64,000 bases of DNA from Nitrososphaerota archaeon. GTDB lineage: Archaea; Thermoproteota; EX4484-205; JAAOZP01. Under the pieces are notes generated by a model that did not search any database, had not been told where the DNA came from, and was given only the letters and a program-made list of their open reading frames with translations. Position numbers and translations under genes: made by a program. Below are positions 1-64,000 of the stretch, piece after piece. Positions within the stretch are counted from its first letter, which is position 1. Each line of letters opens with the position of its first letter. Location of the stretch: contig JAAOZP010000012.1 of NCBI GenBank assembly GCA_011605725.1, positions 32,001 through 96,000 of the forward strand, read 5' to 3'.

Positions 1-646
1 CCCTCCTCTCATCGTTCGGCAGCCACTCCTCCCATCTCCTCTTCAGCTCGCTTAGTATCTCCACTCTCCTCAGCGTATTCTCTATTATCTCGTCATCGCT
101 CATGCCTGCGACGCTGAACTTCATGCGGCAGTTTAGAAAGGTTTCGCTCACCCTAACTTCAGACATATCCACGTTGTATTTTCTCAAGACCTCGTTCGAG
201 ATCTTGGAGTAGACGCAGAGGTCCTTAACTACAGCCGGCACAAAGCGTGCCAGCTTCATGACGTCTTTTCTTCTCTCAAGGAGCTGCGGGTGGAGAATGC
301 TTGGGACCCACACAGCATAGTACATCTTCCCCATGAATTCCAAGTTCACGCCTCCCCGAGCAGCAACTTCAATGATGTTCTCTTTACTGTTGAAGTAGAG
401 ATAGTCGATGAATGGGGGATACGGGTCTATCCAGTCGTCAGGCCATTTTATGCTTCCCTTCCACTCGAAGTAGATGCGCTCTAAGTTTCCTCCACCGATC
501 ATGGTACCTAGCTCCCTGCCGTCCGACGTCTTCACCGGATAATCATCATACCTTCTCCAAGACGTTCCTTCCAGCCTGAACTTGCAGCTGCATCTTTCCT
601 TCAACGCTTCAACCAGCTTTTGAAACACGTTCTCGCTCATCATCAT
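1..646 (-). CDS. Hypothetical protein (>210 aa, runs off window start); candidate immunity protein of the upstream nuclease-like gene
   Basis: Hand translation gives an open frame (MM)MSENVFQKLVEALKERCSCKFRLEG...PFIDYLYFNSKENIIEV...WEEWLPNDERR with no stop to position 1. Its start overlaps the TGA of 643..2076 (ATGA coupling). It is absent from the ORF track because it lacks a stop in the window. Confidence 0.75.
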   Translation of the reverse strand, partial: MMMSENVFQKLVEALKERCSCKFRLEGTSWRRYDDYPVKTSDGRELGTMIGGGNLERIYFEWKGSIKWPDDWIDPYPPFIDYLYFNSKENIIEVAARGGVNLEFMGKMYYAVWVPSILHPQLLERRKDVMKLARFVPAVVKDLCVYSKISNEVLRKYNVDMSEVRVSETFLNCRMKFSVAGMSDDEIIENTLRRVEILSELKRRWEEWLPNDERR

Positions 647-2121
647 CCACCTTTAAACTTCTCTAAGATCTTCTCGACACTATGCTTCTTCCATGCGAAT
701 TCAATTTTCTCCATAGTAATTTTTATCGCAAGCACATAAATGTTTTCCGGTAATTCGTAGTTGTGGTCCTCTCTAGCATTTTTTATGCGGTTCCAAAGTT
801 CTTCCTTCAATTCATCGCTATCCAGATGCTTAGTCAGGCTTTCCTCCGGGCTGGTTATCAGCTTAACCTCCAGGGCGGCAATAATCCTTTCTTCAGGATT
901 CTCAGGATCCATGACGCGCACGTCCAATGGCTCCCTCGCATTGTTGCCAACTTCGTCGATGAACAGGTTCTTGCCCTCCAATACTTCAACCTCTTCGCCT
1001 ATTCCGAAAACCCTCTTGTTCTCCTTCACGAACTCGGCGGCTATCATGTGGCCGGCGACGCCCTCATCATATTTCGGGTTAATCCCGCTGAGGCTCCGTA
1101 TTACTCCGACAGCATCCCCGTATTCTTGAAGGTTCCGGGTTGGCACCCATCTCGCGGCTCCGCTTACCGTATCGGTCTCTTTCGCGAAAGAGTACTTGTC
1201 GCCTATGATGCTTCCCAGGGTTTCTTTGAAGACGGTGCTGTCCCGCGATATCCTGTAGCTGGAGAACCCCCCGGTGCTCGGGTCGTACTTCACGTAGGCT
1301 GCGCCCTGGGGCTCATCCTCCCCGAAGAATATTTTGAAAACCCTGTAGCCGTTTTCATCAGAAGGCGGGGGCATGCTGTAGACGTAGCGCCACCCCTCCC
1401 TACCGGACCCGTACCCTATTCTTGAGGACCATTCTCCCTGATCGTTCACCGTGGAAACTACGGCTAACGACTCCGCGTGCTCTCCTTCGCTGAAGAATGG
1501 GAATACTATTTCCACGCCCCCCATGCCGCCTGCAATACCGTGCGAGTATTTAGATTCCCCGGTTAAAGTCACGCCGTAAAGGTTGAGAAAGTATTTTCCA
1601 CCGCTGTAGGATAGTTGCCCCGGCCCGTTGTACAGGCTTAGAAGAAAAGCCTCGTCGACCCTTCTAACCAGCCTTATCACGTATGTCCCCTCCCCATCAG
1701 AGGGGAAGCATATTGCCGACGTGGACGAGTAGAGCCCCCTCACCCTGTGGTGCTCGACACTCGGCTCGCCGAGCCTCCAGTACGCGATCTCGTAAAACCC
1801 TTCGCCGATGCTTCGAATATAATCAGCATCAGGGTTCTGAACAGTATACTTTATTTCTCCGCCTTCGCCGATTCCAGTTTTTATAATCAGGTTTATGTCG
1901 CTCCAGCCTGGGTAAACCTCGACGAAGCGTTCGGCCTCAAGCACGGTGAAGCTTCCCTCCCTCGCAGGCGCAAGCCGGTGCACAGTGTATTCTCCGACTT
2001 GCTTAGCCGCCAGCTCCGCAGCAATCCTGACCTCCCGGCCGTCGAGACGCGTAACCACTGTGAACCATGCTCCCACCTTAGGCTCCCCCAGAGCCTGGTA
2101 AACCTCCGCGTGGATAAACGG
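643..2121 (-). CDS. 5'-truncated large protein with C-terminal PD-(D/E)xK-like nuclease domain (polymorphic-toxin-like)
   Basis: 477-aa ORF whose frame stays open upstream (PFIHAEVYQALGEPKVGAW) to the GC run at 2122. The C-terminus shows a helix (GVAGHMIAAEF), then PLDVRV and ALEVKL, matching the REase-fold D...ExK layout. Confidence 0.5.
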   Translation of the reverse strand, partial: PFIHAEVYQALGEPKVGAWFTVVTRLDGREVRIAAELAAKQVGEYTVHRLAPAREGSFTVLEAERFVEVYPGWSDINLIIKTGIGEGGEIKYTVQNPDADYIRSIGEGFYEIAYWRLGEPSVEHHRVRGLYSSTSAICFPSDGEGTYVIRLVRRVDEAFLLSLYNGPGQLSYSGGKYFLNLYGVTLTGESKYSHGIAGGMGGVEIVFPFFSEGEHAESLAVVSTVNDQGEWSSRIGYGSGREGWRYVYSMPPPSDENGYRVFKIFFGEDEPQGAAYVKYDPSTGGFSSYRISRDSTVFKETLGSIIGDKYSFAKETDTVSGAARWVPTRNLQEYGDAVGVIRSLSGINPKYDEGVAGHMIAAEFVKENKRVFGIGEEVEVLEGKNLFIDEVGNNAREPLDVRVMDPENPEERIIAALEVKLITSPEESLTKHLDSDELKEELWNRIKNAREDHNYELPENIYVLAIKITMEKIEFAWKKHSVEKILEKFKGG

Positions 2122-2129
2122 GCGCGCGC
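2122..2129. repeat. (GC)4 junction run
   Basis: GCGCGCGC(T) joins the truncated secreted gene to the truncated nuclease-like gene, out of frame. Confidence 0.8.
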
Positions 2130-3039
2130 TTATCCTTCTTTAACGAATCGATTTGCCTAAGCATCTCCTCGACATCATGCTTGAGGGCAGTGTAGTTTTC
2201 AAAGAGCTCCCTGTAGGCTGTCCTTAAAGAGTGGTTTAGCCTGATGCTCGTTCCAATTCTTCCGAAACCCTTGGCGACTACGAAGACGTTGAGCAGGCCC
2301 TCGCCACCGGTCCTCACGACGAGGCTTTCTCCAACCCTAGTAACGTTCTCCTCAACGGAAGAACCATCCGGCTTAACGAGCCTGGCGCCAAACCCAGCCA
2401 GCTCACCGGGATACGTGAAGGTTAAGACGGTCTCGTCCACACCCGCCTCAATAGATGCGAGCCTGAGCTCAGGAGGCGTTGGAACAGGCTCGCCTACGAC
2501 TCTAATCATGAAGTCCCCCGGCCTCTTGCTCGTGGCGTTCAGGGAAGCATGGATCGTATGCTCGCCGACGTTCACGATGAAGCTGTTGTTTGAAAAAGGA
2601 GGATCGTCGTCGATACTAATCCAGAGCTGAGTGCCGTCGAGGGTAAACATTGAAACAACGACGACGTAGAAGTCCCCGGTTACCACGACGTTTGGAAGAC
2701 TGATGGTGTACCAGTCTAGCGTAGCGTTCTTGAAGACACTGCTGGGGAGGAATGCTGACCAGTAGACAGTGTTTAAACCAGCATCCCAGATTTGAACGTA
2801 GAAGACTTGAGCGCCCCTGAGGACGCATGTGGCGTGAAGCCTTACCGCCGTTATCCTCCAGCTCGCGGAGGGAGGGGAGACCTCACCATCGCAGCATAAG
2901 GGTAGAAGTCGCTCCAGCCGTAGTCAGCGTTACCATCATCATGGGCAAGCTCGAAAGAAGAGGCGTAAACACTTGGAGCAGTGTTGAGAAACAGCGTTGA
3001 GAAGGCTAACAACAGGAGCGCGAAACCAAGCTTCTTCAA
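2130..3039 (-). pseudogene. Secreted/surface protein, frameshifted near 2880 and truncated at the GC run
   Basis: Signal peptide LKKLGFALLLLAFSTLFLNTAPSVYA. Restoring one base near 2880 joins ORF 2851..3120 to ORF 2078..2686 (AAMVRFSPPSASWRITAVRLH...VVVTGDFY). The coiled-coil end is cut at 2129. Confidence 0.7.
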
Positions 3040-3215
3040 GCTTCTTCTATAAGAATGGGAAGAAATATAAAAATATTGCGTCTCAAAACGACACACCATG
3101 CTTCTAAACGCATACAGCAACGTTCCAAAAACAACATCCTCAAACCCTTTTATGCACCCATGTTCATAATAACAGGATTGCCAGCTGGGGAAAAACTTTT
3201 TATTTCAGAAACCTG

Positions 3216-3408
3216 TTGAAATACTTCACGTTGCTGCAGCGGTGCCACGTGTGTGGAAGAACAGATGAGACCTGTAAGCCATGTCCCTACTGCAACTGGT
3301 GGTTCTGCGGACAGCATTTGGACCCTGAGCAGCATGACTGCACGGGTTTAAAAATCATGGGAAAACCGGTTGATGCTTCAAAGCCTGAAAAACAGGAGAC
3401 ACTCGTGC
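3216..3408 (+). pseudogene. AN1-type zinc-finger protein, 3' truncated
   Basis: CHVC-x9-CPYC-x4-CGQH-x5-HDC zf-AN1 pattern. After the GC run at 3409 the sequence is an unrelated opposite-strand remnant. Confidence 0.65.
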
Positions 3409-3417
3409 CGCGCGCGC
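3409..3417. repeat. C(GC)4 junction run
   Basis: CGCGCGCGC(TA) lies at the end of the zf-AN1 fragment. Confidence 0.8.
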
Positions 3418-3569
3418 TATGGATTCTAACAGACTTGGCAACCGGTTCAGCGTTGAAGAAAACACGTCAATAGACAAGTGGTTTTTAAAGGTGTACAGCG
3501 TCGCATCCATCGATAAGGATTTTAACGATGTTCTCTTTACTGTTGAAGCAGAGATAGTCGATGAATGGG
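3418..3569 (-). pseudogene. Decayed paralog fragment of the 1..646 gene
   Basis: 3521-3569 matches 368-416 at 46/49 nt (PFIDYLCFNSKENIVK vs PFIDYLYFNSKENIIE). In-frame stops follow. Confidence 0.7.
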
Positions 3570-3793
3570 TAGCCTTGGAAAATCGAGGCTTACACTTCAC
3601 TCGTGATAAAGCACATAGATCGCTAGAAGGATATAGTTAGCATTTTATATTTTACCATGACGGAATTATCGATAAAAAGTTTTATTCAGAAATATAACGG
3701 GATGATGGAAGAGCGTATGCTAAGCTTATTGATTCATAATAAAACAGGGCCTCGAAGTGTGCGCTATTTTTCATTATTTATTTCACTATATAT

Positions 3794-4441
3794 CTATTTC
3801 TTGCCCACCCAAGCCTTGCAGATGTCGACTCCAACCACCGCATCCTTCCCATAGCCGTCGGCGCCAATCCTCTTAGCATAGTCCTCAGTTATCGGAGCCC
3901 CGCCAATAATCACTTTAACCTTGTCCCGCAAACCAGCCTTCTTAAGCTCGTTAATCACATTCTCCATCTCAACCATCGTGACAGTCAGAAGCGCCGACAA
4001 GCCCACGATATCAGGCTTATGATTCCTAACAGCATCCACAATAGCCTCAGCCGGAACATCATTACCAAGGTCAATGACCTCGAAGCCAGCAGCCTCCATC
4101 ATCATCCCGAAAATGTTCTTCCCAATATCGTGGAGGTCGCCCTTGACCGTTGCTATTACTGCTTTTCCTATTTTTTTGATTTCTGTGCCTTTCATGTATG
4201 GCTGTAGCATTTGCGATATTTCTTTTCCTATTTCTCCTGCGACTATCAATTCCGACAAAAAGTATTCTGATGCTTCGAATTTTCTCCCGACTTCCTCCAT
4301 TGCTGCGCTTATCCCTTTAGAGATAATCTCGTTGGGCGGTATTCCTTTTGCAACAGCTTCCTGTGCTAGGCGTTTGGAGCCGTCGAAATCTAGGTTGACT
4401 ATCGCGTTCTTCAGCTGTGTAAGTAGATTTTCCTCAGACAT
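3794..4441 (-). CDS. Corrinoid (B12-binding) methyltransferase protein, MtaC/MtbC family
   Basis: Cap domain plus GDLHDIGKN (DxHxxG), GLSALL and IIGGAP motifs. Confidence 0.95.
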   Translation of the reverse strand: MSEENLLTQLKNAIVNLDFDGSKRLAQEAVAKGIPPNEIISKGISAAMEEVGRKFEASEYFLSELIVAGEIGKEISQMLQPYMKGTEIKKIGKAVIATVKGDLHDIGKNIFGMMMEAAGFEVIDLGNDVPAEAIVDAVRNHKPDIVGLSALLTVTMVEMENVINELKKAGLRDKVKVIIGGAPITEDYAKRIGADGYGKDAVVGVDICKAWVGKK

Positions 4442-4566
4442 GTTTCTTCAAGGCTGGCATATGTTTCTTCTTGATAAATCTTTCGTTTACGGGGATGGTT
4501 TTTCTTACTGAGGTGTCTTAATCATGGCGGTGTAGTGTGTGTTAGAAAAATGTAAGGTTTTTATAC

Positions 4567-5772
4567 TTGCTGGAGAAGTTAGCGGAGAGGTGTGCGGCCT
4601 TGGAGAAGCTCAATATTTCTTTAATCGGCTGCGGAGGTATGATGGGGGCGCATGTTAACGGGTTTAGGCAGTTGTATTCCAGGGGGTTGAGGGTTTTCGA
4701 GGTTAAGGCTGTTTGCGACGTTAAGGAGGCTCTTGCGAGGGAGAAGGCTGGGCTGGTTGCGGAGTTTCAGAGTTCTGAGCCTAGGGTTTATACTGACGTT
4801 GAGGAGATGCTTAGGAGTGAGAGTCTGGATGCTGTCGATATTGCTCTACCGCATAATGTTCATCATACTGTGGCAGCTATGTGTCTTGACGAGGGGCTGG
4901 ATGTTATTATTGAGAAGCCTCTGGGGATTACGATGAGGGCTGCAAGGATCATTATGGATAAGGCTAGGAAGAATAGTAGGGTTCTGGCTGTTGCTGAGAA
5001 CTATAGGCGGAGCCCGGAGAATAGGGCTGTTCGCTGGGTTGTGGAGCAGGGTTTGATTGGTGAGCCGAGGATGATAGTCTGGTGTTCCGCGGGCTGGAGT
5101 CCCGGTGCCTGGGGCTGGAGGGAGGACAAGTATGCTGCTGGTGGAAGCTGGGTTTTCGACGGTGGCGTGCATCTGGCTGACTTGGATAGGTATCATTTAA
5201 GGAGGGAGGCGGTGGAGGTCTATGCTGTTCAGAAGACGTTTGACCCGTTTAGGGATGGGACTAGGGTGACTGTTGACGATATGACGATGGCTATTATTGT
5301 TTACGAGGGGGATGTTTATGCGCAGTGGCTGTGGACTAGGGCGGCTCCCGGGAGGGGTCTTGGCTTAAGGATGATTTATGGTTCGAAGGGCTCTGTTGGC
5401 CATGAGGGTCTTTTCAGCGGGCACGCTGCTTACGATGGTCTTTTCATTCAGAAGGAGAATTCTGTAGAGATTGTGGGTATGGGTGTGCTTGTAAGCAGGA
5501 TGTTTGAAGGCCTTAAGCCTGAGGAAAAGTCTAGGATGTTTCCGATGGGGATTACTGACACTGTTGCAACGGAGCTTTACGATTTTTACGATTCTGTTGC
5601 GAACCGGCGTGCACCCGAGGTTGACGGTCTTGAGGCCTATAGGGATATGGCTATACCCCTCGGCTTCTACGAGTCGGCGCTTCTCAGAAAACCGGTTAGC
5701 GTCAGGGACGTGGAGGAGCTTAGGGTTGAAGAATACCAGAAAGAGATAAACGAGAAGCTTGGAATATCCTAG
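4567..5772 (+). CDS. Gfo/Idh/MocA family oxidoreductase
   Basis: IGCGGM Rossmann motif, IIEKP, GGSWVFDGGVH. Confidence 0.92.
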   Translation: MLEKLAERCAALEKLNISLIGCGGMMGAHVNGFRQLYSRGLRVFEVKAVCDVKEALAREKAGLVAEFQSSEPRVYTDVEEMLRSESLDAVDIALPHNVHHTVAAMCLDEGLDVIIEKPLGITMRAARIIMDKARKNSRVLAVAENYRRSPENRAVRWVVEQGLIGEPRMIVWCSAGWSPGAWGWREDKYAAGGSWVFDGGVHLADLDRYHLRREAVEVYAVQKTFDPFRDGTRVTVDDMTMAIIVYEGDVYAQWLWTRAAPGRGLGLRMIYGSKGSVGHEGLFSGHAAYDGLFIQKENSVEIVGMGVLVSRMFEGLKPEEKSRMFPMGITDTVATELYDFYDSVANRRAPEVDGLEAYRDMAIPLGFYESALLRKPVSVRDVEELRVEEYQKEINEKLGIS

Positions 5773-5834
5773 ACATTTTCGACTGTGCCCAGCATGGTGG
5801 AGTTGACTTGCATGCGAAACGCTAAGACTAGAAA

Positions 5835-6803
5835 ATGTTTAATACAGTCTGCTGTCTGTCTCTCGTGACGGTCACGATGCAGGCTCAGAACCCTTTAAGA
5901 AAATACTGCCTGATCCCGGCGACCTTGACTCCTATGAAAGAGGATTTCGAGGTTGACTATGAGCAGCTTGAGGATTACGTAAGGTGGCTGGTGAAACACG
6001 ATATTGGAGGGGTTGCCGTCAATGTCGACACCGGCGAGGGTCCTCATCTTTATCCTGAGGAACGCGTAAACATCCTGAAAGTCTTCTCAGAGATCGTACC
6101 GGGAGGAATACCTGTGATTGCTGGGCTACATGCCCGGAACACTATGGAGGCAGTTAGACTCGGTCTGGAGGCTAAGGAGGCGGGTGCTGACGGGCTGCTT
6201 GTTTTCCCGCATCCAGCCTTCGCGGGTGAGCCGAATGAAAGCGTAATATGCAACTATCACTCGGAAATATCTGGGAAAGTTGACTTACCAATTATCATAT
6301 TTCAACTGCAGCCAGCACTGGGCGGCGTAGACTTTACGCCTGAAACACTGTTAAGGCTTGCCAGCATTAAGAATGTTATAGCGATTAAGGAGGCTTCTTT
6401 CGATGCTAGGAAATTCGTCAACGTTGTTCACGTTTTGAAGAAAGCAAGCAGGAAGATAATGATCCTCACAGGGAATGACAACTTCATATACGAGTCTCTA
6501 GTGCTTGGTGCGGAAGGCGGGTTGCTGGGCTTCGGAACGATAGCTGTAGAACAGCAGGTTGAAATGTTCAACTTAATCGCTAAAGGCAGGCTGACCGAAG
6601 CTAGGGAAATATGGGAGGAGCTGATACCTTTAGAGGAAGCCATTTTCGCTCAGCCAGTTAGGGACTACAGGGCACGTCTAAAAGAGGCGCTCGTAATGAT
6701 GGGAGTATTGAAAACATCGTATGTTAGGCCACCCTTGCAACCGGTGTCGGAGAAGGAGAGAGAAGCCATAAAACAGGCTTTGAGAAGCCTGAGGCTAGTA
6801 TAG
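5835..6803 (+). CDS. DapA/N-acetylneuraminate lyase family aldolase (non-canonical); start may be ATG 5877
   Basis: TIM-barrel DHDPS pattern: DTGEG, AIKEAS Schiff-base Lys, TGND, VRPPL. Confidence 0.88.
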   Translation: MFNTVCCLSLVTVTMQAQNPLRKYCLIPATLTPMKEDFEVDYEQLEDYVRWLVKHDIGGVAVNVDTGEGPHLYPEERVNILKVFSEIVPGGIPVIAGLHARNTMEAVRLGLEAKEAGADGLLVFPHPAFAGEPNESVICNYHSEISGKVDLPIIIFQLQPALGGVDFTPETLLRLASIKNVIAIKEASFDARKFVNVVHVLKKASRKIMILTGNDNFIYESLVLGAEGGLLGFGTIAVEQQVEMFNLIAKGRLTEAREIWEELIPLEEAIFAQPVRDYRARLKEALVMMGVLKTSYVRPPLQPVSEKEREAIKQALRSLRLV

Positions 6804-6807
6804 TGAA

Positions 6808-7995
6808 ATGGCTGGAATAGACCTGTCCGTCAACATATCCGGGGTTGATTTTAAGAATCCGCTGATCGTGGCCTCCGGGCCTCCTACGCTTTCCGCAGAA
6901 CATGTTTTAAAATGTATACGAGCCGGAGCCGCGGGAGCCGTTACTAAAACTATAACTTATGATGTGACGCAGCAGGTTCAGCCTAAGCCGAGGATGCTCG
7001 TAGTTAATCCTGAGGATGCTCTGAGGAACAGGTTCTACTCTTTATACTCTATAGACTTGATGTCGGAGTATAGGCCTGAGCTCTGGCTTAGACAAATCAG
7101 CGAAGCCAAGAAAGAGGCGAAGGCTCATGGAGGCGTGATAATAGCCAGCATTGCCGGCAGAACGTTTGAGGAATGGGAGAAGCTTGCTAAGCTTGTTGAG
7201 GAGGCTGGCGTAGACATGGTTGAGCTTAACCTTTCATGCCCACATTTAGAGAAGAATGTGTTAATGGGAAGAGCCGTATCCTCCAGCCCTGAGAAAGTTT
7301 CAGAAATATTGAAGACGATTAAAAAAGCCACTTCACTACCAGTAATAGGGAAGCTGACACCGCACGGCGCAAACCCTGTTGAACTAGCAAGGATAATGGT
7401 TTCCTCCGGAGTAAACGCTCTTGTTTCAACAGCCAGGTTTCAAGGCTTAATCGTAGACTTGGAAACTATGCGGCCAGTCTCATGGGGAGGCTTCGGAGGA
7501 TACGGGGGGCCTTGGCAAATACCCATTAGCGTCAGCTGGACTGCGCACATAGCCATGGAGAGACTGGGCGTGCCATTGATAGGATCCGGAGGGGTTTCAA
7601 AATGGGAGGACGCTGTACAGCTTATTCTCGCAGGCGCGTCAGCAATTCAGGTGTGCACGGCAATAATGATAAACGGGTTAAAGATTATTCCGGAAATACT
7701 GAGAGGTATTGAAGAATGGATGGTCAGCAAAGGCTTTCAAAACATTGCTGATTTCTCCGGGACTATTATAGACAGGATTGTACCCTTGGAGAAGCTTGAA
7801 AGAAGAAAAAGATTCAGGCTGTATATTGACGCTGAAAAATGCGTGAAGTGCGGAGTCTGCATTAGGGTTTGTCCTTATGGTGCTTTAAAAGCAGTAAACA
7901 CTGCGAGTATTCCGGAACCGGAGCAGGAGGAGTGCGACAACTGCGGCCTATGCCTATCCATATGTCCAAGGAGAGCAATCAGCTTCAAAGAGTGA
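6808..7995 (+). CDS. Dihydroorotate/dihydropyrimidine dehydrogenase-like FMN enzyme (PreA-like) with two C-terminal [4Fe-4S] motifs
   Basis: NPLIVASGP, VTKT, ELNLSCPH, KLTP, GSGGV; CVKCGVCIRVCP and CDNCGLCLSICP. Confidence 0.88.
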   Translation: MAGIDLSVNISGVDFKNPLIVASGPPTLSAEHVLKCIRAGAAGAVTKTITYDVTQQVQPKPRMLVVNPEDALRNRFYSLYSIDLMSEYRPELWLRQISEAKKEAKAHGGVIIASIAGRTFEEWEKLAKLVEEAGVDMVELNLSCPHLEKNVLMGRAVSSSPEKVSEILKTIKKATSLPVIGKLTPHGANPVELARIMVSSGVNALVSTARFQGLIVDLETMRPVSWGGFGGYGGPWQIPISVSWTAHIAMERLGVPLIGSGGVSKWEDAVQLILAGASAIQVCTAIMINGLKIIPEILRGIEEWMVSKGFQNIADFSGTIIDRIVPLEKLERRKRFRLYIDAEKCVKCGVCIRVCPYGALKAVNTASIPEPEQEECDNCGLCLSICPRRAISFKE

Positions 7996-8001
7996 GCTGG
8001 A

Positions 8002-9084
8002 ATGAACGATTCTTCTGGAAGCGAACGATGGGTTCATCCGTTTTGCCACCCGCTTGAAACAAGCAGGAACGGCCCATTCTCCGCCCTAGACGACGGCACC
8101 TTGATGACTATAGATGATGAAGGGTTAAAGACGAGTAGGGACGACGGGAGAACCTGGTCTCCACCTTTATCCACTATCCCGGGAATAAGGAGTGATGAGC
8201 CGGGTTCACACTATATCTTGCAGACGAAGAATAAGATTCTCGTAACCGTCTACCTAGATTTCACGACTTACAGGTTTAGTTGGAACGAGGAGGAGAGTGA
8301 ACCAGGTGACGATTGCCGGCTGGAACTTTGGGCAGCCCGCAGCCTCGACGGCGGCAAGACCTGGGTTGACAGGCAGAGGCTTTTAGAAGGCTATAATGCT
8401 AATTTCTTCGGATTCATCCAGACTAGGAGTGGGAGGATTGTTGCAACTGTTGAACACTTATGTAGGAACCCGGGTCGCTTCGTAGCCTGCTCCCTGTTTT
8501 CAGACGACGATGGGAAAACTTGGAGGAGGAGCAACTTTATCGACCTTGGTGGGCGCGGCCACCATGACGGGGCGATGGAGCCGACCGTAGCGGAGTTGAG
8601 CGACGGACGCTTACTCATGCTTATAAGGACAACTCTTGACTGTTTCTGGCAGGCTTTCTCAGAGGACGGGGGAGAGTACTGGCGGGTCGTTAAGCCCAGC
8701 CAGATAGACGCCAGTAATTCCCCCGGATACCTGTTGAGGTTAAAGAGTAACCGTCTAGTCCTAGTATGGAACCGTTTAAACCCTGAGGGAAGAGTATGGG
8801 AGAAGGCTAAGCCAGGACCGGCTTCAGAAAGACCCGTGTCTTGGCACAGGGAGGAGCTTTCAATAGCTTTCTCTGAGGATGATGGTGAGAACTGGACTAA
8901 GCCGATTGTTATTGCAAGACAGAAAGGTGGACAGTTAAGCTATCCGTATTTGTTTGAGCGTCGCCCCGGTGAGCTCTGGATTACTGCAGGCTTTGCCTTT
9001 AAAAAAGGATGGCGGGAGCCACTGCCGTTGAGGCTTAAGCTGTTTGAAGAGGATTTTTTAAAGAACGTTTTGAAACAGGCTTAG
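8002..9084 (+). CDS. Sialidase-like BNR/Asp-box beta-propeller protein
   Basis: Five Asp-boxes (SRDDGRTW, SLDGGKTW, SDDDGKTW, SEDGGEYW, SEDDGENW), MEPTVAELSDG, SYP. Confidence 0.88.
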   Translation: MNDSSGSERWVHPFCHPLETSRNGPFSALDDGTLMTIDDEGLKTSRDDGRTWSPPLSTIPGIRSDEPGSHYILQTKNKILVTVYLDFTTYRFSWNEEESEPGDDCRLELWAARSLDGGKTWVDRQRLLEGYNANFFGFIQTRSGRIVATVEHLCRNPGRFVACSLFSDDDGKTWRRSNFIDLGGRGHHDGAMEPTVAELSDGRLLMLIRTTLDCFWQAFSEDGGEYWRVVKPSQIDASNSPGYLLRLKSNRLVLVWNRLNPEGRVWEKAKPGPASERPVSWHREELSIAFSEDDGENWTKPIVIARQKGGQLSYPYLFERRPGELWITAGFAFKKGWREPLPLRLKLFEEDFLKNVLKQA

Positions 9085-9167
9085 GGCAAGCCTATTGTCT
9101 AACAGCTTGCCGCATTCAAGTAGAAAAAGTTAATAGAAGCGGAAACCATGAATCCATACGATGAGGA

Positions 9168-10655
9168 ATGAAGAGCACTAGAATAGGTTTAACAATGCTT
9201 CTCGACGAGAGGAAGCATGTTTATCCGAATTATTACGAGAAATGTTACAGGGCTGTTGAAAACTGGGCAAGGTTCATCAGAGATTCGATAAAGTTTTCAG
9301 ATGGCGGTTCGCCGGAGACAGTTGTTTCATCGGAACTCATAAACTCGATAAACACTGCAAGGAGGGTTGGAGAGGAGTTTATAAGCAAGGGAGTTAGGCA
9401 AGTAATCCTTGTTTACAACGTCTGGAATTTCCCATACCTAGTCTGGCCTTTCGTTAACACTCTGGGGAAGGATAAGCCGATACTTAACCTTTCGAACAAC
9501 GAGGGCAAGTATCCAGGCAACGTCGGCCTACTTGCTACGGATGGTGCTTTGAGGCAGGCTGGCTTCAGGACGCATAGGATTATCGGCGATCCTGAAGACC
9601 CGGTGGTGAAGGAGAAGGTGAAGAAATGGGTTATGGCGGCAATAGCTGCGACAAACATTAGGAACGAGGTTTATGGCATGTACGGTGGACATTCTATGGG
9701 AATGGAGACGGGCTATTTCCACCTCGTCCCCATACAGAGGTATTTCGGAACCACTGTAAGCCAGGTTGACCAGCTGCTCCTGGTTGAGAGAATGAAGGAG
9801 ATAGATGATCAGGAGGTTGAAAAAGGCTTGAAATGGATTGAAGAGACAATAGGCGAAATAAAGTATGACGGAAAAATGCTTACGAGAGAAACACTTGGAA
9901 AGCAGATAAGAATGTACCTTGCGGTCAGAAGGATAAACGAGGAGATGGGTTTCGACTTCTGCGGGATTAAGGGTCAGAGAGAGCTTTCCGAACACGTGGT
10001 AATACCCGATGTCGCCGAAATGTTGCTTAACGATCCGTATGACTGGAACGGCCCTAAGGAGCCGACTGTCTGCGCCACCGAAGCCGATTCTTTCGCCGCA
10101 TTAACAATGCAGATACTGAAGTATGTAAGTGGCGGGCTGCCTGTTCTCTTTATGGATGTTCGACTCTACCATCCTGATTTAAACGTGTGGGACTTCTGCA
10201 ACTCCGGTAATCATGCAAGCTGGTATGCTTCAAGAAGCTTCAACCCCAAGGATAATCTGAGAAAGGTTACGCTTCACCCTGCGTTAGAACTCTACTTTAA
10301 AGCAGGAGGAGCATCCGTCTCATTCGACGCCGGCCCAGGAGAACTAACTTTCGCCAGACTAGGCTTGTTCAACGACAAGATTTACATGATAATAGTTAAG
10401 GGTGAAAGCATGGAGCTCGATGAGGAGACAAGGCGGAGGATAAACGCGGAAACTGATCCCACGTGGCCTCACGTACATGCTAGGTTGAAATGCTCGTATG
10501 AAGAGTTTACAGAAATGTTTCCAGCTAACCATATTCACGCCGTCGCTGGAGATCGTGTTCAAGAATTGAAATACTTCTGTGAAATAACTGGCGTGACACC
10601 AATAGTCTTAGGAGGGGAAGAGTATTCGAAGCCTATTTGGGACCTTCTCAAGTAA
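9168..10655 (+). CDS. L-fucose isomerase-like (FucI/AraA family)
   Basis: GHSMGM, GQRELSEH, DPYDWNGPKEP-CATEAD, WPH and ANHIH motifs of L-fucose isomerases. Confidence 0.85.
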   Translation: MKSTRIGLTMLLDERKHVYPNYYEKCYRAVENWARFIRDSIKFSDGGSPETVVSSELINSINTARRVGEEFISKGVRQVILVYNVWNFPYLVWPFVNTLGKDKPILNLSNNEGKYPGNVGLLATDGALRQAGFRTHRIIGDPEDPVVKEKVKKWVMAAIAATNIRNEVYGMYGGHSMGMETGYFHLVPIQRYFGTTVSQVDQLLLVERMKEIDDQEVEKGLKWIEETIGEIKYDGKMLTRETLGKQIRMYLAVRRINEEMGFDFCGIKGQRELSEHVVIPDVAEMLLNDPYDWNGPKEPTVCATEADSFAALTMQILKYVSGGLPVLFMDVRLYHPDLNVWDFCNSGNHASWYASRSFNPKDNLRKVTLHPALELYFKAGGASVSFDAGPGELTFARLGLFNDKIYMIIVKGESMELDEETRRRINAETDPTWPHVHARLKCSYEEFTEMFPANHIHAVAGDRVQELKYFCEITGVTPIVLGGEEYSKPIWDLLK

Positions 10656-10694
10656 TGAAAACACTGGATCAGTTCTTTCTGCATTTGATTTATA

Positions 10695-11204
10695 CTATTT
10701 CTTTTCCAGTTTTCTATAGACCGTTAAGCCTAATAATCCAAAGTAGTATATTATTCCAAACATCCCCATCCAAATGCATATAGTATAGATGTGGAGCGCG
10801 AGCGATGGTTTGTAGAAGGGGTTTGTCATTATCGGATAAAACGGTTTTATGTCTTCGTAAAGCGGAGTATCCATTAGAAGGTGAAGACTTGTTCCTAAAG
10901 CACCTGCGGCAAGGAAGGACCTTAGGTTCAAGTTGTTTGCTTCTAATAAGAATATTTTGTAGAGCCGGCGTAGTAACCTTTCAAGAAGATGCATAACATA
11001 GCCGAAGGCTAAACCCGTTGGTATAGCTAACGGAAAGGTATGTAAGTATCCGTGCAACGGATAATTTAAACCGAAAACTAGAACTAAAAAGGGCTCCACA
11101 TCGATGATGACGTTTGCCAAAATAAACGTTGGAGCATGAAGATATTTTCTAAGCGGCAAACCAAGCCCGAAGCCAGGACCCAAATGAAAGGGGGTAAAGG
11201 GCAC
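10695..11204 (-). CDS. Membrane-bound metal-dependent hydrolase-like protein
   Basis: MPFTPFH start, DVEP, HGYLHT and HLLMD motifs; hydrophobic segments. Confidence 0.75.
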   Translation of the reverse strand: MPFTPFHLGPGFGLGLPLRKYLHAPTFILANVIIDVEPFLVLVFGLNYPLHGYLHTFPLAIPTGLAFGYVMHLLERLLRRLYKIFLLEANNLNLRSFLAAGALGTSLHLLMDTPLYEDIKPFYPIMTNPFYKPSLALHIYTICIWMGMFGIIYYFGLLGLTVYRKLEKK

Positions 11205-11372
11205 AACTTAACCATTATGATATTGGTTATAAAGTTTTATTGATCCGCATGCTTAAAGGTCTTCGAATATTTCTGCAGAAGAATTTACTAGTGTTCTTCA
11301 GGGAGTACTGGTGATGCTGAAACCAGTTTATTCGTAAAATAAACCACTATCTTTATAAACAGGCTGTAGTCT

Positions 11373-12428
11373 TTGAAAAGCATGCAGGCTGATTACGACC
11401 CTTTAAAAATATTTTTAGAAAAGTATGAAAAAGACAGAAGGATCTTCTCCTTCGAAGCTAAAGATCTTTCAGAGTGGAAGTCTTGGCGCCTAGGTTTCAG
11501 AAGGAAGCTTACCGAGCTTATCGGACTTGATTTCTTCGAAAGCGCAGAGATCTCGCCTGAAACAGTGGATAAGAAGCACTATCCCGGCTACATTAGGGAA
11601 AAAGTGATTCTGAAAAGCGACCCCTATACCTTAATACCGGTATACGTGCTGGTTCCGGAAAAGTGTGAAAACACCCTGCCCGCCGTACTGGCTATGCATG
11701 GACATGGTTACGGAAAGGATGACCTAGTAGGCATTTGGGAGGATGGGACTGACCGTGTAAACCCCGTATCGAGAGGCTACCAGAAGGATTTCGCGTTGGA
11801 ACTCGTTAAACGAGGCCTAATCGTGATAGTCCCGGAGCAAAGCGGTTTTGGAGAACGCAGAACCAAGGAGGACATTGCAAAGGGTAGTGAGCAGAGCTCG
11901 TGTAAAATGCTTTCCCTATGGGCTTTGATGATGGGAACTACAACCATGGGTCGGAGAGTATGGGATGCTATCAGGGTGTTAGACTATGTTCTCACCAGGA
12001 AGGATGTTGATCATTCAAGAATAGGCATGATGGGAATATCTGGAGGCGGGACTACAACGCTTTTCACATCAGCTTTGGACGACAGGATTAGGGTCGTCGT
12101 GATAAGCGGCTACCTGAACACTTTCAGGAGCAGCATACTGGCAGTTGACCATTGCATAGACAACTATGTACCTAGTATACTCAGATACTGCGAGATGTAC
12201 GATGTGGCTGCTCTAATCGCGCCGAGGCCACTTTTGGTTGAAAGCGGCTCTAAAGACCCTATTTTCCCAATAGAAGCCACGAGATATGCTTGTGAGAAAG
12301 TACGTAGGGCCTATGCCTTGCTGAAAGCCGAGGATCGGTTTGACACGGACTTCTTCGAGGGAAGGCATGAGATAAGTGGAAGGAAATCATACGAATTCAT
12401 GGCTAAATGGCTGAAAGAAATTAACTAA
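11373..12428 (+). CDS. Alpha/beta hydrolase (acetyl-esterase/dienelactone hydrolase-like)
   Basis: MHGHG, GISGG nucleophile elbow, APRPLL, DPIF, C-terminal GRH. Confidence 0.88.
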   Translation: MKSMQADYDPLKIFLEKYEKDRRIFSFEAKDLSEWKSWRLGFRRKLTELIGLDFFESAEISPETVDKKHYPGYIREKVILKSDPYTLIPVYVLVPEKCENTLPAVLAMHGHGYGKDDLVGIWEDGTDRVNPVSRGYQKDFALELVKRGLIVIVPEQSGFGERRTKEDIAKGSEQSSCKMLSLWALMMGTTTMGRRVWDAIRVLDYVLTRKDVDHSRIGMMGISGGGTTTLFTSALDDRIRVVVISGYLNTFRSSILAVDHCIDNYVPSILRYCEMYDVAALIAPRPLLVESGSKDPIFPIEATRYACEKVRRAYALLKAEDRFDTDFFEGRHEISGRKSYEFMAKWLKEIN

Positions 12429-12537
12429 TATTCCTAGAAACAGAAAGTTACCGCTTTTGGATAAAAATACATTTTTATCAACTAAAAATTAAAAAATACT
12501 TATCTGAAAAATTTCTAATAGAGGTGGAAAATAAAAG

Positions 12538-12660
12538 ATGAAGGTAATTATTCTCGAAAAAGGAAGCAAGGCATGGTATAGGTATACGGCTTGTAACACT
12601 GTAGGATGCGGCCAGAACTGCACCCCTGTCGGATGCGGGAGCTTTATCTCTCCCTATTGA
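12538..12660 (+). CDS. Cys-rich RiPP precursor peptide (40 aa)
   Basis: MKVIILEKGSKAWYRYTACNTVGCGQNCTPVGCGSFISPY*. GAGGTGG RBS at 12521-12527. Ends 23 nt before a radical SAM gene. Below the ORF-track cutoff. Confidence 0.8.
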   Translation: MKVIILEKGSKAWYRYTACNTVGCGQNCTPVGCGSFISPY

Positions 12661-12683
12661 GACTTTAATTCAGAAAAGAGATA

Positions 12684-13586
12684 ATGTCCTCTATTGAGAC
12701 TATCGGTCAAGAAAGGAGATTAAGATTATCTGGATATTGCCTCATCATTCCCTACGATAAAGAAACTTACATACTTTTTCATACATTGAAAGGCGGGATT
12801 GCACTTATTGATGTAGAAGCCAAAAATTTTTTGGAATCCCACAGTAAATCAGGCTTTGCTGCTAGTGAAATCAAAGAATCGCAAGTAAGAGAAGCGGTTC
12901 TCAATTTACTGGAATCAGGGTTTCTTATAGATGAAGAAGTCGATGAATCTGCATTATATAGGTATTTTTTAAACAGGAATCGCTTTGATCATTTTCATGC
13001 AGCCTTCTTGATTTTGACTACCTATGCTTGTAATTTAGCCTGTAAGTACTGTTATCAAGGCTTACAAAAAAGAACCGACATCATGACGCTACATATAGCA
13101 GAAACAGTTAGTAAGTGGATATGCAAGTTGTTAGACTTTAGGAATTCCCGGTCAATCGGTATAATTTTTTATGGAGGTGAACCGTTGTTAAATATAGCAG
13201 CATTAAAATCCGTTAGTAATAATTTATTAAGCTGGAGTAGGCGTACAGGCCGTGAATTATTTACAGGACTTATAACAAATGGAGTATTGCTAACAAGACA
13301 ACTTGCAAATGAATTAGTAGATTCATATGGCTTAAGGCAAGTTCATGTTACGTTTGACGGTAACAAACTTTATCATGATTTAAGGAGATGTTTCCCAAAT
13401 GGAAGCGGCACTTTTGACATCATCTTATCCAACTTACTAAGCTACGTAGATTCCGTGGCTACTATAACTGTGAGAGTAAACTTAGATAAGCATAATGTTG
13501 GAACAGTACCTAAACTATTGGATGTCTTTCAGAGTTACGGTCTTGAAAAGAGCGAGATACGCCTTAGATATAATGGGTTTAAATGA
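12684..13586 (+). pseudogene. Radical SAM peptide maturase (SPASM-type family), C-terminally truncated
   Basis: N-terminal RRE-like region, CNLACKYC, FYGGEPLL, ITNG, TFDG...GSGTFD. It ends before any SPASM cysteines and runs into ABC-ATPase sequence near 13545. Confidence 0.85.
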
Positions 13587-14170
13587 ATTCGAAACTAGTT
13601 ATCCTTCGACACTGTCTTCAGGATATAGACAAAGAACAGCTTTAGCCAGAGGGCTAGCTGTAGACTCCCCAATCTTCTTAGATGAGCCTACGATGAACCT
13701 TGACCCAATTTCAGCAGAGGGTTTCAGAGAGTTCGTGAAGAGCACACTTAGTTTAAGGTTGAGACGCACCATAGTGTGGACGACGCATGTTTTAAGTGAA
13801 GCTGAAAAGCTTGGAGATAGAATTGGAATAATGAAAAAAGGGAAATTTATCATTTGCGATTCTCTGAGAAACTTGATAAAAGGTGCGAATCTGAACACGT
13901 TCAAATTAACGATCTCTGGTATAAATGTGGACGCGTTAGAACAGAAGATCTCTCAATTTAAGAAAAGCTTCGATAAGGGCATTACGGTTCGTCTGCTAAG
14001 CTATGATAACGGAATTACTGAGATAAAAGTGATAGGAGCAGTGGAACACGAGCAAGTAGAAAAAAAACATAAGCTCATGCCTGGACGGCTCTCAAAGGAT
14101 TTTAGAAATCAATGAAGTGAAGCCCTCGTTAGAAGAAGCATTCGTTTTTTATGCTGGTGAATTTCAATGA
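13545..14170 (+). pseudogene. ABC exporter ATP-binding subunit, N-terminally deleted and frameshifted
   Basis: Signature LSSGYRQR, Walker B FLDEPT and H-loop TTH are present; Walker A is missing. Removing one A from the A8 run at 14060-14067 restores ...EVKPSLEEAFVFYAGEFQ*, which overlaps the next ATG. Confidence 0.85.
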
Positions 14171-15081
14171 GCGAACAATATTATCGTAAGTTGTTACGAA
14201 AACCGAGGCTAAGTATAAGGGATTACATTCCAGTATTCTCCGTTTTCGTAAAGCGCTCAGCAAAACAAATAAGTTTCTATAAGACGAGTTTTGTTTTCAA
14301 TATTGTTGGAGTAATTACGGGCGTGCTTTCTTACTATTTCGTGAAATTGACACTGAATCCTTCTGAAATCATAAGCAATTTGGCGCCGTATGGAGGGGAC
14401 TTTATGGCATTTCTTATAGTTGGCATCGCCTTCCAACAATATATAGATCTTGCGCTACACGGGTATTATGAAGGCCTTGCAAGTGCATATTGGGGCTCGA
14501 CCTTAGAACAGTACCTTGTTTCACCGTTGAATCCATTGGTTTTTTCTATAGCACAAGTAATTTGGAGTTTCATCATCAGGAGTCTAAACTTTTTGTTATA
14601 CCTCATAATTGGCATTGCATTGTTTAAAGTGAAGATATTTCCCCTTAGTATTATACCTGTAATTTTGATATTTTGCATTTCAACCATTGCTGTATCTGGA
14701 CTCGGCCTTCTGTCGGCAAGCACTTTTATGCTAATGAACGCAAAGGGTTGGGAGGACCCGATTAGGTGGGCAATCACTACGTTAGAGGGATTAGTCATAG
14801 GAACCTATTATACCCCGGAAATACTTCCGATTCCTTTACAAGTCCTCGGTCTTCTGCTCCCGCAAACTTACGCGTTAGATGCATTAAGACGTTTGCTCAT
14901 AGTGGGTGCTACTTCTGAGAAAGTATTACTTGCACACTCCTTCATCCCAGTAGATCCAATTATAGGTGATATTCTTATCCTACTTGCGATTTCTATTATT
15001 TATGTTCCCCTCGGATACTACGTATTTAACAGAGGAATAAGGTACGCCCAGAAAATTGGTAATTTAACAAGACGGGTCTAG
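14167..15081 (+). CDS. ABC-2 type exporter permease
   Basis: About 6 TM segments, GSTLEQYLVSP, GTYYTPEILP, LPQTYALDALR. Confidence 0.88.
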   Translation: MSEQYYRKLLRKPRLSIRDYIPVFSVFVKRSAKQISFYKTSFVFNIVGVITGVLSYYFVKLTLNPSEIISNLAPYGGDFMAFLIVGIAFQQYIDLALHGYYEGLASAYWGSTLEQYLVSPLNPLVFSIAQVIWSFIIRSLNFLLYLIIGIALFKVKIFPLSIIPVILIFCISTIAVSGLGLLSASTFMLMNAKGWEDPIRWAITTLEGLVIGTYYTPEILPIPLQVLGLLLPQTYALDALRRLLIVGATSEKVLLAHSFIPVDPIIGDILILLAISIIYVPLGYYVFNRGIRYAQKIGNLTRRV

Positions 15082-15100
15082 GACTTTGATTTATCCGATT

Positions 15101-15112
15101 TAGCGCACGCTA
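15101..15112. repeat. Degenerate GC junction run TAGCGCACGCTA
   Basis: One mismatch from TAGCGCGCGCTA; sits where homology with the second permease copy ends. Confidence 0.5.
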
Positions 15113-15238
15113 TGACCCAGTTAAATTTTTTAGATTCTATAAAGGAGGTGGAGAAGTTAACACAGTTCAAAATCTTCATCCAACGTTAAGGACCTTTCTC
15201 ATCCATTGATTGAACGAAATTTATGAGCCAATCCCTAA

Positions 15239-15249
15239 TAGCGCGTGCT
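15239..15249. repeat. Degenerate GC junction run TAGCGCGTGCT
   Basis: One transition from TAGCGCGCGCT, in AT-rich intergenic DNA. Confidence 0.45.
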
Positions 15250-15396
15250 TCTATTTGAGACACTGAAAATGAAATATAAGGAAACCAATTTATGTAGTAT
15301 TAGTCATAAGTAAAGGTACGATTATATGTTTCTCTAAAAGAGGACAAAGATAACCGATTAGGCAAGCCAAGTACCCATCTAAGCTAGGATGAATTT

Positions 15397-16716
15397 TTAC
15401 TCTAACAACCACTTCCATAGCGGTAAGCATTTTACTATTTTATTGTCAACCCTAATCTCATCCTCATAATCCCATGTTATTATCAACAGATCTTTACACC
15501 TTAGCTCTTCACCCGCCTTTATCAAACTTTTGATTTCCCTTTTTTCAATCTCATCCTTGCCAGAAGCATAAGTAACTTGAATCAATTTTTTAACGTTCAT
15601 GCCTTCTTTTAAAACAAAATCGACTTCTCTCTGTTGGTAATCTTTCCAATAATAAACTTCTAGCTCTCTGGACCATAGGCTTCTCCTTCTTAGCAGCTCA
15701 ATCGCAACAACATTTTCCATAATTTTGCCTAAATTTTCGATGAATCTAAAACCCATTAGAGTAAAGAAAGAAATATCGGTCAAATAGTTTTTCTTTGGAG
15801 ACCTTTCTTGTTCCTTAACGCTAAAGGAAAATCTATCGATGAAATTTGTCATTCTTGCAATCTGAAAATATTTGGTAAATCTTTCAGTAGTCTTCAGGGG
15901 TGTTTCTATCTCTCTACTTATACCTCTGATGCTTATTAAGGAAGATGGGTTTGAAATCAAGAATCTTCCTACTGCTCTCAAGTATTCGTCCGCTCTAATC
16001 CTGAATCTCTTTTCTATGTCTTTTATAACTATCGTTTCCCAATAATTTTCAACTATCCTTCTTCTTTTTTCCTCGTTTTTTTCTAAAACGATTTCGGGAA
16101 ATCCTCCAAACTTTAAGTATGATGTCATCCACTCCTTAAATAAAGCTGGTTTTAAAATAATATCTCCTTTGGAGAATTCAATTCCATTAAACAAAAGAAA
16201 TTCCTCAAAGGACAGTGGAAAAATTTCAAAACTTATACATCTTCCAGCCAAAATGCTTTCAAATTCTTCAGCCATTAGCCTTGCACTACTTCCGGAGACG
16301 ATAATTCTTGCCTCGTTTTTTTCATGTAGACTTCTAACGAATTTTTCCCAAAAACTAACTTCTTGAATTTCATCTAGGATTATCAGCGGCTTTCCTCTGA
16401 AATTAATGAATTCCCTATAAGCTTCATAAATTTTGATCAAAAAGTCTTTGTCTAATTTTGCGGGGAATTTCATTTCCTCAAAATTTACATATAGGACTCC
16501 CTCGGCACTTTTAGCTTCGCTAACTTCTTTAGCAACCTGTCTCAAGATGTAAGATTTTCCGCTCCTTCTTATGCCAAAAACCGATATTATTTTGTTTACC
16601 CCATTTAAGTATGAGGTTATTTTTTGAATATACGTCCCTCTTTTCGTACCTATTTCTGCCCCCTCTCCCCAAAAGTTCCAGCCTGAAAGTACCTCCATGA
16701 TTTGCCCTTTCTTCAT
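15397..16716 (-). CDS. AAA+ ATPase, AAA_14 + DUF4143 (COG1373-type)
   Basis: GIRRSGKS, ILDEIQ, VSGSS, GGFPE, PKKNY, ENVV, EVDFV, IQV. Confidence 0.93.
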   Translation of the reverse strand: MKKGQIMEVLSGWNFWGEGAEIGTKRGTYIQKITSYLNGVNKIISVFGIRRSGKSYILRQVAKEVSEAKSAEGVLYVNFEEMKFPAKLDKDFLIKIYEAYREFINFRGKPLIILDEIQEVSFWEKFVRSLHEKNEARIIVSGSSARLMAEEFESILAGRCISFEIFPLSFEEFLLFNGIEFSKGDIILKPALFKEWMTSYLKFGGFPEIVLEKNEEKRRRIVENYWETIVIKDIEKRFRIRADEYLRAVGRFLISNPSSLISIRGISREIETPLKTTERFTKYFQIARMTNFIDRFSFSVKEQERSPKKNYLTDISFFTLMGFRFIENLGKIMENVVAIELLRRRSLWSRELEVYYWKDYQQREVDFVLKEGMNVKKLIQVTYASGKDEIEKREIKSLIKAGEELRCKDLLIITWDYEDEIRVDNKIVKCLPLWKWLLE

Positions 16717-16727
16717 CTTTTCTTAAC

Positions 16728-16763
16728 TATGTGGCACAATATTTAAACTTTTTGTGTCACATA
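16728..16763 (-). promoter_or_regulatory. Promoter of the AAA ATPase with an inverted-repeat operator flanking the TATA box
   Basis: TATGTGGCACAA-N12-TTGTGTCACATA (11/12 inverted repeat). The spacer reads AAAGTTTAAATA on the minus strand, about 25-35 nt before the ATG. Confidence 0.6.
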
Positions 16764-16806
16764 AAGGCTTAAAAGGTACGCTCCTTAACAAAAAAAGGTT
16801 AATGTA

Positions 16807-16817
16807 TAGCGTGTGCT
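16807..16817. repeat. Possible degenerate GC junction run TAGCGTGTGCT
   Basis: Two C-to-T transitions from TAGCGCGCGCT, just upstream of the permease remnant. Confidence 0.3.
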
Positions 16818-16873
16818 TGGCATACCTCAGCAAAGGAAAAGCATGAAGCCGGCTTCAGCCGTGGGAGTGTCAA

Positions 16874-17115
16874 AAGTCCTCGGTCTCCTGCTCCCGCAAG
16901 CTTACGCGTTAGATGCATCGAGGCGTTTGCTCATAGCGGGCTCCACTTCCCAGAAGGTATTACCTATGCGATCCCTTATTCCAGTAGACCCAATTATAGG
17001 TGATGTCGTTGTCCTACTCGCGATTTCCGTCGTTTATGTTCCCCTCGGGTACTATGCATTTCGCAGTGGAATAAGGTATGCGCAAAGAATTGGCAATTTA
17101 ACAAGATGGGTTTAG
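16874..17115 (+). pseudogene. 3' remnant of a second ABC-2 permease (diverged duplicate of about 14840-15093)
   Basis: VLGLLLPQAYALDASRRLLIAG...IGNLTRWV is collinear with the 14167..15081 C-terminus; no 5' part. Confidence 0.85.
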
Positions 17116-17319
17116 AATTCTGATTTGTTCACTTAACAAATAATACAAAATCGTATGTCAGTCTTGGTGCGTGTCTAATTTATTAGAAGTGCATCTTAGT
17201 TCTACCAGCCTTTTTCTGTAAAGGCTCCAGCTCCTGATGTGTTATTTTGACAATATGCGCTTGACACCACCTATCCATAAGAGTTAAATAGTTACACATT
17301 TCCAACTAACGCGAAACAG

Positions 17320-18114
17320 ATGAAAGTATGGATAATGACGGATCTTGAGGGGGTTGCAGGGGTCTTCAGCTTCGAAGAACATGCAAGCCCTAAGGGTAGG
17401 TGGTACGATCTTTCTAGGAAACTCTTGACTCAAGAGGTGAATGCTGCTATTGAGGGCGCGCTGGAACAGGGGGCTAAGGAAGTGCTCGTCGTCGACGGTC
17501 ACGGATATGGCGCGGTAAACATAGAGGAGCTTAATCCTGAGGCTAAGCTTCTCTCGGGTAGGCCACTCCTAATTCCATGGGGTTTGGAGAAAGGGTTTGA
17601 AGCAGCCTTTATGATAGGGCAGCATGCCATGGCGGGTGTGGAGAAGGCGCACCTGAGCCATACTGAGAGCCATACTGCTATTCAAAACGTTTGGATAAAC
17701 GGGGTTAAAGCCGGAGAGATAGCGATAGTTGCTGCAGTAGCAGGGTATTTCGACGTACCACTGGTTTTAGTCACAGGCGATAAGGCTGCATGTCTCGAGG
17801 CGGAGTCTCTAATACCTGGGTTGGAAACCGTGGGTGTAAAAGAAGGGTTAAGCCACGGGGCGGCAGTAAGTGTGACGCCGACTAAGGCTAGGATAATGAT
17901 TAAAAACGGTGCTAAGAATGCTCTTGCAAAAGCGAGCAGCATACTTCCCTATAGAGTGAAAAAGCCGGTTGAGCTCGTAGTCGAGTTTACTGAGGAGAGC
18001 AAGAGTTCTGCTGAAGTACTGTCTAGAAGACCAGGTGTGAAAAGAATCGATACTAGAACAATAAAAATCGAGGAGAATGATCTGCTTGAAGCCCTTAGAA
18101 GATGGTGGATGTAA
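17320..18114 (+). CDS. dppA: D-aminopeptidase, peptidase M55 family
   Basis: DLEGVAG, VDGHG, GQHAMAG, LSHT and VTGD motifs. Confidence 0.9.
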   Translation: MKVWIMTDLEGVAGVFSFEEHASPKGRWYDLSRKLLTQEVNAAIEGALEQGAKEVLVVDGHGYGAVNIEELNPEAKLLSGRPLLIPWGLEKGFEAAFMIGQHAMAGVEKAHLSHTESHTAIQNVWINGVKAGEIAIVAAVAGYFDVPLVLVTGDKAACLEAESLIPGLETVGVKEGLSHGAAVSVTPTKARIMIKNGAKNALAKASSILPYRVKKPVELVVEFTEESKSSAEVLSRRPGVKRIDTRTIKIEENDLLEALRRWWM

Positions 18115-18150
18115 CCGTGTTATGAAACATTGTTACATAAATTTTTCAGG

Positions 18151-18798
18151 TTAACAGTATTTGTGCACCATCGTTAGAAAAGGGTTTGTTTTCTTCTCCC
18201 TCGCGACCGTTGAAGATGGACCATGACCAGGATATATCTTAGTCTCATCGGGGAGAACCATGAGTCTTCCACGGATGGAGTCCATGAGTTTCTCGAATGA
18301 GCCGCCAGGTAGGTCGGTCCTTCCAACTGAGCCTGCGAAAAGAGTATCCCCCGTGAAGACGGCAAGCTGGCCAAGTAGTGATATGCTTCCCATAGTGTGG
18401 CCTGGTGTATGAATGACCTTGAGACTAGTCTTCCCGAAAACTATCATGCTTCCATCGGTTAAAGTCGCATCCGGCGTAATGGGTTTAACTTGAACGCCGA
18501 ATACCGTCTCAACCACCCGTGTGTCCATCAGCATAGAAGCATCATCCTTATGAATTAAAACTAACGCGCCCACTTCCGTCTTTAACCATTCGTTTCCGGA
18601 AGTATGATCCGGATGCCAGTGCGTATTGACAATATACTTGATTTTTGCACTATGTTTCTCCGCTTCATTTATAACGGCTTCAGCCTCCTTCTCGTCGGCA
18701 AACCCAGGGTCTATTACAATCGCTTCCCTCATTTCTGGGCAAATTAGAAGATAACAGTTTGTCTGCAACCTTCCGACTACAATCCTCCTGATAATCAT
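18151..18798 (-). CDS. MBL-fold metallo-hydrolase (glyoxalase II-like)
   Basis: THWHPDH, HTPGHT, FTGDTLF, PGHG. Confidence 0.92.
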   Translation of the reverse strand: MIIRRIVVGRLQTNCYLLICPEMREAIVIDPGFADEKEAEAVINEAEKHSAKIKYIVNTHWHPDHTSGNEWLKTEVGALVLIHKDDASMLMDTRVVETVFGVQVKPITPDATLTDGSMIVFGKTSLKVIHTPGHTMGSISLLGQLAVFTGDTLFAGSVGRTDLPGGSFEKLMDSIRGRLMVLPDETKIYPGHGPSSTVAREKKTNPFLTMVHKYC

Positions 18799-18911
18799 CT
18801 CGAAATATAGAGAACACTTTGTTTAAAAACATTGTGAATAAGATTCGAAGGAGAAGGGGAGCCTAAAAGAGTATTTTAAGCAGGATCTTGTAAGCGAGCA
18901 ATTCCAGACTC

Positions 18912-19874
18912 TTAACAAAAGTTTTTAACTTCTTTTTTCCCGCCTGTCTTCATGAAACGCTTTATTTCTGAGAAATCCTCCGGAACGCTCATCGGACCCA
19001 TTCTAGTCACTTTAAGAGCACCAGCAGCATTAGCAAATTCAAGAAGCTCTCTCAACCTCCAATTCTTCAAGTAGCCGTATACAGCTGCTGCGTCGAAAAC
19101 GTCTCCAGCACCCGTTGGGTCAACCTCCGGGACAATAAAAGCAGGCTCGAAAACAGTCTCCTGCCTACTTAAACCTATTGAGCCTTTTTCACCAATTTTC
19201 ACTATTAAAAGTTTAACCCCATGCTTGAATATTTCTTCAGAAGCTTCCTCTAGACTTCTCTTTCCAGTTAGGTCGAACAGTTCAGCCTTAGAAGGCATCA
19301 CTATCTCTGCAACCTTCAAAACTTTTTCAGATATTTTACTAATCATGCGAGGCTCTATCAGCTCAGCTCTAAGGTTAGGGTCGTAAGTAACCATCATGCC
19401 AGCCCTACTAGCTATTTCAACAGCACGGTAGCAGGATTCCCTTACCTCCTCCCCAATGGAGAGTGTGGACCCCATGATGTGCAGAACCCTAAACATTTTA
19501 ACAAAATCCTCATCCACATCCTCCGGCTTTATTCTAGCGGCCGCGGAACGCTTCAGATTGAACACAAATCTTCTACTGCCGTCGGAAAAGTATGTTACGA
19601 AGGCTATTCCAGTAGTGTATTCTTCATCGGTATACACGTGTGTAATGTCGACATTATCGGCGGCCAGCCTTTTCTTTAAAAGGCTTCCGAAATCATCGTC
19701 ACCAACAGCACCAATTATGGCTGATTTCAAGCCGAGCCTAGAAGCAGCATCCACGAAGATCGCTGGCGCACCACTTGGAAATGGCCCGGCATACTCTCCA
19801 GTTTCGTAATGGGGAGTATCCCTCCCCTTCCTTATGAACTCAACAAGCATCTCGCCGATTGTTAGGACATCCAT
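18912..19874 (-). CDS. PfkB family carbohydrate kinase (likely start ATG 19874)
   Basis: PSGAPAIF, GAVGDDDFG, YDPNLR, DPTGAGDVF. Confidence 0.92.
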   Translation of the reverse strand: MDVLTIGEMLVEFIRKGRDTPHYETGEYAGPFPSGAPAIFVDAASRLGLKSAIIGAVGDDDFGSLLKKRLAADNVDITHVYTDEEYTTGIAFVTYFSDGSRRFVFNLKRSAAARIKPEDVDEDFVKMFRVLHIMGSTLSIGEEVRESCYRAVEIASRAGMMVTYDPNLRAELIEPRMISKISEKVLKVAEIVMPSKAELFDLTGKRSLEEASEEIFKHGVKLLIVKIGEKGSIGLSRQETVFEPAFIVPEVDPTGAGDVFDAAAVYGYLKNWRLRELLEFANAAGALKVTRMGPMSVPEDFSEIKRFMKTGGKKEVKNFC

Positions 19875-20004
19875 TTCAGAAATTTTGCTTAACGAGAACC
19901 TATAATATTTTTCTCGAGGGTACGAGTATGAGGAAAACCGGGTTTGACTCGAAAAACCAGTTGGCAAAGGCTTAAATGTCAGTATTCAGGTAGCAGTTTC
20001 AAAA

Positions 20005-21222
20005 ATGTCCAGCCCAATTAATGGTGAGAAGAGTACGGTTGAGAAGCGAATTTCATGGTGGCTTGAAGCAAGATTCGGCATGTTCATCCATTGGGGGCTC
20101 TACGCGATTCCAGCACGTGGAGAATGGGTCATGTATTGCGAGCGAATACCTAAGGACGAGTATGCCCTTCTAGCTCAAAAGTTCAACCCTAAAAAGTTTG
20201 ACGCGGACAAATGGGTTGCGCTCGCTAAACAGGCGGGGGCCAAATACATGGTTTTAACCACGAGGCACCACGACGGCTTCTGCCTATGGGACAGCAGTGT
20301 CTCCGACTTCACATCTGTCAAGACAGCCGCTAAAAGGGATTTTGTCGCAGAGTATGTGGAGGCATGTCGGAAAGCAGGTATGCGCATCGGCTTCTACTAC
20401 TCATTGCTAGACTGGCGTTGGCCAGCTTATTGGGATGGGCCTGAGAAGAACCCGGAGGGTTGGAAAGAGTTCCGGAACTATGTTCACGCCCAAGTCAGAG
20501 AGCTCATGACCAACTATGGGAAAATAGATATACTGTGGTACGACGGCGCTTGGCCTCATAGCCCAGAAGCATGGGGGTCTGAACAGCTTAATGCGATGGT
20601 TCGCAGCCTCCAACCGGAAATCATAATAAACAACAGGTCTGGATTACCGGAGGATTTCGACACTCCTGAACAACGCATAGAAAGATCCCTTAGGCCTTGG
20701 GAAGCATGCATGACTATAGATGATCTCTGGTGGGGCTATCATCCTGGCGACCCAAATCTGAAATCTCCAATGCAGCTTGTGAGAAGTCTGGTTAAATGCG
20801 TCTCGGGAAACGGGAATTTTCTGCTGAACGTTGGACCTAAAGCAGACGGCACCATTCCACCAGAGCAAGCAGCCAGAATGAGAGCTATTGGAAGATGGTT
20901 GCGGCGAAACGGCGAGTCAATATATGGCGCTGGGGCCGCTCCATTCCAACAGCCTCATTTGGGTCAAGTCACTATGAAAGGCAGTAAAGTGTATGTGCAC
21001 GTTATGTTCTGGCCTGGAAGAGAAATGTGCGTAGCCGGGATTAAAAACAGGGTTTTAAAAACATACATGTTGGCAAGTGGGAAAAAACTCCTTTTCGAGC
21101 AAAAGGAAGACCGTCTTTTCATACGTGGACTACCCTTACGCGCACCAGACCCTATAGACACCGTTGTCGTCTTAGAAATAGAAGGAGAGCCTGAGGTCGC
21201 CCCGCCATCATTCTGGAAGTGA
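20005..21222 (+). CDS. Alpha-L-fucosidase, GH29
   Basis: RFGMFIHWG, TTRHHDGF, YYSLLDW, LWYDG, WEACMT, LLNVGP. Confidence 0.95.
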   Translation: MSSPINGEKSTVEKRISWWLEARFGMFIHWGLYAIPARGEWVMYCERIPKDEYALLAQKFNPKKFDADKWVALAKQAGAKYMVLTTRHHDGFCLWDSSVSDFTSVKTAAKRDFVAEYVEACRKAGMRIGFYYSLLDWRWPAYWDGPEKNPEGWKEFRNYVHAQVRELMTNYGKIDILWYDGAWPHSPEAWGSEQLNAMVRSLQPEIIINNRSGLPEDFDTPEQRIERSLRPWEACMTIDDLWWGYHPGDPNLKSPMQLVRSLVKCVSGNGNFLLNVGPKADGTIPPEQAARMRAIGRWLRRNGESIYGAGAAPFQQPHLGQVTMKGSKVYVHVMFWPGREMCVAGIKNRVLKTYMLASGKKLLFEQKEDRLFIRGLPLRAPDPIDTVVVLEIEGEPEVAPPSFWK

Positions 21223-21239
21223 AGAGAAACACTTATGAT

Positions 21240-21992
21240 TCAGAAAACTATTCCAAGCCTTTTCCTCTCACCAACGACGTGTTCAGCCACATCCATCACT
21301 GGGGCAACCCATATCTCGTCACGACGTTCATACAGGAATCTTAAAAACCCCGATAGGTCTTCATAAGCAACGGGTAGATGACCCTCATCAATACCGTGAA
21401 AAGTGAATATTGCCCACCTGCCCTCGTGAACAGTCTTAACGGTTAAGCCTATCATTTCTTCGCATCTCATCCGGTCAGCCGGCCATGACCATAGCTCATG
21501 CAGGTCGCAGGCAAGCGGTGAATTAGAATAACCCCTCTCTCCGTAAGCCCTAGCTGCTAGGAAGATTTCAGCTACAATCGGCACGTAGCTCCTCTTGTTC
21601 AAGCCCCTGCCGACGCTTGTTTGATAACAAGGGTAAGCGAAAGTTCGGCTACCGTTAGGTATTAGGCTTCTTATTCTTTCATGAGCCTTAACAATGTCTA
21701 GGCGAATATCCTCTAGAGTCATGTTCTCCAATCCTCTGCAGCCAGGATCACCTGGAAAATTGCATGAACAGGGATGCGTAACACTGTGGTTACCTATTTC
21801 ATGGCCACGGTCAGCAACATCCCTCCATGCTTTCAAAGCATTCTCATAACCGTCTCCAGGATTTATGTAGAATGTTGCCTTAAAACCGAATCGCTCGAGC
21901 AGGGGTACGCCCAAACGCAATTGCGAAGGCAAACCGTCGTCGAAAGTCAGTGAGACAGCTCCTTTAAACCTGCTCGGCCAATTAAACCTCAT
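21240..21992 (-). CDS. Polysaccharide deacetylase (NodB/CE4)
   Basis: SLTFDDG, HEIGNHSVTH, FAYP, FTFH. Confidence 0.9.
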   Translation of the reverse strand: MRFNWPSRFKGAVSLTFDDGLPSQLRLGVPLLERFGFKATFYINPGDGYENALKAWRDVADRGHEIGNHSVTHPCSCNFPGDPGCRGLENMTLEDIRLDIVKAHERIRSLIPNGSRTFAYPCYQTSVGRGLNKRSYVPIVAEIFLAARAYGERGYSNSPLACDLHELWSWPADRMRCEEMIGLTVKTVHEGRWAIFTFHGIDEGHLPVAYEDLSGFLRFLYERRDEIWVAPVMDVAEHVVGERKRLGIVF

Positions 21993-22295
21993 AACACGGC
22001 ATTTTCAAGCAATGCTTTAAAAACTTAACCAGGACCTTTTTCAAACGATTTTTACAACGCCTTGCTACTCGTTGAAAGGAAGATTCTGGAAACGTGCAAG
22101 TCTCCCCCTTAAATCTTTTTCCAAGCATAACTGAAACCATTACGAGGCGCAGGGGAGGCTGACATTTAAGCCCAGTAGAAAAATGTTTTTGAAGCGTTTT
22201 TAATAGTCTCAGGACACCGGCTTGTCAAGGGCATTTGGAAACACGCTTTTTCAACAAAATTTATAACAAGGTTTTTCCCACCTACTCTCAGAAGT

Positions 22296-25200
22296 ATGAA
22301 ATACTGGAGAAACAGTAGAACGATTTTTACTATTCTAGTATTAGCATTAACCCTCCTAACGCTGCCTCTCGAAACCAGTCTTACGAATTGGCATAATATA
22401 GATGGGAAAAAGGCGTTCTCCCAAAGAAGCATGGTAATCGGTGCCGTAGCCTCACCAGTGGTCTCAATGCGCGTAAAAGTTCTGAACGCTTTAACTGGTG
22501 AAGCAATTCCAAACGCTACTTTAATAATTCTGGATTTAAAGAATCCTAGAAGGCCGGAAATAGGTCAAAGCATTTTCTTCACCAACGCGGATGGAGAGTA
22601 TGATGTTCCAGAGGAAATTGTAAAACCTGGAAGAACCTACTGGGTTTACGCTTACAAGGGGGATCTTAAGGAGAAGAGGATGGATTTCGTACCGGTTAAA
22701 AAAGAGGTTCGAGTCGGGGAAACCGGCAGTATTGAAGTGACTCTTTCACTGGTTCCAGGCGCACTAGTAGAATTGGAGAGCGTTCCATATATTGTTCAAG
22801 CATCAAGCCTTCAAGAGGGCAACATGATAATAAGAGTCATAGTGAAACAGAAGGGTTTCAATTTCTCGCTAATCACTGACTACGGGGACGCGATAGACGT
22901 TTTCTACCTGGGGCTGGACAGGAAAATGATCCCGGTTCCGTCTGGAACACCTTTCGAGCTTGAGGTCAGCGTCTCGCTTGTATTGCGGGAACGTGAACGA
23001 GTATCGGAAATTTTCTACATTATGAACGGGACGCAACCCTTCATCATGCCGCAGAGAGGTTACGCAACTGTTAAAATTTCAGAGTACAGTCTAAGAAGGG
23101 GTTTGGAATATGTGAAATCAGCTCTAGTAGGAGTTTCTTCAAAGGTTGACGAGGCGCAGGAAATCGGCTTCACGGTTTTCGAGGAGAGGCGTGTACTGGG
23201 GCATGCAAACCAGAAACTAGTGGAGGCCAGCACTCTACTGTCAAACGCGAAAACAGATGAAGACTTCGAAAAAACCTGGTTTACACTCCGGGAAATACTT
23301 GGAGAAATAAATTTCGTAGCCACGATGATAGAAAGCAAGTATCTGGTTGGAAAGACTAATGCGGTTTACCTCTCCGCAGTAATCGTGATATTCAGCACTG
23401 TTCTCGCATTCTTCTTCTTTGAGAAAACCATGTTAAAAATTGTTTCATTAGCCGTCATCTACGTAGTGTTATTGGGAGCAATGTATTTTATAAACCCAGG
23501 TACTCACGTTGTAATCGATGAAAACCTTCCCCTCTTCTCTTGGACGGCAGCAGTATCCTTCATCATAACCTCCACAATTGTCTTCGGCATTCCACGCATC
23601 TGGAAGGAGAGAAATATTGAGGGAGAGGTTCAATGGAGAAGCGCCATTTCAGTAATATTCTCAATGAGTAAGCGTCAGATAAAACGCAAAAAAATACGTG
23701 GCTTCTTCACAATATTTTCAATATGCATGCTTATTTTAGCGTTCACCGCTCTAACCACCTTTGGAACAGCCTTCGGAATAATTTCTAGAAGGTTGGAGGG
23801 AACTCCGTCTTCAGACGGTTTCCTCATAAAGCGCATGGTTAACGGCTCGTCGCTGATCTTCTCCCCCTTGGGGGCAGGGGATGCTCAAGTCCTCATGAAG
23901 ATAGTGCCCGCGATTGATGTGGCTCCAAGGATGAAAAGCGTTCCGCGGTATGAGCCGGTTGCTAGACTCATAAACCCGGCCACTGGCAACAGTCATCCTA
24001 TTTACGGTGTGCTCGCCATATCGCCAGGAAACGAAGCCCTCTACACAATGCTCGACGAGATGGTTGAGGGTAGTTATTTAAGCGATGAGGCGTATGGTGA
24101 AGCAATCGTAGGATTTGGAACACTAAACAGACTAGGTTTAAAAGTAGGCAGCAATGTCACGCTAGAAATACCGGGTACTACGATAACGGAAACCATGGTA
24201 ATCAAGGGCTTTATCAGGGACGAAGAGTATGAGAGGCTAACGGATGTTGACGGCAGCCCTCTCGGCCCCGCACGTCTCCTTCAAGACGGTTCGGCGAGAA
24301 GATGCAACAGTTCAGAGATAATAGTGATTAACCTTGAGACTGCGAAGAGAATTCAGGAGAAGATCAACAGTCTTTATGGTGCGAACGCCCCTCAGCTCGT
24401 CGTTCCCTCCGAGATACTTTTCAGGCTGAGAGACTCGGAAGACGTGGGGGCAATTGTCAGAAGCATTATTTTCTTCTTTAACTACGATGTCTTTGTCTCA
24501 TCTAAAGGCGTAGCGAACTACTACTATATTGGTTCGTATATAGAGTTCGGCGGGGCTGCGGAGCTGCTGATTCCACTAGTGATGGTTGTATTAAGCATAG
24601 GCATGGTTATGGTCAACAGTGTCTACGAGCGTGAGAGAGAAATAAAGACTCTTTCAACACTCGGGTTAAACCCGACCCACATAGGATTAATGTTTGTTGC
24701 TGAAGCAATAATAATGGGAATGGTTGGAGGAAGCATAGGATACTTGACCGGGTTAGGCTTTTATAGAACCATGGTTTTCATAGGACAGAACCTTTTAGAA
24801 AACCTCATGGTCAGAGAGAAACTGGAGTGGTGGTGGAGCGCACTGGGATTTGTTTTCGCAATAGCCGTCTCAGTATTCTCGGCTGCAAGACCTGCAGCCC
24901 TAGCTATCCGCACTTACACACCGTCGATGGTGAAGAAGGTCAGGAGAACGGAGGAACAACGGAAGGAGCGGAAGGAGAAAATATTCAGGGTTTTCCAGGC
25001 GAGAAGCGTCAGTATGCCTGTGAAAATACTGGTTAACGAGAAAGAGTTCTTCACAGGCTTCCTGATTGACCACTTAAACCAGTTGAGGACGGGTTATAAG
25101 GAGAGAATCGAAAACGTTGAGGATGTTCCGGAAGAAGCGGATTCTAAAGGCATGCTTACGAAAACCGTAAGATTCAACTATTATGTGGGACCGGTTGGGA

Positions 25201-25391
25201 CCAAGAACGGGACGAAGAATAGCCTGGTTTTAACCAAGACCCCAGCTGAGGAATACTACAGGGTTACACTTGTTACAGAGCCAACATCGCCAGGGATTCC
25301 GGAGAGCACAATAGATAGAACGGTTGAATACGTCCATTGGATTCTAATGCTATGGGTTAAGGAAAAGAAGAGAATAATGGGTTCGGCTTAA
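22296..25391 (+). CDS. Large FtsX-like permease-domain membrane protein with extracellular domains
   Basis: Signal peptide, beta-rich ectodomain, TM cluster, and SVYEREREIKTLSTLGLNP-MFVAEA FtsX motif. Confidence 0.8.
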   Translation: MKYWRNSRTIFTILVLALTLLTLPLETSLTNWHNIDGKKAFSQRSMVIGAVASPVVSMRVKVLNALTGEAIPNATLIILDLKNPRRPEIGQSIFFTNADGEYDVPEEIVKPGRTYWVYAYKGDLKEKRMDFVPVKKEVRVGETGSIEVTLSLVPGALVELESVPYIVQASSLQEGNMIIRVIVKQKGFNFSLITDYGDAIDVFYLGLDRKMIPVPSGTPFELEVSVSLVLRERERVSEIFYIMNGTQPFIMPQRGYATVKISEYSLRRGLEYVKSALVGVSSKVDEAQEIGFTVFEERRVLGHANQKLVEASTLLSNAKTDEDFEKTWFTLREILGEINFVATMIESKYLVGKTNAVYLSAVIVIFSTVLAFFFFEKTMLKIVSLAVIYVVLLGAMYFINPGTHVVIDENLPLFSWTAAVSFIITSTIVFGIPRIWKERNIEGEVQWRSAISVIFSMSKRQIKRKKIRGFFTIFSICMLILAFTALTTFGTAFGIISRRLEGTPSSDGFLIKRMVNGSSLIFSPLGAGDAQVLMKIVPAIDVAPRMKSVPRYEPVARLINPATGNSHPIYGVLAISPGNEALYTMLDEMVEGSYLSDEAYGEAIVGFGTLNRLGLKVGSNVTLEIPGTTITETMVIKGFIRDEEYERLTDVDGSPLGPARLLQDGSARRCNSSEIIVINLETAKRIQEKINSLYGANAPQLVVPSEILFRLRDSEDVGAIVRSIIFFFNYDVFVSSKGVANYYYIGSYIEFGGAAELLIPLVMVVLSIGMVMVNSVYEREREIKTLSTLGLNPTHIGLMFVAEAIIMGMVGGSIGYLTGLGFYRTMVFIGQNLLENLMVREKLEWWWSALGFVFAIAVSVFSAARPAALAIRTYTPSMVKKVRRTEEQRKERKEKIFRVFQARSVSMPVKILVNEKEFFTGFLIDHLNQLRTGYKERIENVEDVPEEADSKGMLTKTVRFNYYVGPVGTKNGTKNSLVLTKTPAEEYYRVTLVTEPTSPGIPESTIDRTVEYVHWILMLWVKEKKRIMGSA

Positions 25392-25540
25392 CACAAACAG
25401 CATAAAGTCGATTTTTAAAACCGCTATGTCAAAATCCTCGAAAGGTAGCTGAAGGCTTCATGAATCATCATAGTCGTTAACCATAAGCTTCAAAACGTGG
25501 GTAAAGAAAGTATAAATTTAAGCTTAGCACGGAAAAGCTT

Positions 25541-27064
25541 GTGAGCAAAGCTCCATACATCGTTGGAGTTGACCTTGGCACCTCATCCTGTAAGACTGTC
25601 GTTTTCACTCTGGACGGCAGGAGGGTTGCTTCCGCTTCCAGAGAATACCCGATTATTCAGCCTGAGCCAAGGTGGGCGGAGCAGAACCCTCTAGAATGGT
25701 GGAGAGCAGCTGTCGAAACCATATTGGAAAGCCTTAAGAAAGGAGGTATAAAAAGTGAAGAGATAGTTGGCCTGGCTGTTGACTCTCAGAGAGAAGTTGT
25801 AGTGCCGATTGGGGACGATGAGGAAGTACTGTACAATGGCATAATATGGCTCGACGGAAGGACTGGTCCCCAGACGGAAAGGATGAGGAGAATTCTTGAC
25901 CAACAGGAAGTTCTTCGTGTAACAGGCGTGGGGATAAACCCTGTTTTCTCAGCATCCAAGATTCTATGGCTTAAGGAAAACCATCCCAGCGTCTTTTCTA
26001 AGACTAAAGTCTTCCTCTCAGCGAAGGATTTCATAATCTACAAGCTAACCGGGGAGAAAGTCATTGATTACTCCATGGCCTCCAGAACAATGCTTTTCGA
26101 CATTAGGAGGAAAAAATGGTCAGACGAAATATGCTCAGTCCTCGGCATACCTTTAGATAAGCTCCCCATCCCTTTGGAATCCAGCATTGTCGTTGGAGAA
26201 GTATCTTCTAAGGCTTCAGATGAAACATCTCTCCCGCGAGGCCTACCGGTTGTGAATGGTGGAGGAGACAGACCTTGTGAATGTCTTGGTGCAGGAACTA
26301 TTCGAGAAAGGGATGTAAACGTAGGTACTGGGACTGGGTCTGCCTTCGAAGCACCCTTAAGCGAGCCACGTCCTGATTTGAAGGGGAGGATTAACTGTTG
26401 CTGTCACGTGATGCCTGATATGTGGGAGTATGAGGCGGCAATCTCAACGACAGGTGGCGCTCTACGCTGGTTTAAGGATGTTTTCGGAGAGAAGGAGAGG
26501 GCTGAGGCTGAGAGAACCGGTAGGGACCCGTATGATCTGCTGCTTAAAACTGCTTCTGAAACAAGCCCCGGTGCAGACGGCTTAATGTTCTACCCCTATT
26601 TAGCAGGTGCTTTCCCGCCGAGGGTTGACGGTAGAGCTCGCGGCGTATTCTTCGGCATCAGCCTCTTCCACTCAAAAGGGCATTTCGTTAGAGCCATGTT
26701 AGAGGGAGTTGCCTACCATTACATCTTTATGCTCAAGCTTCTAGAGGAGCTCGGCCTTCATATAGTTGAGATAAGCATGGTCGGTGGAGAGACGAGGAGC
26801 GATTTCTGGAACCAGCTTAAGGCAGACGTAACCGGTAGGAGAATAAGGATTCCTGAGGTTGAGGATGCGGCTGCTATGGGAGCAGCCCTGCTTGCAGGAA
26901 TCGGCACAGGTCAGTATGGGAGTGTGAAAAAGGCTGTTGAATCAGCAGTGAAAACAAGAAAAATATACGTACCTAATGCTGAGAATCATTACACCTATTT
27001 AAAGCTGTACAAGAAGTACGAAGCGATATACGCTTACATCTCAAAAGGGTTTGAATTCTACTGA
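25541..27064 (+). CDS. FGGY family sugar kinase (xylulokinase-like)
   Basis: GVDLGTSS, AEQNP, IWLDGR, ASRTMLFD, GGGD, RAMLEGV. Confidence 0.92.
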   Translation: MSKAPYIVGVDLGTSSCKTVVFTLDGRRVASASREYPIIQPEPRWAEQNPLEWWRAAVETILESLKKGGIKSEEIVGLAVDSQREVVVPIGDDEEVLYNGIIWLDGRTGPQTERMRRILDQQEVLRVTGVGINPVFSASKILWLKENHPSVFSKTKVFLSAKDFIIYKLTGEKVIDYSMASRTMLFDIRRKKWSDEICSVLGIPLDKLPIPLESSIVVGEVSSKASDETSLPRGLPVVNGGGDRPCECLGAGTIRERDVNVGTGTGSAFEAPLSEPRPDLKGRINCCCHVMPDMWEYEAAISTTGGALRWFKDVFGEKERAEAERTGRDPYDLLLKTASETSPGADGLMFYPYLAGAFPPRVDGRARGVFFGISLFHSKGHFVRAMLEGVAYHYIFMLKLLEELGLHIVEISMVGGETRSDFWNQLKADVTGRRIRIPEVEDAAAMGAALLAGIGTGQYGSVKKAVESAVKTRKIYVPNAENHYTYLKLYKKYEAIYAYISKGFEFY

Positions 27065-27087
27065 TAACGAGCTTCTATAAAGATACT

Positions 27088-28275
27088 CTATGATGATTGA
27101 AAATAGTTTGCGAGATCAACCCAAGCTCCTGAAGAATCTAGACAGACATCGGCAAAAACAAGGATTCCTGAAGCTCCTCCCCTCATCGCCCCCTTTACTG
27201 ACTCGACCCACTCCCAGCCAGGCATGTTTCCAGTTCTTGATAACGATCCGCCGACGCAAGGCACGACCAGAATTTCACCATTATTCTTCTCAACCTGCTC
27301 AACTATCATCCTAGTAGTGTCCTCAACCCATTTAACAGGCATTTCGTGATCCCTATGATAAAGCATGGGGCAAACAACGTCGACAAGACCCTGTCTCACC
27401 CACTCGCCCCAGTCGACACCCATGGTCTGCCTGTTCCAATTCAAATCGTAAGAAACGTCAGCTGATAGAGTTATCTCCGGGTTAATCTGTTTGACAGCAT
27501 CCCTGATTTCCCTCAAGAAACCCGTTACGATCTGCACCCTCCAACTTATCCACTCGCTCCTCAAGCTTCCCCCGGCCAGCACGTCTTCAGGCCAGTTCTG
27601 TACCTTTCTGCCGATAAATGATTCAAAAGACTTTTTCGCGCTCTCGCTGAAGTCAGCCTCAATGCCCGGTGGGAAACCGAAATCATCCTCTATGTTTATA
27701 CCGTCAACACCATACTCCTGCACTAGTTCGATAATGTAGGACTTTATATAGTTCCTAGCGCCCTCGCTAGCCGGAGACAAGTAGTACCAGCCGTATGGGT
27801 TAAACGGGCCGTGTGAAAGCTGGTCCTCACCCTTCTCGTTAACTATTCCCCAGTCAGGATGTTGAAGAAGCACCGACCTGCTTGTTCTGAAGCCCAGAAC
27901 CCACGCCCAGACCCTCAGGCCGTTCCTATGGCTTTCTTCAACAACTATTTTCAAAGGATCTTCATCGCTTTCAAAATTATTAAGGTAATCCATGTCAACC
28001 GGAACGATTTTACTCCTGTAGTCAGCCAACCCTCCAGCATGGATTACAAAGGGAAGCACAATATTGAACCCGCTATTCTTGATTTTGCTTATGTAGAATG
28101 TGAGGTTTCTCGCAACAGACCTGTTGGGAAACTCGTACATGTATAGGAATACTCCTCTCACCTCCGGTTTAGGAGGCTCTTCAACCCTCATCATCCTGTT
28201 TAAGAAGAAATATGAAGCAGTCATCAGAAGCACTGTCAGAATTGGAAAAACAAGCATTATGCTTCTCTTAAACAT
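27088..28275 (-). CDS. Membrane-anchored GHL10 (DUF187/YddW-DigH-like) glycoside hydrolase
   Basis: N-terminal TM, EVRGVF, DPL...HRNGLRVWAW, YGVDGINIED, DWGEWVRQGLVDVVCPMLY. Confidence 0.85.
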   Translation of the reverse strand: MFKRSIMLVFPILTVLLMTASYFFLNRMMRVEEPPKPEVRGVFLYMYEFPNRSVARNLTFYISKIKNSGFNIVLPFVIHAGGLADYRSKIVPVDMDYLNNFESDEDPLKIVVEESHRNGLRVWAWVLGFRTSRSVLLQHPDWGIVNEKGEDQLSHGPFNPYGWYYLSPASEGARNYIKSYIIELVQEYGVDGINIEDDFGFPPGIEADFSESAKKSFESFIGRKVQNWPEDVLAGGSLRSEWISWRVQIVTGFLREIRDAVKQINPEITLSADVSYDLNWNRQTMGVDWGEWVRQGLVDVVCPMLYHRDHEMPVKWVEDTTRMIVEQVEKNNGEILVVPCVGGSLSRTGNMPGWEWVESVKGAMRGGASGILVFADVCLDSSGAWVDLANYFQSS

Positions 28276-28436
28276 GCAATCTTAAGGGAGGAGACGTTTA
28301 AAAGCTTAATCGATAAATCAACGTGGAAAAGAAAAACCCATATAGCCTGATGATAACGACTGCGGCCAACCCTGTGAAACGCATGCCGATTCTCTAGAAG
28401 AATGAATCTAAATCCTTAGTGTAAGCTTCCGTTGAA

Positions 28437-29105
28437 CTAGCCGGTGGACTGCTCCTCGTAATATTGTTTCACAAGCTCCATAAAGTGCTTCCAATCCCAG
28501 TTCACTCCAGGGTCATAGTGATGACTCTTGCCGCCGCCGACGCTGGGGTCAGAAGGATCTGGAACCTGGTTGTGACCTATTACCCCACTTCCCTGAGTAG
28601 GGTCTGCGGGGGCAAGGCCCTCAGGGTGTTGAAGCGAAACATTATACTTCTTAAGCAAGTAGGCCACCAGCTTAGCGGAAGCCTTATACTCCTCCTCCGT
28701 AAAAATCTTCCGGTCAGCGTAGCCAGCGTGCTCGATACCAATAGAATGCTCGTTGTAAGCCCAGTTGCCAGCGTGCCAAGCAATATCCTTCTCCTTAACC
28801 ATCTGGTAAACCATGCCATCGTAACCAACAATGTAATGCGAAGAAGCCTTAGCCCGAGGATCTTTAAACCAGTTTAATGCAGCCTGCGCATCACCCTCTA
28901 CAACATGAATAATGATCCACCTCACTTTCAACCCGTTAGCCTCCCTATTGCTCTCGGAAAAATTGGACTGGAGAGCTGGCTCCCAGGCGGCTTCAGGATA
29001 ATCTGTAGCCTCAGGTTTCGAGCCCAGCTTGAAAAGGAAAACAACCATGAGAAGTGGAAGAACTAGCGTAAGCAAGAGGAGGGGACGGTTCCTCATTTGA
29101 AGCAA
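28437..29105 (-). CDS. Membrane-anchored N-acetylmuramoyl-L-alanine amidase (Amidase_2, AmpD-like)
   Basis: N-terminal TM; IIIH, ASSHY, AWHAGN, SIGIEH, GH and DPG provide the His/His/Asp Zn ligands and the catalytic Glu. Confidence 0.92.
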   Translation of the reverse strand: MLQMRNRPLLLLTLVLPLLMVVFLFKLGSKPEATDYPEAAWEPALQSNFSESNREANGLKVRWIIIHVVEGDAQAALNWFKDPRAKASSHYIVGYDGMVYQMVKEKDIAWHAGNWAYNEHSIGIEHAGYADRKIFTEEEYKASAKLVAYLLKKYNVSLQHPEGLAPADPTQGSGVIGHNQVPDPSDPSVGGGKSHHYDPGVNWDWKHFMELVKQYYEEQSTG

Positions 29106-29159
29106 GATTCTTCACGCCGTATTTAAGAATTCCGTTTTAAAGCGCAATTTTAAATAGTA

Positions 29160-30365
29160 GTGTCTTCATGTGCTTTTCGAGGAAAAGTGCTAAGGATCAG
29201 TGTTTTCACACTCTTACTGATGCTCTTGACCTCAGCAATAAGGACTACGCTAAGTGCCTCAGGCTCCTCTGGAAAAAAGAGTTTCTACGTAGGAGTCTGG
29301 CTAGGAATGTATAGCGACTACTGGCCTAGTGAGAAAACAGAATGGTTGAGAAAGGTTGACGAAGCCTTCAAGTCCTTCAGGGAAGCCGGGATCGACGCCA
29401 TCTATTTTCTAGTTAAAGACCCTTGGGGATATGTTTACTACGAATCCAAGTATGCTCCATTGTCTGAGAAATACAGCTGGGATCTTTTAAGAGAGGTTGT
29501 GGCGAAGGCTAGGGAACATGGTCTCCAAGTATACCCGTATGTAAACGCGTTGGCAGAGGGGGAGACTCAGCCGAACTTCTACCTGAAGGAACATCCTGAC
29601 CTAGCGGTTTCATCTGCAAACGGTGAGAACGGTTGGGTTGACCCATCTAGCGGAGAATACGTTAATAGACTGATATCTATCGTTGAAGAAATCGTTTCAA
29701 ACTATGATGTAGACGGGTTGCAGTTGGACAGGATAAGGATGCCGGGGCCAGTAATAAGGGCGAAAGCCAGTGAAAAACTCTACACGGAGACAACTGGGCT
29801 CACCCCAGCTAACGATGAGAAAAAGTGGCAGGAGTTCGTGAGAGTATTTGAAAAAGTTAAATCAATAGATATGAGCCTGAGGCTTTCCGCCGCGGTTTTC
29901 CCATCCCCTTCGAACGCGGCTTTAAACCAGCTTCAAGACTGGAAGAAATGGGTTGAAGAAGGATGGGTTGACTACGTATGCACGATGGCTTACGCACAGG
30001 GGTTTTACACATTCAAGGCTTATGTAGATGAGGAGAAGGAGGCTTGCGAGCCTGGAAAACTATATGTGGGAATAGGCGCGTGGCAATTGTCCGCGTCTGA
30101 ATTGAAAAAACAGATAAAGTACGTTGTAGTCGACTCAGGACTACCTGGAGTACTATTGTTTAACGGGGATTCTCTACTCAGCAATACGGAGCTTTTAAAC
30201 GCCGTAAAGGAGGCGAAGGAGGGAAAGTTTGGGGAAGACTCATCCTCCTTCCCGTTTATGCTTAGCGCCTCCTCAGCCACCATACTGCTCTGCACAACGC
30301 TATTCTTGCTCCACCTACATGGAAAAAAGCGGAGGAAAAACGTTTCTTTAAAGAAAGCTTATTAG
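29160..30365 (+). CDS. Secreted GHL10 (DUF187) glycoside hydrolase with C-terminal TM anchor
   Basis: Signal peptide, WDLL...HGLQVYPY, YDVDGLQLDRIR, QDWKKWVEEGWVDYVCTMAY, then TM and a basic tail. Confidence 0.85.
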   Translation: MSSCAFRGKVLRISVFTLLLMLLTSAIRTTLSASGSSGKKSFYVGVWLGMYSDYWPSEKTEWLRKVDEAFKSFREAGIDAIYFLVKDPWGYVYYESKYAPLSEKYSWDLLREVVAKAREHGLQVYPYVNALAEGETQPNFYLKEHPDLAVSSANGENGWVDPSSGEYVNRLISIVEEIVSNYDVDGLQLDRIRMPGPVIRAKASEKLYTETTGLTPANDEKKWQEFVRVFEKVKSIDMSLRLSAAVFPSPSNAALNQLQDWKKWVEEGWVDYVCTMAYAQGFYTFKAYVDEEKEACEPGKLYVGIGAWQLSASELKKQIKYVVVDSGLPGVLLFNGDSLLSNTELLNAVKEAKEGKFGEDSSSFPFMLSASSATILLCTTLFLLHLHGKKRRKNVSLKKAY

Positions 30366-30495
30366 ACAAGTATGTTTTCAAATGCTCAGGATAAAGGTGA
30401 ACCCTAAGCTTCAAGAAGCTGATGACTATACTATATTATGATGATCATGGTTGGCGCGCGTTACAGTTTCCCCCGAGAAAAAGCCTTAGAAAGGC

Positions 30496-31830
30496 TTAGC
30501 CACTTACCTTCACGCTTCTTATCCTAATCTTTGGCGCGATCCTCCCCGCCTCGTTCATCGTCCTCCTGCCAACAGCATCTATGGATTGAAGCATTTCGAA
30601 GACTGTGCTTCCAACCATGGCGTTTTTAACAGGATGCTTCACCTCACCATTTTCAACGAGGAACCCATGGTCTATAAGGCTCGAAATATTTGTCGATCCG
30701 CCGACTGGACCCAGAGAACTGTCGTAAACAAATATTCCTCGTTTAACGTCTTTAAAAAGCTCTTCATCCAAATACTCTCCCGGAGCTATCTGAAGATTAG
30801 TTAAGCTTGGCACAGGCTTCTCGGCTAAACTGGGTCTAGAAGCATGACCATTGTTCTCAATTTTTAAAGCATTAGCAGTGTAGGAATCAGTAACGTAGTT
30901 AACCAGTAATCCTTTCTCAATAATCCTTACCTTGCTGCAGGGACATCCCTCGTCGTCGAAAGGCGAAGAAGCCCATCCGGAAGGATAGAGAGGATCGTCA
31001 ATGATACTCAGTTTTTCGCTTGCAACCCTTGACCCCAGTTTTCCAGAGTAATAAGAGGATTTTTGCAGAACGTAAAACGCGTTCGCACCATAGCCAACGA
31101 TACGCTCCAGTGTTCCAAGCGTTGTCCTCTCGTCGAGAATCAGAGCATACCTGCCGTTCTCAACCTTTTTACCGCCAACACTTTTAACAGCCTTCCTTGC
31201 AGCATTGTCCCCCACCTCTTCAAACCTCAGCTCCCTGATGGACCTTGTTAGGAAATAATCGTACCCGGTTCCAATCTCCCCATTCTCTCCCTTCTTAAGA
31301 GCCTCAATACTGAAGGAGAGCCTTGAGGACTTATGAGTTCTCTCCACCCCTAGAGTGTTAACTATGAAGTCTTCAGCCACGCCTAGGCCAGCTCGTCCTG
31401 AGGCGTCAAGAGTTTCATCAACATTCTTCAAGGCGCGCACCCCGTCTAAAACTTTCGACACAAGCTCCTCTGAAGACAGCGTAGCTATCGCGTCGTCATA
31501 CAACCCCCTAACCTCCACCGGCTTCCCTTCTCCAGGAAGAGAGACGAAAGCCTCATCCGGCGGGGTTCCTCTAGCTAAAGATATTGCCCTCTTCACAGCC
31601 TTTTCAACACTGTCTTCATCCAGCTGCGTAGAAGTGGAAATCCCTATCGATTTACCAATGTAAACCCTTACTCCGAAGGAGGAGGAGTAGCCTTCTTCAA
31701 CACTCTTAACGGAACACCTCTCCACAGTCAGGCTGAGAGACCTTCCTGCTGAAGCAACTATTTCAGCCTGGCTGGCGCCAAGCTTCTCAGCCAGCCTAAC
31801 TCCCTTGACGCACAAGTCAAGCGCACCCAT
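30496..31830 (-). CDS. pmbA: TldE/PmbA family protein
   Basis: PFDDEG, NNGHA, TNL motifs; lacks HExxxH. Confidence 0.88.
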   Translation of the reverse strand: MGALDLCVKGVRLAEKLGASQAEIVASAGRSLSLTVERCSVKSVEEGYSSSFGVRVYIGKSIGISTSTQLDEDSVEKAVKRAISLARGTPPDEAFVSLPGEGKPVEVRGLYDDAIATLSSEELVSKVLDGVRALKNVDETLDASGRAGLGVAEDFIVNTLGVERTHKSSRLSFSIEALKKGENGEIGTGYDYFLTRSIRELRFEEVGDNAARKAVKSVGGKKVENGRYALILDERTTLGTLERIVGYGANAFYVLQKSSYYSGKLGSRVASEKLSIIDDPLYPSGWASSPFDDEGCPCSKVRIIEKGLLVNYVTDSYTANALKIENNGHASRPSLAEKPVPSLTNLQIAPGEYLDEELFKDVKRGIFVYDSSLGPVGGSTNISSLIDHGFLVENGEVKHPVKNAMVGSTVFEMLQSIDAVGRRTMNEAGRIAPKIRIRSVKVSG

Positions 31831-31831
31831 C

Positions 31832-31872
31832 TATCTCCTACCTCCAACAACTACGTCCTTAACTGCGAGATG
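31832..31872. repeat. 41-bp direct repeat, copy 1 (tldD 3' end, att-like)
   Basis: TATCTCCTACCTCCAACAACTACGTCCTTAACTGCGAGATG is identical to 34030-34070. With C31831 it forms a minus-strand TAG abutting the tldE ATG. Confidence 0.95.
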
Positions 31873-31963
31873 TAACTCTTTAGAGCTCGGGCTCATTAGA
31901 TTCCTGCGAGAAGCTATGTTTAAAAACTTTATGTGGTAAGAATGGAGGGGTTTAATCATCAGC

Positions 31964-32581
31964 ATGGTTGAGGAGAGAAGGAAAAAGAGCGGGTTCAAGT
32001 ATCCGGATTATCTGGATGAAGAGAAGGTTATGGAGAAGTGGAGAGAAGCAGTCGAGTCAGCTTCTTCTTTAATCAGCTCAATATTTAAGGATGGGCTAGT
32101 AAAGATGATGGCGTATAGAGAACTGTATGGTAAGCTAAAGGAGAAGGGCATAGACTACGATGATGCTGAAGACGTGGTCTCTGAAGCTGAAAGAAAGAAA
32201 CTGATATATTATGATAGTAAGACACGGTCATATAACTGGATTCCCGAGGAGAGAAGGAATGAAGAGATGTGTAAGACAGAGCAATTAGAGAAGACGATTG
32301 CAGACATATTCATAGAGAGAAATGCCAAATGGCTGCATAGAGATGAATTGGTAAGAGGTTTAGCTGGTAAGGGGTTTTCAAGAGAGGATATAGAAAGGGC
32401 TGTTTATGAAGCTATAAGGGATTTTGTGGTCGACTTCCATGAATCCGAAGACATGTTTAGACTCGTTCCAAAAGATGAACGGGTTAGGATGGGGGAGCTT
32501 AGGAGGCTAAGGAAGTTGAATTCAAAGAAATGGTTTTATGAGAAGATGGTGAGAGAGCATGCTTTGGGCTCTGAATCATAA
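31964..32581 (+). CDS. Hypothetical protein with two tandem winged-helix-like repeats
   Basis: ISSIF...ELYGKLKEKGIDYDDAEDVVSEA...YNWIPEERR aligns with IADIF...ELVRGLAGKGFSREDIERAVYEA...FRLVPKDER. Confidence 0.65.
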   Translation: MVEERRKKSGFKYPDYLDEEKVMEKWREAVESASSLISSIFKDGLVKMMAYRELYGKLKEKGIDYDDAEDVVSEAERKKLIYYDSKTRSYNWIPEERRNEEMCKTEQLEKTIADIFIERNAKWLHRDELVRGLAGKGFSREDIERAVYEAIRDFVVDFHESEDMFRLVPKDERVRMGELRRLRKLNSKKWFYEKMVREHALGSES

Positions 32582-32651
32582 ACCTTGTTGAACCTCGCGT
32601 TATAAAAATCACTTATTAGACTTTTAGCATGTTATCATTCATGCTTATATA

Positions 32652-32665
32652 TAGCGCGCGCGCTA
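32652..32665. repeat. TA(GC)5TA 14-bp palindromic junction run
   Basis: TAGCGCGCGCGCTA. The downstream frame of the next gene begins immediately after it. Confidence 0.85.
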
Positions 32666-32795
32666 AGGGGGAATAGCTGTATTAGGTTCTTGGCAGACAG
32701 TCACCCAAGGCGATAGGGAAAGCGGTTTTGTCCCCGACGTCATGAATATTCTGCTGATAAAGGAAGACGGGTCTTTGAGGCTGGAAAAAGCATAA

Positions 32796-34001
32796 TTGGG
32801 CCAATTCAGTCACTTTAGAAACGTCGAGAGAAGGTATGAAAGGTTTTGTGCAGAAGCCAGTGAAGAAGTACCGGGAAAAGGAGTTGAGGGAGAAGGAGAA
32901 TTTCACAAAGCTCATGTGGATTGGGATGATCTTGGGGAGCATGAGATTTTACACCTTAGACATGGAGTACTACAGGAACTTGTAGAGGGAGCAATAGAAA
33001 AGACTAATAGTATGCTGAGGATACAAGAAGAAGCAGGTGTATCGCGAAAAGCCCTGCATGCGATAGAAAAAGGGAGCGATATCATAAGTGTTAAGAACCT
33101 AAAAGGTCTGTGCGATTACTTAGAGATACCGCGTTGGGAAATGGATAAGCATATAATTGGGATCGGTAGTTCTCGAAACCCAGATGCATTAGAGAACCCA
33201 CACCTACCTTTTGACTTCAATACTCCTGAGGGAGCTACGATAATAGCGGCAGCCCTACATGACGGTTATCTTAGGAGTGATGGGACGACTTTCTCATATG
33301 CAAACAAAGATGAGAGGAACGTAGAAACTGTAAAGGAAGCCGTTAAGAAAGTTTTCGGGGATATAAAGCCACTCGAAGAGAAATACGAGTGTGGCGTGAA
33401 GAGAGTGGATTTCATGTCTTGTGCAATAGTGGACGCCTTGGAAAAAATAGGCTTACCGACAGGGAGTAAGACCAAACAGCGATTTCATGTGCCATTATTC
33501 GTCCGAGAAGGCGATGAAGAGTTGCAAAAGGCATACTTACGCCAGACCTTAATGGATGAGGGGAGCTGGAGAGAGTATAAGGGTAGAGTAGAGGAAATAG
33601 CTTATACTCAATCAACATATCTTGATGAGGATAAGCTCACTACTAAGGACATGGAATTTCTCAGGAACTTAGGATTTGAAGAATGTGAAATGCCAACAGG
33701 AGCCCCAGTATACCGTCTTCGTCTTACTAAAGAAGTAAGGGATGAAATAATGAGTGAGGACCCCAATTTATGGAAGGCAATAGAAGAATCTAAACCACCT
33801 AATTTTGAGGAGGAGAGGGAAATGTTCGAAAAATTGTTTGGCGCGCATCCAGATGTGCATCCCAGAGACGTATATTATACAGAAAAAGGAGGTTATAAAG
33901 TGTCATGGGAACTAGTAATTGACGAAGCAGAGGACGCCCGCAGAATTGCGGAAGAACTTAATCTCCCTATACCTAAGCATGGGGGAAAGGAAGGAGAATA
34001 G
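32796..34001 (+). CDS. Xre-type HTH plus LAGLIDADG (DOD-type) endonuclease-like protein, probably 5' truncated
   Basis: QEEAGVSRKALHAIEKG-ISVKNLKGLCDYL HTH; IIAAALHDGYL and AYLRQTLMDEGS LAGLIDADG-like helices; YANKD and VPLFV. The frame is also open 32667-32792 before one TAA. Confidence 0.7.
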   Translation: MGQFSHFRNVERRYERFCAEASEEVPGKGVEGEGEFHKAHVDWDDLGEHEILHLRHGVLQELVEGAIEKTNSMLRIQEEAGVSRKALHAIEKGSDIISVKNLKGLCDYLEIPRWEMDKHIIGIGSSRNPDALENPHLPFDFNTPEGATIIAAALHDGYLRSDGTTFSYANKDERNVETVKEAVKKVFGDIKPLEEKYECGVKRVDFMSCAIVDALEKIGLPTGSKTKQRFHVPLFVREGDEELQKAYLRQTLMDEGSWREYKGRVEEIAYTQSTYLDEDKLTTKDMEFLRNLGFEECEMPTGAPVYRLRLTKEVRDEIMSEDPNLWKAIEESKPPNFEEEREMFEKLFGAHPDVHPRDVYYTEKGGYKVSWELVIDEAEDARRIAEELNLPIPKHGGKEGE

Positions 34002-34028
34002 TGCAGAGTGTTGAGTTATCCTTCTCTT

Positions 34029-35420
34029 TTATCTCCTACCTCCAACAACTACGTCCTTAACTGCGAGATGCGGACCACCGCCGGAGACAGGGACCCACTG
34101 CCCATCCTTCCCACAGCTGCCAGGGAACGCGTGTTTCAAATCGTTTCCGACTCCAATCACGTTTTTCAATACCTCCAGAGTTAACCCTGACATTGAAACG
34201 TTTTGAACTTTCTCTCCTATTTTCCCGTTTTCGATCAAGTAGCCTTCCTGAGCAGTAAAGTAGAACTGCCCCCTCGCTGGGTCGACATATCCTCCGTATG
34301 ATTTCGCCAGGTATATACCATTCTTCACTAGTTCAGCAAGCTCGTCAAAGTTGTATTCACCGTTTTCAACAAAAGTGTTGCTCATCCTAACTATGGGTTT
34401 GCTTGAGAAATTCATTGCCCTAGCAGCCCCGTTTGGCTCAGCATTTAGATGGGCAGCGGTCTCCAGGGAGTGGAGATACCCGACAAGAATACCGTTTTTA
34501 ACTATTTCCCTTCTCACTGCCTTCGTTCCTTCTGAGTCGTAAGGATATGATCCTCTCATACCTGGGAGGGTCGGGTCGTCAACCACGTTTACAGTTTCTA
34601 CTCCAACCCTTTTACCGATTAGCCCTGAAAGAACCGACATGTTAGCCTTAACAGCGTCAGCCTCAGCCGCATGCCCGAATGCCTCGTGGATAAACACTCC
34701 CACGAGGCTCTGATCCATCAGGATGTTCATTCTCCCGCTTGGAGGAGGCAGGGCTTTCAGAAGCTCTACTCCTCTTCTGCCCAGCTCAGAGCCCTCCTTC
34801 ACATAGTCGAACTCCTCCACCAGTTCCCAACCCCTGCTCCCGCCTACGGCGGTGCTCACGTTTTGAACAAGATCACCCTCTTTGGCGACTGCTGAGCCGG
34901 AGAGCCTTATGCTGCAAACCTCGTACTGGACTTCTGAACCTTGACTGTTTACAATAAATTCCTTTTTTACACTGTCAGAGAGCCCGACGGTGGTTGTAAC
35001 TATTCCCTCATTATTCTTCCATATGCACTTGTCGAACTCCAGAGCAGTTTTCACTTTTTCCTCGAGAGAAACACTTCTAGGATCAATTTTCACGTTCAGG
35101 CGAACATCATCCTCATAAGTTTTCTCTATTCTAATCCTTGACTTTTCAGCAACTTTCCCCGAAACGGCTTTAGCCGCCTTATAGGCTTTCTCCAGAGCAG
35201 TATTCATCCCTTGAATAGAGAGATCAGTAGTGTAGTAGAACCCCCAGCCACCGTTGAACAGTACTCTAGCAGCACCGCCGATGCTCGTGTTATAAGATAC
35301 TTCTTCAACAACCCCTTTTCTAATTGAAATGGATGTTGACTCAACCTCTGTTATCCTGAGGTCCGCAAAATCTTCACTTCCCAGATGTAGTAATCCAAAT
35401 AGTTTTCTCATTCCATTCAA
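34029..35420 (-). CDS. tldD: TldD metalloprotease
   Basis: HEAFGHAAEAD, YDSEG, RMSNT, CGKDGQ-VPVSGGGP. Confidence 0.93.
   Translation of the reverse strand: MNGMRKLFGLLHLGSEDFADLRITEVESTSISIRKGVVEEVSYNTSIGGAARVLFNGGWGFYYTTDLSIQGMNTALEKAYKAAKAVSGKVAEKSRIRIEKTYEDDVRLNVKIDPRSVSLEEKVKTALEFDKCIWKNNEGIVTTTVGLSDSVKKEFIVNSQGSEVQYEVCSIRLSGSAVAKEGDLVQNVSTAVGGSRGWELVEEFDYVKEGSELGRRGVELLKALPPPSGRMNILMDQSLVGVFIHEAFGHAAEADAVKANMSVLSGLIGKRVGVETVNVVDDPTLPGMRGSYPYDSEGTKAVRREIVKNGILVGYLHSLETAAHLNAEPNGAARAMNFSSKPIVRMSNTFVENGEYNFDELAELVKNGIYLAKSYGGYVDPARGQFYFTAQEGYLIENGKIGEKVQNVSMSGLTLEVLKNVIGVGNDLKHAFPGSCGKDGQWVPVSGGGPHLAVKDVVVGGRR
34030..34070. repeat. 41-bp direct repeat, copy 2 (current tldD 3' end)
   Basis: Identical to 31832-31872. 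Confidence 0.95.
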
Positions 35421-35530
35421 TCTGGCGTACCAGTTGTTTAAACGCTTTTATAACCTTTACGCACACGTTTTTCCAACTGAAGGATCAATAGCAGTAAAGG
35501 CATTAATATTACTCTAGTGTTTCAACCATT

Positions 35531-36874
35531 ATGATTGAAGACAGGGCTGTTGAGCTCCACAGGAAGTATGGCGGCAAGATCCAAGTTATTCCAAAAGTAC
35601 CTATTAAAAGCTTTGAAGACTTCTCCATCTGGTATACGCCGGGAGTTGCTTCTCCATGCAGACTGATATCCTTAGATAAAGACCTTTCATTCGAATTAAC
35701 GTCTAGATGGAACATGGTTGCCGTGGTTAGCGACGGCAGCAGGGTTCTTGGCCTTGGGAATATTGGACCCTACGCCGGATATCCGGTTATCGAGGGAAAA
35801 TGCCTACTCTTCAAGTTTCTAGGGGGTGTTGACGCTGTTCCAATAGCCTTGGCGACGCAAGATGCAGATAAGATAATAGAGATGGTTAGGCTGATCTCAC
35901 CATCTTTCGGCGGAATAAACCTGGAGGACATTGAAAGCCCAAAATGCTTCCAGATACTTGAAACTCTTCAAAAATCTCTGGAGATACCTGTTTGGCACGA
36001 TGATCAGCAGGGCACTTCGCTCGTGGTTTTGGCAGCGTTAATTAACGCGCTTAAAATTGTTGGAAAAAAGCTGGAGGAGGCTAAGATAACGATAATAGGA
36101 TCCGGGGCCGCAGGAATGGCTACTGCGAGGCTGTTGATGGAGACGGGTGTCAGTGGGAGAAACATGCTTATCGTTGACAGCAAAGGGATTTTAAGCTCTT
36201 CAAGACACGATATGGAAAAACTATCAATATTAAACCCTTGGAAGGCAGAGTTAGCTAGAATGACGAACCCTGAGAATAAGGAGGGGAGTATTGAGGACGC
36301 TTTGAAGGGTTCAGATGTCTTAATCGCGCTGTCAGTGCCTAAGCCAGGTACAGTTAAGAAAGAATGGATAAGTAAGATGGCTGGAGACCCCATAGTCTTC
36401 GCCCTGGCAAACCCTCTTCCTGAAATATGGCCTGAGGATGCTAAGGCCGGAGGCGCTAGAATCGTTGCGACAGGCAGGAGTGATTTTCCAAACCAGGTTA
36501 ACAACAGTTTAGCCTTCCCCTCGATGTTCAGAGGAGTTTTAACGGTAAGGTCTAGAGCAATAACTAATGAGCTTTGCATAGAGGGCGCCAGGTCACTAGC
36601 CCGTTATGCTGAAAGCAAGAGGTTGAGCGAGAACAGTATACTGCCGACAATGGACGATTATATGGCTTATGTTGAAGTCGCACGAAACGTTGCGAGAAAA
36701 GCTATTGAACTAAACTTGGCAAGGAGGAAATATTCTGATAATGAGCTGTACGATGCGATACATTCTATAATAGCGTATCAAAGGGTTCTAATGAGGAACA
36801 TGATTAAAAGCGGGTTGACTGGCGAATATCAGCCTAACACTTCATGCATGGCTACAGATGAGCAGCCTGAGTGA
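35531..36874 (+). CDS. NAD(P)-dependent malic enzyme
   Basis: YTPGVA, VSDGSRVLGLGNIG, INLEDI, HDDQQGT, ATGRSDFPNQVNN. Confidence 0.95.
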   Translation: MIEDRAVELHRKYGGKIQVIPKVPIKSFEDFSIWYTPGVASPCRLISLDKDLSFELTSRWNMVAVVSDGSRVLGLGNIGPYAGYPVIEGKCLLFKFLGGVDAVPIALATQDADKIIEMVRLISPSFGGINLEDIESPKCFQILETLQKSLEIPVWHDDQQGTSLVVLAALINALKIVGKKLEEAKITIIGSGAAGMATARLLMETGVSGRNMLIVDSKGILSSSRHDMEKLSILNPWKAELARMTNPENKEGSIEDALKGSDVLIALSVPKPGTVKKEWISKMAGDPIVFALANPLPEIWPEDAKAGGARIVATGRSDFPNQVNNSLAFPSMFRGVLTVRSRAITNELCIEGARSLARYAESKRLSENSILPTMDDYMAYVEVARNVARKAIELNLARRKYSDNELYDAIHSIIAYQRVLMRNMIKSGLTGEYQPNTSCMATDEQPE

Positions 36875-37286
36875 GGACAAGCGCGGGTTATGCGTATGGA
36901 CAATAGGGTATGGAGGCCTTTCAAAAGACTCTTTCTTAAGCCTATTGAAGAAGCATCGGATCGATCTGCTGGTGGATGTCCGCAGGTTTCCGAATTCCAG
37001 GCTTGAATATTTCCGCCGAGAAAGCCTGGAGAAATGGCTTCCCAAAGAAGGTGTTGAATACTTGTGGCTTGGAGAGGAGCTTGGAGGCTACCGTCGAGGA
37101 GGCTATGAGAAACACATGGAGACTAAGGTTTTCAAAGAAGGAGTTAGGAGGCTTCTGGAACTGGCGAGGCATGGAAGGACATGCATAATGTGTCTGGAAA
37201 CGGATCCAAAATATTGTCATAGAAGGTTTATAGCATCATGTTTGAGAAAAAACGGAGTCAGAATACTCCATATAACAAGGGGTTAA
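36858..37286 (+). CDS. DUF488 family protein
   Basis: TIGY, LVDVRRFP, LGG, MCLE-P-CHR. Confidence 0.88.
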   Translation: MSSLSEDKRGLCVWTIGYGGLSKDSFLSLLKKHRIDLLVDVRRFPNSRLEYFRRESLEKWLPKEGVEYLWLGEELGGYRRGGYEKHMETKVFKEGVRRLLELARHGRTCIMCLETDPKYCHRRFIASCLRKNGVRILHITRG

Positions 37287-37369
37287 TAAAGCAGCCGGAG
37301 ACTAACCCCTGAATTTAGGATTAAATATTTCGAATAAGTAGAAACAGGCTTGCCTCCAAATTCTCCTGA

Positions 37370-37600
37370 TCATAGCTCTATCGTTAGCCCGTCGTAAGCA
37401 ACTTCAACATTTTTGGGCTTTAACCTCTCGACCAGTTCTTCAGCGCGCGCGCTAATCTTTAAATCATTGTTTACCAGTGTTGAAGACTTTGTCCTCACGT
37501 TTCTACCGCCAGCATTTCTTGCCCTCCTGCAATTCGCGCACTGGCAAAACACCGCTGGCCACTCCTCGGCCGCGCCTGTCCCCAGAAACATGACCCTCAT
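37370..37600 (-). pseudogene. PhnP-like MBL-fold hydrolase with a large internal deletion
   Basis: The family N-terminus (FLGTGAAEEWPAVFCQCANC...DLKI) is joined directly to the family C-terminus (EELVERLKP...VAYDGLTIEL) through SARA encoded by the GC run. HxHxDH is missing. Confidence 0.85.
37442..37453. repeat. A(GC)5T palindromic junction run
   Basis: AGCGCGCGCGCT lies exactly at the deletion junction. Confidence 0.9.
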
Positions 37601-37669
37601 ATTTTGACCCCGAAGCTTCAAGTAGGTTTATATAGGCTTACCGTTAACGAGCTCGGCCGTTAGCCAGCA

Positions 37670-39136
37670 TTAAGAATAGTTAGGCGCATGGTTTTGTAAA
37701 CGTATTTCACCACGAGGATTTAAATGAGGTTTTGCCTTCTCATGTGAGAGAACCCTTAACTCGTAAGTCCATGCATCATAGTAAAGGTTTCCTCCTTTCC
37801 ACTCAACCTCTCCACGCTGATTATCCACAGTATCCGACCTGAAGTGAGCCTTGGGAGGAATAAAGTTTGAAGAGATATCCATGTTAGCCACAAGCCTGTA
37901 GTGGTCGATATTTCCGAAGTAGAACCTGCGGTATTTCTCGATGTTTCTAAAATGGCCGCCAAAAGACGGGTCTGCGTAAAGCCACCCGTATGGTTCTACG
38001 TAGAACTGGGCCCAATCATGCGGACTCGGCTTAACCGGATTCAGATACCATCCTGATTGCCACCTTGCAGGAACCCCGCTTATCCTGCAGAGGGTTATGA
38101 ATAGCAGGGCTTGAACCCCGCAGTCTCCTCTAAGGTTTCTCGCAGCATAATCGCTGATGCATTCTATCGTCGAGTATTCCGGTACTAGGGCGTAACTAAC
38201 GTTTTCAGTTATCCACTCGTATATGTGCCAAGCCTTAAGATACGGGTTTGACTCTCCGGAGACAAGCTCGTCTGCAAGCCTTCTCAGATACGGGGTGAAA
38301 ACTATGTGGGGTAGAGTCTCAGAAGTGTATCTTCTGTAGGATTCGTCCTCAAAGTACGAACCTATCTTCTCGGGCTTTATCTCAACATAGGCTGCGTTAA
38401 CCGCATACTCGTATTCAACACGGAATTCAAGCTCCTCGCCCTTAATGGACTTTTTCTCGAAATATATTGTTCTTTGTGGAGTATCCTCTGGAGCTATAAA
38501 ATAATTCTCTGGAATTGTAGACACGAGTCTAACAACCGGTTGCAACAGGCTCCTTTGAGGAAAGGGCATCCAGACTCTCACAGTTTCACCATCCGGAACA
38601 ACGTCATGCTTAACTCTCAACACCGTCAACACCCTGTTCCATACCGGGTCAAAATATCTGGCTTCAGACCTTCTTCCTCTGAGAATCACGGCGTCTAAGT
38701 GTTTGAACAGCATGCTCCGAATCCCATTATTATCTTCCCTCGCTTTCAGCCTACTTTTAATCTCAACCCTTTCCCTAAGAAGATTAGGCAGGAAGTTTCT
38801 AAATATTCTTATCTCCCCCTCTATCCTAATACAGTCTATGATTCTCCTTCTAACCCATTCGTCAAACTCGTCCCTAGTCAAACCCTGAACCCTCTCCTTA
38901 AGTAAGGCGAAAGCCTCTTCTTCAGAAAGCGAATAATCCCACCTGATCCTCCGAATTCTTTCCAATTCCCACTCTAATCTGGATTTCAGGAAGCTTGGAA
39001 GCCGCCTCCCCTCACGCAGGATCTGGTTTATCGCGGTAACTGCTTCTTCGAAAAGCCCGTCCTCCTCAAGGCGTCGAATCCTGTCCGGCAGACCAGTCGT
39101 CAAGAATTCGCTTCCAAGAACGTCTGTTTTTCGCAA
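37670..39136 (-). CDS. Transglutaminase-like cysteine protease domain protein
   Basis: Catalytic triad motifs GDCG, PHDWAQFY and YADPS. Confidence 0.85.
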   Translation of the reverse strand: MRKTDVLGSEFLTTGLPDRIRRLEEDGLFEEAVTAINQILREGRRLPSFLKSRLEWELERIRRIRWDYSLSEEEAFALLKERVQGLTRDEFDEWVRRRIIDCIRIEGEIRIFRNFLPNLLRERVEIKSRLKAREDNNGIRSMLFKHLDAVILRGRRSEARYFDPVWNRVLTVLRVKHDVVPDGETVRVWMPFPQRSLLQPVVRLVSTIPENYFIAPEDTPQRTIYFEKKSIKGEELEFRVEYEYAVNAAYVEIKPEKIGSYFEDESYRRYTSETLPHIVFTPYLRRLADELVSGESNPYLKAWHIYEWITENVSYALVPEYSTIECISDYAARNLRGDCGVQALLFITLCRISGVPARWQSGWYLNPVKPSPHDWAQFYVEPYGWLYADPSFGGHFRNIEKYRRFYFGNIDHYRLVANMDISSNFIPPKAHFRSDTVDNQRGEVEWKGGNLYYDAWTYELRVLSHEKAKPHLNPRGEIRLQNHAPNYS

Positions 39137-39236
39137 TACTGCTAATCTTAAAGCACAGAGGAATATTTAGGCATTAAGGCAGACACAGCTAAACCCTTAT
39201 GTATTGCTTGGGTTAACACAATAATGGTGAAGCCCA

Positions 39237-39922
39237 ATGTGTATGGAGAAGCCGTCGCCCTTCCCCTGCTCAGAGGAGAAGATACCCAGCTATATAGCCT
39301 ACCGCGTTAACGAGCGGATCCGGATTGACGGACTGTTAGACGAGGCTTGCTGGCGAATAGCACCCCGCTCCCCCCGCTTCGTAGATCTTGTTAGCGGCCG
39401 GCCGGCCCTCTACGACACGTATGCAGCAGTACTATGGGACGATGATAACCTGTATGTAGGCTTCTGGGTGGAGGAGCCTCTTGTAGTCGCCACCCTGACC
39501 GAGCGCGACTCTCCGATTTACGAGGATAATGACGTGGAGCTTTTCATCGCTGGCAGAGACGCCTACTACGAGTTTGAGATAAACGCGCTTGGAACCATCT
39601 ATGAGGTTCTCTTCATATGGGAAGATGCTTACGAGAAATCCGGCTACAGTAGTCTTCCAGAGCTTAGAAGAGACGTTCCCGGTGTAAGACTGTTTCCAGG
39701 AATAGGATTTAGAAACCATCCTCGTGGCCGGCGAATAGGATTCTGGAACTGGGATTTTCCTGGATTAAGAGCAGCGGTCCACGTCGACGGAACTCAATAA
39801 TAACCAGGATAGGGATAGGGGTTGGACGGTTGAGCTAGCCTTGCCCTGGAAGGGGATGAAGGTGCTCGCCATGTCTGACAACCGGCCGCTGCCTCCTAAG
39901 GATGGAGAAACCTGGCGTATGA
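39237..39922 (+). pseudogene. CBM9-like sugar-binding protein, frameshifted near 39793 and truncated at the GC run
   Basis: IDGLLDEACW, WDDDNLY, YYEFEINALG. After the shift the frame continues NNNQDRDRGWTVELALPW...GETWRM, then reaches the GC run. Confidence 0.8.
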
Positions 39923-39932
39923 GCGCGCGCGC
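39923..39932. repeat. (GC)5 junction run
   Basis: (A)GCGCGCGCGC terminates the CBM9-like homology. Confidence 0.85.
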
Positions 39933-40028
39933 AGCATGGGGGGCTTCTGGGGAGAGTAATGTTAATGAAAAACTTTGCTCTTAGTTTGAAAACAACCAAG
40001 TTAAGAAGAACAGTAAACCAGTTTAGAA

Positions 40029-40280
40029 AACGGGGACAAGACTATACATGCGCTAAGACGAGTGAAACAAATAAAGCCTCATCTTATTTCCTGTTGCTAA
40101 TACTTCTGGCCTCCTTAGCAACTGTTACCCCATGCGTCTCCAGTGAAACAGGCTTTTACGCTAACGAAGACTTCTCAGGATTCTACGACTACGATAAGTC
40201 CATTCCTCTAAATGCTACCGAGGAATTAATCAGGGACGAGGGTGTTTGCAAAATATACAGGGTCTACTTCAACTCTATGC
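40029..40280 (+). pseudogene. 5' fragment of a secreted protein (possibly an esterase/hydrolase)
   Basis: Signal-like YFLLLILLASLATVTPCVS, then FYDYDKSIPLNA...IYRVYFNS, then it collides with an opposite-strand fragment. Confidence 0.4.
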
Positions 40281-40462
40281 TTAAGGACGTGGTGATACGT
40301 ATCTGGTGGAAAATCGATTTTTAAATCCGTGTTTATCAGGACAGAGGACCTGGTTCTAATGTTTTTGCCCCCCGCATTTTTCGCCCTCCTGCAATTTACG
40401 CATTGGCAGAATACTGCTGGCCATCCTTCGGTTGCACCTGTTCCTAGGAACACAACCTTCAT
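40280..40462 (-). pseudogene. 5' fragment of a second PhnP-like MBL hydrolase
   Basis: MKVVFLGTGATEGWPAVFCQCVNC...DLKIDFPPDTYHHVLK, then unrelated sequence; paralog of 37370..37600. Confidence 0.8.
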
Positions 40463-40870
40463 ATATTACTCAACGCAGAATTTAACAGGTGGCTTATATG
40501 TTTACTGTTAACAGGCTTAATCATCAACCCGCATCATGCCTTAAACCGTTTAGCATTCATGGAGAATTTACGATTGTGAGCAGTTCCATCTATAGATATC
40601 AACTGACGCTCGTTAAAGAATTCATAGAGCTAGCTATTAAGGTGGTTAAATATGGTATTGCCAAAAATCATGTTCCATGCATTTAATATGATGGTCGAAA
40701 AAGGGACTTATTATTGAAGAAGTCGAATTCTCGGATTTAACATATGAAAAAAGGGTTTAAAGGAAATGAGTTCGATTGGACATAGCTATCGCAGTAATTC
40801 ACTTGAAAGAAACGGATCCGAATTATTTAAGGATGTTTTGTTAGAGAATAGCCTTTATAATGACACCGAT

Positions 40871-42577
40871 TCATTCTGTTTGAGAAAGAGCAGTCATCAG
40901 CTGTTGCCTAATCTCGTTAAACTTCGAAACGTTTTTCTCGTAGTCGGTTATGGTTCTGACGAGCTGGTCTGCTAGCTCCCTGGCCTTAACGGGGTTTTGT
41001 TCCTCCAGCATCTTGAGCAGTTCGTAGTCCTGAACCCCTAGTCTTAAAACTTCAAGCCTTATGGAGCTCAATGGGCCTTCTCTTCCAGGGTATATTATGA
41101 AAGCGTCGCCAGGAGGCAGGTTGTTAGGCTCCACGTTTTTAAACGGGTTTTCAGACCAGTAGTTTAGTCCCCAGTGAAGATAGCCTGAAAGATTATACTT
41201 GAAGTTTATCCAGTGCAGGATCCTGACTTTTATTAACGGATAGTCGATGAACCTGTTCGGATACTTTCCAGTTGGAGCAAGACAGGTATAGAACCATACT
41301 TCTTCTCCAGCTGCTTTTCTCTGATTGTAAAAAGCTTGATTCTCATCAAACTGGTTTAACAATGGGACCCAGACGTCTAAGGCTCCGACAAGCTCTTCAG
41401 TAGCCTGGTTCGCTTCAATTATCCTTATTTTCGGCGCCAGCTTCCTAACGTAGCCGGCGAGTATTCTATAGCTTTCTGAACTTGCAGGAATCGGTTCGTC
41501 GGCTAAATGCTGCATGTAGATATTGATCCACCCTTTTTCCTCCAGATGCTTCTGTAATTGAGGAAGGAATTTGGAGAGGAAGCAGTAGTACTCTTTTGAA
41601 GTTATGTCCATGGAAGGCACCTTATAGGCTAGGGATCCATCCGCTCTGTAAACCATTGTTTCGTAAGAGTAGAACTCCTTTGCTTCCCATTCTTTCCTGT
41701 AGGCAAGATGCCCTCCTTCAATTCTTCCAACCACGCCTTCTTCGATGAAAAGCTCAACCCAGCGATCAAAGTTTGAAAAATCGCATTCAATAGTTCCGTT
41801 TGAGGCTTCTATGAATTTTATTAATTGGAGGATTGGAGTTATAATTATGTTTTGACGATACTTAGAAAGAAACTTAGCATAGTTTCTAATCAACTTCCAA
41901 TATTCCTCATCTCGTGACTTTATGTTATAATAATCAAAGAGCTTGTAATCTCCAAACCAATTTGTTATCCACAACGTTCTTCTTGAAGTGAGTATAACAG
42001 GATAAACCTTTAAAGTAATTTGAATCGAAGCATTTGACTTTTCTGAGATCACATAAATCTCTCCCGTGTAGTTTCCTGGGGGTGCTTCTGGTGGGACGAA
42101 AATAGTAACCCAAACTGGTTGAGTTTCTCCGGATTTCAGATCAATATACTCAACATTCAACAGTGGGTCCGGAAAATCCAATGGGGGTGAACGTACTACT
42201 CGCACCAATTCCTCAGGAGGAGTAGCTGGCGTATTCTTACTAACCGGAACGAATCCAACAAAGTTCGCAGAAAAATTCATCTTAAATCCATCCGGACCCT
42301 CAAGGAATCCAGTTTTAAGATGAACCTTTAGATCTTCTCTTCCTACGGTTATGGCGAATTGCGCTGCAGCATACTCATTTCTTACAGCCTCGACATACAA
42401 AGAAGTTTTTCCACTCGGCTTTGTATCTTTAAAGATCTTTTCAAGCGGATCTGCAGCCCAAACTAAGAATTCCCCCTCTATTTGATATTCCTCCTTCATT
42501 TGATTAATCGATAATAGTGAAACTAGACATAAAAATATTGCTGAAACTGTCAGTATAATAATCTTCAGTTTTCTCAT
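40871..42577 (-). CDS. Membrane-anchored DUF4091/GH123-like glycoside hydrolase
   Basis: N-terminal TM, RNEY, PDPL, LADEP, WFYTC, GYLHWG, PGDAFIIYP, SIRLE-QDYE. Confidence 0.82.
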   Translation of the reverse strand: MRKLKIIILTVSAIFLCLVSLLSINQMKEEYQIEGEFLVWAADPLEKIFKDTKPSGKTSLYVEAVRNEYAAAQFAITVGREDLKVHLKTGFLEGPDGFKMNFSANFVGFVPVSKNTPATPPEELVRVVRSPPLDFPDPLLNVEYIDLKSGETQPVWVTIFVPPEAPPGNYTGEIYVISEKSNASIQITLKVYPVILTSRRTLWITNWFGDYKLFDYYNIKSRDEEYWKLIRNYAKFLSKYRQNIIITPILQLIKFIEASNGTIECDFSNFDRWVELFIEEGVVGRIEGGHLAYRKEWEAKEFYSYETMVYRADGSLAYKVPSMDITSKEYYCFLSKFLPQLQKHLEEKGWINIYMQHLADEPIPASSESYRILAGYVRKLAPKIRIIEANQATEELVGALDVWVPLLNQFDENQAFYNQRKAAGEEVWFYTCLAPTGKYPNRFIDYPLIKVRILHWINFKYNLSGYLHWGLNYWSENPFKNVEPNNLPPGDAFIIYPGREGPLSSIRLEVLRLGVQDYELLKMLEEQNPVKARELADQLVRTITDYEKNVSKFNEIRQQLMTALSQTE

Positions 42578-42762
42578 TCTTCTATGTTTGTCAGCAGCCC
42601 ATTCTATTATTAAACTTTTTTACTAATACCCCTAACGCTAACCAGCACATACCGTTCGATTTCAGAACCAATTCTGGTGATTTACCCATAATCGCAATAG
42701 CGTTTAGCGAGCCCTGCGGGAAGACGATTATTCGTAAAGTGGAAGCCGCTGTTCCCGAGGGG

Positions 42763-43728
42763 TTAAACAACAAGCTCCCCCCTCTCCAAGAGGTGTTCTA
42801 TGCATTCCCGGTAAATATCTTCCGTAGTGTAGCGCGGCCGGTAGCCGAGCAGACGTTGGGCCTTCTCTATGCTGACGCAGGGAGAATGAATAACGTGATC
42901 CCTAGTAATGGCAAACGCCTCCTCACCAAGGACATCCGACATTTTCTGCAGCGGGATAAACCTGAGGTTCGGCTTCCTCCCGAAAAGAGACGCTACAAAC
43001 TCGCAGCAGTATGAGAGGGTTACAGCGTAAGGCGCTGCAACGCTGAACGATTCTCCCAAGGCTGCTTTACGGTTTAGGATCGCCAGTTCAAAAACCTGTG
43101 CCACATCATCAGCATGAACATGATGAAGAGTTGCCAGTCCATTATCAGGCAGGTATACAACGTCTCCGCGAGCCAGGCTTCTGTACACATTAACACCGTT
43201 TCTAGTCCCCTGAGGATCTATGGGAAGCCATTTCCTACCGCAAATGTGGCCCGGATGAATCACTGTTGCCGGAAAACCCTCCCTATCGTATTTCTTAAGG
43301 AGGTTGGCTTCAATCATTGCCTTGTTTATACCGTACTCTGTGATAGGCCTTCTGGGATAGTTCTCCCTGTAGGGTACTCGAGTGCTAGGCCCATATGCCC
43401 ATATGGTACCACAATGGATAAAATGGCTTACATGACCCTCAAGGTTCTCAACCATAATCCTGTTCTGCTCAGGAGTAAAACAAATAAGGTCTATCACGAC
43501 ATCAGCCTCAACCTCAGCCATACGCTTCCCCCAGGAGCCGTTCTCCTCCTCCCTAATCCTGTCAGCAAGGATCCATTCAACCTGACTCCACAAGGCTTCG
43601 GTGCCGGCAGAACCATAATATGGCTTAGGGTTTCGCGCCAGAACCTGCACCTCATATCCATGCAACACTAAGCGTGGCACAAGGTAGCTTCCGATATGCC
43701 CGGTTCCACCGATTATTAGGACCTTCAT
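42763..43728 (-). CDS. NAD-dependent epimerase/dehydratase (extended SDR)
   Basis: GGTGHIG, YGINK (YxxxK), HADDVA. Confidence 0.9.
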   Translation of the reverse strand: MKVLIIGGTGHIGSYLVPRLVLHGYEVQVLARNPKPYYGSAGTEALWSQVEWILADRIREEENGSWGKRMAEVEADVVIDLICFTPEQNRIMVENLEGHVSHFIHCGTIWAYGPSTRVPYRENYPRRPITEYGINKAMIEANLLKKYDREGFPATVIHPGHICGRKWLPIDPQGTRNGVNVYRSLARGDVVYLPDNGLATLHHVHADDVAQVFELAILNRKAALGESFSVAAPYAVTLSYCCEFVASLFGRKPNLRFIPLQKMSDVLGEEAFAITRDHVIHSPCVSIEKAQRLLGYRPRYTTEDIYRECIEHLLERGELVV

Positions 43729-43806
43729 CCCTAGACCAGCTGTTGATAAAGATCCCCTACATATAAAGATTTATATTTCCTTCCAAGAATTCGCAACAAG
43801 TGTTTA

Positions 43807-45384
43807 ATGAGCGAAAGAGTTGTGATGAGCATCGACCAGGGGACCACGGGCTCCCGAGTCTCACTGTATAAGCATGATGGAACACCTTATCCCAACGGCT
43901 GGTGTTACGTTGAGCATTCGCAATCCTACCCTAAACCCGGCTGGGTTGAACATGATCCTGTTAAAATATGGCTGAACGTTAAGCACTGCATCAGGAACGT
44001 TCTGGATAAGACTGGCGTTAAACCAGGAGAAATTGTTGCGATAGGCGTCACGAATCAGCGTGAAACAGTCGTGGCTTGGAACCCTAAGACAGGAAGGCCT
44101 GTTTCAAACGCCATCGTGTGGCAGGATCGCCGGACAGCTAAGCTGGTTGACTATCTCCGGGAGAACTTTTTAAAAGACATTGTCGAGAAAACCGGTTTGA
44201 TTCCAGATAGCTATTTCTCAAGCACAAAGATATGGTGGATGCTTGAAAACATCAAGGGTCTACGTGAAAAGGCTTTGAAAGGAGAAGTCGTTTTCGGAAC
44301 GGTAGACACATGGATCATATGGAACCTGACGAATGGTTCTCGAGATATTCAAACCCCGGAGTACAAGGGTGCATTCGTAACCGATTACAGCAACGCGTCT
44401 AGAACAATGCTCTTCAATATTCACGGGCTCATGTGGGATGAGGGCCTTGCTGAAATACAGGGTAAAATACCTGTCGAGGCGCTTGCAATACCAAGGCCTA
44501 GTAGTGATAAAGAGGTTTACGGATGGACTGGCCCAGAGGTTTCAAGCCTTTTTGAAGGCTTAAGCAAGCCGGTGACCGGCGACGCTGGAGACCAGCAGGC
44601 TGCTTTACTTGGCCAAGCAGGGTTTGAACCCTACGATGTGAAATGCACCTATGGCACAGGTAACTTCATACTGATGAATACCGCAGGGAACAAGGTGCAC
44701 TCCAAGTCCGGGCTGCTGACCACAATACTCTACAGTGTTGAACCGGGTAAAGCAGTCTATGCTCTCGAGGGAAGCGTTTTCATCACCGGTGCAGCAATCC
44801 AATGGCTTCGCGACGGTTTGAAGATAATCGAGGTCTCGGGGGAAGTGAATCCTCTCGCTGAAGCTGCTGAAGACACAGGCGGTACTTATTTCGTACCGGC
44901 CTTCACAGGGCTTGGAGCACCCTACTGGGATCCGTATGCGAGGGGCATGATTATAGGTTTAACTAGGGGGACAGGCAGGAGGCATATTGCTAGGGCGGTT
45001 TTAGAATCCATCGCATACTTGACTTGCGACGTGGTTGAAGCAATGAGCAACGATACTGGCAGAAGGGTGGAAAAACTTAAAGCAGACGGCGGCGCATCAC
45101 GGAGTGACTTCCTGCTTCAATTCCAGTCTGACATACTTAATGCAACTGTCGTCAGGCCTTTTGTGCAGGAGACAACCAGCCTGGGAGTAGCTTATCTTGC
45201 TGGCCTCGCCGTGGGTTTCTGGAGAAGCATAAGCGAAGCTAGGAAAAACTGGAGGATAGAGAAAGAGTTTTCCCCTAGGATGAGCCGGGAAGTTAGAGAG
45301 AGACTGTATGATGGTTGGAAGGCGGCTGTTAAAAGATCATTAGGATGGGCTATGGAAGTACCTTGGGCCTATGGCTACGAGTAG
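43807..45384 (+). CDS. glpK: Glycerol kinase
   Basis: DQGTTG, GWVEHDP, TNQRET, WQDRRT, GDQQAAL, TYGTG, APYWD. Confidence 0.95.
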   Translation: MSERVVMSIDQGTTGSRVSLYKHDGTPYPNGWCYVEHSQSYPKPGWVEHDPVKIWLNVKHCIRNVLDKTGVKPGEIVAIGVTNQRETVVAWNPKTGRPVSNAIVWQDRRTAKLVDYLRENFLKDIVEKTGLIPDSYFSSTKIWWMLENIKGLREKALKGEVVFGTVDTWIIWNLTNGSRDIQTPEYKGAFVTDYSNASRTMLFNIHGLMWDEGLAEIQGKIPVEALAIPRPSSDKEVYGWTGPEVSSLFEGLSKPVTGDAGDQQAALLGQAGFEPYDVKCTYGTGNFILMNTAGNKVHSKSGLLTTILYSVEPGKAVYALEGSVFITGAAIQWLRDGLKIIEVSGEVNPLAEAAEDTGGTYFVPAFTGLGAPYWDPYARGMIIGLTRGTGRRHIARAVLESIAYLTCDVVEAMSNDTGRRVEKLKADGGASRSDFLLQFQSDILNATVVRPFVQETTSLGVAYLAGLAVGFWRSISEARKNWRIEKEFSPRMSREVRERLYDGWKAAVKRSLGWAMEVPWAYGYE

Positions 45385-45412
45385 ACAGGGATAGGTTAGC
45401 AGGTGGCTCACA

Positions 45413-46924
45413 ATGGTCGGCGAGACCCGTGTCGCGATAATAGGTGCCGGAGTCATAGGGGCCTCTATAGCAAGGGTTTTAAGCAGGTTTGAAAACCTGC
45501 AGGTCTACGTTTTAGACGAGAACTATGATGTCGGCGGGGAAGCGAGCAGGGCGAATTCTTCAGTAATACACCCAGGTCACGAAGAGGATCCTGACAACCA
45601 GCCTTTGCGCGCGAAGCTCTGCACCGAGGGTAATGCTCTCTGGAGAAGATGGTGCATGGAGCTTGAGATCCCTGTGAAATGGGTTGGAGAGCTCATGCTT
45701 TTCGAGAGAAACGAGGATGAGAAGGAGGCTGAAAAATATGTGGAATGGGCTCATAAAAACAACGTGGCAGGCGTAAGGATTCTGCGAGAGGAGGAACTGT
45801 TTGAAATGGACAGCTCCATAAACAGGAATGTTAAAGGAGGTGTTTATGCTCCCACGGCAGGCCTAATTTCTCCTTTTGAAGCCGTCGTGGCCCTAGTGGA
45901 GAACGCTGTGGATAATGGGGTTAGGCTTCTCACGGAGACGCGCGTCAAGAGAATCGTCGTCAGGAACAATGTTGTTGTAGGCGTTGAAACCAGTAAGGGG
46001 CTTATTGAAACAGATATTGTAATCAACGCGGCAGGATTGAATGCTGACGAGGTGTCTCGCTTAGCAGGAGTTGAACCCTGGTTCAGAATAAAGCCTAGGA
46101 AGGGGGAATACATTATTTTCGATAAAGAAGCCGAGCCTAAGCCAAGCCTTGTGCTACACACGATGCCCACACCCATCACTAAAGGAGTTTACGCATCGAC
46201 GACTGTACATGGTAACCTTATGATAGGGCCGACCGCCGAGGACCTTCCTTACGAGAAGAAGAAAGACACGTCTACAAGCCTGGAAGGCTTGGAACACTTG
46301 GTTAAGGAGGCTGGGAGAATACTTTGCAAAGTACCGCCGCGCTCGAGAATCATAAAGTTTTTCGCAGGGTTGAGACCTGAACCACCCGATGGGAAATGGT
46401 TGATAAAAGCCTATTCTCAACCATACGGGTTCATCAACGTCGCAGGCATAAGGTCTCCAGGCTTAACGGCTGCGCCTGCAATAGCAAACCATGTTTTAAG
46501 CCTTATTACGGAGACATATGGGCTTAGACTAGTTGAGAAAAAAGGATGGAGACCATTCAGAAGGCAAATAGCCTGTGTCAGCGAGATGGATTACGACATC
46601 CTTGAAAAGCATATCTCAGAGAATCCGGATTACGGTGAGATAATCTGCTTCTGCAACAATGTTTCTAGGGCAGAGGTTTCAGAAGCCATTGAAAGAATGC
46701 GGAGGATCGGTGTGAAGACCATTACTTTCGACGGAGTGAAGCTTAGGACTACCGCAGGATTCGGAAAATGCCAGGCTTCAAGATGCAAGATACGGATGGC
46801 CCTTTTAATATCTGAGGCAACAGGAACACCTCTCTGCAACATCATCATGAAGAAGTCGAGCATCGGGGTTGGAGGAGTCAAGACACTTTGGACCCAGAAC
46901 AAGGAGAGTATGAAGAATGATTGA
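45413..46924 (+). CDS. FAD-dependent glycerol-3-phosphate dehydrogenase-like protein with BFD-like C-terminus
   Basis: GAGVIG, SRANS, IGPTA, AGLRP, SPGLTAAPA, CFCN...GKCQ...C; follows glpK. Confidence 0.85.
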   Translation: MVGETRVAIIGAGVIGASIARVLSRFENLQVYVLDENYDVGGEASRANSSVIHPGHEEDPDNQPLRAKLCTEGNALWRRWCMELEIPVKWVGELMLFERNEDEKEAEKYVEWAHKNNVAGVRILREEELFEMDSSINRNVKGGVYAPTAGLISPFEAVVALVENAVDNGVRLLTETRVKRIVVRNNVVVGVETSKGLIETDIVINAAGLNADEVSRLAGVEPWFRIKPRKGEYIIFDKEAEPKPSLVLHTMPTPITKGVYASTTVHGNLMIGPTAEDLPYEKKKDTSTSLEGLEHLVKEAGRILCKVPPRSRIIKFFAGLRPEPPDGKWLIKAYSQPYGFINVAGIRSPGLTAAPAIANHVLSLITETYGLRLVEKKGWRPFRRQIACVSEMDYDILEKHISENPDYGEIICFCNNVSRAEVSEAIERMRRIGVKTITFDGVKLRTTAGFGKCQASRCKIRMALLISEATGTPLCNIIMKKSSIGVGGVKTLWTQNKESMKND

Positions 46925-48167
46925 GCAGAAGTATGACGTTATCATCATAGGTGGAGGCCCAGCCGGATTATCAGCTGCAGCCAAGGCTGTTGAAAACGGC
47001 TTGAAAACCCTGCTGCTTGAAAACAGGGAAATGCTGGGCGGCATCCCGTTTCAATGCGTTCACACAGGCTTCGGAATTCATTGTTTTAAGGAAGACTTAA
47101 CCGGCGGCGAGTTTATTGCTAGACTCATAGATAGGGCGGTTGAAAAAGGCGTGGAAACCATGGTTAAAACACATGTTTTAAAGATTCAAGTCTACTCAGC
47201 GCTGGAGAAGACTGTTTACGCAGCCAGTCCAAAAGGCTTTTTAAAAATCCAGGCTAAAGCAATAATTTACGCTGCCGGTGCGCGTGAGAGACACCAGTAT
47301 GAGATTGGCCTAGCTGGGGATAGGCCTGACGGTGTTTACACGGCTGGCGAGGCCCAGGCCTTAATGGATGTTTACGGCGTCCTACCGGGTAAGAAGATAG
47401 TTATCATAGGCTCTGGAGACGTGGGACTCATAATGGCGAGAAGGCTTGCAATGGAGAGGGCTGAGGTTAAGGCTGTGATAGAAGTTTTACCATATCCAGG
47501 TGGCTTAACGCGAAACATCGTTCAGTGTTTAAACGATTTCAACATTCCGCTTTACCTGAGCCACATGGTTCGCGAGGTTAAGGGGAGTGAAAGGGTTGAA
47601 AAAGTAATTGTAACAAGGGTTGGTGAAGACATGAAGCCGGACGGTAGCTTTGAATTCGAGCTTGAATGCGACACAGTCATTGTTTCAGCCGGGTTAAAGC
47701 CAGATGTTGATATTCTCGAGAAGATTGGTGTTGAAACTGATCCTGCAACCGGGGGACCGGTTGTGAACGAGTTTTACGAAACCAGTGTGCCACTTGTCTT
47801 CACAGCGGGTAACGCGCTTGTCGTAAACGATCTTGTAGACTACGACGTGGAGCAGGGTGAGGCTGCAGCAACCCATGCTTTAAAACTCCTGGGAGACTAC
47901 CTATCTCCACGGTTAGAATGGAGGCGGGTCGAAAGGGGGAGGAACATAAGGCTCATAGTGCCTCAGCTAGTAAGCGGCTCTAAGGACGTCGTGTTTTACA
48001 GTAGGGTTCAGTATCCTGAAGACAATGTGCGGCTCACAATTCGGGAGACAGGGTTTGAAAAAAGGTTTTTCAAGGTTAAGCCAGCGGAGATGATTAGAAT
48101 CATGATTCCGGCTGAAGAGCTGGCTAAAGCTCGTAGGGGAAAGATCACTTTCGAGGTGGTTCGATGA
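46917..48167 (+). CDS. NAD(P)/FAD-dependent oxidoreductase, partner of the G3P dehydrogenase
   Basis: GGGPAG, QCVHTGFG, GSGDVGLIMARR, RNIVQCL. Confidence 0.88.
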   Translation: MIEQKYDVIIIGGGPAGLSAAAKAVENGLKTLLLENREMLGGIPFQCVHTGFGIHCFKEDLTGGEFIARLIDRAVEKGVETMVKTHVLKIQVYSALEKTVYAASPKGFLKIQAKAIIYAAGARERHQYEIGLAGDRPDGVYTAGEAQALMDVYGVLPGKKIVIIGSGDVGLIMARRLAMERAEVKAVIEVLPYPGGLTRNIVQCLNDFNIPLYLSHMVREVKGSERVEKVIVTRVGEDMKPDGSFEFELECDTVIVSAGLKPDVDILEKIGVETDPATGGPVVNEFYETSVPLVFTAGNALVVNDLVDYDVEQGEAAATHALKLLGDYLSPRLEWRRVERGRNIRLIVPQLVSGSKDVVFYSRVQYPEDNVRLTIRETGFEKRFFKVKPAEMIRIMIPAEELAKARRGKITFEVVR

Positions 48168-48541
48168 GTAGAATCGTAGAATATACTTGCATAATCTGCC
48201 CTTCCGGATGCTTGTTGAGAGTTGAAGCAGAAGAAAACCGTGTGGTGAAGGTAGAGGGCGCGGGTTGTCCAAGGGGCGTTGAATACGCTAAGCAGGAGTT
48301 TTCAGACCCAATGAGAATTGTTTTTACGGTGGTTAGAGTGAGAAACGGAGAGCTGCCTACAGTTTCCGTGAAGACAACTAGACCGATACCTAAGAATAAG
48401 GTTTTCAACCTTATGAAGATGCTCGCGTCAATAGAGCTTGAGGCCCCGGTTGAGATAGGGGAGATTATAGTTGGCGACGCGTATGGCGCCGAAGTGGTTG
48501 CTACTAGAAGAGTGGGAAGACGAGAACCTGTAGCCGGTTGA
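48164..48541 (+). CDS. DUF1667 small Fe-S/metal-binding subunit
   Basis: CIICPSGC...GAGCPRG; ATGA-coupled to the previous gene. Confidence 0.85.
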   Translation: MSRIVEYTCIICPSGCLLRVEAEENRVVKVEGAGCPRGVEYAKQEFSDPMRIVFTVVRVRNGELPTVSVKTTRPIPKNKVFNLMKMLASIELEAPVEIGEIIVGDAYGAEVVATRRVGRREPVAG

Positions 48542-48593
48542 CATACTAGGCTTAACAGTTTAAACAATAAGGCTTATTAGGAAAACGAACAGG

Positions 48594-49706
48594 TTGCCCC
48601 CTATGGATTTGGATGAAGCTTTAAAGAGGATTTTCGAAGAAGCTGGAAAGCTTATACGCAAATGCTTGTTGAAGGCTTCAGACGGGACAACTCTTTTCAG
48701 GCCAGACGGTGGAGGAAACTATAACGCGCTCTGGACAAGAGACTTCTGCTACATGCTTGAAGGTCTTCCAAACCTTATTCCGCACGACGATGCTGTCAAA
48801 GCCTATCTCTACATACTTAACCGTCAGAGGAGGGACGGGGCTATTCCAGATAGAGTTGACCCTGATGGGAAACCATATTACAATGTTTTAGGCTCAAGCC
48901 CTCCAACTGATAATCCCCAGTTCGCTGTCAAAATAGCGTGGAAAATATGGCGTGCTTATGGAGATGTCCACCCCTTCATCCTAACTGCCGACAGGCTTGA
49001 GAAAGCCTTAAGCTCACTTCCGTTGAGCAAGGAGGCTGATTTAATCTGGATCAGCCCCGGCAGCCCGCATTCATCCTACGGTTTTACAGACTGCGTTGCT
49101 AAAACCGGTGAAGAACTTTTTTCATCACTACTCCTTTACGAGGCGCATGTTAAAATGGCGGAGCTCTATGGTGCTGCGGGAAGAATAGAGGAGGCGAGGA
49201 TGCATGAGGCTAAAGCGGTAAGAGTAAAAAGCTCGCTGGGAAAACTGTGGTCTGGGGAAGGCTATTTCTTCGCAGCCTCCGTAGACTGTAGGCAACCTGA
49301 CGTATGGGGGTCAGCCTATTCCGTATGGGTAGAGGCGGTTGACAGCAGGAGAGCCCTGGAGATTTCAAAGTGGCTTTCAAACAGCTTCGAAAAGACAGTT
49401 AAATGGGGGCAGGTTAGGCATTTGCCTGAGCCCTTTGTCTGGGAGAAAACCCTCACGGAAATCAAGCCCGGCACCTATCAAAACGGGGCCTATTGGGGGA
49501 CGGCAGCAGGATGGGTTGCCCACGCTATATCGCTTACCAATCGTCAACTGGCTGAGCGAATGTTGATAGACCTGATTGAATTCTGCGAGGCAGAAGGGAA
49601 AGCGTGGGAATGTGTCAACCTGGATTACAGGAAGTGCCCGGACTACGTGGCTACTTTAGCCTGTCCCTCAGCAATAATTGAGAAGCTTAGGAATGACCGG
49701 ATGTAG
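48594..49706 (+). CDS. (alpha/alpha)6-barrel glycoside hydrolase-like protein (start probably ATG 48603)
   Basis: LWTRDF, YGFTD, YQNGAYW and WEC motifs of six-hairpin glycosidases. Confidence 0.72.
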   Translation: MPPMDLDEALKRIFEEAGKLIRKCLLKASDGTTLFRPDGGGNYNALWTRDFCYMLEGLPNLIPHDDAVKAYLYILNRQRRDGAIPDRVDPDGKPYYNVLGSSPPTDNPQFAVKIAWKIWRAYGDVHPFILTADRLEKALSSLPLSKEADLIWISPGSPHSSYGFTDCVAKTGEELFSSLLLYEAHVKMAELYGAAGRIEEARMHEAKAVRVKSSLGKLWSGEGYFFAASVDCRQPDVWGSAYSVWVEAVDSRRALEISKWLSNSFEKTVKWGQVRHLPEPFVWEKTLTEIKPGTYQNGAYWGTAAGWVAHAISLTNRQLAERMLIDLIEFCEAEGKAWECVNLDYRKCPDYVATLACPSAIIEKLRNDRM

Positions 49707-49724
49707 ACATGGGGGCGACTATTC

Positions 49725-50798
49725 ATGGAGCCGCGTGAAAGGGTTTACAGTGTTCTTAAAGGAAGAATGCCCGACAAGATCCCTTGGCTAATATATTCAA
49801 ACCATCTTCCGAGAGGAAGCTTTGAACGTAGGATGAGAGAAATGGGGCTTGGACTTGATGAAAGATGCAGCATATACAGAGTATCCATGCCGAACGTCAA
49901 GATAGAGAGCAGAACAGTGGGCGACTACGTTTACACTATTTACCGTACTCCGGTTGGTGAGCTGAAATCAACTACACGAATCGGAATGAGGTTTCAGTTT
50001 CCAGGCGGCTCGTGGACTGTTGAGCATCCTGTGAAAAACGCGAGCGACATCAATGCTTTAATGTTCATGATAGAGGACACGGTCTACGAGCCGGATTACG
50101 AGAACTATGTCAGGATCAGGGAAGAACTTGAGGGAGACGGGATTGTCACTGTTTGGGCTGACTACACGCCTCTTATGAAGATAATCATCAGATACATGGG
50201 TTTCAAAAACTTTTCAATCATGTATCGGAGAAACAGGGAGGTAATTGAGGAGCTGGTGGAAGCTCTGGATAAGAGTTTTCTAAAAATGTATAGGATAATA
50301 GCCGACTCGCCTGCTGAGATAGTTAGGATCGGTGATAACATTGACTCGATGCTCATATCTCCAAGCCTCTTCGAGAAATACTGTTTACCATACTACAATA
50401 AGTATGTTGACATTCTTCACGAGAAAGGCAAGATTGTTATTTCACATATGGACGGTAGGCTTAAAGCACTTAAAAACCTCATCGGAGAAACAAGGCTGGA
50501 CGCTATAGAGGCTTTCACACCCCCGCCTGGAGGAGACCTTTCCCCGAAGGAGGCTAGGGAAGCCTGGAGAAATAAAGTGGTTTGGATGAATTTTCCCGAG
50601 GAAGTGTTTCTGAGAACACCGGAAGAAATAAGGAGCTTCACATTAAGACTACTGGAGGAAATTGCTCCTGGAAAAGGCTTTGTAATAAGTGTTACTGAAG
50701 ATGCTCATCCAGACCACTATAGAAAAGGGATTGAAACAGTTACTGAAACACTTTACAAACACGGCGGCCTGCCGATAAAACCACCGCTAACCAGGTGA
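49725..50798 (+). CDS. UroD/MtaA-superfamily methyltransferase-like protein
   Basis: MEPRERV-PDKIP start, IGDN, ISPSLFEKY, SHMDG, GKGFVI. Confidence 0.8.
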   Translation: MEPRERVYSVLKGRMPDKIPWLIYSNHLPRGSFERRMREMGLGLDERCSIYRVSMPNVKIESRTVGDYVYTIYRTPVGELKSTTRIGMRFQFPGGSWTVEHPVKNASDINALMFMIEDTVYEPDYENYVRIREELEGDGIVTVWADYTPLMKIIIRYMGFKNFSIMYRRNREVIEELVEALDKSFLKMYRIIADSPAEIVRIGDNIDSMLISPSLFEKYCLPYYNKYVDILHEKGKIVISHMDGRLKALKNLIGETRLDAIEAFTPPPGGDLSPKEAREAWRNKVVWMNFPEEVFLRTPEEIRSFTLRLLEEIAPGKGFVISVTEDAHPDHYRKGIETVTETLYKHGGLPIKPPLTR

Positions 50799-50973
50799 CT
50801 AGAAGCCTAAGACTTGAAAAACTTTTTGTCAAAGCCGTTTTTAAAGCGAAGTTTGCTTGAAAAATACACCCGACTCATACGTGTCTAGCCCGGCTTACCC
50901 CTATGGGCAGAAACAGGACTACGGTAACCAAAAAGTTAAAATATTTTCAGTATTCTCGTGTGGATGAGGAGAA

Positions 50974-51729
50974 ATGGGAATAGCGTTGCAGCTCTACTCA
51001 GTACGCGAAGACTGCGCTAAGGATTTTGAGGGAACTCTTAAGGCAGTTGCAGAAATGGGTTACGAGGGGGTTGAGTTCGCAGGATATTACGAGAGAAGCG
51101 CTGAAAGCCTTAGAGCAATCCTTGACGATCTTGGTTTAAAAGTTGCTGGAACACATATAAGTATAGATACTCTGCTCGGCGAAAAGCTTGGTAAGACTGT
51201 TGAGTTTAACCGTGTCTTGGAGAACAAGTTTCTAATAGTTCCAGGCCTGCCTGCTGAAATGCTGAGTTCGAAAAAAAGTTGTCTTGAGACAGCCAATCTT
51301 TTCAACGAAATCGCTAGAAAGCTCAGGAAGGAAGGGATGAGGGTCGGCTATCACAACCATATGATGGAGTTCAAAACTGTTAACGGTGAGAGAATATGGG
51401 ACTTGTTCTTCGGCTCCACCATCCCCGAGGTAGTGATGCAGCTCGACACGGGGAACGCGATGCATGGAGGAGTTGATGCAGAGGGCATTTTGGAGATAAT
51501 TCGGAAATACCCAGGCAGGGCATTAACCGTGCACGTTAAAGAGTATTCCTCTAAAAATCCAAAGGCAGTGGTTGGAGAAGGAGAAATGAAGTGGCGTGAA
51601 TTCTTCGAGCTGTGTAAAACAACGGGTGGAACCGAATGGTATATTGTTGAGCAGGAGAGCTACGCCTATCCGCCTCTAGAATGCGTGAAGCGCTGCCTGG
51701 AGAACCTTAGAAGAATGAGGCTCGTGTAA
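50974..51729 (+). CDS. Sugar phosphate isomerase/epimerase (IolE/XylA-like TIM barrel)
   Basis: LQLYSVR, GYEGVEFAG, YHNH, LDTG, HVKE, VEQE. Confidence 0.9.
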   Translation: MGIALQLYSVREDCAKDFEGTLKAVAEMGYEGVEFAGYYERSAESLRAILDDLGLKVAGTHISIDTLLGEKLGKTVEFNRVLENKFLIVPGLPAEMLSSKKSCLETANLFNEIARKLRKEGMRVGYHNHMMEFKTVNGERIWDLFFGSTIPEVVMQLDTGNAMHGGVDAEGILEIIRKYPGRALTVHVKEYSSKNPKAVVGEGEMKWREFFELCKTTGGTEWYIVEQESYAYPPLECVKRCLENLRRMRLV

Positions 51730-51874
51730 GACTGTCTTAGATACCAGTTTTCAAATCATTTTTAAAAGACTAAATCAACCGTCTTAGTATATTAAAAGAA
51801 ACAATTAAAATGCTAAAATTTAAAAAGACACGATTAACTTAAAACCTTAGAAAATTGGAAGGAGGAGTGAACAG

Positions 51875-52663
51875 ATGAAAATAATGTACGAATTTATTCC
51901 TAAAGCAAACTTTTTAGATTTAGCTGAAGAAATAAAGGATTTAGTAGATGGCTTTAACATCACGGATAGTGCAGGAGGAATACCTGCCCCCAGTGCTACT
52001 GCAGTAGCCTGTGCGATTAAGATAAAATATCCTCAAAAAATAATAATCCCCATGCTAATTACTAATTATAAGGGACCTGTTGAAATTGCCGCTGCAGCAA
52101 GTGCTTGTGAAGCCTTAGATATTTATGGAATGGTGCCTGATCCGGGAGATGCTCCTAAATACGGATATCCGATAAGGACAAGAAGAGACGGAACCTGTGA
52201 AATGCTTTCCGATAAAGAGGAGATTGAAAGATTTAGACGTGCAACTGGTCCTGCAGAGGAAGTTAGAGATTTCCTTCGTAATATCGTAAAGATAAAAAAG
52301 CTAAAATTAGGCTGTCTTTTAACTAGCCGTAGACCAACTGAAGAGGCGGTTGCACGCATAAGAGATGCTTGGGATTTCTGTCTCTTCTTACGCTTAGAAA
52401 AGGCTTCTCTACCAAAGTTAAAGGAATTGGCTTTGGAGTGTAGAAATCTAGGAAAACCCATATATCCCTATTTTGTGGTCGAGACACCTAGAAATAAAAA
52501 GATTCTGGAAAGAATCGGATGGCCTTCTACAACAACCCTGGAAAAAGCAGAAGAATTTTTAGCAGAGCTTCAAGGCGTTGTAGACGGTATAATTTCAACT
52601 TGCCTTGGAGACATCGAGGCGGATAAAAAGCTGCTTGATAAACTGCAGAAATTTAGGGAATAA
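51875..52663 (+). CDS. Methylenetetrahydrofolate reductase-like flavoprotein (divergent MetF)
   Basis: YEFIP, DGFNITDSAGG-P, GDAP; adjacent to fhs. Confidence 0.6.
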   Translation: MKIMYEFIPKANFLDLAEEIKDLVDGFNITDSAGGIPAPSATAVACAIKIKYPQKIIIPMLITNYKGPVEIAAAASACEALDIYGMVPDPGDAPKYGYPIRTRRDGTCEMLSDKEEIERFRRATGPAEEVRDFLRNIVKIKKLKLGCLLTSRRPTEEAVARIRDAWDFCLFLRLEKASLPKLKELALECRNLGKPIYPYFVVETPRNKKILERIGWPSTTTLEKAEEFLAELQGVVDGIISTCLGDIEADKKLLDKLQKFRE

Positions 52664-52957
52664 AAGGAGAACTTATTTCGTTTACAAGGCGCTTTGAAAG
52701 ATGAAGCCATACTATTACAATCGAGCGAATAAAAAATGCTATAATATTTAATGATTTGATATAGTATGGATACGTGAAAACAATGGTCGATAAGGCTGTT
52801 AAAACGCTTAATGCCGGATTTCCATACGTGTGGATGGAAAGGAACTTGAAGAAGACATATAGAAGTCATTAAAAGACTGATGGCGTAGGGCGTTAATAGC
52901 CTCAGAAAGCCTTAAATGTCGGCTATTTGTCATGCATGAGAAAGGAGGCGTTGAACA

Positions 52958-54694
52958 ATGCCTGTGAAAAAAAGCTGGCCTGTGCCGAGCGACATTGAAA
53001 TAGCTTATAAAGCCGAGCTTCATCCAATTAATAAGGTTGCGGAGGACATTGGGATTCTGGATGAAGAACTTGAGAATTATGGCAAGTATATAGCTAAGGT
53101 AGACTATAGGAGCATTCTAAATAGGCTGAAGAATAGGCCTCGCGGCAAATTGATCATAGTAACTGCAATCACACCTACACCCCTAGGCGAGGGGAAAACA
53201 ACTGTTTCAATAGGTTTAGGTCAAGCATTCTACGAAAGGGGTTTTAAAGTTATTAACACTCTGCGCGAACCATCGAAAGGCGTCACCTTCGGAATAAAAG
53301 GAGGTGCAACCGGCGGCGGCTACTCTCAAGCCTTACCTATGGACAGGATTAATCTTAATTTCACTGGAGACATACCAGCAGTAGAAATTGCCCATAACCT
53401 TTGTGCAGCAGCTGTAGACGCCAGCATACTTCACGGAAATCCTTTAAGCATCGACCCCTTATCAATCGAATGGCCCTATTGCATGGATGTTGAAGCTAGG
53501 GCTTTAAGACGAGCCGTCATAGGATTGGGGGGAAGGTCAAACGGCTATCCTAGAGAAGCGCGCTGGAGCATAACTGTAGCGACGGAAACAGCGGCCATTC
53601 ACGCATTGGCAACTGGGTTGGAAGACTTGAGGAAGAGGCTGGGAAGAGCCGTCGTCGCCTACACCTATGATAGGAAACCGGTAACGTGTGAAGAGCTTGG
53701 AGTAGCAGGAGCAATGGCCGCCCTGCTCGTGGAAGCCATTAAACCTAATCTAGTTCAATCTACAGAGGGTCACCCGGTTTTAATCCACGGATTCCCGTTT
53801 GCCAACATAGCACACGGAACCAACTCGATCATAGCCGATCTAGTAGCTTTGAAGCTTGCGGATTACGTTATCTGCGAAACCGGGTTTGGCTCTGAATGCG
53901 GCTTTTCAAAGTTCTGCGACATTGTATGCCGCCAGTCCCCAGAGATAAGGCCTGACTGCGCCGTCATCGTCTGCACTGTTAGAGCCCTTAAAGAACACGG
54001 TGGCGCCTTCATGCTTCGTCCAGGAATGCCCTATAAGAAAGTTAAGAGGGCTGCGGAAACAGAAAACCTCCAGGCGGTTGAAAAAGGTTGTGAGAATTTA
54101 GCTAAACACATAGAAATAGTCCATAAATACGGTATTCCAGCCGTAGTAGCCATTAACAGGTTTATCACAGACAGCGAGAGGGAGATAAGGCTTGTGTGCG
54201 AAAAAGCCGTCGAGGCTGGTGCTGATGAGGTTGCAGTTGTAGACCCCTGGTCTAAAGGAGGAGAGGGCTGCCAAGAACTTGTTGACAAGGTTCTCGAAGT
54301 AATGAAGAAGCCTCGTGAACTGAAGTTTCTTTACCCCGATAAAGCCACCATCAAGGAGAAGATAGAGAAAATAGCTACTGAGCTCTATGGAGCCGGCGAC
54401 GTGAAATATTCTCCTGAAGCAGAGGAAAAGATAGAGTTTTACACCAGCCTAGGGTACGATGGGCTTCCGGTAAACATGGCTAAAACACCCCTCTCCCTTT
54501 CGCACGACCCTCTCTTGAAAAACGTGCCTAAGAACTATACGTTTCCAGTCAACGATATTTTCGTCTTCGTTGGAGCCGGCTTCCTCATACCGATATGCGG
54601 CGAAATACAGCTTATGCCCGGCCTCCCGAGAAAACCGGCTTTCCTAGGAATTGACGTGGACACGGAAACTGGAAGGATAAGAGGCCTCTTCTAA
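52958..54694 (+). CDS. fhs: Formate--tetrahydrofolate ligase
   Basis: TAITPTPLGEGKTT, GIKGGATGGGYSQ, PFANIAHG, AKTPLSLS, MPGLP. Confidence 0.96.
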   Translation: MPVKKSWPVPSDIEIAYKAELHPINKVAEDIGILDEELENYGKYIAKVDYRSILNRLKNRPRGKLIIVTAITPTPLGEGKTTVSIGLGQAFYERGFKVINTLREPSKGVTFGIKGGATGGGYSQALPMDRINLNFTGDIPAVEIAHNLCAAAVDASILHGNPLSIDPLSIEWPYCMDVEARALRRAVIGLGGRSNGYPREARWSITVATETAAIHALATGLEDLRKRLGRAVVAYTYDRKPVTCEELGVAGAMAALLVEAIKPNLVQSTEGHPVLIHGFPFANIAHGTNSIIADLVALKLADYVICETGFGSECGFSKFCDIVCRQSPEIRPDCAVIVCTVRALKEHGGAFMLRPGMPYKKVKRAAETENLQAVEKGCENLAKHIEIVHKYGIPAVVAINRFITDSEREIRLVCEKAVEAGADEVAVVDPWSKGGEGCQELVDKVLEVMKKPRELKFLYPDKATIKEKIEKIATELYGAGDVKYSPEAEEKIEFYTSLGYDGLPVNMAKTPLSLSHDPLLKNVPKNYTFPVNDIFVFVGAGFLIPICGEIQLMPGLPRKPAFLGIDVDTETGRIRGLF

Positions 54695-54884
54695 GCGCAC
54701 CGGTATCTGCTCACTGTTCTTCAAAATATTCTGAGCTGCTATGGTGAAGCGTCTGGAGAGAACTGTGTAGAAAGTAACACTCTTAGACAGGGAGACTGCT
54801 TAAACAACTGCTGCGAGAACAGTCTCCCCTAACCATTATAGGGTGAAGCTTTACGAACCTTCTAAAAGTATAAAAAGGGGATAG

Positions 54885-55808
54885 GTGAAATGGATGAGGA
54901 TGTTCAGGTTTAAGCAGGAACAGAAAATTTTTGATATTGCCGGCGTGAAGATTGGCGGCCAGCCTGGTCAACTACCTACTGTCATGATGGGAAGCATATT
55001 CTACAGTAAACAGAAAATATTTGAGGATGAGAAGGCGGGAGTATTCTCTAAAGAGAAGGCTGAAGACTTACTGAATAAGGAGAGGGAGATATCGGACAAA
55101 ACCGGTAATCCGAGGATTGTAGACGTATGCTGCACATGGCCCCAGGCTTTTGGAAAACTCATCGAGTTCGTGGCTGACAAGATCGATGGGCCCCTAGCTA
55201 TAGATGGAACCACTGAGGAGGCGAGGATTGCTGGAGCCAAGTATGTCGGCGAAGTCGGGTTGTCTGAACGCGTCGTATACAACTCGATAATGCCGCATAT
55301 TAAAGAGGTGGAGATAAACGCGATTAGGGAGGCGAGGATCAAATCCGCCGTCTTACTTACATATAACGCTAAAAACCCTACGATAACAGGAAGGATGCAG
55401 GTGCTTGACGAGCTTTTAGCATTAGCCTCGAAAGCGGGAGTTGAGAAAACACTGGTGGATACGACTGTCCTCGACATCCCTGATCCAGGACCAGTCAGCA
55501 AAGCCGTATACTTGGTGAAGGAGAAATACGGGTTGCCAGCTGGAGCGGGAACGCATAACGCAGTCCAGAGGTGGAACAAGATGCGTAGAATGGATAAAAC
55601 ACTTTTCTCAATCGCAAGCAGCGTAGCCGACGTGCTTCCAATATTCATGGGGGCGAACTTTGTAATATACGGGCCGATAGATAATGCCTCAAACGCGTAT
55701 TTCCACTGTGCACTGGCTGACGCTTACGTAGCCTATAGCGTGCGGCAGGAGTTTGGAACAAGACCGTTAACCAGTAACCATCCATTGTTCAAAATATTCA
55801 AAACATAG
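54885..55808 (+). CDS. mtrH: MtrH-family methyltransferase (methyl-corrinoid:pterin/THF)
   Basis: IGGQPGQLPTV-GSIFY, KTGNP, YNSI, GLPAGAGTHN, YGPI. Confidence 0.85.
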   Translation: MKWMRMFRFKQEQKIFDIAGVKIGGQPGQLPTVMMGSIFYSKQKIFEDEKAGVFSKEKAEDLLNKEREISDKTGNPRIVDVCCTWPQAFGKLIEFVADKIDGPLAIDGTTEEARIAGAKYVGEVGLSERVVYNSIMPHIKEVEINAIREARIKSAVLLTYNAKNPTITGRMQVLDELLALASKAGVEKTLVDTTVLDIPDPGPVSKAVYLVKEKYGLPAGAGTHNAVQRWNKMRRMDKTLFSIASSVADVLPIFMGANFVIYGPIDNASNAYFHCALADAYVAYSVRQEFGTRPLTSNHPLFKIFKT

Positions 55809-55852
55809 AGGTACGAGCAGTATAGACTCTTTAATTTGATTTTCATCCCCGT

Positions 55853-56461
55853 TTAACGAAGTATCCTAACCTTCCCATGCTCGACTACGATTCTTCCTTC
55901 CTCGAAGAGACGGATACCCTCAACTAAGGCTTCACCCTCAGCCTCTTGAACCCTCTTCTTCAAAGTCTCCTCATCATCATCCTCCCTGACTTCAACAGCC
56001 TTCTGTATTATTATTGGCCCAGCATCCATCTTCTCGTCAACAAAGTGGAGAGTACAACCTGTAATCTTCACACCGGATTTAAGCACCGCACGGTGTACGT
56101 TCAGGTCCCATCCTGGAAAGGCTGGGAGAAGCGAGGGATGAATGTTCATAATCCTATTCCTAAACTTTTCCACAAACTTGGAGCTCAGGATCCTGTTGTA
56201 ACCTATGAGCAGAACTAGGTCAACCCTCCTACGCTCAAGCTCTGAAGCGACCTGCATATCGTAATCCACGGGATCCTTACCCTTAGGGTCTATGAATATT
56301 GCTTCTATACCGTTCCGTCTCGCCCTCTCCAGTGCATACGCGTCCTTCCTATTGCTTATGAGGCAGACTATTTCAGCATTCAACTTCTTGTTTCTAATCG
56401 CCTCTAGAATGGGTTCCATGACGGTGGCACGGGTTGATGCAAGCACCCCTATTCTCAGCAT
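55853..56461 (-). CDS. purN: Phosphoribosylglycinamide formyltransferase
   Basis: NIHPSLLPAFPG, GCTLHFVDEKMDAGPII. Confidence 0.93.
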   Translation of the reverse strand: MLRIGVLASTRATVMEPILEAIRNKKLNAEIVCLISNRKDAYALERARRNGIEAIFIDPKGKDPVDYDMQVASELERRRVDLVLLIGYNRILSSKFVEKFRNRIMNIHPSLLPAFPGWDLNVHRAVLKSGVKITGCTLHFVDEKMDAGPIIIQKAVEVREDDDEETLKKRVQEAEGEALVEGIRLFEEGRIVVEHGKVRILR

Positions 56462-56467
56462 TTCAGA

Positions 56468-57301
56468 CTACGAGACCTCTGAGGCACATTCCACCAGATT
56501 GCGTATTATGGTTGCAACCGTCACCGGACCCACTCCACCTGGAACCGGGGTTATCGCAGACGCTTTTTGAGAGACGCTTTGAAAATCAACATCCCCAACG
56601 AGAGTGCCTTCAACGAAGCTGGTTCCAGCATCGATTACTACAGCGCCTTCAGCAACCATCTCGTCTGTTATGAGCCTTGGGACACCGGTTGCGGAGATTA
56701 AAACATCTGCCTTCAAAGTCTTCTCGCTCAAGTTTTTAGTCTTGACATGGCAAACAGTGACTGTTGCCATTCGCGAAGTTAGCATTGCGAACAATGGTCT
56801 TCCGACGAGAATACTGTTGTTCACAATAACAACGTCAGCACCCTCTACGTTAATTCCATACCACTCCAAAATCCTGATCACAGCGTTCGCCGTCGCCGTG
56901 GGCCTGGCCTCCCGACCAGATAACAATCTTCCCAGATTTATCGGATGCAGACCGTCAACATCCTTCTTAACGTCTAAGGCTTCTAATACGTTTAGGGTTG
57001 ACACGTTTTTCGGAAGCGGTAGTTGGACCACTATTCCATGAACACCCGTATCCTCGTTCAACTTCTTTATGAGTGAAATGAGCTCGGCCTCGGAAGGATT
57101 GTTAAGCTCATGCACCACTGCTTTCCCCCCTACAGAGTTGCAGGCTTTAGCCTTCATCTTAACGAAAGAATCTTGGGCCTTTGAGTCCGAGGCCTTTATA
57201 ATGTGTAGTGACGGCGTGAAACCCAGTTTCTCAATCCTTGTCTTAGCCTCAGCCAGCATCGCTTCAGCCACTGGCTTGCCGCTCAATATCTTACCCGCCA
57301 T
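56468..57301 (-). CDS. folD: Methylene-THF dehydrogenase/methenyl-THF cyclohydrolase
   Basis: VHGIVVQLPLP, KDVDG, VGRP, ATVTVCH, TPVPGGVGPVT. Confidence 0.95.
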   Translation of the reverse strand: MAGKILSGKPVAEAMLAEAKTRIEKLGFTPSLHIIKASDSKAQDSFVKMKAKACNSVGGKAVVHELNNPSEAELISLIKKLNEDTGVHGIVVQLPLPKNVSTLNVLEALDVKKDVDGLHPINLGRLLSGREARPTATANAVIRILEWYGINVEGADVVIVNNSILVGRPLFAMLTSRMATVTVCHVKTKNLSEKTLKADVLISATGVPRLITDEMVAEGAVVIDAGTSFVEGTLVGDVDFQSVSQKASAITPVPGGVGPVTVATIIRNLVECASEVS

Positions 57302-57607
57302 TGGGAATCACCTTGGCTCATTGTAAACCGTAAATCCCGGCACAAGACCTCTTAAAACAGCGCGCACTCCACGTGCTCTGCTGAGTCTTGCTCTCCAACC
57401 CTGGGGGTTACGCCCAACCCTAGTTTCAGCCTCATCAACCTTAACCAGTTCCCCGATCAAACGAAGCATCGTGTCCTTCTTCAGACAGAAGCATCCTTAT
57501 AAATGCTTCGATCCCGTTGCCCTCATCATCCGAAATTTTAATGAACCGTTTTTCAAGTTCAAATCCAGAATGAGCATGCGCCTTTAAAGCATAGATTCCT
57601 ATTATTC

Positions 57608-58996
57608 ATGAAATGTTTTTATAGGGAACTTCTTTTGCAGTTGAGAATGAATAAAGGATCCGGCAACGCTAAGAATGAATTCAGGAAACTAGCAAGGGAA
57701 AGGATCTTAGCAATGCCTGATCAGCAGAGGAGGGAGAAGAGCTCAAGGGTGGTCTCGAATCTTAAAAGTCTAGAGGAGTTTTCGAGAGCGAAGTGCGTCA
57801 TGGTTTACGTTTCTAAAGAGGATGAAGTTGACACGATCAGGCTCATTACTGATATGTTGAAATCAGGTAAAAGAGTTGTGGTGCCCCTTGTTGATGAAGG
57901 AAGCGGGGAGCTGGTTCCATGCGAGATATCAGCTCTCGAAGAGCTGGTTGCCGGAACATTCGGCGTGATGGAGCCGGATCAGAAGAACATGAGAATCGTT
58001 AGCATGGATGAAATAGACCTTGTGGTGGTTCCTGGAAGAGCTTTCGACAGAAATTGCAACAGGCTTGGCAGAGGAAAGGGTTATTTCGACAGGTTTTTAA
58101 AGAGGTTTGGTAAAGGGAAGAAGGTAATTGGTTTAGCCTTTTCTGAACAGGTTTTCGAAAAAATACCGGTTGACGAGAACGATGTGAAGGTTGACATCGT
58201 GGTTACTGAATCCAGCATTATACGGCGCGACTCAGGAGAAACGAGAACAAGCATAAATAGAAAAAAGTTCGACGTACATAAGCTTGCTACCACCTCCCTG
58301 TTCACAGCGCTCTTCATCGTGCTAAGGGCAATCCCAGCATTCCCTATCATAGGTGTACCTGGAGGAAGCTTCCCGGTTTCAGATGCCATTCAGCCGCTTT
58401 ACGGCGTCTTGCTAGACCCAGTTCACGGTGCAACCGTAATCCTCCTTGGGACAATTCTCGGTTTCTCAATAAAGCCTCCTAGGTTCCTCTATCTAGACTT
58501 CCTACCACCGCTCGTCAACACTTTGACTGTGAGTTTACTCTGGAGGGGGAAAACATGGTTAGCACTCCTTATTTATTTTTCCGTATTAACCGCTTTCATG
58601 ACAAGCCCGTTTAGCCTACTCCTTCTACGCCTCAACCTTTTTGGCTTAGAGGTGGAACTGCCGTTTCACTGGCTGCACCTAACCGCAATACCCCTATCTC
58701 TGATTCTCATCAGACTTAGCAGTTTTAAGCTTAAGGTTGATCGAATTGTATTGAAGTTTTCAGGATGCGCCCTACTCGGAACCATGGCGCAACACTCTAT
58801 GGGTAGTTCTCTTTTCGAATACGTGTACGGCTTAACCGGAATGATAAACAGAGAAGGGTTTGAAAAAATCTGGTATATGGTCTTCTGGATATATCCCATA
58901 GAGAGGATGCTTCTAGTCCTAGCCAGCACGCTGGTTGGAGTACCTGCTACACGAGTATTGACCAAGATAATATGGAGGTCTCAGAATCCATCGTAA
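57608..58996 (+). CDS. 5-formyltetrahydrofolate cyclo-ligase fused to an ECF S-component-like membrane domain (start probably ATG 57647)
   Basis: EVDT, FGVMEP, VPGRAFD-RLGRGKGYFDRFL and DIVVTE, followed in frame by about 6-7 TM helices (LFTALF, PLYGVLLDP..G). Confidence 0.85.
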   Translation: MKCFYRELLLQLRMNKGSGNAKNEFRKLARERILAMPDQQRREKSSRVVSNLKSLEEFSRAKCVMVYVSKEDEVDTIRLITDMLKSGKRVVVPLVDEGSGELVPCEISALEELVAGTFGVMEPDQKNMRIVSMDEIDLVVVPGRAFDRNCNRLGRGKGYFDRFLKRFGKGKKVIGLAFSEQVFEKIPVDENDVKVDIVVTESSIIRRDSGETRTSINRKKFDVHKLATTSLFTALFIVLRAIPAFPIIGVPGGSFPVSDAIQPLYGVLLDPVHGATVILLGTILGFSIKPPRFLYLDFLPPLVNTLTVSLLWRGKTWLALLIYFSVLTAFMTSPFSLLLLRLNLFGLEVELPFHWLHLTAIPLSLILIRLSSFKLKVDRIVLKFSGCALLGTMAQHSMGSSLFEYVYGLTGMINREGFEKIWYMVFWIYPIERMLLVLASTLVGVPATRVLTKIIWRSQNPS

Positions 58997-60309
58997 GGCT
59001 CACCTGACCATATTGGTCTTGCTTCCCCAACGGTGAAAACCGAGCCCGTAACCAGTATTCTACCTTCTTCCCCAGCACGCGATAATGCTAGAGCCACTGC
59101 CTCTCTAACAGTCGGCTCAGAACAGTATTTAGCATTCATACTCTTCAAAACATCTGCCATGCTCTCAATCGGAAGAGCTCTTCCCATGACGCCATGCTGA
59201 GTCAGGATGAACTCGTCCGTGATCCTTGCGACAGACCTGAGAATCTTATCATACTCTTTATCTGAAGAAATACTAACAACTGTTTTAAACCTGGCTCCCG
59301 GCAACATCTCCTCTATGCTCGAAGCTAATGCTTCAGCAGCCGCCGGATCCTTTGCACAATCCAATATGACTAAAGGGTGTTTGCTAATGGGCTCCAGCCT
59401 CCCTGGCCAAACAACGTTAGCAAGACCCCTTCTCACGGCTTCCTCATTGAAGTTTGATTCACCCCTTAGCTCTGAGAACTTCAGATAGCTAGCTATGGCC
59501 GTCGACACGTTTACTGCCTGAAAACTCCCCCTGAGCGAAACCTTAAGGTTCTCTAACAGTGTTCCCGCAAGTTCAACATTCAAAGTTATCCCGGTCAAGT
59601 CAGACTTTAAAACCCTGTGCTTAACATCCCTAGGTACTAAGGTGAGCTCTGAGCCCAATTCCCTGCAGCGTTCCTCCACGACCTTAAGCGCTGGGCCTGA
59701 ACAAGCCGATACAGTTGGGCGTCCACGCCTTATTATGCCTGCTTTCTCAAAAGCTATTTTCTCAACAGTATCACCCAGGTGCTTCATATGCTCTAAAGAA
59801 ACATTGGTTATGACTGAGAGCACTGGGTCACACGCGTTTGTCGCATCAAGCCTGCCTCCCATACCAACCTCGACGACAGCTACATCAACATGCTTCATCG
59901 AGAAATATTTATACGCCATGGAGACGTTGCACTCGAAAAAAGTTGGGAAACGTCCTAACCTTTGCGAAACTTTTTCACCAGCCTTTTTAACCTCCTCATA
60001 GGTCTCCACGACTTCTCTCCTAGTTATTTCCCGGCCATCTACAACTATTCTCTCTGTGAACCGGCAGAGGTGCGGCTTCGTGAACGTTCCAACCTTAAGA
60101 CCTTCCTCGCGTAGGATTGAGCTGATCATGCTGACGGTAGAGCCCTTCCCATTAGTACCTCCTACTAGGATTACAGGATAATCCTGCTCCGGGTTTCCAA
60201 GCTCGTTTAAAAGCCCCTTAACGACGTCCAAGCCTAGTTTTATCCCCCTCAGCTCATAGAGCTCCTTTAGAACCCGCAGGTACTCAAGGTCATCGGTCCA
60301 AGCGCTCAA
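58981..60309 (-). CDS. folC: Folylpolyglutamate synthase/dihydrofolate synthase
   Basis: GTNGKGS, EVGMGGRLDATN, EKAGII, WPGRLE, TGSVFTVGE. Confidence 0.93.
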   Translation of the reverse strand: MSAWTDDLEYLRVLKELYELRGIKLGLDVVKGLLNELGNPEQDYPVILVGGTNGKGSTVSMISSILREEGLKVGTFTKPHLCRFTERIVVDGREITRREVVETYEEVKKAGEKVSQRLGRFPTFFECNVSMAYKYFSMKHVDVAVVEVGMGGRLDATNACDPVLSVITNVSLEHMKHLGDTVEKIAFEKAGIIRRGRPTVSACSGPALKVVEERCRELGSELTLVPRDVKHRVLKSDLTGITLNVELAGTLLENLKVSLRGSFQAVNVSTAIASYLKFSELRGESNFNEEAVRRGLANVVWPGRLEPISKHPLVILDCAKDPAAAEALASSIEEMLPGARFKTVVSISSDKEYDKILRSVARITDEFILTQHGVMGRALPIESMADVLKSMNAKYCSEPTVREAVALALSRAGEEGRILVTGSVFTVGEARPIWSGEPYDGF

Positions 60310-60595
60310 TTATTGGAACACCCCCTTCAGCGCACCGAGGGAAACGCATCCTCACCATCATTTCGTATCGTTGGAAATCGCCTTGTTTAAATGTCTTACT
60401 GAGATGTGTTGAACATTGAAAATATGCTGGTTTCATCATTCCCCGCTGGATGGAAGCACGGCTTAAGCCAGGATGAGCTTTGAACAATTCTAAAAGAGTA
60501 AACCGTTCACTATTTCGCGGTGAGCAACCGGCATGTGCCGGTGAAGAAGCATCTGATGAAAATCTTTAAAAAAGCAGGATGAGGAAGGGTTCATC

Positions 60596-61453
60596 ATGGA
60601 GTATAGAGTTCTAGGCAGAACAGGCTTCAAGGTAAGCATTCTCGCAATAGGGGGCTGCGGCCCTGGGATGGCTCCGAACACGGAGGAGGGTGTTAAGGCG
60701 TTTGAAAACGCTGTTGAGAACGGTCTTAACATGGTTGACGTAGCACCAAGCTACGGAGACGCGGAGACCAGGCTTGGGCAAGTAATAAGGAGGAACCGTA
60801 GCAGGCTGGTCATAACAGAGAAAACGCTTGAGAGAACCAGGGAGGGTGCATGGAGGGAACTGCGGCAAACCCTGTCTCGTTTCAACGTTGAAAACCTAGA
60901 TGTATACCAGTTTCACGCAGTCAGCACGCTGGAGGAGCTTGAAAAGATTTTCAGCGAAGACGGTGCTATGAAAGCTTTCCTAGAGGCCCGTGAACAGGGA
61001 TTAATAAGGTACATAGGGATAACAGCCCATTCCGACATGAGGATTGTCGTTAAAGCCCTTGAAAAATTCGACTTCGACACCGTGCTGATACCCGTAAACG
61101 TTGGAAGCATGATTGCCCCTGCTCCGGAGAACGGTTTCAACCCGGTTTTAAAAATCGCGAGGGATAGGGATATAGGGGTTATCGCTATAAAGGCGGTTTC
61201 AAAAGGAAGGTGGACCGGCGAGAGGAAATACCAGACATGGTACGAACCCATGGATGAGCAGGAGGATATTGACAAGGCTGTTTGGTTCACGCTTTCCCAA
61301 GAGCCGGTTTCAACCTACTCCATGGCATGCGACGTAAGGCTTTGGCCGAAGATAATAAGCGCGGGCAAAAGGTTTAGAAGACTCTCTGGAGAAGAGCAGG
61401 AAGCAGTTGTAAACTATTTCAAGGCTAAGGGAGTGAAGCCTCTTTTCCCATAG
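60596..61453 (+). CDS. Aldo/keto reductase
   Basis: YRVLGRTG, DVAPSYG, YQFH, IGITAH. Confidence 0.9.
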   Translation: MEYRVLGRTGFKVSILAIGGCGPGMAPNTEEGVKAFENAVENGLNMVDVAPSYGDAETRLGQVIRRNRSRLVITEKTLERTREGAWRELRQTLSRFNVENLDVYQFHAVSTLEELEKIFSEDGAMKAFLEAREQGLIRYIGITAHSDMRIVVKALEKFDFDTVLIPVNVGSMIAPAPENGFNPVLKIARDRDIGVIAIKAVSKGRWTGERKYQTWYEPMDEQEDIDKAVWFTLSQEPVSTYSMACDVRLWPKIISAGKRFRRLSGEEQEAVVNYFKAKGVKPLFP

Positions 61454-61507
61454 GGTTTAGCAAGCCAGCACCGCGAACAGCCTTAACCTATCTGCCTTAT
61501 TTTCAAG

Positions 61508-62185
61508 CTATTTTAAAACCATTTTAGCATCTACAACAGTCGCGCTAGTCTGATTCAAAACAACCGGGTTTGCATCTAAGCCAAGAATATGCTTCCCATA
61601 TTCCTCCCCTATTGCTGAAAACCTTAAAACCAGATTCACGAATGCGGCCTTGTTAACCCGTATATTCCTGAAGCCCTCCAGCAGTCCCCTGCCTTTCAAC
61701 TCGCTTATCATTTCAAGCACGTCCACCCTTGAAACGGGAACCACTCTGGTCGAAATATCCTTATAGATTTCAGTATATATTCCTCCGATTCCAATCATTA
61801 TACACATTCCGAAGTAATCGTCGTGAATCAGGCCGCAGATCATATCTACGTTTCCACTCACCATCTCCTCAACCAGCAGAGTTTCCCCTCCAAACTTCTC
61901 TCTGAAAACCTTGACGGAACGCTTGAGCTCAGACATACTCCTTATGTTCAGTAAAACTCCACCCACATCCGTCTTATGGATAAACCTGTTGGAAGAAACC
62001 TTAAGGACAACGGGGAATCGTAAAACTCCTGCTTTACTTAAATCCGAAATTTTCTCGACCACCACAAAACGGGGAACAGTTATTCCTTGGCTTTTCAGAA
62101 ACGGCTTAACCAGATGCTCCGGTATATTCTTGCTTCCGGTCTCGGAAGCATAGTTCAAAATCCTTTTAAAAAATTTCTCGCTCAT
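61508..62185 (-). CDS. acdB: Acetate--CoA ligase (ADP-forming) beta subunit
   Basis: FPVVLK, HKTDVGGV, VEEM, GGIYTE, LDANP, VDAK ATP-grasp motifs. Confidence 0.88.
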   Translation of the reverse strand: MSEKFFKRILNYASETGSKNIPEHLVKPFLKSQGITVPRFVVVEKISDLSKAGVLRFPVVLKVSSNRFIHKTDVGGVLLNIRSMSELKRSVKVFREKFGGETLLVEEMVSGNVDMICGLIHDDYFGMCIMIGIGGIYTEIYKDISTRVVPVSRVDVLEMISELKGRGLLEGFRNIRVNKAAFVNLVLRFSAIGEEYGKHILGLDANPVVLNQTSATVVDAKMVLK

Positions 62186-63681
62186 CCTGCTCCACTTCTG
62201 TTCTTCCCTATTTTTAATAAATACTTTCCCCTCTCGTAAAGAACACGGAGAGAGAGAACTGCACGCCTTATGTCTGGGAAAACAGGCATGCCTCTGGACT
62301 CAAGCATCCTTATCACCTCCTCTGAATGCAGCCCTCCGATGATGCATGGAACCATCGGTTTCTTACCGTTTTTAAACCACCACCATGCAATCTCAACCAG
62401 CCTGTCCGTAGTGTAAGGAGTTTGAAGCAGTAGAAAAGCAAGTATGCCGTCAGTATTCTCATCCTCGTTCACAATCCTGAAAACATGGTCAAACATCTCG
62501 TCAGTAACGTTCCCAGTAAGGTCGACGGGATTATTCACTGAAGCGAAGCTCGGCAGTTTTTCCCTAAGCCTCTTCTTCGAGTCATGAGAGAGTTCAGCCA
62601 TTCTCAACTCTCCCCCGACGTTTCTATCCTCAATGTAATCAGCCGCGATTACCCCATAGCCTCCACCTGACGTCACCACGACGATGTTTGGACCAAAAAT
62701 CGGCTTCTGGTAGGCAAGAATACGTGAATAGTCGAAGAGTTCCAGAAGATCATTCGCCCTGATCACCCCGACTTGCTTTAAGGCTCCATCCATAGCTTGA
62801 CTCGGCTTAGCCATAGAGCCGGTGTGCAACATAGCTGCCCTCGCACCCGTCTCGGTTCTTCCGGCTTTAAGTATCACTACAGGTTTGTAGGGAGTAATTT
62901 TCCTGCAAAGCTCGAGTAAGCGTCTCCCGTCTGCGAAGCTTTCAATATGCATGCATAACACCTTAGTTTTATCATCCTTGGAAAAGAATTCGAGCATATC
63001 GTTCTCGTTAACGTCCAGCTTGTTGCCCAGGCCGACGAAGGCGGAAATACCATATTGATGGTACTCAGCCATATCCATGAAGCCACTTGCAGAAGCCCCG
63101 CTTTGAGAGATGTAGGCTATTGGACCGTCAGGCGGCCTCCTAGACTTCTCCCTTAGTACAAACATCGTGTCCAGGCTTTCGCTAGGAACATAAACACCCA
63201 GCGTGTTTGGCCCAAGCAACACCATGTTTGTATTAGCGATCCTATTTTTAATCTCTTCCTCCAGTTTACGCCCCTCCTCCCCCGTTTCGCCGAAGCCTGC
63301 GGAGATAACTATAACCGCCTTAACGCTCTTTCTAATGCAATCATCAATCACGCTTGGAACACTTCTAGCAGGCACAGCAATGACCGCGAGATCAACATCC
63401 TCAGGAATATCGCTAACTCTCCCATATGCTTTCACACCGTCAATAGTCTCCTGCTTAATGTTGACAGGATATTTCCTACCGGGAAAACTCTGCAGGTAGC
63501 TCCACATTATCCCGCCTATTTTAAGCCTGTTTGAAGAAGCCCCGATTAAAGCAACGCTTCTAGGATGAATTAAATAGTTTAAGTTAGAATACCTCTCTTT
63601 TACACGCCTACGAGAGGACATTTCTAATCCGTAAGCCGGTTGAACCTGGCTTCGCCGACGCTTGCTGTAGCTCACACTCAA
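62182..63681 (-). CDS. acdA: Acetate--CoA ligase (ADP-forming) alpha subunit
   Basis: ALIGAS, SAGFGE, GPNTLG, SQSGA, phospho-His HTGS, NNPVDLTG. Confidence 0.9.
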   Translation of the reverse strand: MSVSYSKRRRSQVQPAYGLEMSSRRRVKERYSNLNYLIHPRSVALIGASSNRLKIGGIMWSYLQSFPGRKYPVNIKQETIDGVKAYGRVSDIPEDVDLAVIAVPARSVPSVIDDCIRKSVKAVIVISAGFGETGEEGRKLEEEIKNRIANTNMVLLGPNTLGVYVPSESLDTMFVLREKSRRPPDGPIAYISQSGASASGFMDMAEYHQYGISAFVGLGNKLDVNENDMLEFFSKDDKTKVLCMHIESFADGRRLLELCRKITPYKPVVILKAGRTETGARAAMLHTGSMAKPSQAMDGALKQVGVIRANDLLELFDYSRILAYQKPIFGPNIVVVTSGGGYGVIAADYIEDRNVGGELRMAELSHDSKKRLREKLPSFASVNNPVDLTGNVTDEMFDHVFRIVNEDENTDGILAFLLLQTPYTTDRLVEIAWWWFKNGKKPMVPCIIGGLHSEEVIRMLESRGMPVFPDIRRAVLSLRVLYERGKYLLKIGKNRSGAG

Positions 63682-63804
63682 ACCTGTCCCACAGCATTCC
63701 TGAATCAGACTGTTGACCGGACATTGCTATACTGCTCCTCCGAGCGAGCTAGGGTTTTAACTTTTATAACTTTTACTTAGGACCGGAAGGAAGCATGTTC
63801 CATG

Positions 63805-64000
63805 CTATAGGTGTGACGCTATCTTGCTTAAAGAGGCTCTAGCATCCCTCAAGCCTAGTTCAAAAACTATTGGCCCGGTGAACCCAGTCTCCCTTAAGGC
63901 TTTGAAAAAGCCTTCAACATTAAGGTCTCCAGCCCCCAAGGGTAAATGATCCCTGACAACCAGCCTACCATTCTCGACCCGCCTGTAAGCATCGTGCAGA
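63805..64000 (-). CDS. Sugar phosphate isomerase/epimerase family protein, 3' part only
   Basis: Hand translation LHDAYRR...DHLPLGAGDLNVEGFFKALRETGFTGPIVFE...HL*. Confidence 0.8.
   Translation of the reverse strand, partial: LHDAYRRVENGRLVVRDHLPLGAGDLNVEGFFKALRETGFTGPIVFELGLRDARASLSKIASHL

Follow-up and report, generated by a model that had tools for sequence, protein, structure and literature searches.

Alternating G/C scars at deletion joins in a Brockarchaeota genome: probable products of a solo primase-like protein and its template RNA

Telomerase unites a protein, TERT, with the telomerase RNA and can carry out de novo telomere addition at breaks. The arrangement proposed here for AEP-X (PF01896), a solo PriS-like primase of about 260-290 aa without PriL, would resemble it in that a short internal RNA template, flanked by a 5′ helix and a pseudoknot, would direct the extension of a DNA 3′ end first paired to it over a few bases, possibly with realignment for repeats, and in that a change of template goes with a change of product. 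It would differ in the enzyme (archaeal, a PriS-fold primase and not a reverse transcriptase, and of predicted activity) and in the product, the scar repeats being self-complementary and inside joins, not at chromosome ends. A different comparison is with DRT10, where the template loop of an adjacent ncRNA differs from one homologue to the next and dictates a tandem repeat via an A-B-A′ pattern (10.1101/2025.10.16.682844). Though both are prokaryotic enzymes with an adjacent ncRNA of variable template, DRT10 is a reverse transcriptase (class 2 DRT) with a SLATT effector, protein-primed and antiviral, and its product is not chromosomal, whereas the fold of AEP-X is that of PriS and 17 genomes of the host genus yielded no reverse transcriptase. 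PriSL pp-MMEJ in Saccharolobus islandicus (PMC12019639) also has an archaeal enzyme of the PriS family acting at breaks, without Ku and with ends bridged by GC pairs, but there PriS works together with PriL as the replicative heterodimer, RNA plays no part and the products are mostly 1-2-bp indels; AEP-X forms a separate clade. Ku-LigD NHEJ shares, through the LigD polymerase domain, the AEP fold and the addition of nucleotides at broken ends, but its additions are short, with no fixed repeat and no RNA, and Ku was not found in the genome considered here. An isolated PriS-like domain without the PriL part, that of PolpTN2, copies RNA into DNA in vitro (PMC3973330), though this is a plasmid replication primase with no dedicated RNA and with the activity seen on truncation only. 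Cyanobacterial HIP1 (PMC4390886, PMC5861425) is likewise a short palindrome strongly over-represented in one lineage; the GC word described below differs in avoiding coding DNA, varying in length and arising at deletion joins.

The window, a stretch of 64,000 nucleotides, comes from a hot-spring Ca. Brockarchaeota whose 2.2-Mb genome has 201 alternating G/C runs of at least 8 nt. Five of these are in the window, where they are the sole runs of that length, three being (GC)5 and each having an A or T flank, all as a sequence-only reading had reported. Its further claim, that every run sits at a break, is borne out by same-species strains: at all five sites the longer allele is without a GC run at either breakpoint, and the deletions amount to 3877, 696, 1690, 605 and 501 bp. 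The (GC)4 at 2122-2129 replaces the 3877 bp and fuses two ORFs that are on the minus strand in the window, one of 414 aa at codon ~338 and one of 1709 aa at codon ~1219 (the longer allele is in L056 and L064; among the loci compared the junction is in this assembly only). A fusion of a secreted gene to a headless nuclease-like one had been proposed here and is right in substance, ‘nuclease-like’ being without Pfam support. At 3409-3417 the run, with an added T (filler 3409..3418), stands for 696 bp lost from within a single 280-aa zf-AN1 gene, codon 31 being joined in frame to codon 264, and not for the suggested joining of such a gene to an opposite-strand remnant; seven other assemblies (L056-L061, L063) have the same junction and L064 has the intact allele. 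A 12-nt A(GC)5T at 32653..32664 (run 32654-32663) replaces 1690 bp and reduces a metallophosphoesterase-like gene of 598 aa to codons 557-598, the allele being intact in X1, L065, L067, L068, L070 and L071. The damage had been assigned to the start of the next frame, a supposed HTH-LAGLIDADG protein, but that 401-aa HTH gene (32796..34001, plus strand) is intact, identical to its L065 allele and outside the damage, and the LAGLIDADG label has no Pfam support. The in-frame join at 37443..37453 (run 37443-37452), an 11-nt (GC)5T in place of 605 bp, is within a 274-aa metallo-beta-lactamase-fold gene, in substance the PhnP-like gene said to have its termini joined; it recurs in L065 and L068 with one later C-to-T change, and the locus is intact in X1, X2, L066, L067, L069, L071-L073 and in sister species. 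Last, a 9-nt GC filler at 39923..39931 (run 39923-39932) replaces 501 bp and, much as had been proposed, truncates a CBM9-like gene (279 aa, cut at codon ~228), most of the next ORF, of 87 aa, also being gone; X1, L065-L069, L072, L073 and seven sister species are intact.

Other strains bear other scars at places intact here. A loss of 1953 bp, corresponding to 12532..14484, carries an out-of-register 11-nt GC filler in L055, L057 and L062. Others have 5-7 nt of GC filler for the 8 nt at 12692..12699 (L056, L058-L061), A(GC)6T for the 4 nt at 29425..29428 (L066), a 12-nt GC filler for the 384 bp at 33122..33505 (X6), (GC)6 purely inserted at 40255..40256 (X9), and A(GC)7 for the 216 bp at 45803..46018 (L066, L069). 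Scar lengths are 6-16 and the tracts are internal joins. Within the species, GC filler marks 10 of 12 clean strain-to-strain deletions of at least 100 bp, with 5-18 added bases and microhomology absent at those 10 joins. Genome-wide, an order-3 Markov model predicts 16 occurrences of the (GC)4 word on the two strands together, where there are 458; of 48 informative runs, 41 mark the point where homology stops, as do 21 of 91 control sites (p 9e-13); and just 7 of 88 A(GC)4T words (8%) are inside long ORFs, which make up 82% of the genome. The scars are concentrated in variable islands. With intact alleles lacking the runs, most large deletions marked and junctions recurring across independent assemblies, the idea of a footprint of an undescribed end-joining process has stood, and no report of the scar, the AEP-X clade or its RNA was found in the literature, subscription papers being outside the search. 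The transposon-excision variant of that idea finds no support: flanks share at most two bases, no shared IS or MITE element ends were found, and the empty alleles have neither target site nor duplication. That the runs are non-templated is correct for local DNA, as they are absent from intact alleles, but the filler is apparently templated by a separate RNA.

The junction ends themselves predicted the template. Their statistical pattern fits a register rule (AGC.. after T, GC.. after A, CG.. after G, GC.. after C) which, with flank composition as the sole fitted parameter, gives a logL of -568 on 401 run ends against -705 to -963 for fixed fillers. The rule, derived before the RNA was found, predicted 5′-GCGCUA-3′, and this was then found inside a structured, previously unannotated RNA, about 100-140 nt long. 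The RNA is encoded across the AEP-X 3′ end and was found directly behind it in 67 of 80 gene copies. Its template carries (GC)2 while scars carry (GC)3-8, and later slippage alters length too. Compensatory changes occur in 17 of 28 pairs, pseudoknot included; Rfam gave no match; and between two species the RNA is 96.5% identical where adjoining coding remnants are 66% identical. Set against the C, D′, C′, D order of box C/D guide RNAs, its K-turn-like motifs, CUGA and GAUGA, stand with D ahead of C. In this genome a degenerate RNA lies behind the intact AEP-X gene (C7:378918-379797) and the intact RNA (C12:18839-18937) is beside a broken AEP-X copy; with intact protein and intact RNA at different loci, action in trans or recent loss must be assumed.

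The AEP-X model (pLDDT 87) adopts the PriS fold and retains each of the three catalytic motifs, its best fold matches being archaeal PriS and the LigD polymerase domain being among the others. DxD, SGxxGxH and the third Asp are represented by D112, D114, H168 and D220, invariant in 59 sequences. AEP-X branches as its own clade, with some 16% identity to solved PriS, and its score of 36 bits falls below the PriS cut-offs of 143-577; a canonical PriS is encoded separately in this genome. Around AEP-X loci 266 runs were counted where 9 were expected. Other candidate writers were discarded: reverse transcriptase (no RVT_1 match in those 17 genomes), Ku (no PF02735 match in this genome, G000, 93% complete), a second PolB (shared by G003 and G005, which are tract-free) and a 446-aa AEP (C1:1195-2535; in nearly all genomes of the genus, tract-free ones included).

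Template variants are especially pertinent. The template predicts the scar on the same contig with a permutation p of 1e-5 (41 loci), or, by protein cluster, 6e-5 (15 clusters at 70% identity) and 0.006 (8 clusters at 60%), the template classes being few independent lineages. Non-GC templates accompany four (TAGC)n tracts in 13 kb in L298 and two (TGCA)n tracts in 2.2 kb in L310. L427, with template GATCGA, was examined once the idea had been formed, and its 5.4 kb hold six (GATC)n tracts and zero GC runs; the present 2.2-Mb genome has no (GATC)n. Less orderly cases are L425, with scar ends as predicted in 1 of 6; L428, with tracts absent in 3 kb; L426, whose sequence stops too near the gene to judge the RNA; G411 and G409, where mostly the common type of scar is present beside the predicted type; and G412, with two (GATC)n tracts in 120 kb and no matching template. 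By comparison only, conserved structure and the template-scar match suggest an RNA whose template would set the DNA product, and the natural variants suggest that the written sequence may be programmable.

Taken together, the runs are probably scars of end-joining by a ribonucleoprotein of AEP-X and its structured RNA. A somewhat bolder wording, for which the comparative evidence still makes a reasonably good case, is that of a primase-fold telomerase analogue in which an archaeal PriS paralogue with its own template RNA would tail each end of a break with self-complementary repeats of programmable sequence, so that any two could be joined without homology or Ku. The process may start with a double-strand break, often with the DNA loss seen as deletions. 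The last base of each 3′ end would then pair with single-stranded 5′-GCGCUA-3′ in any fitting register, after which the enzyme would copy to the template boundary, realign by two bases and recopy, as lengths of 6-16 suggest. The two self-complementary tails would anneal, host enzymes filling and ligating. The AEP-X gene itself often decays, sometimes via its own scars, and the scars outlive it.

The writing of the repeat by AEP-X and its RNA might instead be a defence, tailing or capping invading or excised DNA, or the element might cut DNA itself, with chromosomal scars as collateral; this is unlikely. The scars' location in variable islands fits it, as do the shifting of the AEP-X gene between loci and its frequent decay, both in the manner of defence genes, and the antiviral role of DRT10, another prokaryotic repeat-writing RNP. 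Island clustering, though, is also expected from selection against core-gene deletions, and the neighbourhood is not that of a defence system: over 110 loci RadA recurs at 11 and one 124-aa ORF at 7, nothing else being recurrent (priL, nuclease, effector and SLATT included), and the only steady neighbour is the RadA paralogue, in Brockarchaeota. (DinB adjoins radA-AEP-X in this genome only.) Viral contigs yielded no AEP-X, which leaves a viral source unsupported.

Slimmer still is the chance that the filler comes from terminal transfer and GC microhomology by housekeeping PriSL or some other common enzyme, with AEP-X and the RNA doing no more than occurring in the same lineages. PriSL does repair breaks in Saccharolobus, with a preference for 2-4 GC pairs and insertion of C (PMC12019639), and many tract-rich genomes today are without AEP-X. 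Against the AEP-X reading itself, a test of necessity set beforehand failed: at a threshold of E 1e-10, AEP-X was matched in 1 of 10 tract-rich Bathyarchaeia, these being genomes missed by the gene scan, while 2 of 10 tract-poor Bathyarchaeia had other small AEPs at that threshold. With part of the candidates scored, the RNA was in 1 of 5 tract-rich Bathyarchaeia genomes missed by the scan; remnants of gene or RNA were present in 5 of 12 tract-rich genomes tested and in none of the other 7. G009 and G010, of the same genus, have about 20 tracts each with no match (a contrast treating G010 as without both gene and tracts was dropped when a looser word gave 20 tracts), and two AEP-X-bearing Brockarchaeota genomes show no excess over a control word (2/1 and 15/15). 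In the other direction, 14 of 15 Bathyarchaeia genomes chosen solely for AEP-X are tract-rich (20-179 copies), and in one family sample 6 of 6 carriers have at least 82 against 18 of 145 others with at least 50. Tract-rich and tract-poor genomes intermingle in places on the PriS tree, which argues against PriSL; the tract-poor controls are mostly one clade on that tree and therefore not independent. The typical 1-2-bp indels of PriSL contrast with a fixed repeat of 6-16 nt, and it leaves unexplained that scar sequence tracks the RNA template, (GATC)n, (TAGC)n and (TGCA)n included.

It is very improbable that the template acts as DNA or that a ready-made palindromic oligonucleotide is put into the break, by ligation or annealing, as the filler: an oligonucleotide whose 3′ end pairs to the last break base would yield the same register rule, but many G-U pairs, the K-turn-like motifs and the pseudoknot point to RNA, and variable lengths with out-of-register joins suggest two separately made tails. 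It is scarcely credible that the GC runs were there beforehand, as fragile sites or as footprints of transposons, or that the joins are the library or assembly chimeras that the sequence-only reading had kept as its main alternative. Formed runs do slip by two bases (L056 vs L058-L061), and three of the five window junctions (2122, 32654, 39923) were seen in this assembly only, but intact alleles lack run, target site and duplication, the remaining two junctions are shared with 7 and 2 further assemblies, in one case with a point change acquired later, and other strains bear other scars.

If the ribonucleoprotein reading is true, this is a new way to rejoin broken DNA, and one that explains a genome-wide mutational signature, that of most large deletions in this species. 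To the question of how most archaea join breaks without Ku, it offers a two-component candidate, testable in vitro. The natural template variants make a small thermostable end-tailing tool plausible. AEP-X would be the first case of a primase fold paired with a dedicated template RNA, and telomerase-like repeat addition would thus exist on a second protein fold, there joining ends and not capping them.

The five alternating GC runs that a sequence-only reading had placed at gene-breaking junctions (2122, 3409, 32654, 37443 and 39923) are the sole alternating G/C runs of at least 8 nt in the window, and that observation as a whole is borne out. The genome holding the window, G000, whose genes have close homologues labelled Ca. 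Brockarchaeota, has 201 such runs in 2.23 Mb; counts for other dinucleotide pairs, unlike those for GC, drop smoothly with length. There, (GC)4 is the most over-represented octamer (458 observed vs 16 expected), and the word A(GC)4T has 88 copies vs 2 for its reversed control, with 8% of these words in long ORFs vs 82% of the genome. Several same-genus genomes have 16-118 copies of the word, others none. Sequencing runs containing window sequence are mostly hot-spring metagenomes. Older scars decay through C-to-T changes inside the run (L065 and L068, loci from other assemblies of the window species, and C54 of genome G002).

The runs are new filler at deletions. Longer alleles of 32654, 37443 and 39923 (1690, 605 and 501 bp) are present in contigs from four independent studies, as are further GC-filled joins at sites intact in the window, and in strain comparisons the longer alleles have no run, target site or duplication at the breakpoints. 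Among structural differences tabulated at 29 loci from other assemblies of the window species, and located by anchors rather than by the run, 10 of the 12 clean deletions of at least 100 bp have GC filler of 9-18 nt, one of the remaining two having 5 bp of microhomology and the other a 43-bp repeat. The filler is the mark of a single class of event rather than of every change, since most small indels in that table are ordinary slippage and several long allele swaps end without a run. The 3409 join recurs in seven other assemblies, and that at 37443 in two, there carrying a later point change. Genome-wide, homology to other sequences stops at 41 of 48 informative runs vs 21 of 91 nearby control sites. 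Readings of the runs as artefacts, as fragile sites or as traces of a transposon are rejected because of the clean longer alleles, the recurring joins, the ends of homology at runs and the avoidance of ORFs. Two of the broken genes had been misdescribed: at 3409 a single zf-AN1 gene has lost an internal segment, rather than being cut and joined to an opposite-strand remnant, and at 32654 the HTH gene, supposedly missing its start, is intact and it is the upstream gene that is lost.

In the window, an island between two tldD/pmbA genes (31797-34029; a RecX-like HTH gene, a metallophosphoesterase-like gene and an HTH gene) is absent in strain L066 and has a GC run at neither end. A 43-49-bp direct repeat (368-416 and 3521-3569), resembling an integration site, flanks a 3.1-kb segment missing in strains L055 and L062. 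Apart from its GC junction, the CBM9-like gene has a 2-bp frameshift (~39794) that is private to the window assembly.

The filler obeys a register rule. In strain comparisons an extra A is nearly confined, on both strands, to ends whose last base is T; where that base is A, G or C, GC alternation follows directly. If each 3' end is taken to be extended in register along the series T, A, G, C, G, C, flank composition is all that is needed to predict the classes of 401 run ends (TA before G: 0.39 predicted, 0.387 observed), and this model is better than fixed fillers by >130 log units. This fit implies a template, 5'-GCGCTA-3', and action on both ends; some joins are out of register, with an extra G or C mid-run, which fits two separately made tails.

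A search for the candidate writer found no RT and no Ku, and another AEP was rejected since it occurs in both tract-rich and tract-free genomes of the genus. A divergent, solo PriS-like primase gene, AEP-X, lies behind a second radA on contig C7 (dinB, radA and AEP-X in a row, C7:376638-379797, equivalent to L087:6639-9797). This radA is 50% identical to the housekeeping one; its overlap with AEP-X is conserved in Brockarchaeota at differing loci, the dinB neighbour being confined to G000. The AEP-X family retains all three catalytic motifs, is modelled to fold as PriS and forms a clade separate from replicative PriS. Within the genus, most of the tract-rich genomes have it and searches of the tract-free ones did not find it; across 185,579 species genomes scanned it turned up solely in Brockarchaeota and Bathyarchaeia, one short contig binned as bacterial excepted. 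Fourteen of 15 Bathyarchaeia chosen for AEP-X alone are tract-rich (20-179 copies each), and other genomes of the phylum (n=380) mostly have 0-5. The converse fails: a family sample has 18 further genomes with at least 50 tracts, and a test set beforehand, that tract-rich genomes need AEP-X, failed when run on 10 of these. Remnants of AEP-X or of the RNA considered next occur in 5 of 12 such genomes tested, and >100 of the 150 best AEP-X protein clusters are fragments, which suggests frequent loss of AEP-X with scars left behind.

Shared words beside AEP-X led to a conserved element, without a match in Rfam, that overlies the 3' end of the gene. It is behind 67 of 80 AEP-X gene ends and, among ~400 loci examined, occurs only at AEP-X or remnant loci, plus one orphan. 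Three helices are predicted, 94% paired, one being a pseudoknot of the 5' end with a 3' loop; 17 of 28 helix pairs are changed on both sides, exceeding all shuffles and slid registers, a second sequence class has both pseudoknot strands changed together, and K-turn-like motifs close the first helix. The single-stranded linker following that helix contains GCGCTA, the very template that the joins had predicted. Sequence comparison shows a structured element, a putative RNA, whose template fits the scars and which adjoins a single clade of primases. In G000 an intact RNA copy (C12:18839-18937) is beside a radA-AEP-X copy cut by a scar at C12:18265, and the intact AEP-X gene on C7 has only a degenerate RNA copy, an arrangement that recurs in two further tract-rich species. 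Between G000 and G002 the RNA is 96.5% identical and the preceding coding remnant 66%. Both features fit use of the predicted RNA in trans. A second, degenerate half copy, without AEP-X remnant, is at C4:117050-117114 (minus strand) of G000. Elsewhere, RNA copies lie 0.7-7 kb from AEP-X (L230, with two, L338, L327 and L342), and a 124-aa ORF of unknown family (L334:1201-1575) follows AEP-X in seven loci of the second RNA class. Other small solo AEPs (L273, L274, L267, L268 and L275; 259-276 aa, one 440 aa) are from tract-poor Bathyarchaeia, with the RNA absent.

When RNA linkers are compared with run ends on the same contig, predicted template and scar covary. With GCGCTA, A precedes GC in 105 of 204 ends; with GCGCGTA, A precedes CG in 14 of 20; T precedes GC where the template ends in GCA or GCATA, and CG where it is TGCGA. 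The match persists after related proteins are collapsed. Templates other than GC repeats accompany other tracts, (TAGC)n at L298 and L303, (TGCA)n at L310 and L315 and (GATC)n at L224, in whose genome (GATC)n reaches 3.75 per 100 kb vs 0 in G000 and G409 and 1.67 in G412. As a forward test, four distant AEP-X members were fetched. L427, whose template is GATCGA, carries six (GATC)n tracts within 5.4 kb, almost all of them intergenic or bordering genes, and lacks GC runs; L425 has a weak match, L428 no tracts in 3 kb, and L426 is too short past the gene for its RNA to be judged. The repeat units of all these tract types are self-complementary, as two tails need to be to anneal. At L139 (genome G023) and L428 an AEP-X homologue of 30% identity precedes RNA-like sequence that may form a pseudoknot and whose template is not self-complementary; in G023 CG-phase words outnumber GC-phase, 23 vs 8. 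At L219:3074-3173 the template is changed to a non-self-complementary word, in a genome (G006) with fewer tracts (25).

In the mechanism proposed, the element would be expressed as RNA and copied by AEP-X at a double-strand break, and the resulting tails would anneal and then be ligated. Its plausibility comes from the action of PriSL at breaks (PMC12019639) and reverse transcription by a PriS domain lacking PriL (PMC3973330). G000 10-mer counts reveal ~89 copies of a CRISPR-like repeat, and some breaks might arise from self-targeting or from the cutting of foreign DNA. A search of open-access literature found no paper describing such a system; it would work like telomerase or DRT10, but its enzyme belongs with neither. 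The sequence-only reading's recurrent footprint of an undescribed repair process is supported and extended: an RNA-templated primase is the probable explanation of the scars.

What the first reader, a model, noticed from the sequence alone, without database searches (positions are those of the whole stretch)
12538..15081. Archaeal radical-SAM RiPP cluster with an unannotated Cx4Cx3Cx4C precursor
Seen: a 40-aa ORF with a strong RBS, missed by the ORF track. It has a leader MKVIILEKGSKAWYRYTA and a core with two repeats C-x-x-V-G-C-G (CNTVGCG, CTPVGCG). It is followed by a radical SAM gene with an RRE-like N-terminus and an ABC-2 exporter, in an AT-richer block. Established: Cys-rich precursor + rSAM/SPASM + ABC exporter is the sactipeptide/ranthipeptide architecture. 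Inference: a thioether-crosslinked peptide family in a thermophilic archaeon that I do not recognise as described; it may be an antimicrobial or signal.
Basis: partly seen in the sequence, partly recalled or inferred. Interest (0 to 1): 0.8.

Follow-up and report, generated by a model that had tools for sequence, protein, structure and literature searches.

The report
Broken archaeal cysteine-peptide maturation cluster
A tiny unannotated gene for a four-cysteine peptide is real and travels in several hot-environment archaea with a peptide-modifying radical SAM enzyme and an ABC transporter, but in this genome a 981-base deletion has destroyed the enzyme and the transporter's ATPase, so the local copy is a dead relic of an imported gene island.

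Summary
The 40-codon ORF (12538-12660) with a GAGGTGG ribosome-binding site is a real gene. The same peptide family sits directly upstream of the orthologous radical SAM gene in three further, diverged lineages. Four Cys, spaced Cx4Cx3Cx4C, are invariant, and synonymous changes far outnumber replacements.

The conserved unit has four genes: precursor, RRE-radical SAM-SPASM maturase (465-471 aa), DrrA-like ABC ATPase and ABC-2 permease. All carriers I could place are Thermoproteota-type archaea; this genome's genus is labelled Brockarchaeota.

No Pfam or NCBIfam model matches the peptide. The maturase reaches no curated cut-off (CefB 268/600, TIGR04463 225/525, geopeptide maturase 206/400). Its fold matches the thioether synthase CteB. 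The leader motif (K/R)(I/V)(I/V)(I/V)LxKG is shared with bacterial geopeptides.

Here the cluster is broken. A 981-bp deletion at a 5-nt microhomology removes the whole SPASM domain and the ATPase's Walker A, and a +1 A frameshift follows. The genes lie in a 4.9-kb AT-rich island that six congeners lack.

Verdict: an undescribed member of the known ranthipeptide/sactipeptide-type kind, non-functional in this genome. The thioether chemistry is inferred. This scan has not seen the peptide on other DNA.

The parts
12421..17318 (.). 4.9-kb AT-rich island inserted between the Abhydrolase_7 gene (11373-12428) and the Peptidase_M55 gene (17320-18114)
   Evidence: In six congeners (G007, G002, G016, G008, G010, G012) the two flanking genes are only about 90-120 bp apart. 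Their homology to the window stops near 12420 and resumes at about 17319. GC is 0.33-0.40 inside the island and 0.45-0.51 outside.
12490..12499 (+). TATA-box-like A/T element, 39-48 nt upstream of the precursor ATG (inferred archaeal promoter)
   Evidence: It is conserved as TAAAAAATAC / TATAAAC / TATATA in the DNA alignment of four diverged loci. Function as a promoter is inferred, not shown.
12521..12527 (+). Shine-Dalgarno-like GAGGTGG, 10 nt before the ATG
   Evidence: Read directly from the sequence. GAGG or GGTG is also present at the same place in L013, L015 and L016.
12538..12660 (+). Precursor peptide gene (40 aa): leader MKVIILEKGSKAWYRYTA and core CNTVGCGQNCTPVGCGSFISPY. It is intact.
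   Evidence: It is identical in the sister strain L012 and is a single copy in the genome.
12684..13586 (+). Truncated RRE-radical SAM maturase gene. Residues 1-289 are native (to base 13551), followed by 11 out-of-frame codons and a stop. The whole SPASM domain is missing.
   Evidence: It is 97% identical to the intact 471-aa P0001 up to ...SYGLEK. The NCBIfam CefB model matches only positions 2-273 of 444. The CxxxCxxC motif is retained.
13547..13551 (+). Deletion junction with 5-nt microhomology AAAGA. 981 bp present in L012 (8860-9840) are absent here.
   Evidence: blastn of the window against L012, and the junction sequences. The same junction is translated in P0137, from a separate JGI contig.
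13552..14170 (+). 3' remnant of the ABC ATPase gene, from residue 144 of 350. It lacks Walker A and the Q-loop, has lost one Phe codon next to Walker B, and carries a +1 frameshift in the A-run at 14060-14067.
   Evidence: Pfam ABC_tran matches only profile positions 84-136. Comparison with the intact P0135. The A-run has 8 A here and 7 in L012.
14167..15081 (+). ABC-2 type permease gene (304 aa), open and apparently intact
   Evidence: Weak Pfam ABC2_membrane match here; the L013 orthologue passes the cut-off (29.5 against 26.9). It is 76%, 63% and 63% identical to the L013, L015 and L016 permeases.
15397..16716 (-). AAA_14/DUF4143 ATPase gene inside the island. It is not part of the conserved four-gene unit.
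   Evidence: Pfam matches. It is present in L012 but not beside the cluster in L013, L015 or L016.
16873..17115 (+). Remnant of a second, GC-richer permease copy: the last 80 codons only
   Evidence: It is 76% identical to the C-terminus of the full permease and is also present in L012.

Best explanation
The region is a decayed copy of a horizontally acquired four-gene archaeal RiPP cluster.

In intact relatives the proposed mechanism runs as follows. A 39-45-aa precursor is made. Its N-terminal beta-strand motif, M(K/R)x(I/V)ILxKG, is bound by the RRE domain of a 465-471-aa radical SAM/SPASM enzyme. Using SAM cleavage and two auxiliary Fe-S clusters, the enzyme cross-links the four invariant cysteines of the core (C-x4-C-x3-C-x4-C). 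The most likely products are short-range thioether (ranthionine-type) rings from each Cys to a residue about three positions downstream: V22, N27, V/I/T31 and F/N36. A DrrAB-like ABC-2 transporter then exports the product or protects the producer.

Shown: gene content, conservation, domain architecture, fold, and the lesions. Inferred: leader-RRE binding, thioether chemistry, ring topology, export, and the biological role.

In this genome the pathway is dead. A 981-bp microhomology-mediated deletion fused the maturase at residue 289 to the ATPase at residue 144. This removed all seven SPASM cysteines and Walker A. A +1 frameshift has since hit the ATPase remnant. Only the precursor and permease reading frames survive.

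The stated confidence covers the whole reading. By part, I put about 0.9 on a real RiPP-type family that is broken here, and about 0.55 on thioether chemistry.
For: Real gene and conserved unit:
- The peptide, rSAM, ATPase and permease are collinear in L012, L013/L014, L015 and L016, with different flanks.
- The maturase, ATPase and permease diverge in step, at about 75% and 57-63% identity. The peptide follows the same order (70%, 53%, 45%).
- Peptide codons show pS 0.47-0.85 against pN 0.05-0.29.

Maturase type:
- Full-length homologues carry CxxxCxxC and the seven-Cys SPASM motif, and they pass TIGR04085 (56-59 bits against a cut-off of 27).
- The AlphaFold model has pLDDT 93. It matches the SCIFF thioether synthase CteB over about 470-480 columns, N-terminal domain included (E 4e-22, TM 0.67-0.75). 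CteB is also the best PDB match by sequence.
- The best curated neighbours are Cys-peptide maturases: CefB, TIGR04463, geopeptide, Clo7bot and PapB.
- The TIGR04463 member CrpC was shown to install ranthionine links at CAGM, CAVD and CPLV motifs (PMC13692751).

Leader: the motif is shared with peptides next to bona fide geopeptide maturases in Nitrospirota.

Broken here:
- define the lesions.
- No second copy of the maturase or the peptide exists in the genome.

Island: six congeners lack it, and it is AT-rich.
Against: - No chemistry has been measured for this family or for its nearest named families, except TIGR04463/CrpC, of which this enzyme is not a member.
- No curated maturase model reaches its cut-off.
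- There is no protease gene in the unit, so whether and where the leader is removed is unknown.
- Invariant Tyr14 and Tyr16 in four of the five peptides could point to a different (C-C) cross-link.
- The genome is a 20-contig assembly at 93% completeness, so an intact allele could coexist in the population. P0001 and L012 show that such alleles exist in close strains.
Confidence: 0.62

Rival explanations
1. The family is a RiPP system, but the modification is not a Cys thioether. It could be an aromatic C-C cyclophane at the conserved Y-x-Y motif, an epimerisation, or another radical SAM/SPASM reaction, with the cysteines serving as metal ligands or forming disulfides in the product.
For: - Y14 and Y16 are invariant in the four aligned peptides.
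- SPASM enzymes of similar fold carry out C-C links: SuiB is a top structural match.
- The core motif YR(V/Y)xACNxVGCG also occurs in FN3-type repeats of P0123. There the two Cys may flank a hairpin, which is my reading, so CxxxxC could simply be a disulfide turn.
Against: - P0124, the most divergent member, keeps the Cys pattern but lacks YxY.
- Cyclophane-forming families score far lower (YhhB 63-85 bits, FxsB 51-61) than the Cys-peptide maturases (205-268 bits).
- The best structural and sequence match in the PDB is the thioether synthase CteB.
Confidence: 0.22
2. The local copy is still used. The intact precursor and permease genes might yield an unmodified Cys4 peptide, or another radical SAM/SPASM enzyme of the genome might modify the peptide in trans.
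For: - The precursor and permease frames are intact and nearly identical to those of the sister strain.
- The genome holds other rSAM/SPASM genes on contigs C13 and C3.
Against: - Those paralogues are distant: 46-61 bits to the CefB model, and below E 1e-20 to P0001.
- The transporter has no working ATPase.
- The window and L012 differ by under 1% in the flanks, so identity of the 123-bp ORF says nothing about selection.
- Other alleles of the same population carry further independent lesions in the maturase, which is the pattern of decay.
Confidence: 0.07
3. The deletion is an assembly or binning artefact, and the organism really carries an intact cluster.
For: - The genome is a draft of 20 contigs.
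- Intact or near-intact alleles exist in close strains: P0001, and L012 at 99% identity.
Against: - The same junction peptide (...VLKRARYALDIMG...) is encoded on a separate 1.8-kb JGI contig, P0137. That contig lacks the window's A-run frameshift, so it is not the same record.
- The junction is a clean 5-nt microhomology with 99% identical flanks on both sides.
Confidence: 0.06
4. The 40-codon ORF is a chance open frame and not a gene.
For: It is short, and it is missing from most gene calls. Only two clusters in 5.8 billion proteins match it.
Against: - It is conserved in position, length, leader motif and Cys pattern across loci whose maturases are only 57-75% identical.
- Synonymous sites are near saturation while replacements are few.
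- The Shine-Dalgarno site and a TATA-like element are conserved.
Confidence: 0.01

Closest known systems
Geopeptide system (NCBIfam TIGR04229 peptide, TIGR04280 radical SAM maturase), in Geobacter- and Nitrospirota-type bacteria. I found no published biochemistry for it in the library.
   Same: - A short precursor (about 30-40 aa) lies directly upstream of an RRE-rSAM-SPASM enzyme.
- The leader motif (K/R)(I/V)(I/V)(I/V)LxKG is shared.
- 47 of the 64 nearest database homologues of the maturase match TIGR04280 at E 1e-60 or better.
   Different: - The maturase scores 204-206 bits against a cut-off of 400, at 28-31% identity.
- The geopeptide core is a single CC motif, not Cx4Cx3Cx4C.
- The geopeptide model matches only one of the Nitrospirota peptides, weakly, and none of the archaeal ones.
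- The carriers here are archaea.
CefA/CefB 'Cys-every-fifth' system (NCBIfam NF038107 maturase)
   Same: - It is the best-scoring curated model for the maturase (265-268 bits, nearly full length).
- The family name implies a core with Cys at a period of five, close to the 5-4-5 spacing seen here.
   Different: - The score is less than half the cut-off of 600.
- None of the 64 nearest homologues reaches it either (best E 8.8e-127).
- No NCBIfam family at all matches the peptides.
- I could not inspect CefA sequences.
CrpC/CrpA of Methanococcus voltae (TIGR04463), an archaeal SPASM radical SAM enzyme shown to install ranthionine cross-links (PMC13692751)
   Same: - It is archaeal, with RRE, rSAM and seven-Cys SPASM domains.
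- It is the second-best curated model (225-246 bits).
- In its substrate motifs (CAGM, CAVD, CPLV) the Cys precedes the acceptor by about three residues, comparable to CNTV and CTPV here.
   Different: - The score is below the cut-off of 525.
- The CrpA substrate is a 29-kDa repeat protein, not a 40-aa peptide.
- That paper describes no transporter genes in the cluster.
SCIFF/CteA with CteB (Clostridia), a structurally characterised ranthipeptide-type thioether synthase (PDB 5WGG/5WHY)
   Same: - It is the best structural match (TM 0.67-0.75 over the full length) and the best sequence match in the PDB.
- It has the same three-domain layout, and its precursor is a short Cys-rich peptide.
   Different: - Sequence identity is only 19-22%.
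- The SCIFF maturase model TIGR03974 scores 94-103 bits against a cut-off of 425.
- By my recollection the SCIFF core is a six-Cys pattern, unlike this one.

Membership tests
Radical SAM superfamily (PF04055) | CxxxCxxC cluster-binding motif and a Pfam score above the gathering threshold | tested here: met
   The window protein scores 40.1 bits against a cut-off of 29.5, with the C-x3-C-x2-C motif at residues 116, 120 and 123 (P0001 numbering 115, 119, 122).
SPASM-domain radical SAM enzymes (TIGR04085) | C-terminal seven-Cys motif (Cx9-15Gx4C ... Cx2Cx5Cx3C ... C) that binds two auxiliary clusters | tested here: not met
   This row is for the window gene, where the domain is deleted: the gene ends at native residue 289. 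Intact orthologues P0001 and P0003 do meet it, at 56-59 bits against a cut-off of 27, with Cys at 344, 363, 411, 414, 420, 424 and 440.
CefB, Cys-every-fifth maturase (NF038107) | Whole-protein score at or above the curated cut-off of 600 bits | tested here: not met
   Intact orthologues score 265-268 bits; the window stump scores 184.6.
TIGR04463 (CrpC family) | Whole-protein score at or above 525 bits, with a large Cys-rich protein substrate | tested here: not met
   The score is 225-246 bits, and the substrate here is a 39-45-aa peptide.
Geopeptide maturase (TIGR04280) and geopeptide (TIGR04229) | Maturase score at or above 400 bits, and peptide score at or above 30 bits | tested here: not met
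   The maturase scores 204-206 bits. The archaeal peptides give no hit. Only the leader motif is shared.
PapB ranthipeptide maturase (NF047865) and SCIFF maturase (TIGR03974) | Score at or above 340 bits (PapB) or 425 bits (SCIFF) | tested here: not met
   The scores are 118-122 bits for PapB and 94-103 bits for SCIFF.
Ranthipeptide/sactipeptide RiPP class | Precursor with a leader and a Cys-bearing core, encoded beside an RRE-containing rSAM/SPASM enzyme | tested here: met
   This is met in the intact relatives. Adjacency holds in all four lineages. The three-domain fold matches CteB, including its N-terminal domain.
Ranthipeptide/sactipeptide RiPP class | Radical SAM-installed thioether from Cys sulfur to an alpha carbon (sacti) or a beta/gamma carbon (ranthi) of an acceptor residue | not testable with these tools
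   This needs mass spectrometry or NMR of the product. Active-site 'catalytic proximity' profiling against reference synthases could not be run, because no reference set was available.
ABC-2 (DrrAB-type) exporter | ATPase with Walker A, signature and Walker B motifs, together with an ABC2_membrane permease | tested here: not met
   This row is for the window, where the ATPase lacks residues 1-143 (Walker A is at 64-71) and is frameshifted. Relatives meet the domain models: ABC_tran at 96.9 bits for P0135 and ABC2_membrane at 29.5 bits for L013. The DrrA subfamily model scores 244 bits against a cut-off of 312.

The most novel reading that the evidence does not exclude
The intact relatives may make a chemically new archaeal natural product. 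It would be a compact peptide with four consecutive small rings, each from a Cys to the residue three positions downstream, or with a non-thioether cross-link. It would be the first characterised small rSAM RiPP from Thermoproteota-type archaea. Its leader code, shared with bacterial geopeptides, would mark a cross-domain RRE-leader superfamily. The repeated independent destruction of the maturase in one Brockarchaeota population might reflect selection against production after horizontal acquisition.
Probability: 0.2. Interest if true: 0.65.

Novelty: new member of a known kind. Interest (0 to 1): 0.38.

Why it matters
Archaeal RiPPs are predicted in the thousands, but very few have been characterised. 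According to PMC12144867 and PMC13692751, the characterised examples are haloarchaeal lanthipeptides and the protein-modifying enzyme CrpC.

This work defines a clean, minimal four-gene family. It has five distinct precursor sequences, intact maturases available for expression, and a leader motif shared with the equally uncharacterised geopeptides. That makes it a tractable target for co-expression and mass spectrometry.

For genome annotation there are three points:
- The 40-aa gene is real and is missed by gene callers.
- The two neighbouring 'genes' in this genome are fusion debris from a deletion.
- The island boundaries are exact.

The local copy has no biosynthetic value.

Tried and rejected
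The genomic contexts of P0001, P0005-P0008 and P0124, and the DNA of the alternative deletion alleles, could therefore not be fetched. I used the search for related loci and the genome search instead.
- The genome-contig scan found no close relative of the maturase, only hits at 31% identity or less.
- The peptide profile found only G000 among 401 genomes of the phylum. Three hits at E of about 0.005 are short and taken as chance.
- Pfam and NCBIfam gave nothing for any of the peptides.
- Literature searches for Cys-every-fifth, NF038107, geopeptide, TIGR04280, OhkG/FlmE (as a radical SAM enzyme) and Clo7bot found no relevant paper. 'Brockarchaeota' together with 'biosynthetic gene cluster' found none.
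- I looked upstream of the more distant archaeal relatives (L007-L010, L017) for Cys-rich ORFs and found none convincing.
- The bacterial sigma-70 promoter and terminator scanner was not used, because the organism is an archaeon.
- I considered a nested sactipeptide-type hairpin topology and rejected it. The stretch after the last Cys is short (6-12 aa) and poorly conserved, so it cannot supply four acceptor residues.
- I considered reading the permease remnant as evidence of an older resident cluster. It lies inside the island, and six congeners have nothing at that site. It therefore arrived with the island or in a second insertion, and I left this open.
Full report
**1. The observation**

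GAGGTGG lies at 12521-12527, 10 nt upstream of the ATG.

Three genes follow:
- 12684-13586 is a radical SAM protein (PF04055, 40 bits; Fer4_12).
- The frame 13495-14115 matches only the last third of the ABC_tran profile.
- 14167-15081 is a weak ABC2_membrane match.

GC is 0.33-0.40 from about 12450 to 16750 and 0.45-0.51 on either side.

**2. The local genes are broken**

NCBIfam aligns the 300-aa radical SAM product to positions 2-273 of the 444-position CefB model and finds no SPASM domain. A database search found P0001, an intact 471-aa protein that is 97% identical up to ...SYGLEK and then diverges.

A metagenome scan recovered L012, a 438-kb contig from a sister strain with the same flanking genes. 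The window aligns to it as follows:

| Window | L012 | Identity |
|---|---|---|
| 9001-13551 | 4307-8859 | 99.3% |
| 13547-19000 | 9836-15290 | 98.6% |

So 981 bp of L012 (8860-9840) are missing from the window. The junction is GAAAAGA|GCGAGA, where AAAGA occurs on both sides in L012.

The deletion has these effects:
- It removes maturase residues 290 to the end, including all seven SPASM cysteines (P0001 positions 344, 363, 411, 414, 420, 424, 440).
- It removes ATPase residues 1-143, including Walker A at 64-71.
- The fusion is out of frame and stops after 11 codons.

The ATPase remnant carries two further lesions. Its A-run at 14060-14067 has 8 A where L012 has 7, which shifts the frame near the C-terminus. 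It has also lost one Phe codon next to Walker B.

The deletion junction is independently assembled. P0137, from a 1.8-kb JGI contig, encodes the same junction peptide but lacks the A-run frameshift.

The genome has no other copy of the peptide. It has no other close copy of the maturase.

L012 itself shows two single-base homopolymer shifts, one at the maturase stop and one in a G-run of the ATPase. They may be sequencing errors: P0001 and P0135 are the same genes with open frames.

**3. The peptide is a real gene in a conserved four-gene unit**

Four further loci carry orthologous maturases:

| Locus | Maturase identity to P0001 | Notes |
|---|---|---|
| L013, L014 | 75% | same lineage |
| L015 | 58% | L015 and L016 maturases are 91% alike |
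| L016 | 57% | |

In every one, a 39-45-aa ORF sits 10-25 nt upstream of the maturase:
- L013/L014: MRAIILERGSRTWYRYTGCNTVGCGLNCTPIGCSGNYYC
- L015: MRIVILRKGKITNYAYSGCSSVGCAQNCSPTGCNVNFPFVSKQRY
- L016: MKIVILRKGKITNYAYTGCNSVGCSQNCSPTGCNVNCPTYYN

The invariant positions are M1, I5, L6, G9, Y14, Y16, C19, V22, G23, C24, N27, C28, P30, G32 and C33.

Codon comparison over the 33 gap-free codons shows purifying selection:

| Pair | Synonymous | Replacement | Measure |
|---|---|---|---|
| window vs L013 | 18 | 8 | pS 0.85, pN 0.10 |
| L015 vs L016 | 10 | 4 | dN/dS about 0.07 |

In each locus the maturase is followed, with overlapping stop and start codons, by a 346-354-aa DrrA-like ATPase and a 304-305-aa ABC-2 permease. 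The three proteins diverge in parallel, at about 75% and 57-63% identity. The flanking genes differ between lineages, so the four genes move as a unit. A TATA-like element and a Shine-Dalgarno site upstream of the peptide are conserved.

Exhaustive protein searches find few members:

| Search | Peptide hits |
|---|---|
| 5.8 billion proteins | P0121 and P0122 only |
| 1.84 billion cluster representatives | also P0124, MKLIVLRKRKVDGFKACTCNSVGCGVNCGSQVGCNVNTK |

Small ORFs are often not called as genes, so these counts are lower bounds.

**4. Who carries it**

- A same-genus genome (G006) has proteins that NCBI labels Candidatus Brockarchaeota archaeon. That phylum was described from hot-spring and Guaymas Basin sediments (PMC8065059).
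- Proteins flanking the cluster in L013 cluster with proteins labelled Thermoproteota archaeon.
- Proteins flanking the cluster in L016 are labelled Thermoprotei archaeon.
- Among 401 species genomes of the phylum, only the window's genome has the peptide.

**5. It is an imported island here**

In six congeners the Abhydrolase_7 gene and the Peptidase_M55 gene are 90-120 bp apart. Homology to the window ends at about 12420 and resumes at about 17319. The island is therefore about 4.9 kb.

It holds the cluster, an AAA_14/DUF4143 ATPase gene on the minus strand, and an 80-codon remnant of a second permease.

| Sequence | GC |
|---|---|
| The cluster in the window | 0.39 |
| The whole window (host background) | 0.46 |
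| L013, L015 and L016 loci | 0.34-0.36 |

This fits acquisition from a low-GC archaeon.

**6. What the maturase is**

The AlphaFold model of P0001, built with 64 homologues, has pLDDT 93 and pTM 0.91. Its N-terminus has four beta-strands and helices before the radical SAM barrel.

Foldseek places CteB (5WGG/5WHY) first, at E 4e-22 and TM 0.67-0.75 over about 470-480 columns. That covers the whole length, including the N-terminal peptide-binding domain. TigE, SuiB, anSME and ChlB follow. CteB is also the best PDB match by sequence. No Pfam model matched that domain.

No curated NCBIfam family is reached:

| Family | Score (bits) | Cut-off (bits) |
|---|---|---|
| CefB | 265-268 | 600 |
| TIGR04463 | 225-246 | 525 |
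| Geopeptide maturase | 204-206 | 400 |
| Clo7bot | 168-190 | 600 |
| FlmE/OhkG | 161-168 | 500 |
| PapB | 118-122 | 340 |
| SCIFF | 94-103 | 425 |

Of the 64 nearest database homologues, 47 match the geopeptide maturase model at E 1e-60 or better, and none is a true CefB.

Bona fide geopeptide maturases in Nitrospirota (544-564 bits) are preceded by peptides such as MKRIVILDKGVEKKDLTDGKCCANPANSAHM. These share the leader motif (K/R)(I/V)(I/V)(I/V)LxKG with the archaeal peptides.

G006, of the same genus, has a related cluster. Its maturase is 35% identical, and its 51-aa precursor, MKFVPLQKGS...TCCGSN...CTPVKG, has a similar leader.

**7. Mechanism**

The only biochemistry near this clade is for CrpC, a TIGR04463 member. 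It installs ranthionine links on Cys-rich CrpA at the motifs CAGM, CAVD, PCAGD and CPLV, with the Cys preceding the acceptor (PMC13692751).

By analogy, and because the tail after the last Cys is too short and too variable for a nested hairpin, I propose four short rings. Each would run from C19, C24, C28 or C33 to the residue three positions on: V22, N27, V/I/T31 and F/N36. This is inference.

There is no protease gene, so the fate of the leader is unknown. The transporter may export the product, confer immunity, or both.

**8. Comparison and novelty**

Predicted rSAM RiPP clusters (ranthipeptide or sactipeptide calls) are already reported as widespread in archaea, and almost none has been characterised (PMC12144867). 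This scan has noted many loci of the same kind, but not this peptide.

The family is therefore a new member of a known kind. It has an unmodelled precursor and a maturase clade that sits between the CefB, TIGR04463 and geopeptide families.

In this window it is a pseudogenised relic, so I score interest as modest.

Noticed in passing
Proteins P0139, P0140, P0142, P0144 and P0146 (cluster of P0001); they correspond to window 12684-14115: Other metagenome contigs of the same species carry different lesions in the same two genes. One allele joins maturase residue 208 to the ATPase at ...WTTHVLSEAEK through an inserted 'ERAR' (P0139 and P0140 differ in frame just after it). Another has a frameshift at residue 154 plus an internal deletion, with an inserted 'ARARA'. 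Back-translated, these inserts would be GCGCGC-type filler, as in the end-joining scars noted elsewhere in this genome (e1-5613437). The window's own junction has no filler, only a 5-nt microhomology. I inferred this from the protein sequences only, because the DNA could not be fetched.
   Followed up: partly
I confirmed those two by eye in the sequence. I did not read the third site near 16807, and I did not study any of them.
   Followed up: no
L013 11306-12433 and L014 6774-7901: In this lineage only, a GT28-family glycosyltransferase gene (Glyco_tran_28_C, 54 bits) overlaps the permease stop by 10 nt. The peptide might be glycosylated there, or the gene may be an unrelated neighbour.
   Followed up: partly
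P0123 (411 aa) compared with window 12574-12615: The core-proximal stretch WYRYTACNTVGCG resembles the repeated motif (H)(Y/F)WYRVAACNAVGCG found in four repeats of a bacterial-looking secreted protein, P0123. I take these to be FN3-type repeats, from recollection of the YxYRVxAxNxxGxG strand motif. This is either coincidence or a shared beta-hairpin-forming sequence.
   Followed up: no
L006 1361-4313 (G006, same genus): This is a second, distantly related cluster in a congener: a 51-aa precursor with a similar leader but a CC...C core, a 443-aa rSAM/SPASM maturase (35% identity), an ATPase and a permease. NCBI annotates the enzymes as Brockarchaeota proteins. The peptide ORF appears to be uncalled.
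   Followed up: partly
Window 16873-17115: An 80-codon C-terminal remnant of a second permease copy lies just before the M55 gene. It is 76% identical to the full copy and GC-richer. It is also present in L012. It lies inside the island, so it records an earlier or compound insertion.
   Followed up: partly
Window 15397-16716 (-): An AAA_14/DUF4143 ATPase gene occupies the most AT-rich part of the island (GC 0.32-0.36). It is absent from the cluster's neighbourhood in the other lineages. It may be cargo of the element that brought the island.
   Followed up: no

Follow-up and report, generated by a model that had tools for sequence, protein, structure and literature searches.

A single Amidase_2 gene lies between two genes for GHL10-type glycosidases, one on the same strand and one divergently oriented, in the 64,000-nucleotide stretch of DNA that was analysed as a whole (hereafter the window). 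This arrangement, put forward in a preliminary description of the DNA, is borne out by Pfam: all three genes exceed the curated cut-offs, which were used as the threshold for family assignment. The features considered here are the following:

27088..28275, minus strand: GHL10-A, 395 aa; Pfam PF02638, E 9.3e-31, 107.5 bits against a cut-off of 27.9
28437..29105, minus strand: Amidase_2 (MurNAc-L-alanine amidase family); Pfam PF01510, E 1.9e-32, 112.8 bits against a cut-off of 26
29097..29186, no strand assigned: putative divergent promoter region of the amidase and GHL10-B, read from the sequence and a four-genome alignment
29160..30365, plus strand: GHL10-B; Pfam PF02638, E 5.3e-22, 78.7 bits against a cut-off of 27.9
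17320-18114: M55 gene
21240-21992: CE4 gene

In a profile search the genome was found to hold one Amidase_2 and six GHL10-like genes, and with about 2,200 genes in total we estimate the chance that both neighbours of the amidase are GHL10 genes at ~6e-6. The window is also rich in further glycan genes, including a fucosidase, GH123 and BNR, and no tRNA or Rfam family was found within it.

The open reading frame of the amidase comprises 222 aa and its database form 219 aa, the latter being the length given by the probable true start, the ATG at 29096. For GHL10-B, with an open reading frame of 401 aa, the true start is probably the GTG at 29187, giving 392 aa. The interval 29097..29186 holds two TATA-like A/T-rich boxes, TTAAATA on the minus strand and TTTTAAATA on the plus strand, each located ~25-30 nt upstream of the likely start codon, a spacing that fits leaderless archaeal transcripts. 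Additionally, AATTTTAAATAG upstream of GHL10-B is kept across the alignment of four genomes, and we infer that the interval acts as a divergent promoter.

The preliminary description also pointed to M55 and CE4 genes within about 10 kb. Both genes exist, but their membership in the system was rejected for want of evidence: signal peptides were looked for in the two proteins and none was found, their scores fall far under the NCBIfam equivalog cut-offs, and nothing links them to the trio beyond ordinary synteny.

Predicted activities of the three proteins

All three proteins have a hydrophobic N-terminus, in line with the earlier suggestion that they are exported or anchored, and Pfam finds catalytic domains only, with no recognised wall-binding domain in any of them. 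With its N-terminal membrane anchor, the amidase should expose its catalytic domain to the outside of the cell. The zinc triad His67/His178/Asp198 and the catalytic Glu125 and Tyr91 align to AmpD motifs, and the relatives of the protein in the PDB are AmpDh2/3, AmpD and AmiD. That the zinc-binding and catalytic residues are complete, as first noted, was confirmed by comparison across 27 members of the amidase clade, in which His67, Tyr91, Glu125 (in SIGIE), His178 and Asp198 (in DPG) are invariant. The Lys of AmpD and T7 lysozyme is replaced by His in the archaeal amidase, as it is in the nearest bacterial relatives, and a 12-residue insertion present in the archaeal clade is absent from those relatives. 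Family membership and the intact catalytic residues thus point to hydrolysis of the MurNAc-L-Ala amide as the probable activity.

In GHL10-A, a membrane anchor at the N-terminus precedes a glycosidase domain of TIM-barrel fold. Its AF2 model (pLDDT 94.2) has Cwp19 of Clostridioides difficile (5oq2) as best fold match (E 2.9e-20, TMt 0.75), and Cwp19 is also the sole sequence match of the protein in the PDB (E 7.9e-12). The active-site signature of Cwp19 consists of Asp195-Asp196-Tyr197, Trp127 and Arg132 (PMC5765458), and alignment with E. coli DigH places in GHL10-A the Asp-Asp signature of DigH/Cwp19 type after strand 4 and the Trp...Arg pair, the residues being EDDF, W...R and the Tyr of strand 6. 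Orthologues are intact in four sister genomes at 81-86% identity.

The description of both proteins as DigH-like hydrolases stands for GHL10-A, with its Asp-Asp signature, and not for GHL10-B, which reads LDRIR and has Val at the Arg position in a sequence alignment of tentative register at this motif. GHL10-B belongs to a large LD[RY]IR (LD[YR]IRYP) subfamily of GHL10-like barrels. The AF2 model of the protein (pLDDT 88.6) again has Cwp19 as its best fold match (E 2.2e-19), and for both GHL10 models the C-terminal PNAG hydrolases of PgaB are next. An N-terminal signal or anchor is followed at the other end of the protein by a C-terminal hydrophobic helix and then GKKRRK, with model helices at 4-35 and 365-400. 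In this genome GHL10-B carries an in-frame deletion of 27 nt (9 codons) after 29839, which is private to it among four assemblies and all orthologues compared and falls where the model has low confidence. Cleavage of glycan strands is the predicted activity of both GHL10 proteins, although the family may not be wall-specific, since starch activity has been reported for one member (PMC9967864).

Conservation, loss and origin of the locus

The linkage between amidase and GHL10, which the preliminary description had read as a module, extends beyond this genome. The divergent pair of amidase and GHL10-B is retained in family f4 (G023; 71% and 62% identity) and the full trio in a metagenome contig. 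One or other of these arrangements is conserved in two families of the order, relatives being labelled Brockarchaeota or Thermoproteota. Related archaea moreover carry the domains in one protein: in one genome Amidase_2 and GHL10 share a single 531-aa open frame. Among long homologues of the amidase, those nearest to it combine Amidase_2 with GHL10 (588-594 aa) or GH18 with Amidase_2 and GHL10 (889-909 aa), and they carry the labels Thermoproteota and Sulfolobales archaeon. The GH18 domain of the triple fusions has the spore-cortex-lytic proteins YdhD, SleL and YaaH as relatives, and at another locus (L116) GH18 is encoded separately, 2.4 kb away from the amidase homologue. Seen from GHL10-B, an amidase domain is part of the protein in four of its five nearest 50% clusters; the match is strong in three of them and weak in P0265. 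Because relatives fuse the amidase to GHL10 of the B type, the comparison indicates that the association is not due to chance and that GHL10-B is the evolutionary partner of the amidase. At 28 loci from bacterial genomes and another 72 from metagenomes the amidase had no GHL10 gene as neighbour, and over these ~100 loci the fusion was absent as well. In one archaeal amidase subclade (54-56% identity), GHL10 is absent up to a distance of 5 kb. A literature search of incomplete coverage returned no paper on Amidase_2-GHL10 fusions.

Within the genus the locus is not always complete. Three sister species (G002, G007 and G016) keep GHL10-A/B but have the amidase deleted; G007 still shows remnants of ~170 nt and G002 shorter ones, and in G002 GHL10-B is also split. 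In G010 both the amidase and GHL10-B are broken, and the joint lacking the amidase is present in two metagenomes. With the amidase deleted or broken in four sister species, the GHL10 glycosidases therefore persist without it. Intact homologues exist at 79-84% identity, and near-identical intact copies recur in at least 10 metagenome runs from at least 9 studies; no RNA data set is among the listed holders of the stretch.

The possibility that the segment is a bacterial contaminant or chimera was ruled out, and the archaeal origin of the contig established, by four observations: the genome carries archaeal 16S and 23S rRNA, in its tetranucleotide profile the locus matches the rest of the genome, the synteny is shared with four sister genomes, and contigs obtained in other studies, 23.5 kb and 11.2 kb long, cover the trio with its flanks at ~99% identity. 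The bacterial donor that had been envisaged did not emerge: in a quick tree, which omitted the frameshifted L013 and L032, the archaeal groups and those of Actinomycetota, Chloroflexota and Planctomycetota form an open fork, naming no donor.

MurNAc catabolic genes and the proposed function of the trio

Archaea do not make murein, and the search of this genome for murein synthesis gave one Mur-ligase-like gene only; remodelling of an own wall was ruled out on this basis. The genome does hold genes for the catabolism of MurNAc. MurQ scores 364 bits against the TIGR00274 equivalog cut-off of 302 and also passes NF003915 and NF009222, NamZ is matched at 1e-69 together with its C-terminal domain, and AnmK is matched by PF03702 at 313 bits. 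The murQ cluster includes a BadF/BcrA-type kinase and a PIG-L deacetylase. The BadF/BcrA-type (MurK-like) kinase beside namZ is assigned at family level only, scoring 97 bits against the NagK equivalog cut-off of 370, and anmK is adjoined by an Opp-type ABC system and a hydrolase of beta-lactamase fold. Signal peptides were found on none of MurQ, NamZ, AnmK, the BadF/BcrA-type kinase and the PIG-L deacetylase, and NamZ is therefore presumably cytoplasmic. LdcA (PF02016) was not found in this genome, which is 93% complete. Across the genus, MurQ, NamZ and AnmK occur together in all five members with GHL10-A/B, MurQ and NamZ are both missing in 9 of the 12 other members, and GHL10-A/B are restricted to members holding the three catabolic proteins. 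For archaeal MurQ, NamZ or AnmK, no paper was found in the literature covered, which was incomplete.

Based on these data, we consider the trio to be a cell-surface module that dismantles bacterial peptidoglycan for food, with a probability of about 0.68. The proposal of a cell-surface system acting on bacterial walls thus gains support from the fusions, the conserved pair or trio and the MurNAc catabolic genes. The anchored amidase would cut the MurNAc-L-alanine amide, freeing stem peptides and leaving bare glycan strands; GHL10-A, bearing the DigH/Cwp19 active-site signature, would then cut the bare strands, and GHL10-B may also cut them, perhaps at another bond or chain length. Import of the fragments could proceed through the Opp-type ABC system beside anmK, a candidate transporter, and inside the cell the signal-less NamZ, GH3/GH20, AnmK, the MurK-like kinase, MurQ and the PIG-L deacetylase would process them. 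The genes for this route are present, and the expected end products would be GlcNAc-6-P or GlcN-6-P and D-lactate.

Whether the system serves harvest or attack had been left as alternatives; harvest is favoured over a pure weapon because MurQ, NamZ, AnmK and the MurK-like kinase track the GHL10 pair. That the module is mainly a weapon against living bacterial neighbours, in competition or predation and with nutrition secondary, seems unlikely to us. All three enzymes are extracytoplasmic, the triple fusions unite three lytic activities, and bacteria-killing archaeal peptidoglycan hydrolases have been demonstrated, with the choice between weapon and scavenging left open (PMC12352652). However, the proteins are membrane-anchored and not obviously free secreted toxins, they are without wall-targeting domains, and a full route for MurNAc and anhydro-MurNAc follows the GHL10 pair across the genus. 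The weapon and feeding readings are compatible with each other.

A different substrate is also conceivable, in that the GHL10 proteins may act on a non-murein glycan, for instance the surface glycans of archaea or an exopolysaccharide rich in GlcNAc, with the amidase having another substrate or being loosely associated. The rank of PgaB after Cwp19 among fold matches, the motif of GHL10-B unlike that of DigH, the reported activity of a GHL10 protein on starch (PMC9967864), the glycan genes (fucosidase, GH123, BNR and others) that fill the window and the survival of GHL10-A/B after amidase loss in three sister species would all fit such a role. We nevertheless judge it quite improbable, given the repeated independent fusion or adjacency of GHL10-B with an amidase having intact MurNAc-L-Ala amidase residues, the cortex-lytic type of the additional GH18 domain, and the occurrence of GHL10-A/B only in genus members with MurQ, NamZ and AnmK. 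Decay of an ancestral system into a relic that is partly or wholly inactive in this genome, as the sister-species deletions and breaks, the two amidase-less metagenome joints and the private 27-nt deletion in GHL10-B might suggest, is the least probable of these alternatives, as all three frames are open here with every invariant amidase residue kept, near-identical intact copies recur, intact homologues exist at 79-84% identity, and GHL10-A is intact in 5/5 holders.

Relation to known systems and implications

The proposed order resembles that in E. coli, where AmiA/B/C strip the peptides and DigH (YddW) then cuts the peptide-free strands. E. coli AmiA/B/C belong to Amidase_3, not Amidase_2. 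DigH, which shares the Asp-Asp and Trp...Arg signature with GHL10-A, works at the divisome as a glycosyl hydrolase in the separation of daughter cells (PMC12288456). In E. coli these enzymes serve to remodel the cell's own wall at division and are encoded by unlinked genes, whereas the archaeon lacks murein, has its genes side by side or fused, and probably feeds on the products. The only solved relative, C. difficile Cwp19 (5OQ2), a lytic transglycosylase/muramidase, is likewise found at the cell surface, and its cuts in peptidoglycan leave anhydro-MurNAc ends as well as reducing ends (PMC6016235). It is an autolysin with CWB2 wall-binding repeats, in contrast to the membrane anchors of the archaeal GHL10s, with which it shares 17-20% identity over the fold alignment, and its FDDY motif corresponds to LDRIR in GHL10-B.

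On the catabolic side, MurQ, NamZ, the BadF/BcrA-type kinase and AnmK recall the B. subtilis muropeptide rescue operon murQ-murR-murP-amiE-nagZ-namZ and the kinase-based route used by Clostridium acetobutylicum and Tannerella forsythia, and the beta-lactamase-fold hydrolase beside anmK is a further likeness. Here, however, the genes are scattered over three contigs, no PTS transporter is among them, they include an archaeal-style PIG-L deacetylase and a GlmA-like glycosidase, and the host recycles nothing of an own wall. NamZ, signal-less here, is secreted in Bacillus (PMC8054146).

The archaea of Strock et al. 2025 likewise aim bacterial-type wall-cleaving domains at bacteria (PMC12352652). 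That survey required a catalytic and a wall-binding domain in each protein; by Pfam the amidase, GHL10-A and GHL10-B do not have both, and they would therefore be missed. Its main text makes no mention of Amidase_2, GHL10 or Thermoproteota and reports no catabolic back end. Archaeal wall hydrolases have been shown only recently, with killing versus feeding left open (PMC12352652), and the combination of a surface front end and a matching catabolic back end in one genome makes the feeding hypothesis directly testable.

The fusions provide genomic support from outside the bacteria for the amidase-then-GHL10 order of E. coli and point to an unstudied GHL10 subfamily. Given their hot-spring origin, the enzymes may also be heat-stable wall degraders. 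More tentatively, and in our view with slightly less than even odds, a hot-spring archaeal order could comprise dedicated consumers of bacterial peptidoglycan with an apparatus of their own built from bacterial parts, and GHL10-B would represent a new subfamily of glycan-cleaving enzymes whose active site differs from those of DigH and Cwp19. On that reading the apparatus would combine an archaea-specific Amidase_2/GHL10-B line, with or without the cortex-lytic-type GH18, and complete catabolism of MurNAc and anhydro-MurNAc. Peptidoglycan represents a large stock of organic carbon and nitrogen, and its degradation is usually attributed to bacteria.

Architecture of the amidase locus

The locus consists of an Amidase_2 gene placed between two genes of the GHL10 family, here called GHL10-A and GHL10-B.

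27088-28275, minus strand: GHL10-A, 395 aa (PF02638, E 9.3e-31)
28437-29105, minus strand: Amidase_2 (PF01510, E 1.9e-32)
29160-30365, plus strand: GHL10-B (PF02638, E 5.3e-22)

Database forms of the proteins indicate that the true starts are probably ATG 29096 for the amidase (219 aa) and GTG 29187 for GHL10-B (392 aa). The likely starts of these two divergent genes lie about 90 nt apart, each with a TATA-like A/T box approximately 25-30 nt upstream, and the box ahead of GHL10-B is kept in four genomes. GHL10-A shares the strand of the amidase and lies 161 nt downstream of it. All three proteins are predicted to face outward: each carries an N-terminal hydrophobic helix, visible in the structure models, and GHL10-B also ends in a hydrophobic helix followed by a basic tail, a common anchoring mode of archaeal surface proteins. 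Since the genome (G000) contains one Amidase_2 gene and six GHL10-like genes, an amidase sandwiched between two GHL10 genes by chance is very unlikely (roughly estimated at 6e-6).

The preliminary description reported complete zinc and catalytic residues in the amidase, and these are indeed invariant across 27 members of its clade: His67, Tyr91, Glu125 (SIGIE), His178 and Asp198 (DPG); in alignment they fall on the motifs for zinc binding and catalysis in AmpD and AmpDh2/3. The clade also features a 12-residue insertion that is missing from bacterial relatives. In a quick tree, the query, fusion proteins and other metagenome sequences formed one 34-row clade (SH-aLRT 83), and as haloarchaeal copies, one Thermoproteales copy and the bacterial groups met in an unresolved fork, no donor could be named.

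Both GHL10 proteins were modelled as TIM barrels; their best fold match is Clostridioides difficile Cwp19, and the PgaB domain that hydrolyses PNAG ranks next. Their motifs were read from alignments with E. coli DigH (K-12 record) and Cwp19. The active site described for Cwp19 includes an Asp-Asp motif, a Trp...Arg pair and a strand-6 Tyr (PMC5765458), and GHL10-A retains all of these, with the Asp-Asp after strand 4; its close relatives form only a small archaeal clade, and its own identity to bacterial members reaches 36% at most. In these alignments GHL10-B has LDRIR at the Asp-Asp position and lacks the Arg, in which it resembles a very large LD[YR]IRYP subfamily, so the label DigH-like, earlier applied to both hydrolases, is fair for GHL10-A and is kept for that protein only. 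Further, the window carries a private in-frame deletion in GHL10-B, since 27 nt missing after position 29839 are present in all four independent metagenome assemblies and all orthologues, with the matching nine residues in those of sister genomes G007 and G016, of G023 (same order, another family) and of protein cluster P0143. The deletion falls in a helix, where model confidence dips.

Archaeal origin, coupling and erosion

Bacterial contamination, a possibility raised in the preliminary description, and a chimeric assembly are ruled out for practical purposes by rRNA, composition, synteny among sisters and outside contigs. The assembly (2.23 Mb, 20 contigs, 93% complete, 1.7% contamination) contains archaeal 16S and 23S rRNA; tetranucleotide use correlates at 0.995 between contig C1 and the rest of the genome, and the 10 kb around the trio score 0.952, which exceeds the median of all 10-kb pieces of the genome. 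The locus recurs with matching flanks in four sister genomes of the genus, and a near-identical stretch occurs in at least ten hot-spring and sediment metagenome runs from at least nine studies, including contigs of 23.5 kb (run X6) and 11.2 kb (run X3) from other studies that cover the three genes and those next to them with about 99% identity. The database labels of close homologues read Candidatus Brockarchaeota or Thermoproteota archaeon.

The X6 contig additionally lacks the 2.2-kb segment at 31831-34030, between two TldD/PmbA-family genes, and joins its ends with 41 shared letters, consistent with the insertion of an element bordered by a 41-nt repeat. Two further differences look like deletion scars of G+C palindromes: three assemblies have 401 letters against 18 in the window at 32652-32671, and in one contig of run X2 positions 33121-33506 are replaced by the 12 letters GGCGCGCGCGCT.

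The linkage of amidase and GHL10 is conserved in related archaea. The divergent amidase/GHL10-B pair is retained in G023 (71% and 62% identity), the complete trio in metagenome contig L110, and in G024, from the same order, a single 531-aa open frame, cut by the contig end, contains the two domains. A search for long homologues returned, as top longer amidase relatives, proteins of 588-594 aa arranged anchor-Amidase_2-GHL10, and further ones of 889-891 aa arranged GH18-Amidase_2-GHL10. Likewise, in four of the five 50%-identity clusters nearest to GHL10-B the protein also contains an amidase domain, with strong matches in P0143, P0264 and P0149 and a weak one in P0265 (4e-7). The GH18 part of the triple fusions is related to B. 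subtilis YdhD, spore-cortex-lytic SleL and YaaH, all of which act on peptidoglycan. Divergent genes cannot come from the simple split of a fusion, so the linkage was reached independently in the fused and in the divergent arrangement.

In searches with local HMMs, a GHL10 neighbour of the amidase was absent from 28 bacterial genome loci and 72 further metagenome loci, from the copies in haloarchaea and Thermoproteales, and from one archaeal subclade (54-56% identity). Judging from the bacterial loci, the coupling looks like an archaeal invention and not an imported bacterial operon. On an unrelated metagenome contig (L116), 2.4 kb separate an archaeal-clade amidase homologue (490-1323; 51% identity) from a GH18 gene (3761-4762) that resembles the GH18 part of the triple fusions.

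Within the genus, GHL10-A/B are present in 4 of 16 other species genomes. In three of these (G007, G016 and G002) they are direct divergent neighbours with 174-295 nt between them, and Amidase_2 was found nowhere in the genomes. As a remnant of about 170 nt, homologous to the amidase gene's 5' end, survives in G007 and a shorter one in G002, the amidase was lost by deletion in the sisters, not gained by insertion in G000. Both amidase and GHL10-B are broken in the fourth, G010, and GHL10-B is split in G002. In contigs of runs X2 and X10, position 28215 connects to 29283 and 1067 bases including the amidase are left out (the shorter side covers only 60 letters); these contigs probably represent a co-occurring relative without amidase, like G007 or G016. 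Among the 17 genomes sampled, all three frames are open in G000 only. These amidase deletions and broken or split genes, together with the GHL10-B deletion, mean that the module is eroding in part of the genus.

Candidate peptidoglycan catabolism and the probable role of the module

Elsewhere in the genome, candidate genes for the breakdown of peptidoglycan sugars include the following.

Contig C3: murQ, passing three NCBIfam models (equivalog 364 bits, cut-off 302)
Contig C3, divergent from murQ: a GNAT gene, PIG-L deacetylase, namZ (1e-69, C-terminal domain also matched) and BadF/BcrA-type sugar kinase
Contig C3, near the murQ cluster: GlmA-like glycosidase and D-2-hydroxyacid dehydrogenase
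Contig C4: anmK (313 bits), with a beta-lactamase-fold serine hydrolase and Opp-type ABC transporter genes next to it

No signal peptide was found on any of the catabolic proteins, and the genome also has five GH3 and three GH20 genes. At C4:159629-164527 (L109:7630-12528), anmK is convergent with the signal-less hydrolase, followed by Opp-type ABC ATPases and permease, a candidate unit for muropeptide import and trimming. The substrate of AnmK is anhydro-MurNAc. Anhydro-MurNAc ends are the product of lytic transglycosylases such as Cwp19 (PMC6016235), and NamZ takes MurNAc off the non-reducing end (PMC8054146). Murein synthesis was not seen in G000, given a single Mur-ligase-like gene (58981-60309; Mur_ligase_M and Mur_ligase_C, 442 aa), which is probably of the FolC or CapB type rather than a murein enzyme.

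MurQ, NamZ and AnmK were found in 15-17 of 26 genomes of the order (G000 counted) and in 1 of 35 genomes from the rest of the phylum. In the genus, the three genes occur in each of the five genomes with GHL10-A/B, and 9 of the 12 others have neither MurQ nor NamZ; as the genomes share descent, this co-occurrence is a pattern, not a statistic. The murQ/namZ/anmK complement is the strongest independent support for harvesting. The NamZ family is described from Bacteroidetes, Firmicutes, Actinobacteria and gamma-proteobacteria (PMC8054146), and a literature search of incomplete coverage found no paper on archaeal MurQ, NamZ, AnmK or amidase-GHL10 fusions.

The window also holds a dense glycan-use gene set (4567-10655, 20005-21222 and 40871-45384), comprising BNR sialidase-like, L-fucose isomerase, GH29 fucosidase, GH123, CBM9, two FGGY kinase, DHDPS-family, GFO/IDH/MocA-family and epimerase genes, and the organism appears specialised on complex glycans. 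A 1031-aa FtsX-family permease (22296-25391) has no adjoining ABC ATPase gene, and in G010 its place next to an FGGY kinase and GHL10-A is conserved. The nearby M55 and CE4 genes, earlier mentioned with the trio, are real, and we left them out of the system because by sequence both are cytoplasmic and only weakly like their bacterial namesakes.

The preliminary description left open whether the system harvests bacterial walls or attacks bacteria. Bacteria-killing wall hydrolases from archaea were described in 2025 (PMC12352652), in a survey whose main text has no mention of Amidase_2, GHL10 or Thermoproteota, and whose demand for a wall-binding domain would have missed the trio proteins. A role of the trio as a weapon may coexist with feeding; however, if one role is to be chosen, the membrane anchors and the genome's investment in catabolism favour feeding. 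Most likely, then, the anchored module would strip and, presumably in that order, cut bacterial peptidoglycan at the cell surface, and the fragments would feed a cytoplasmic MurNAc and anhydro-MurNAc pathway.
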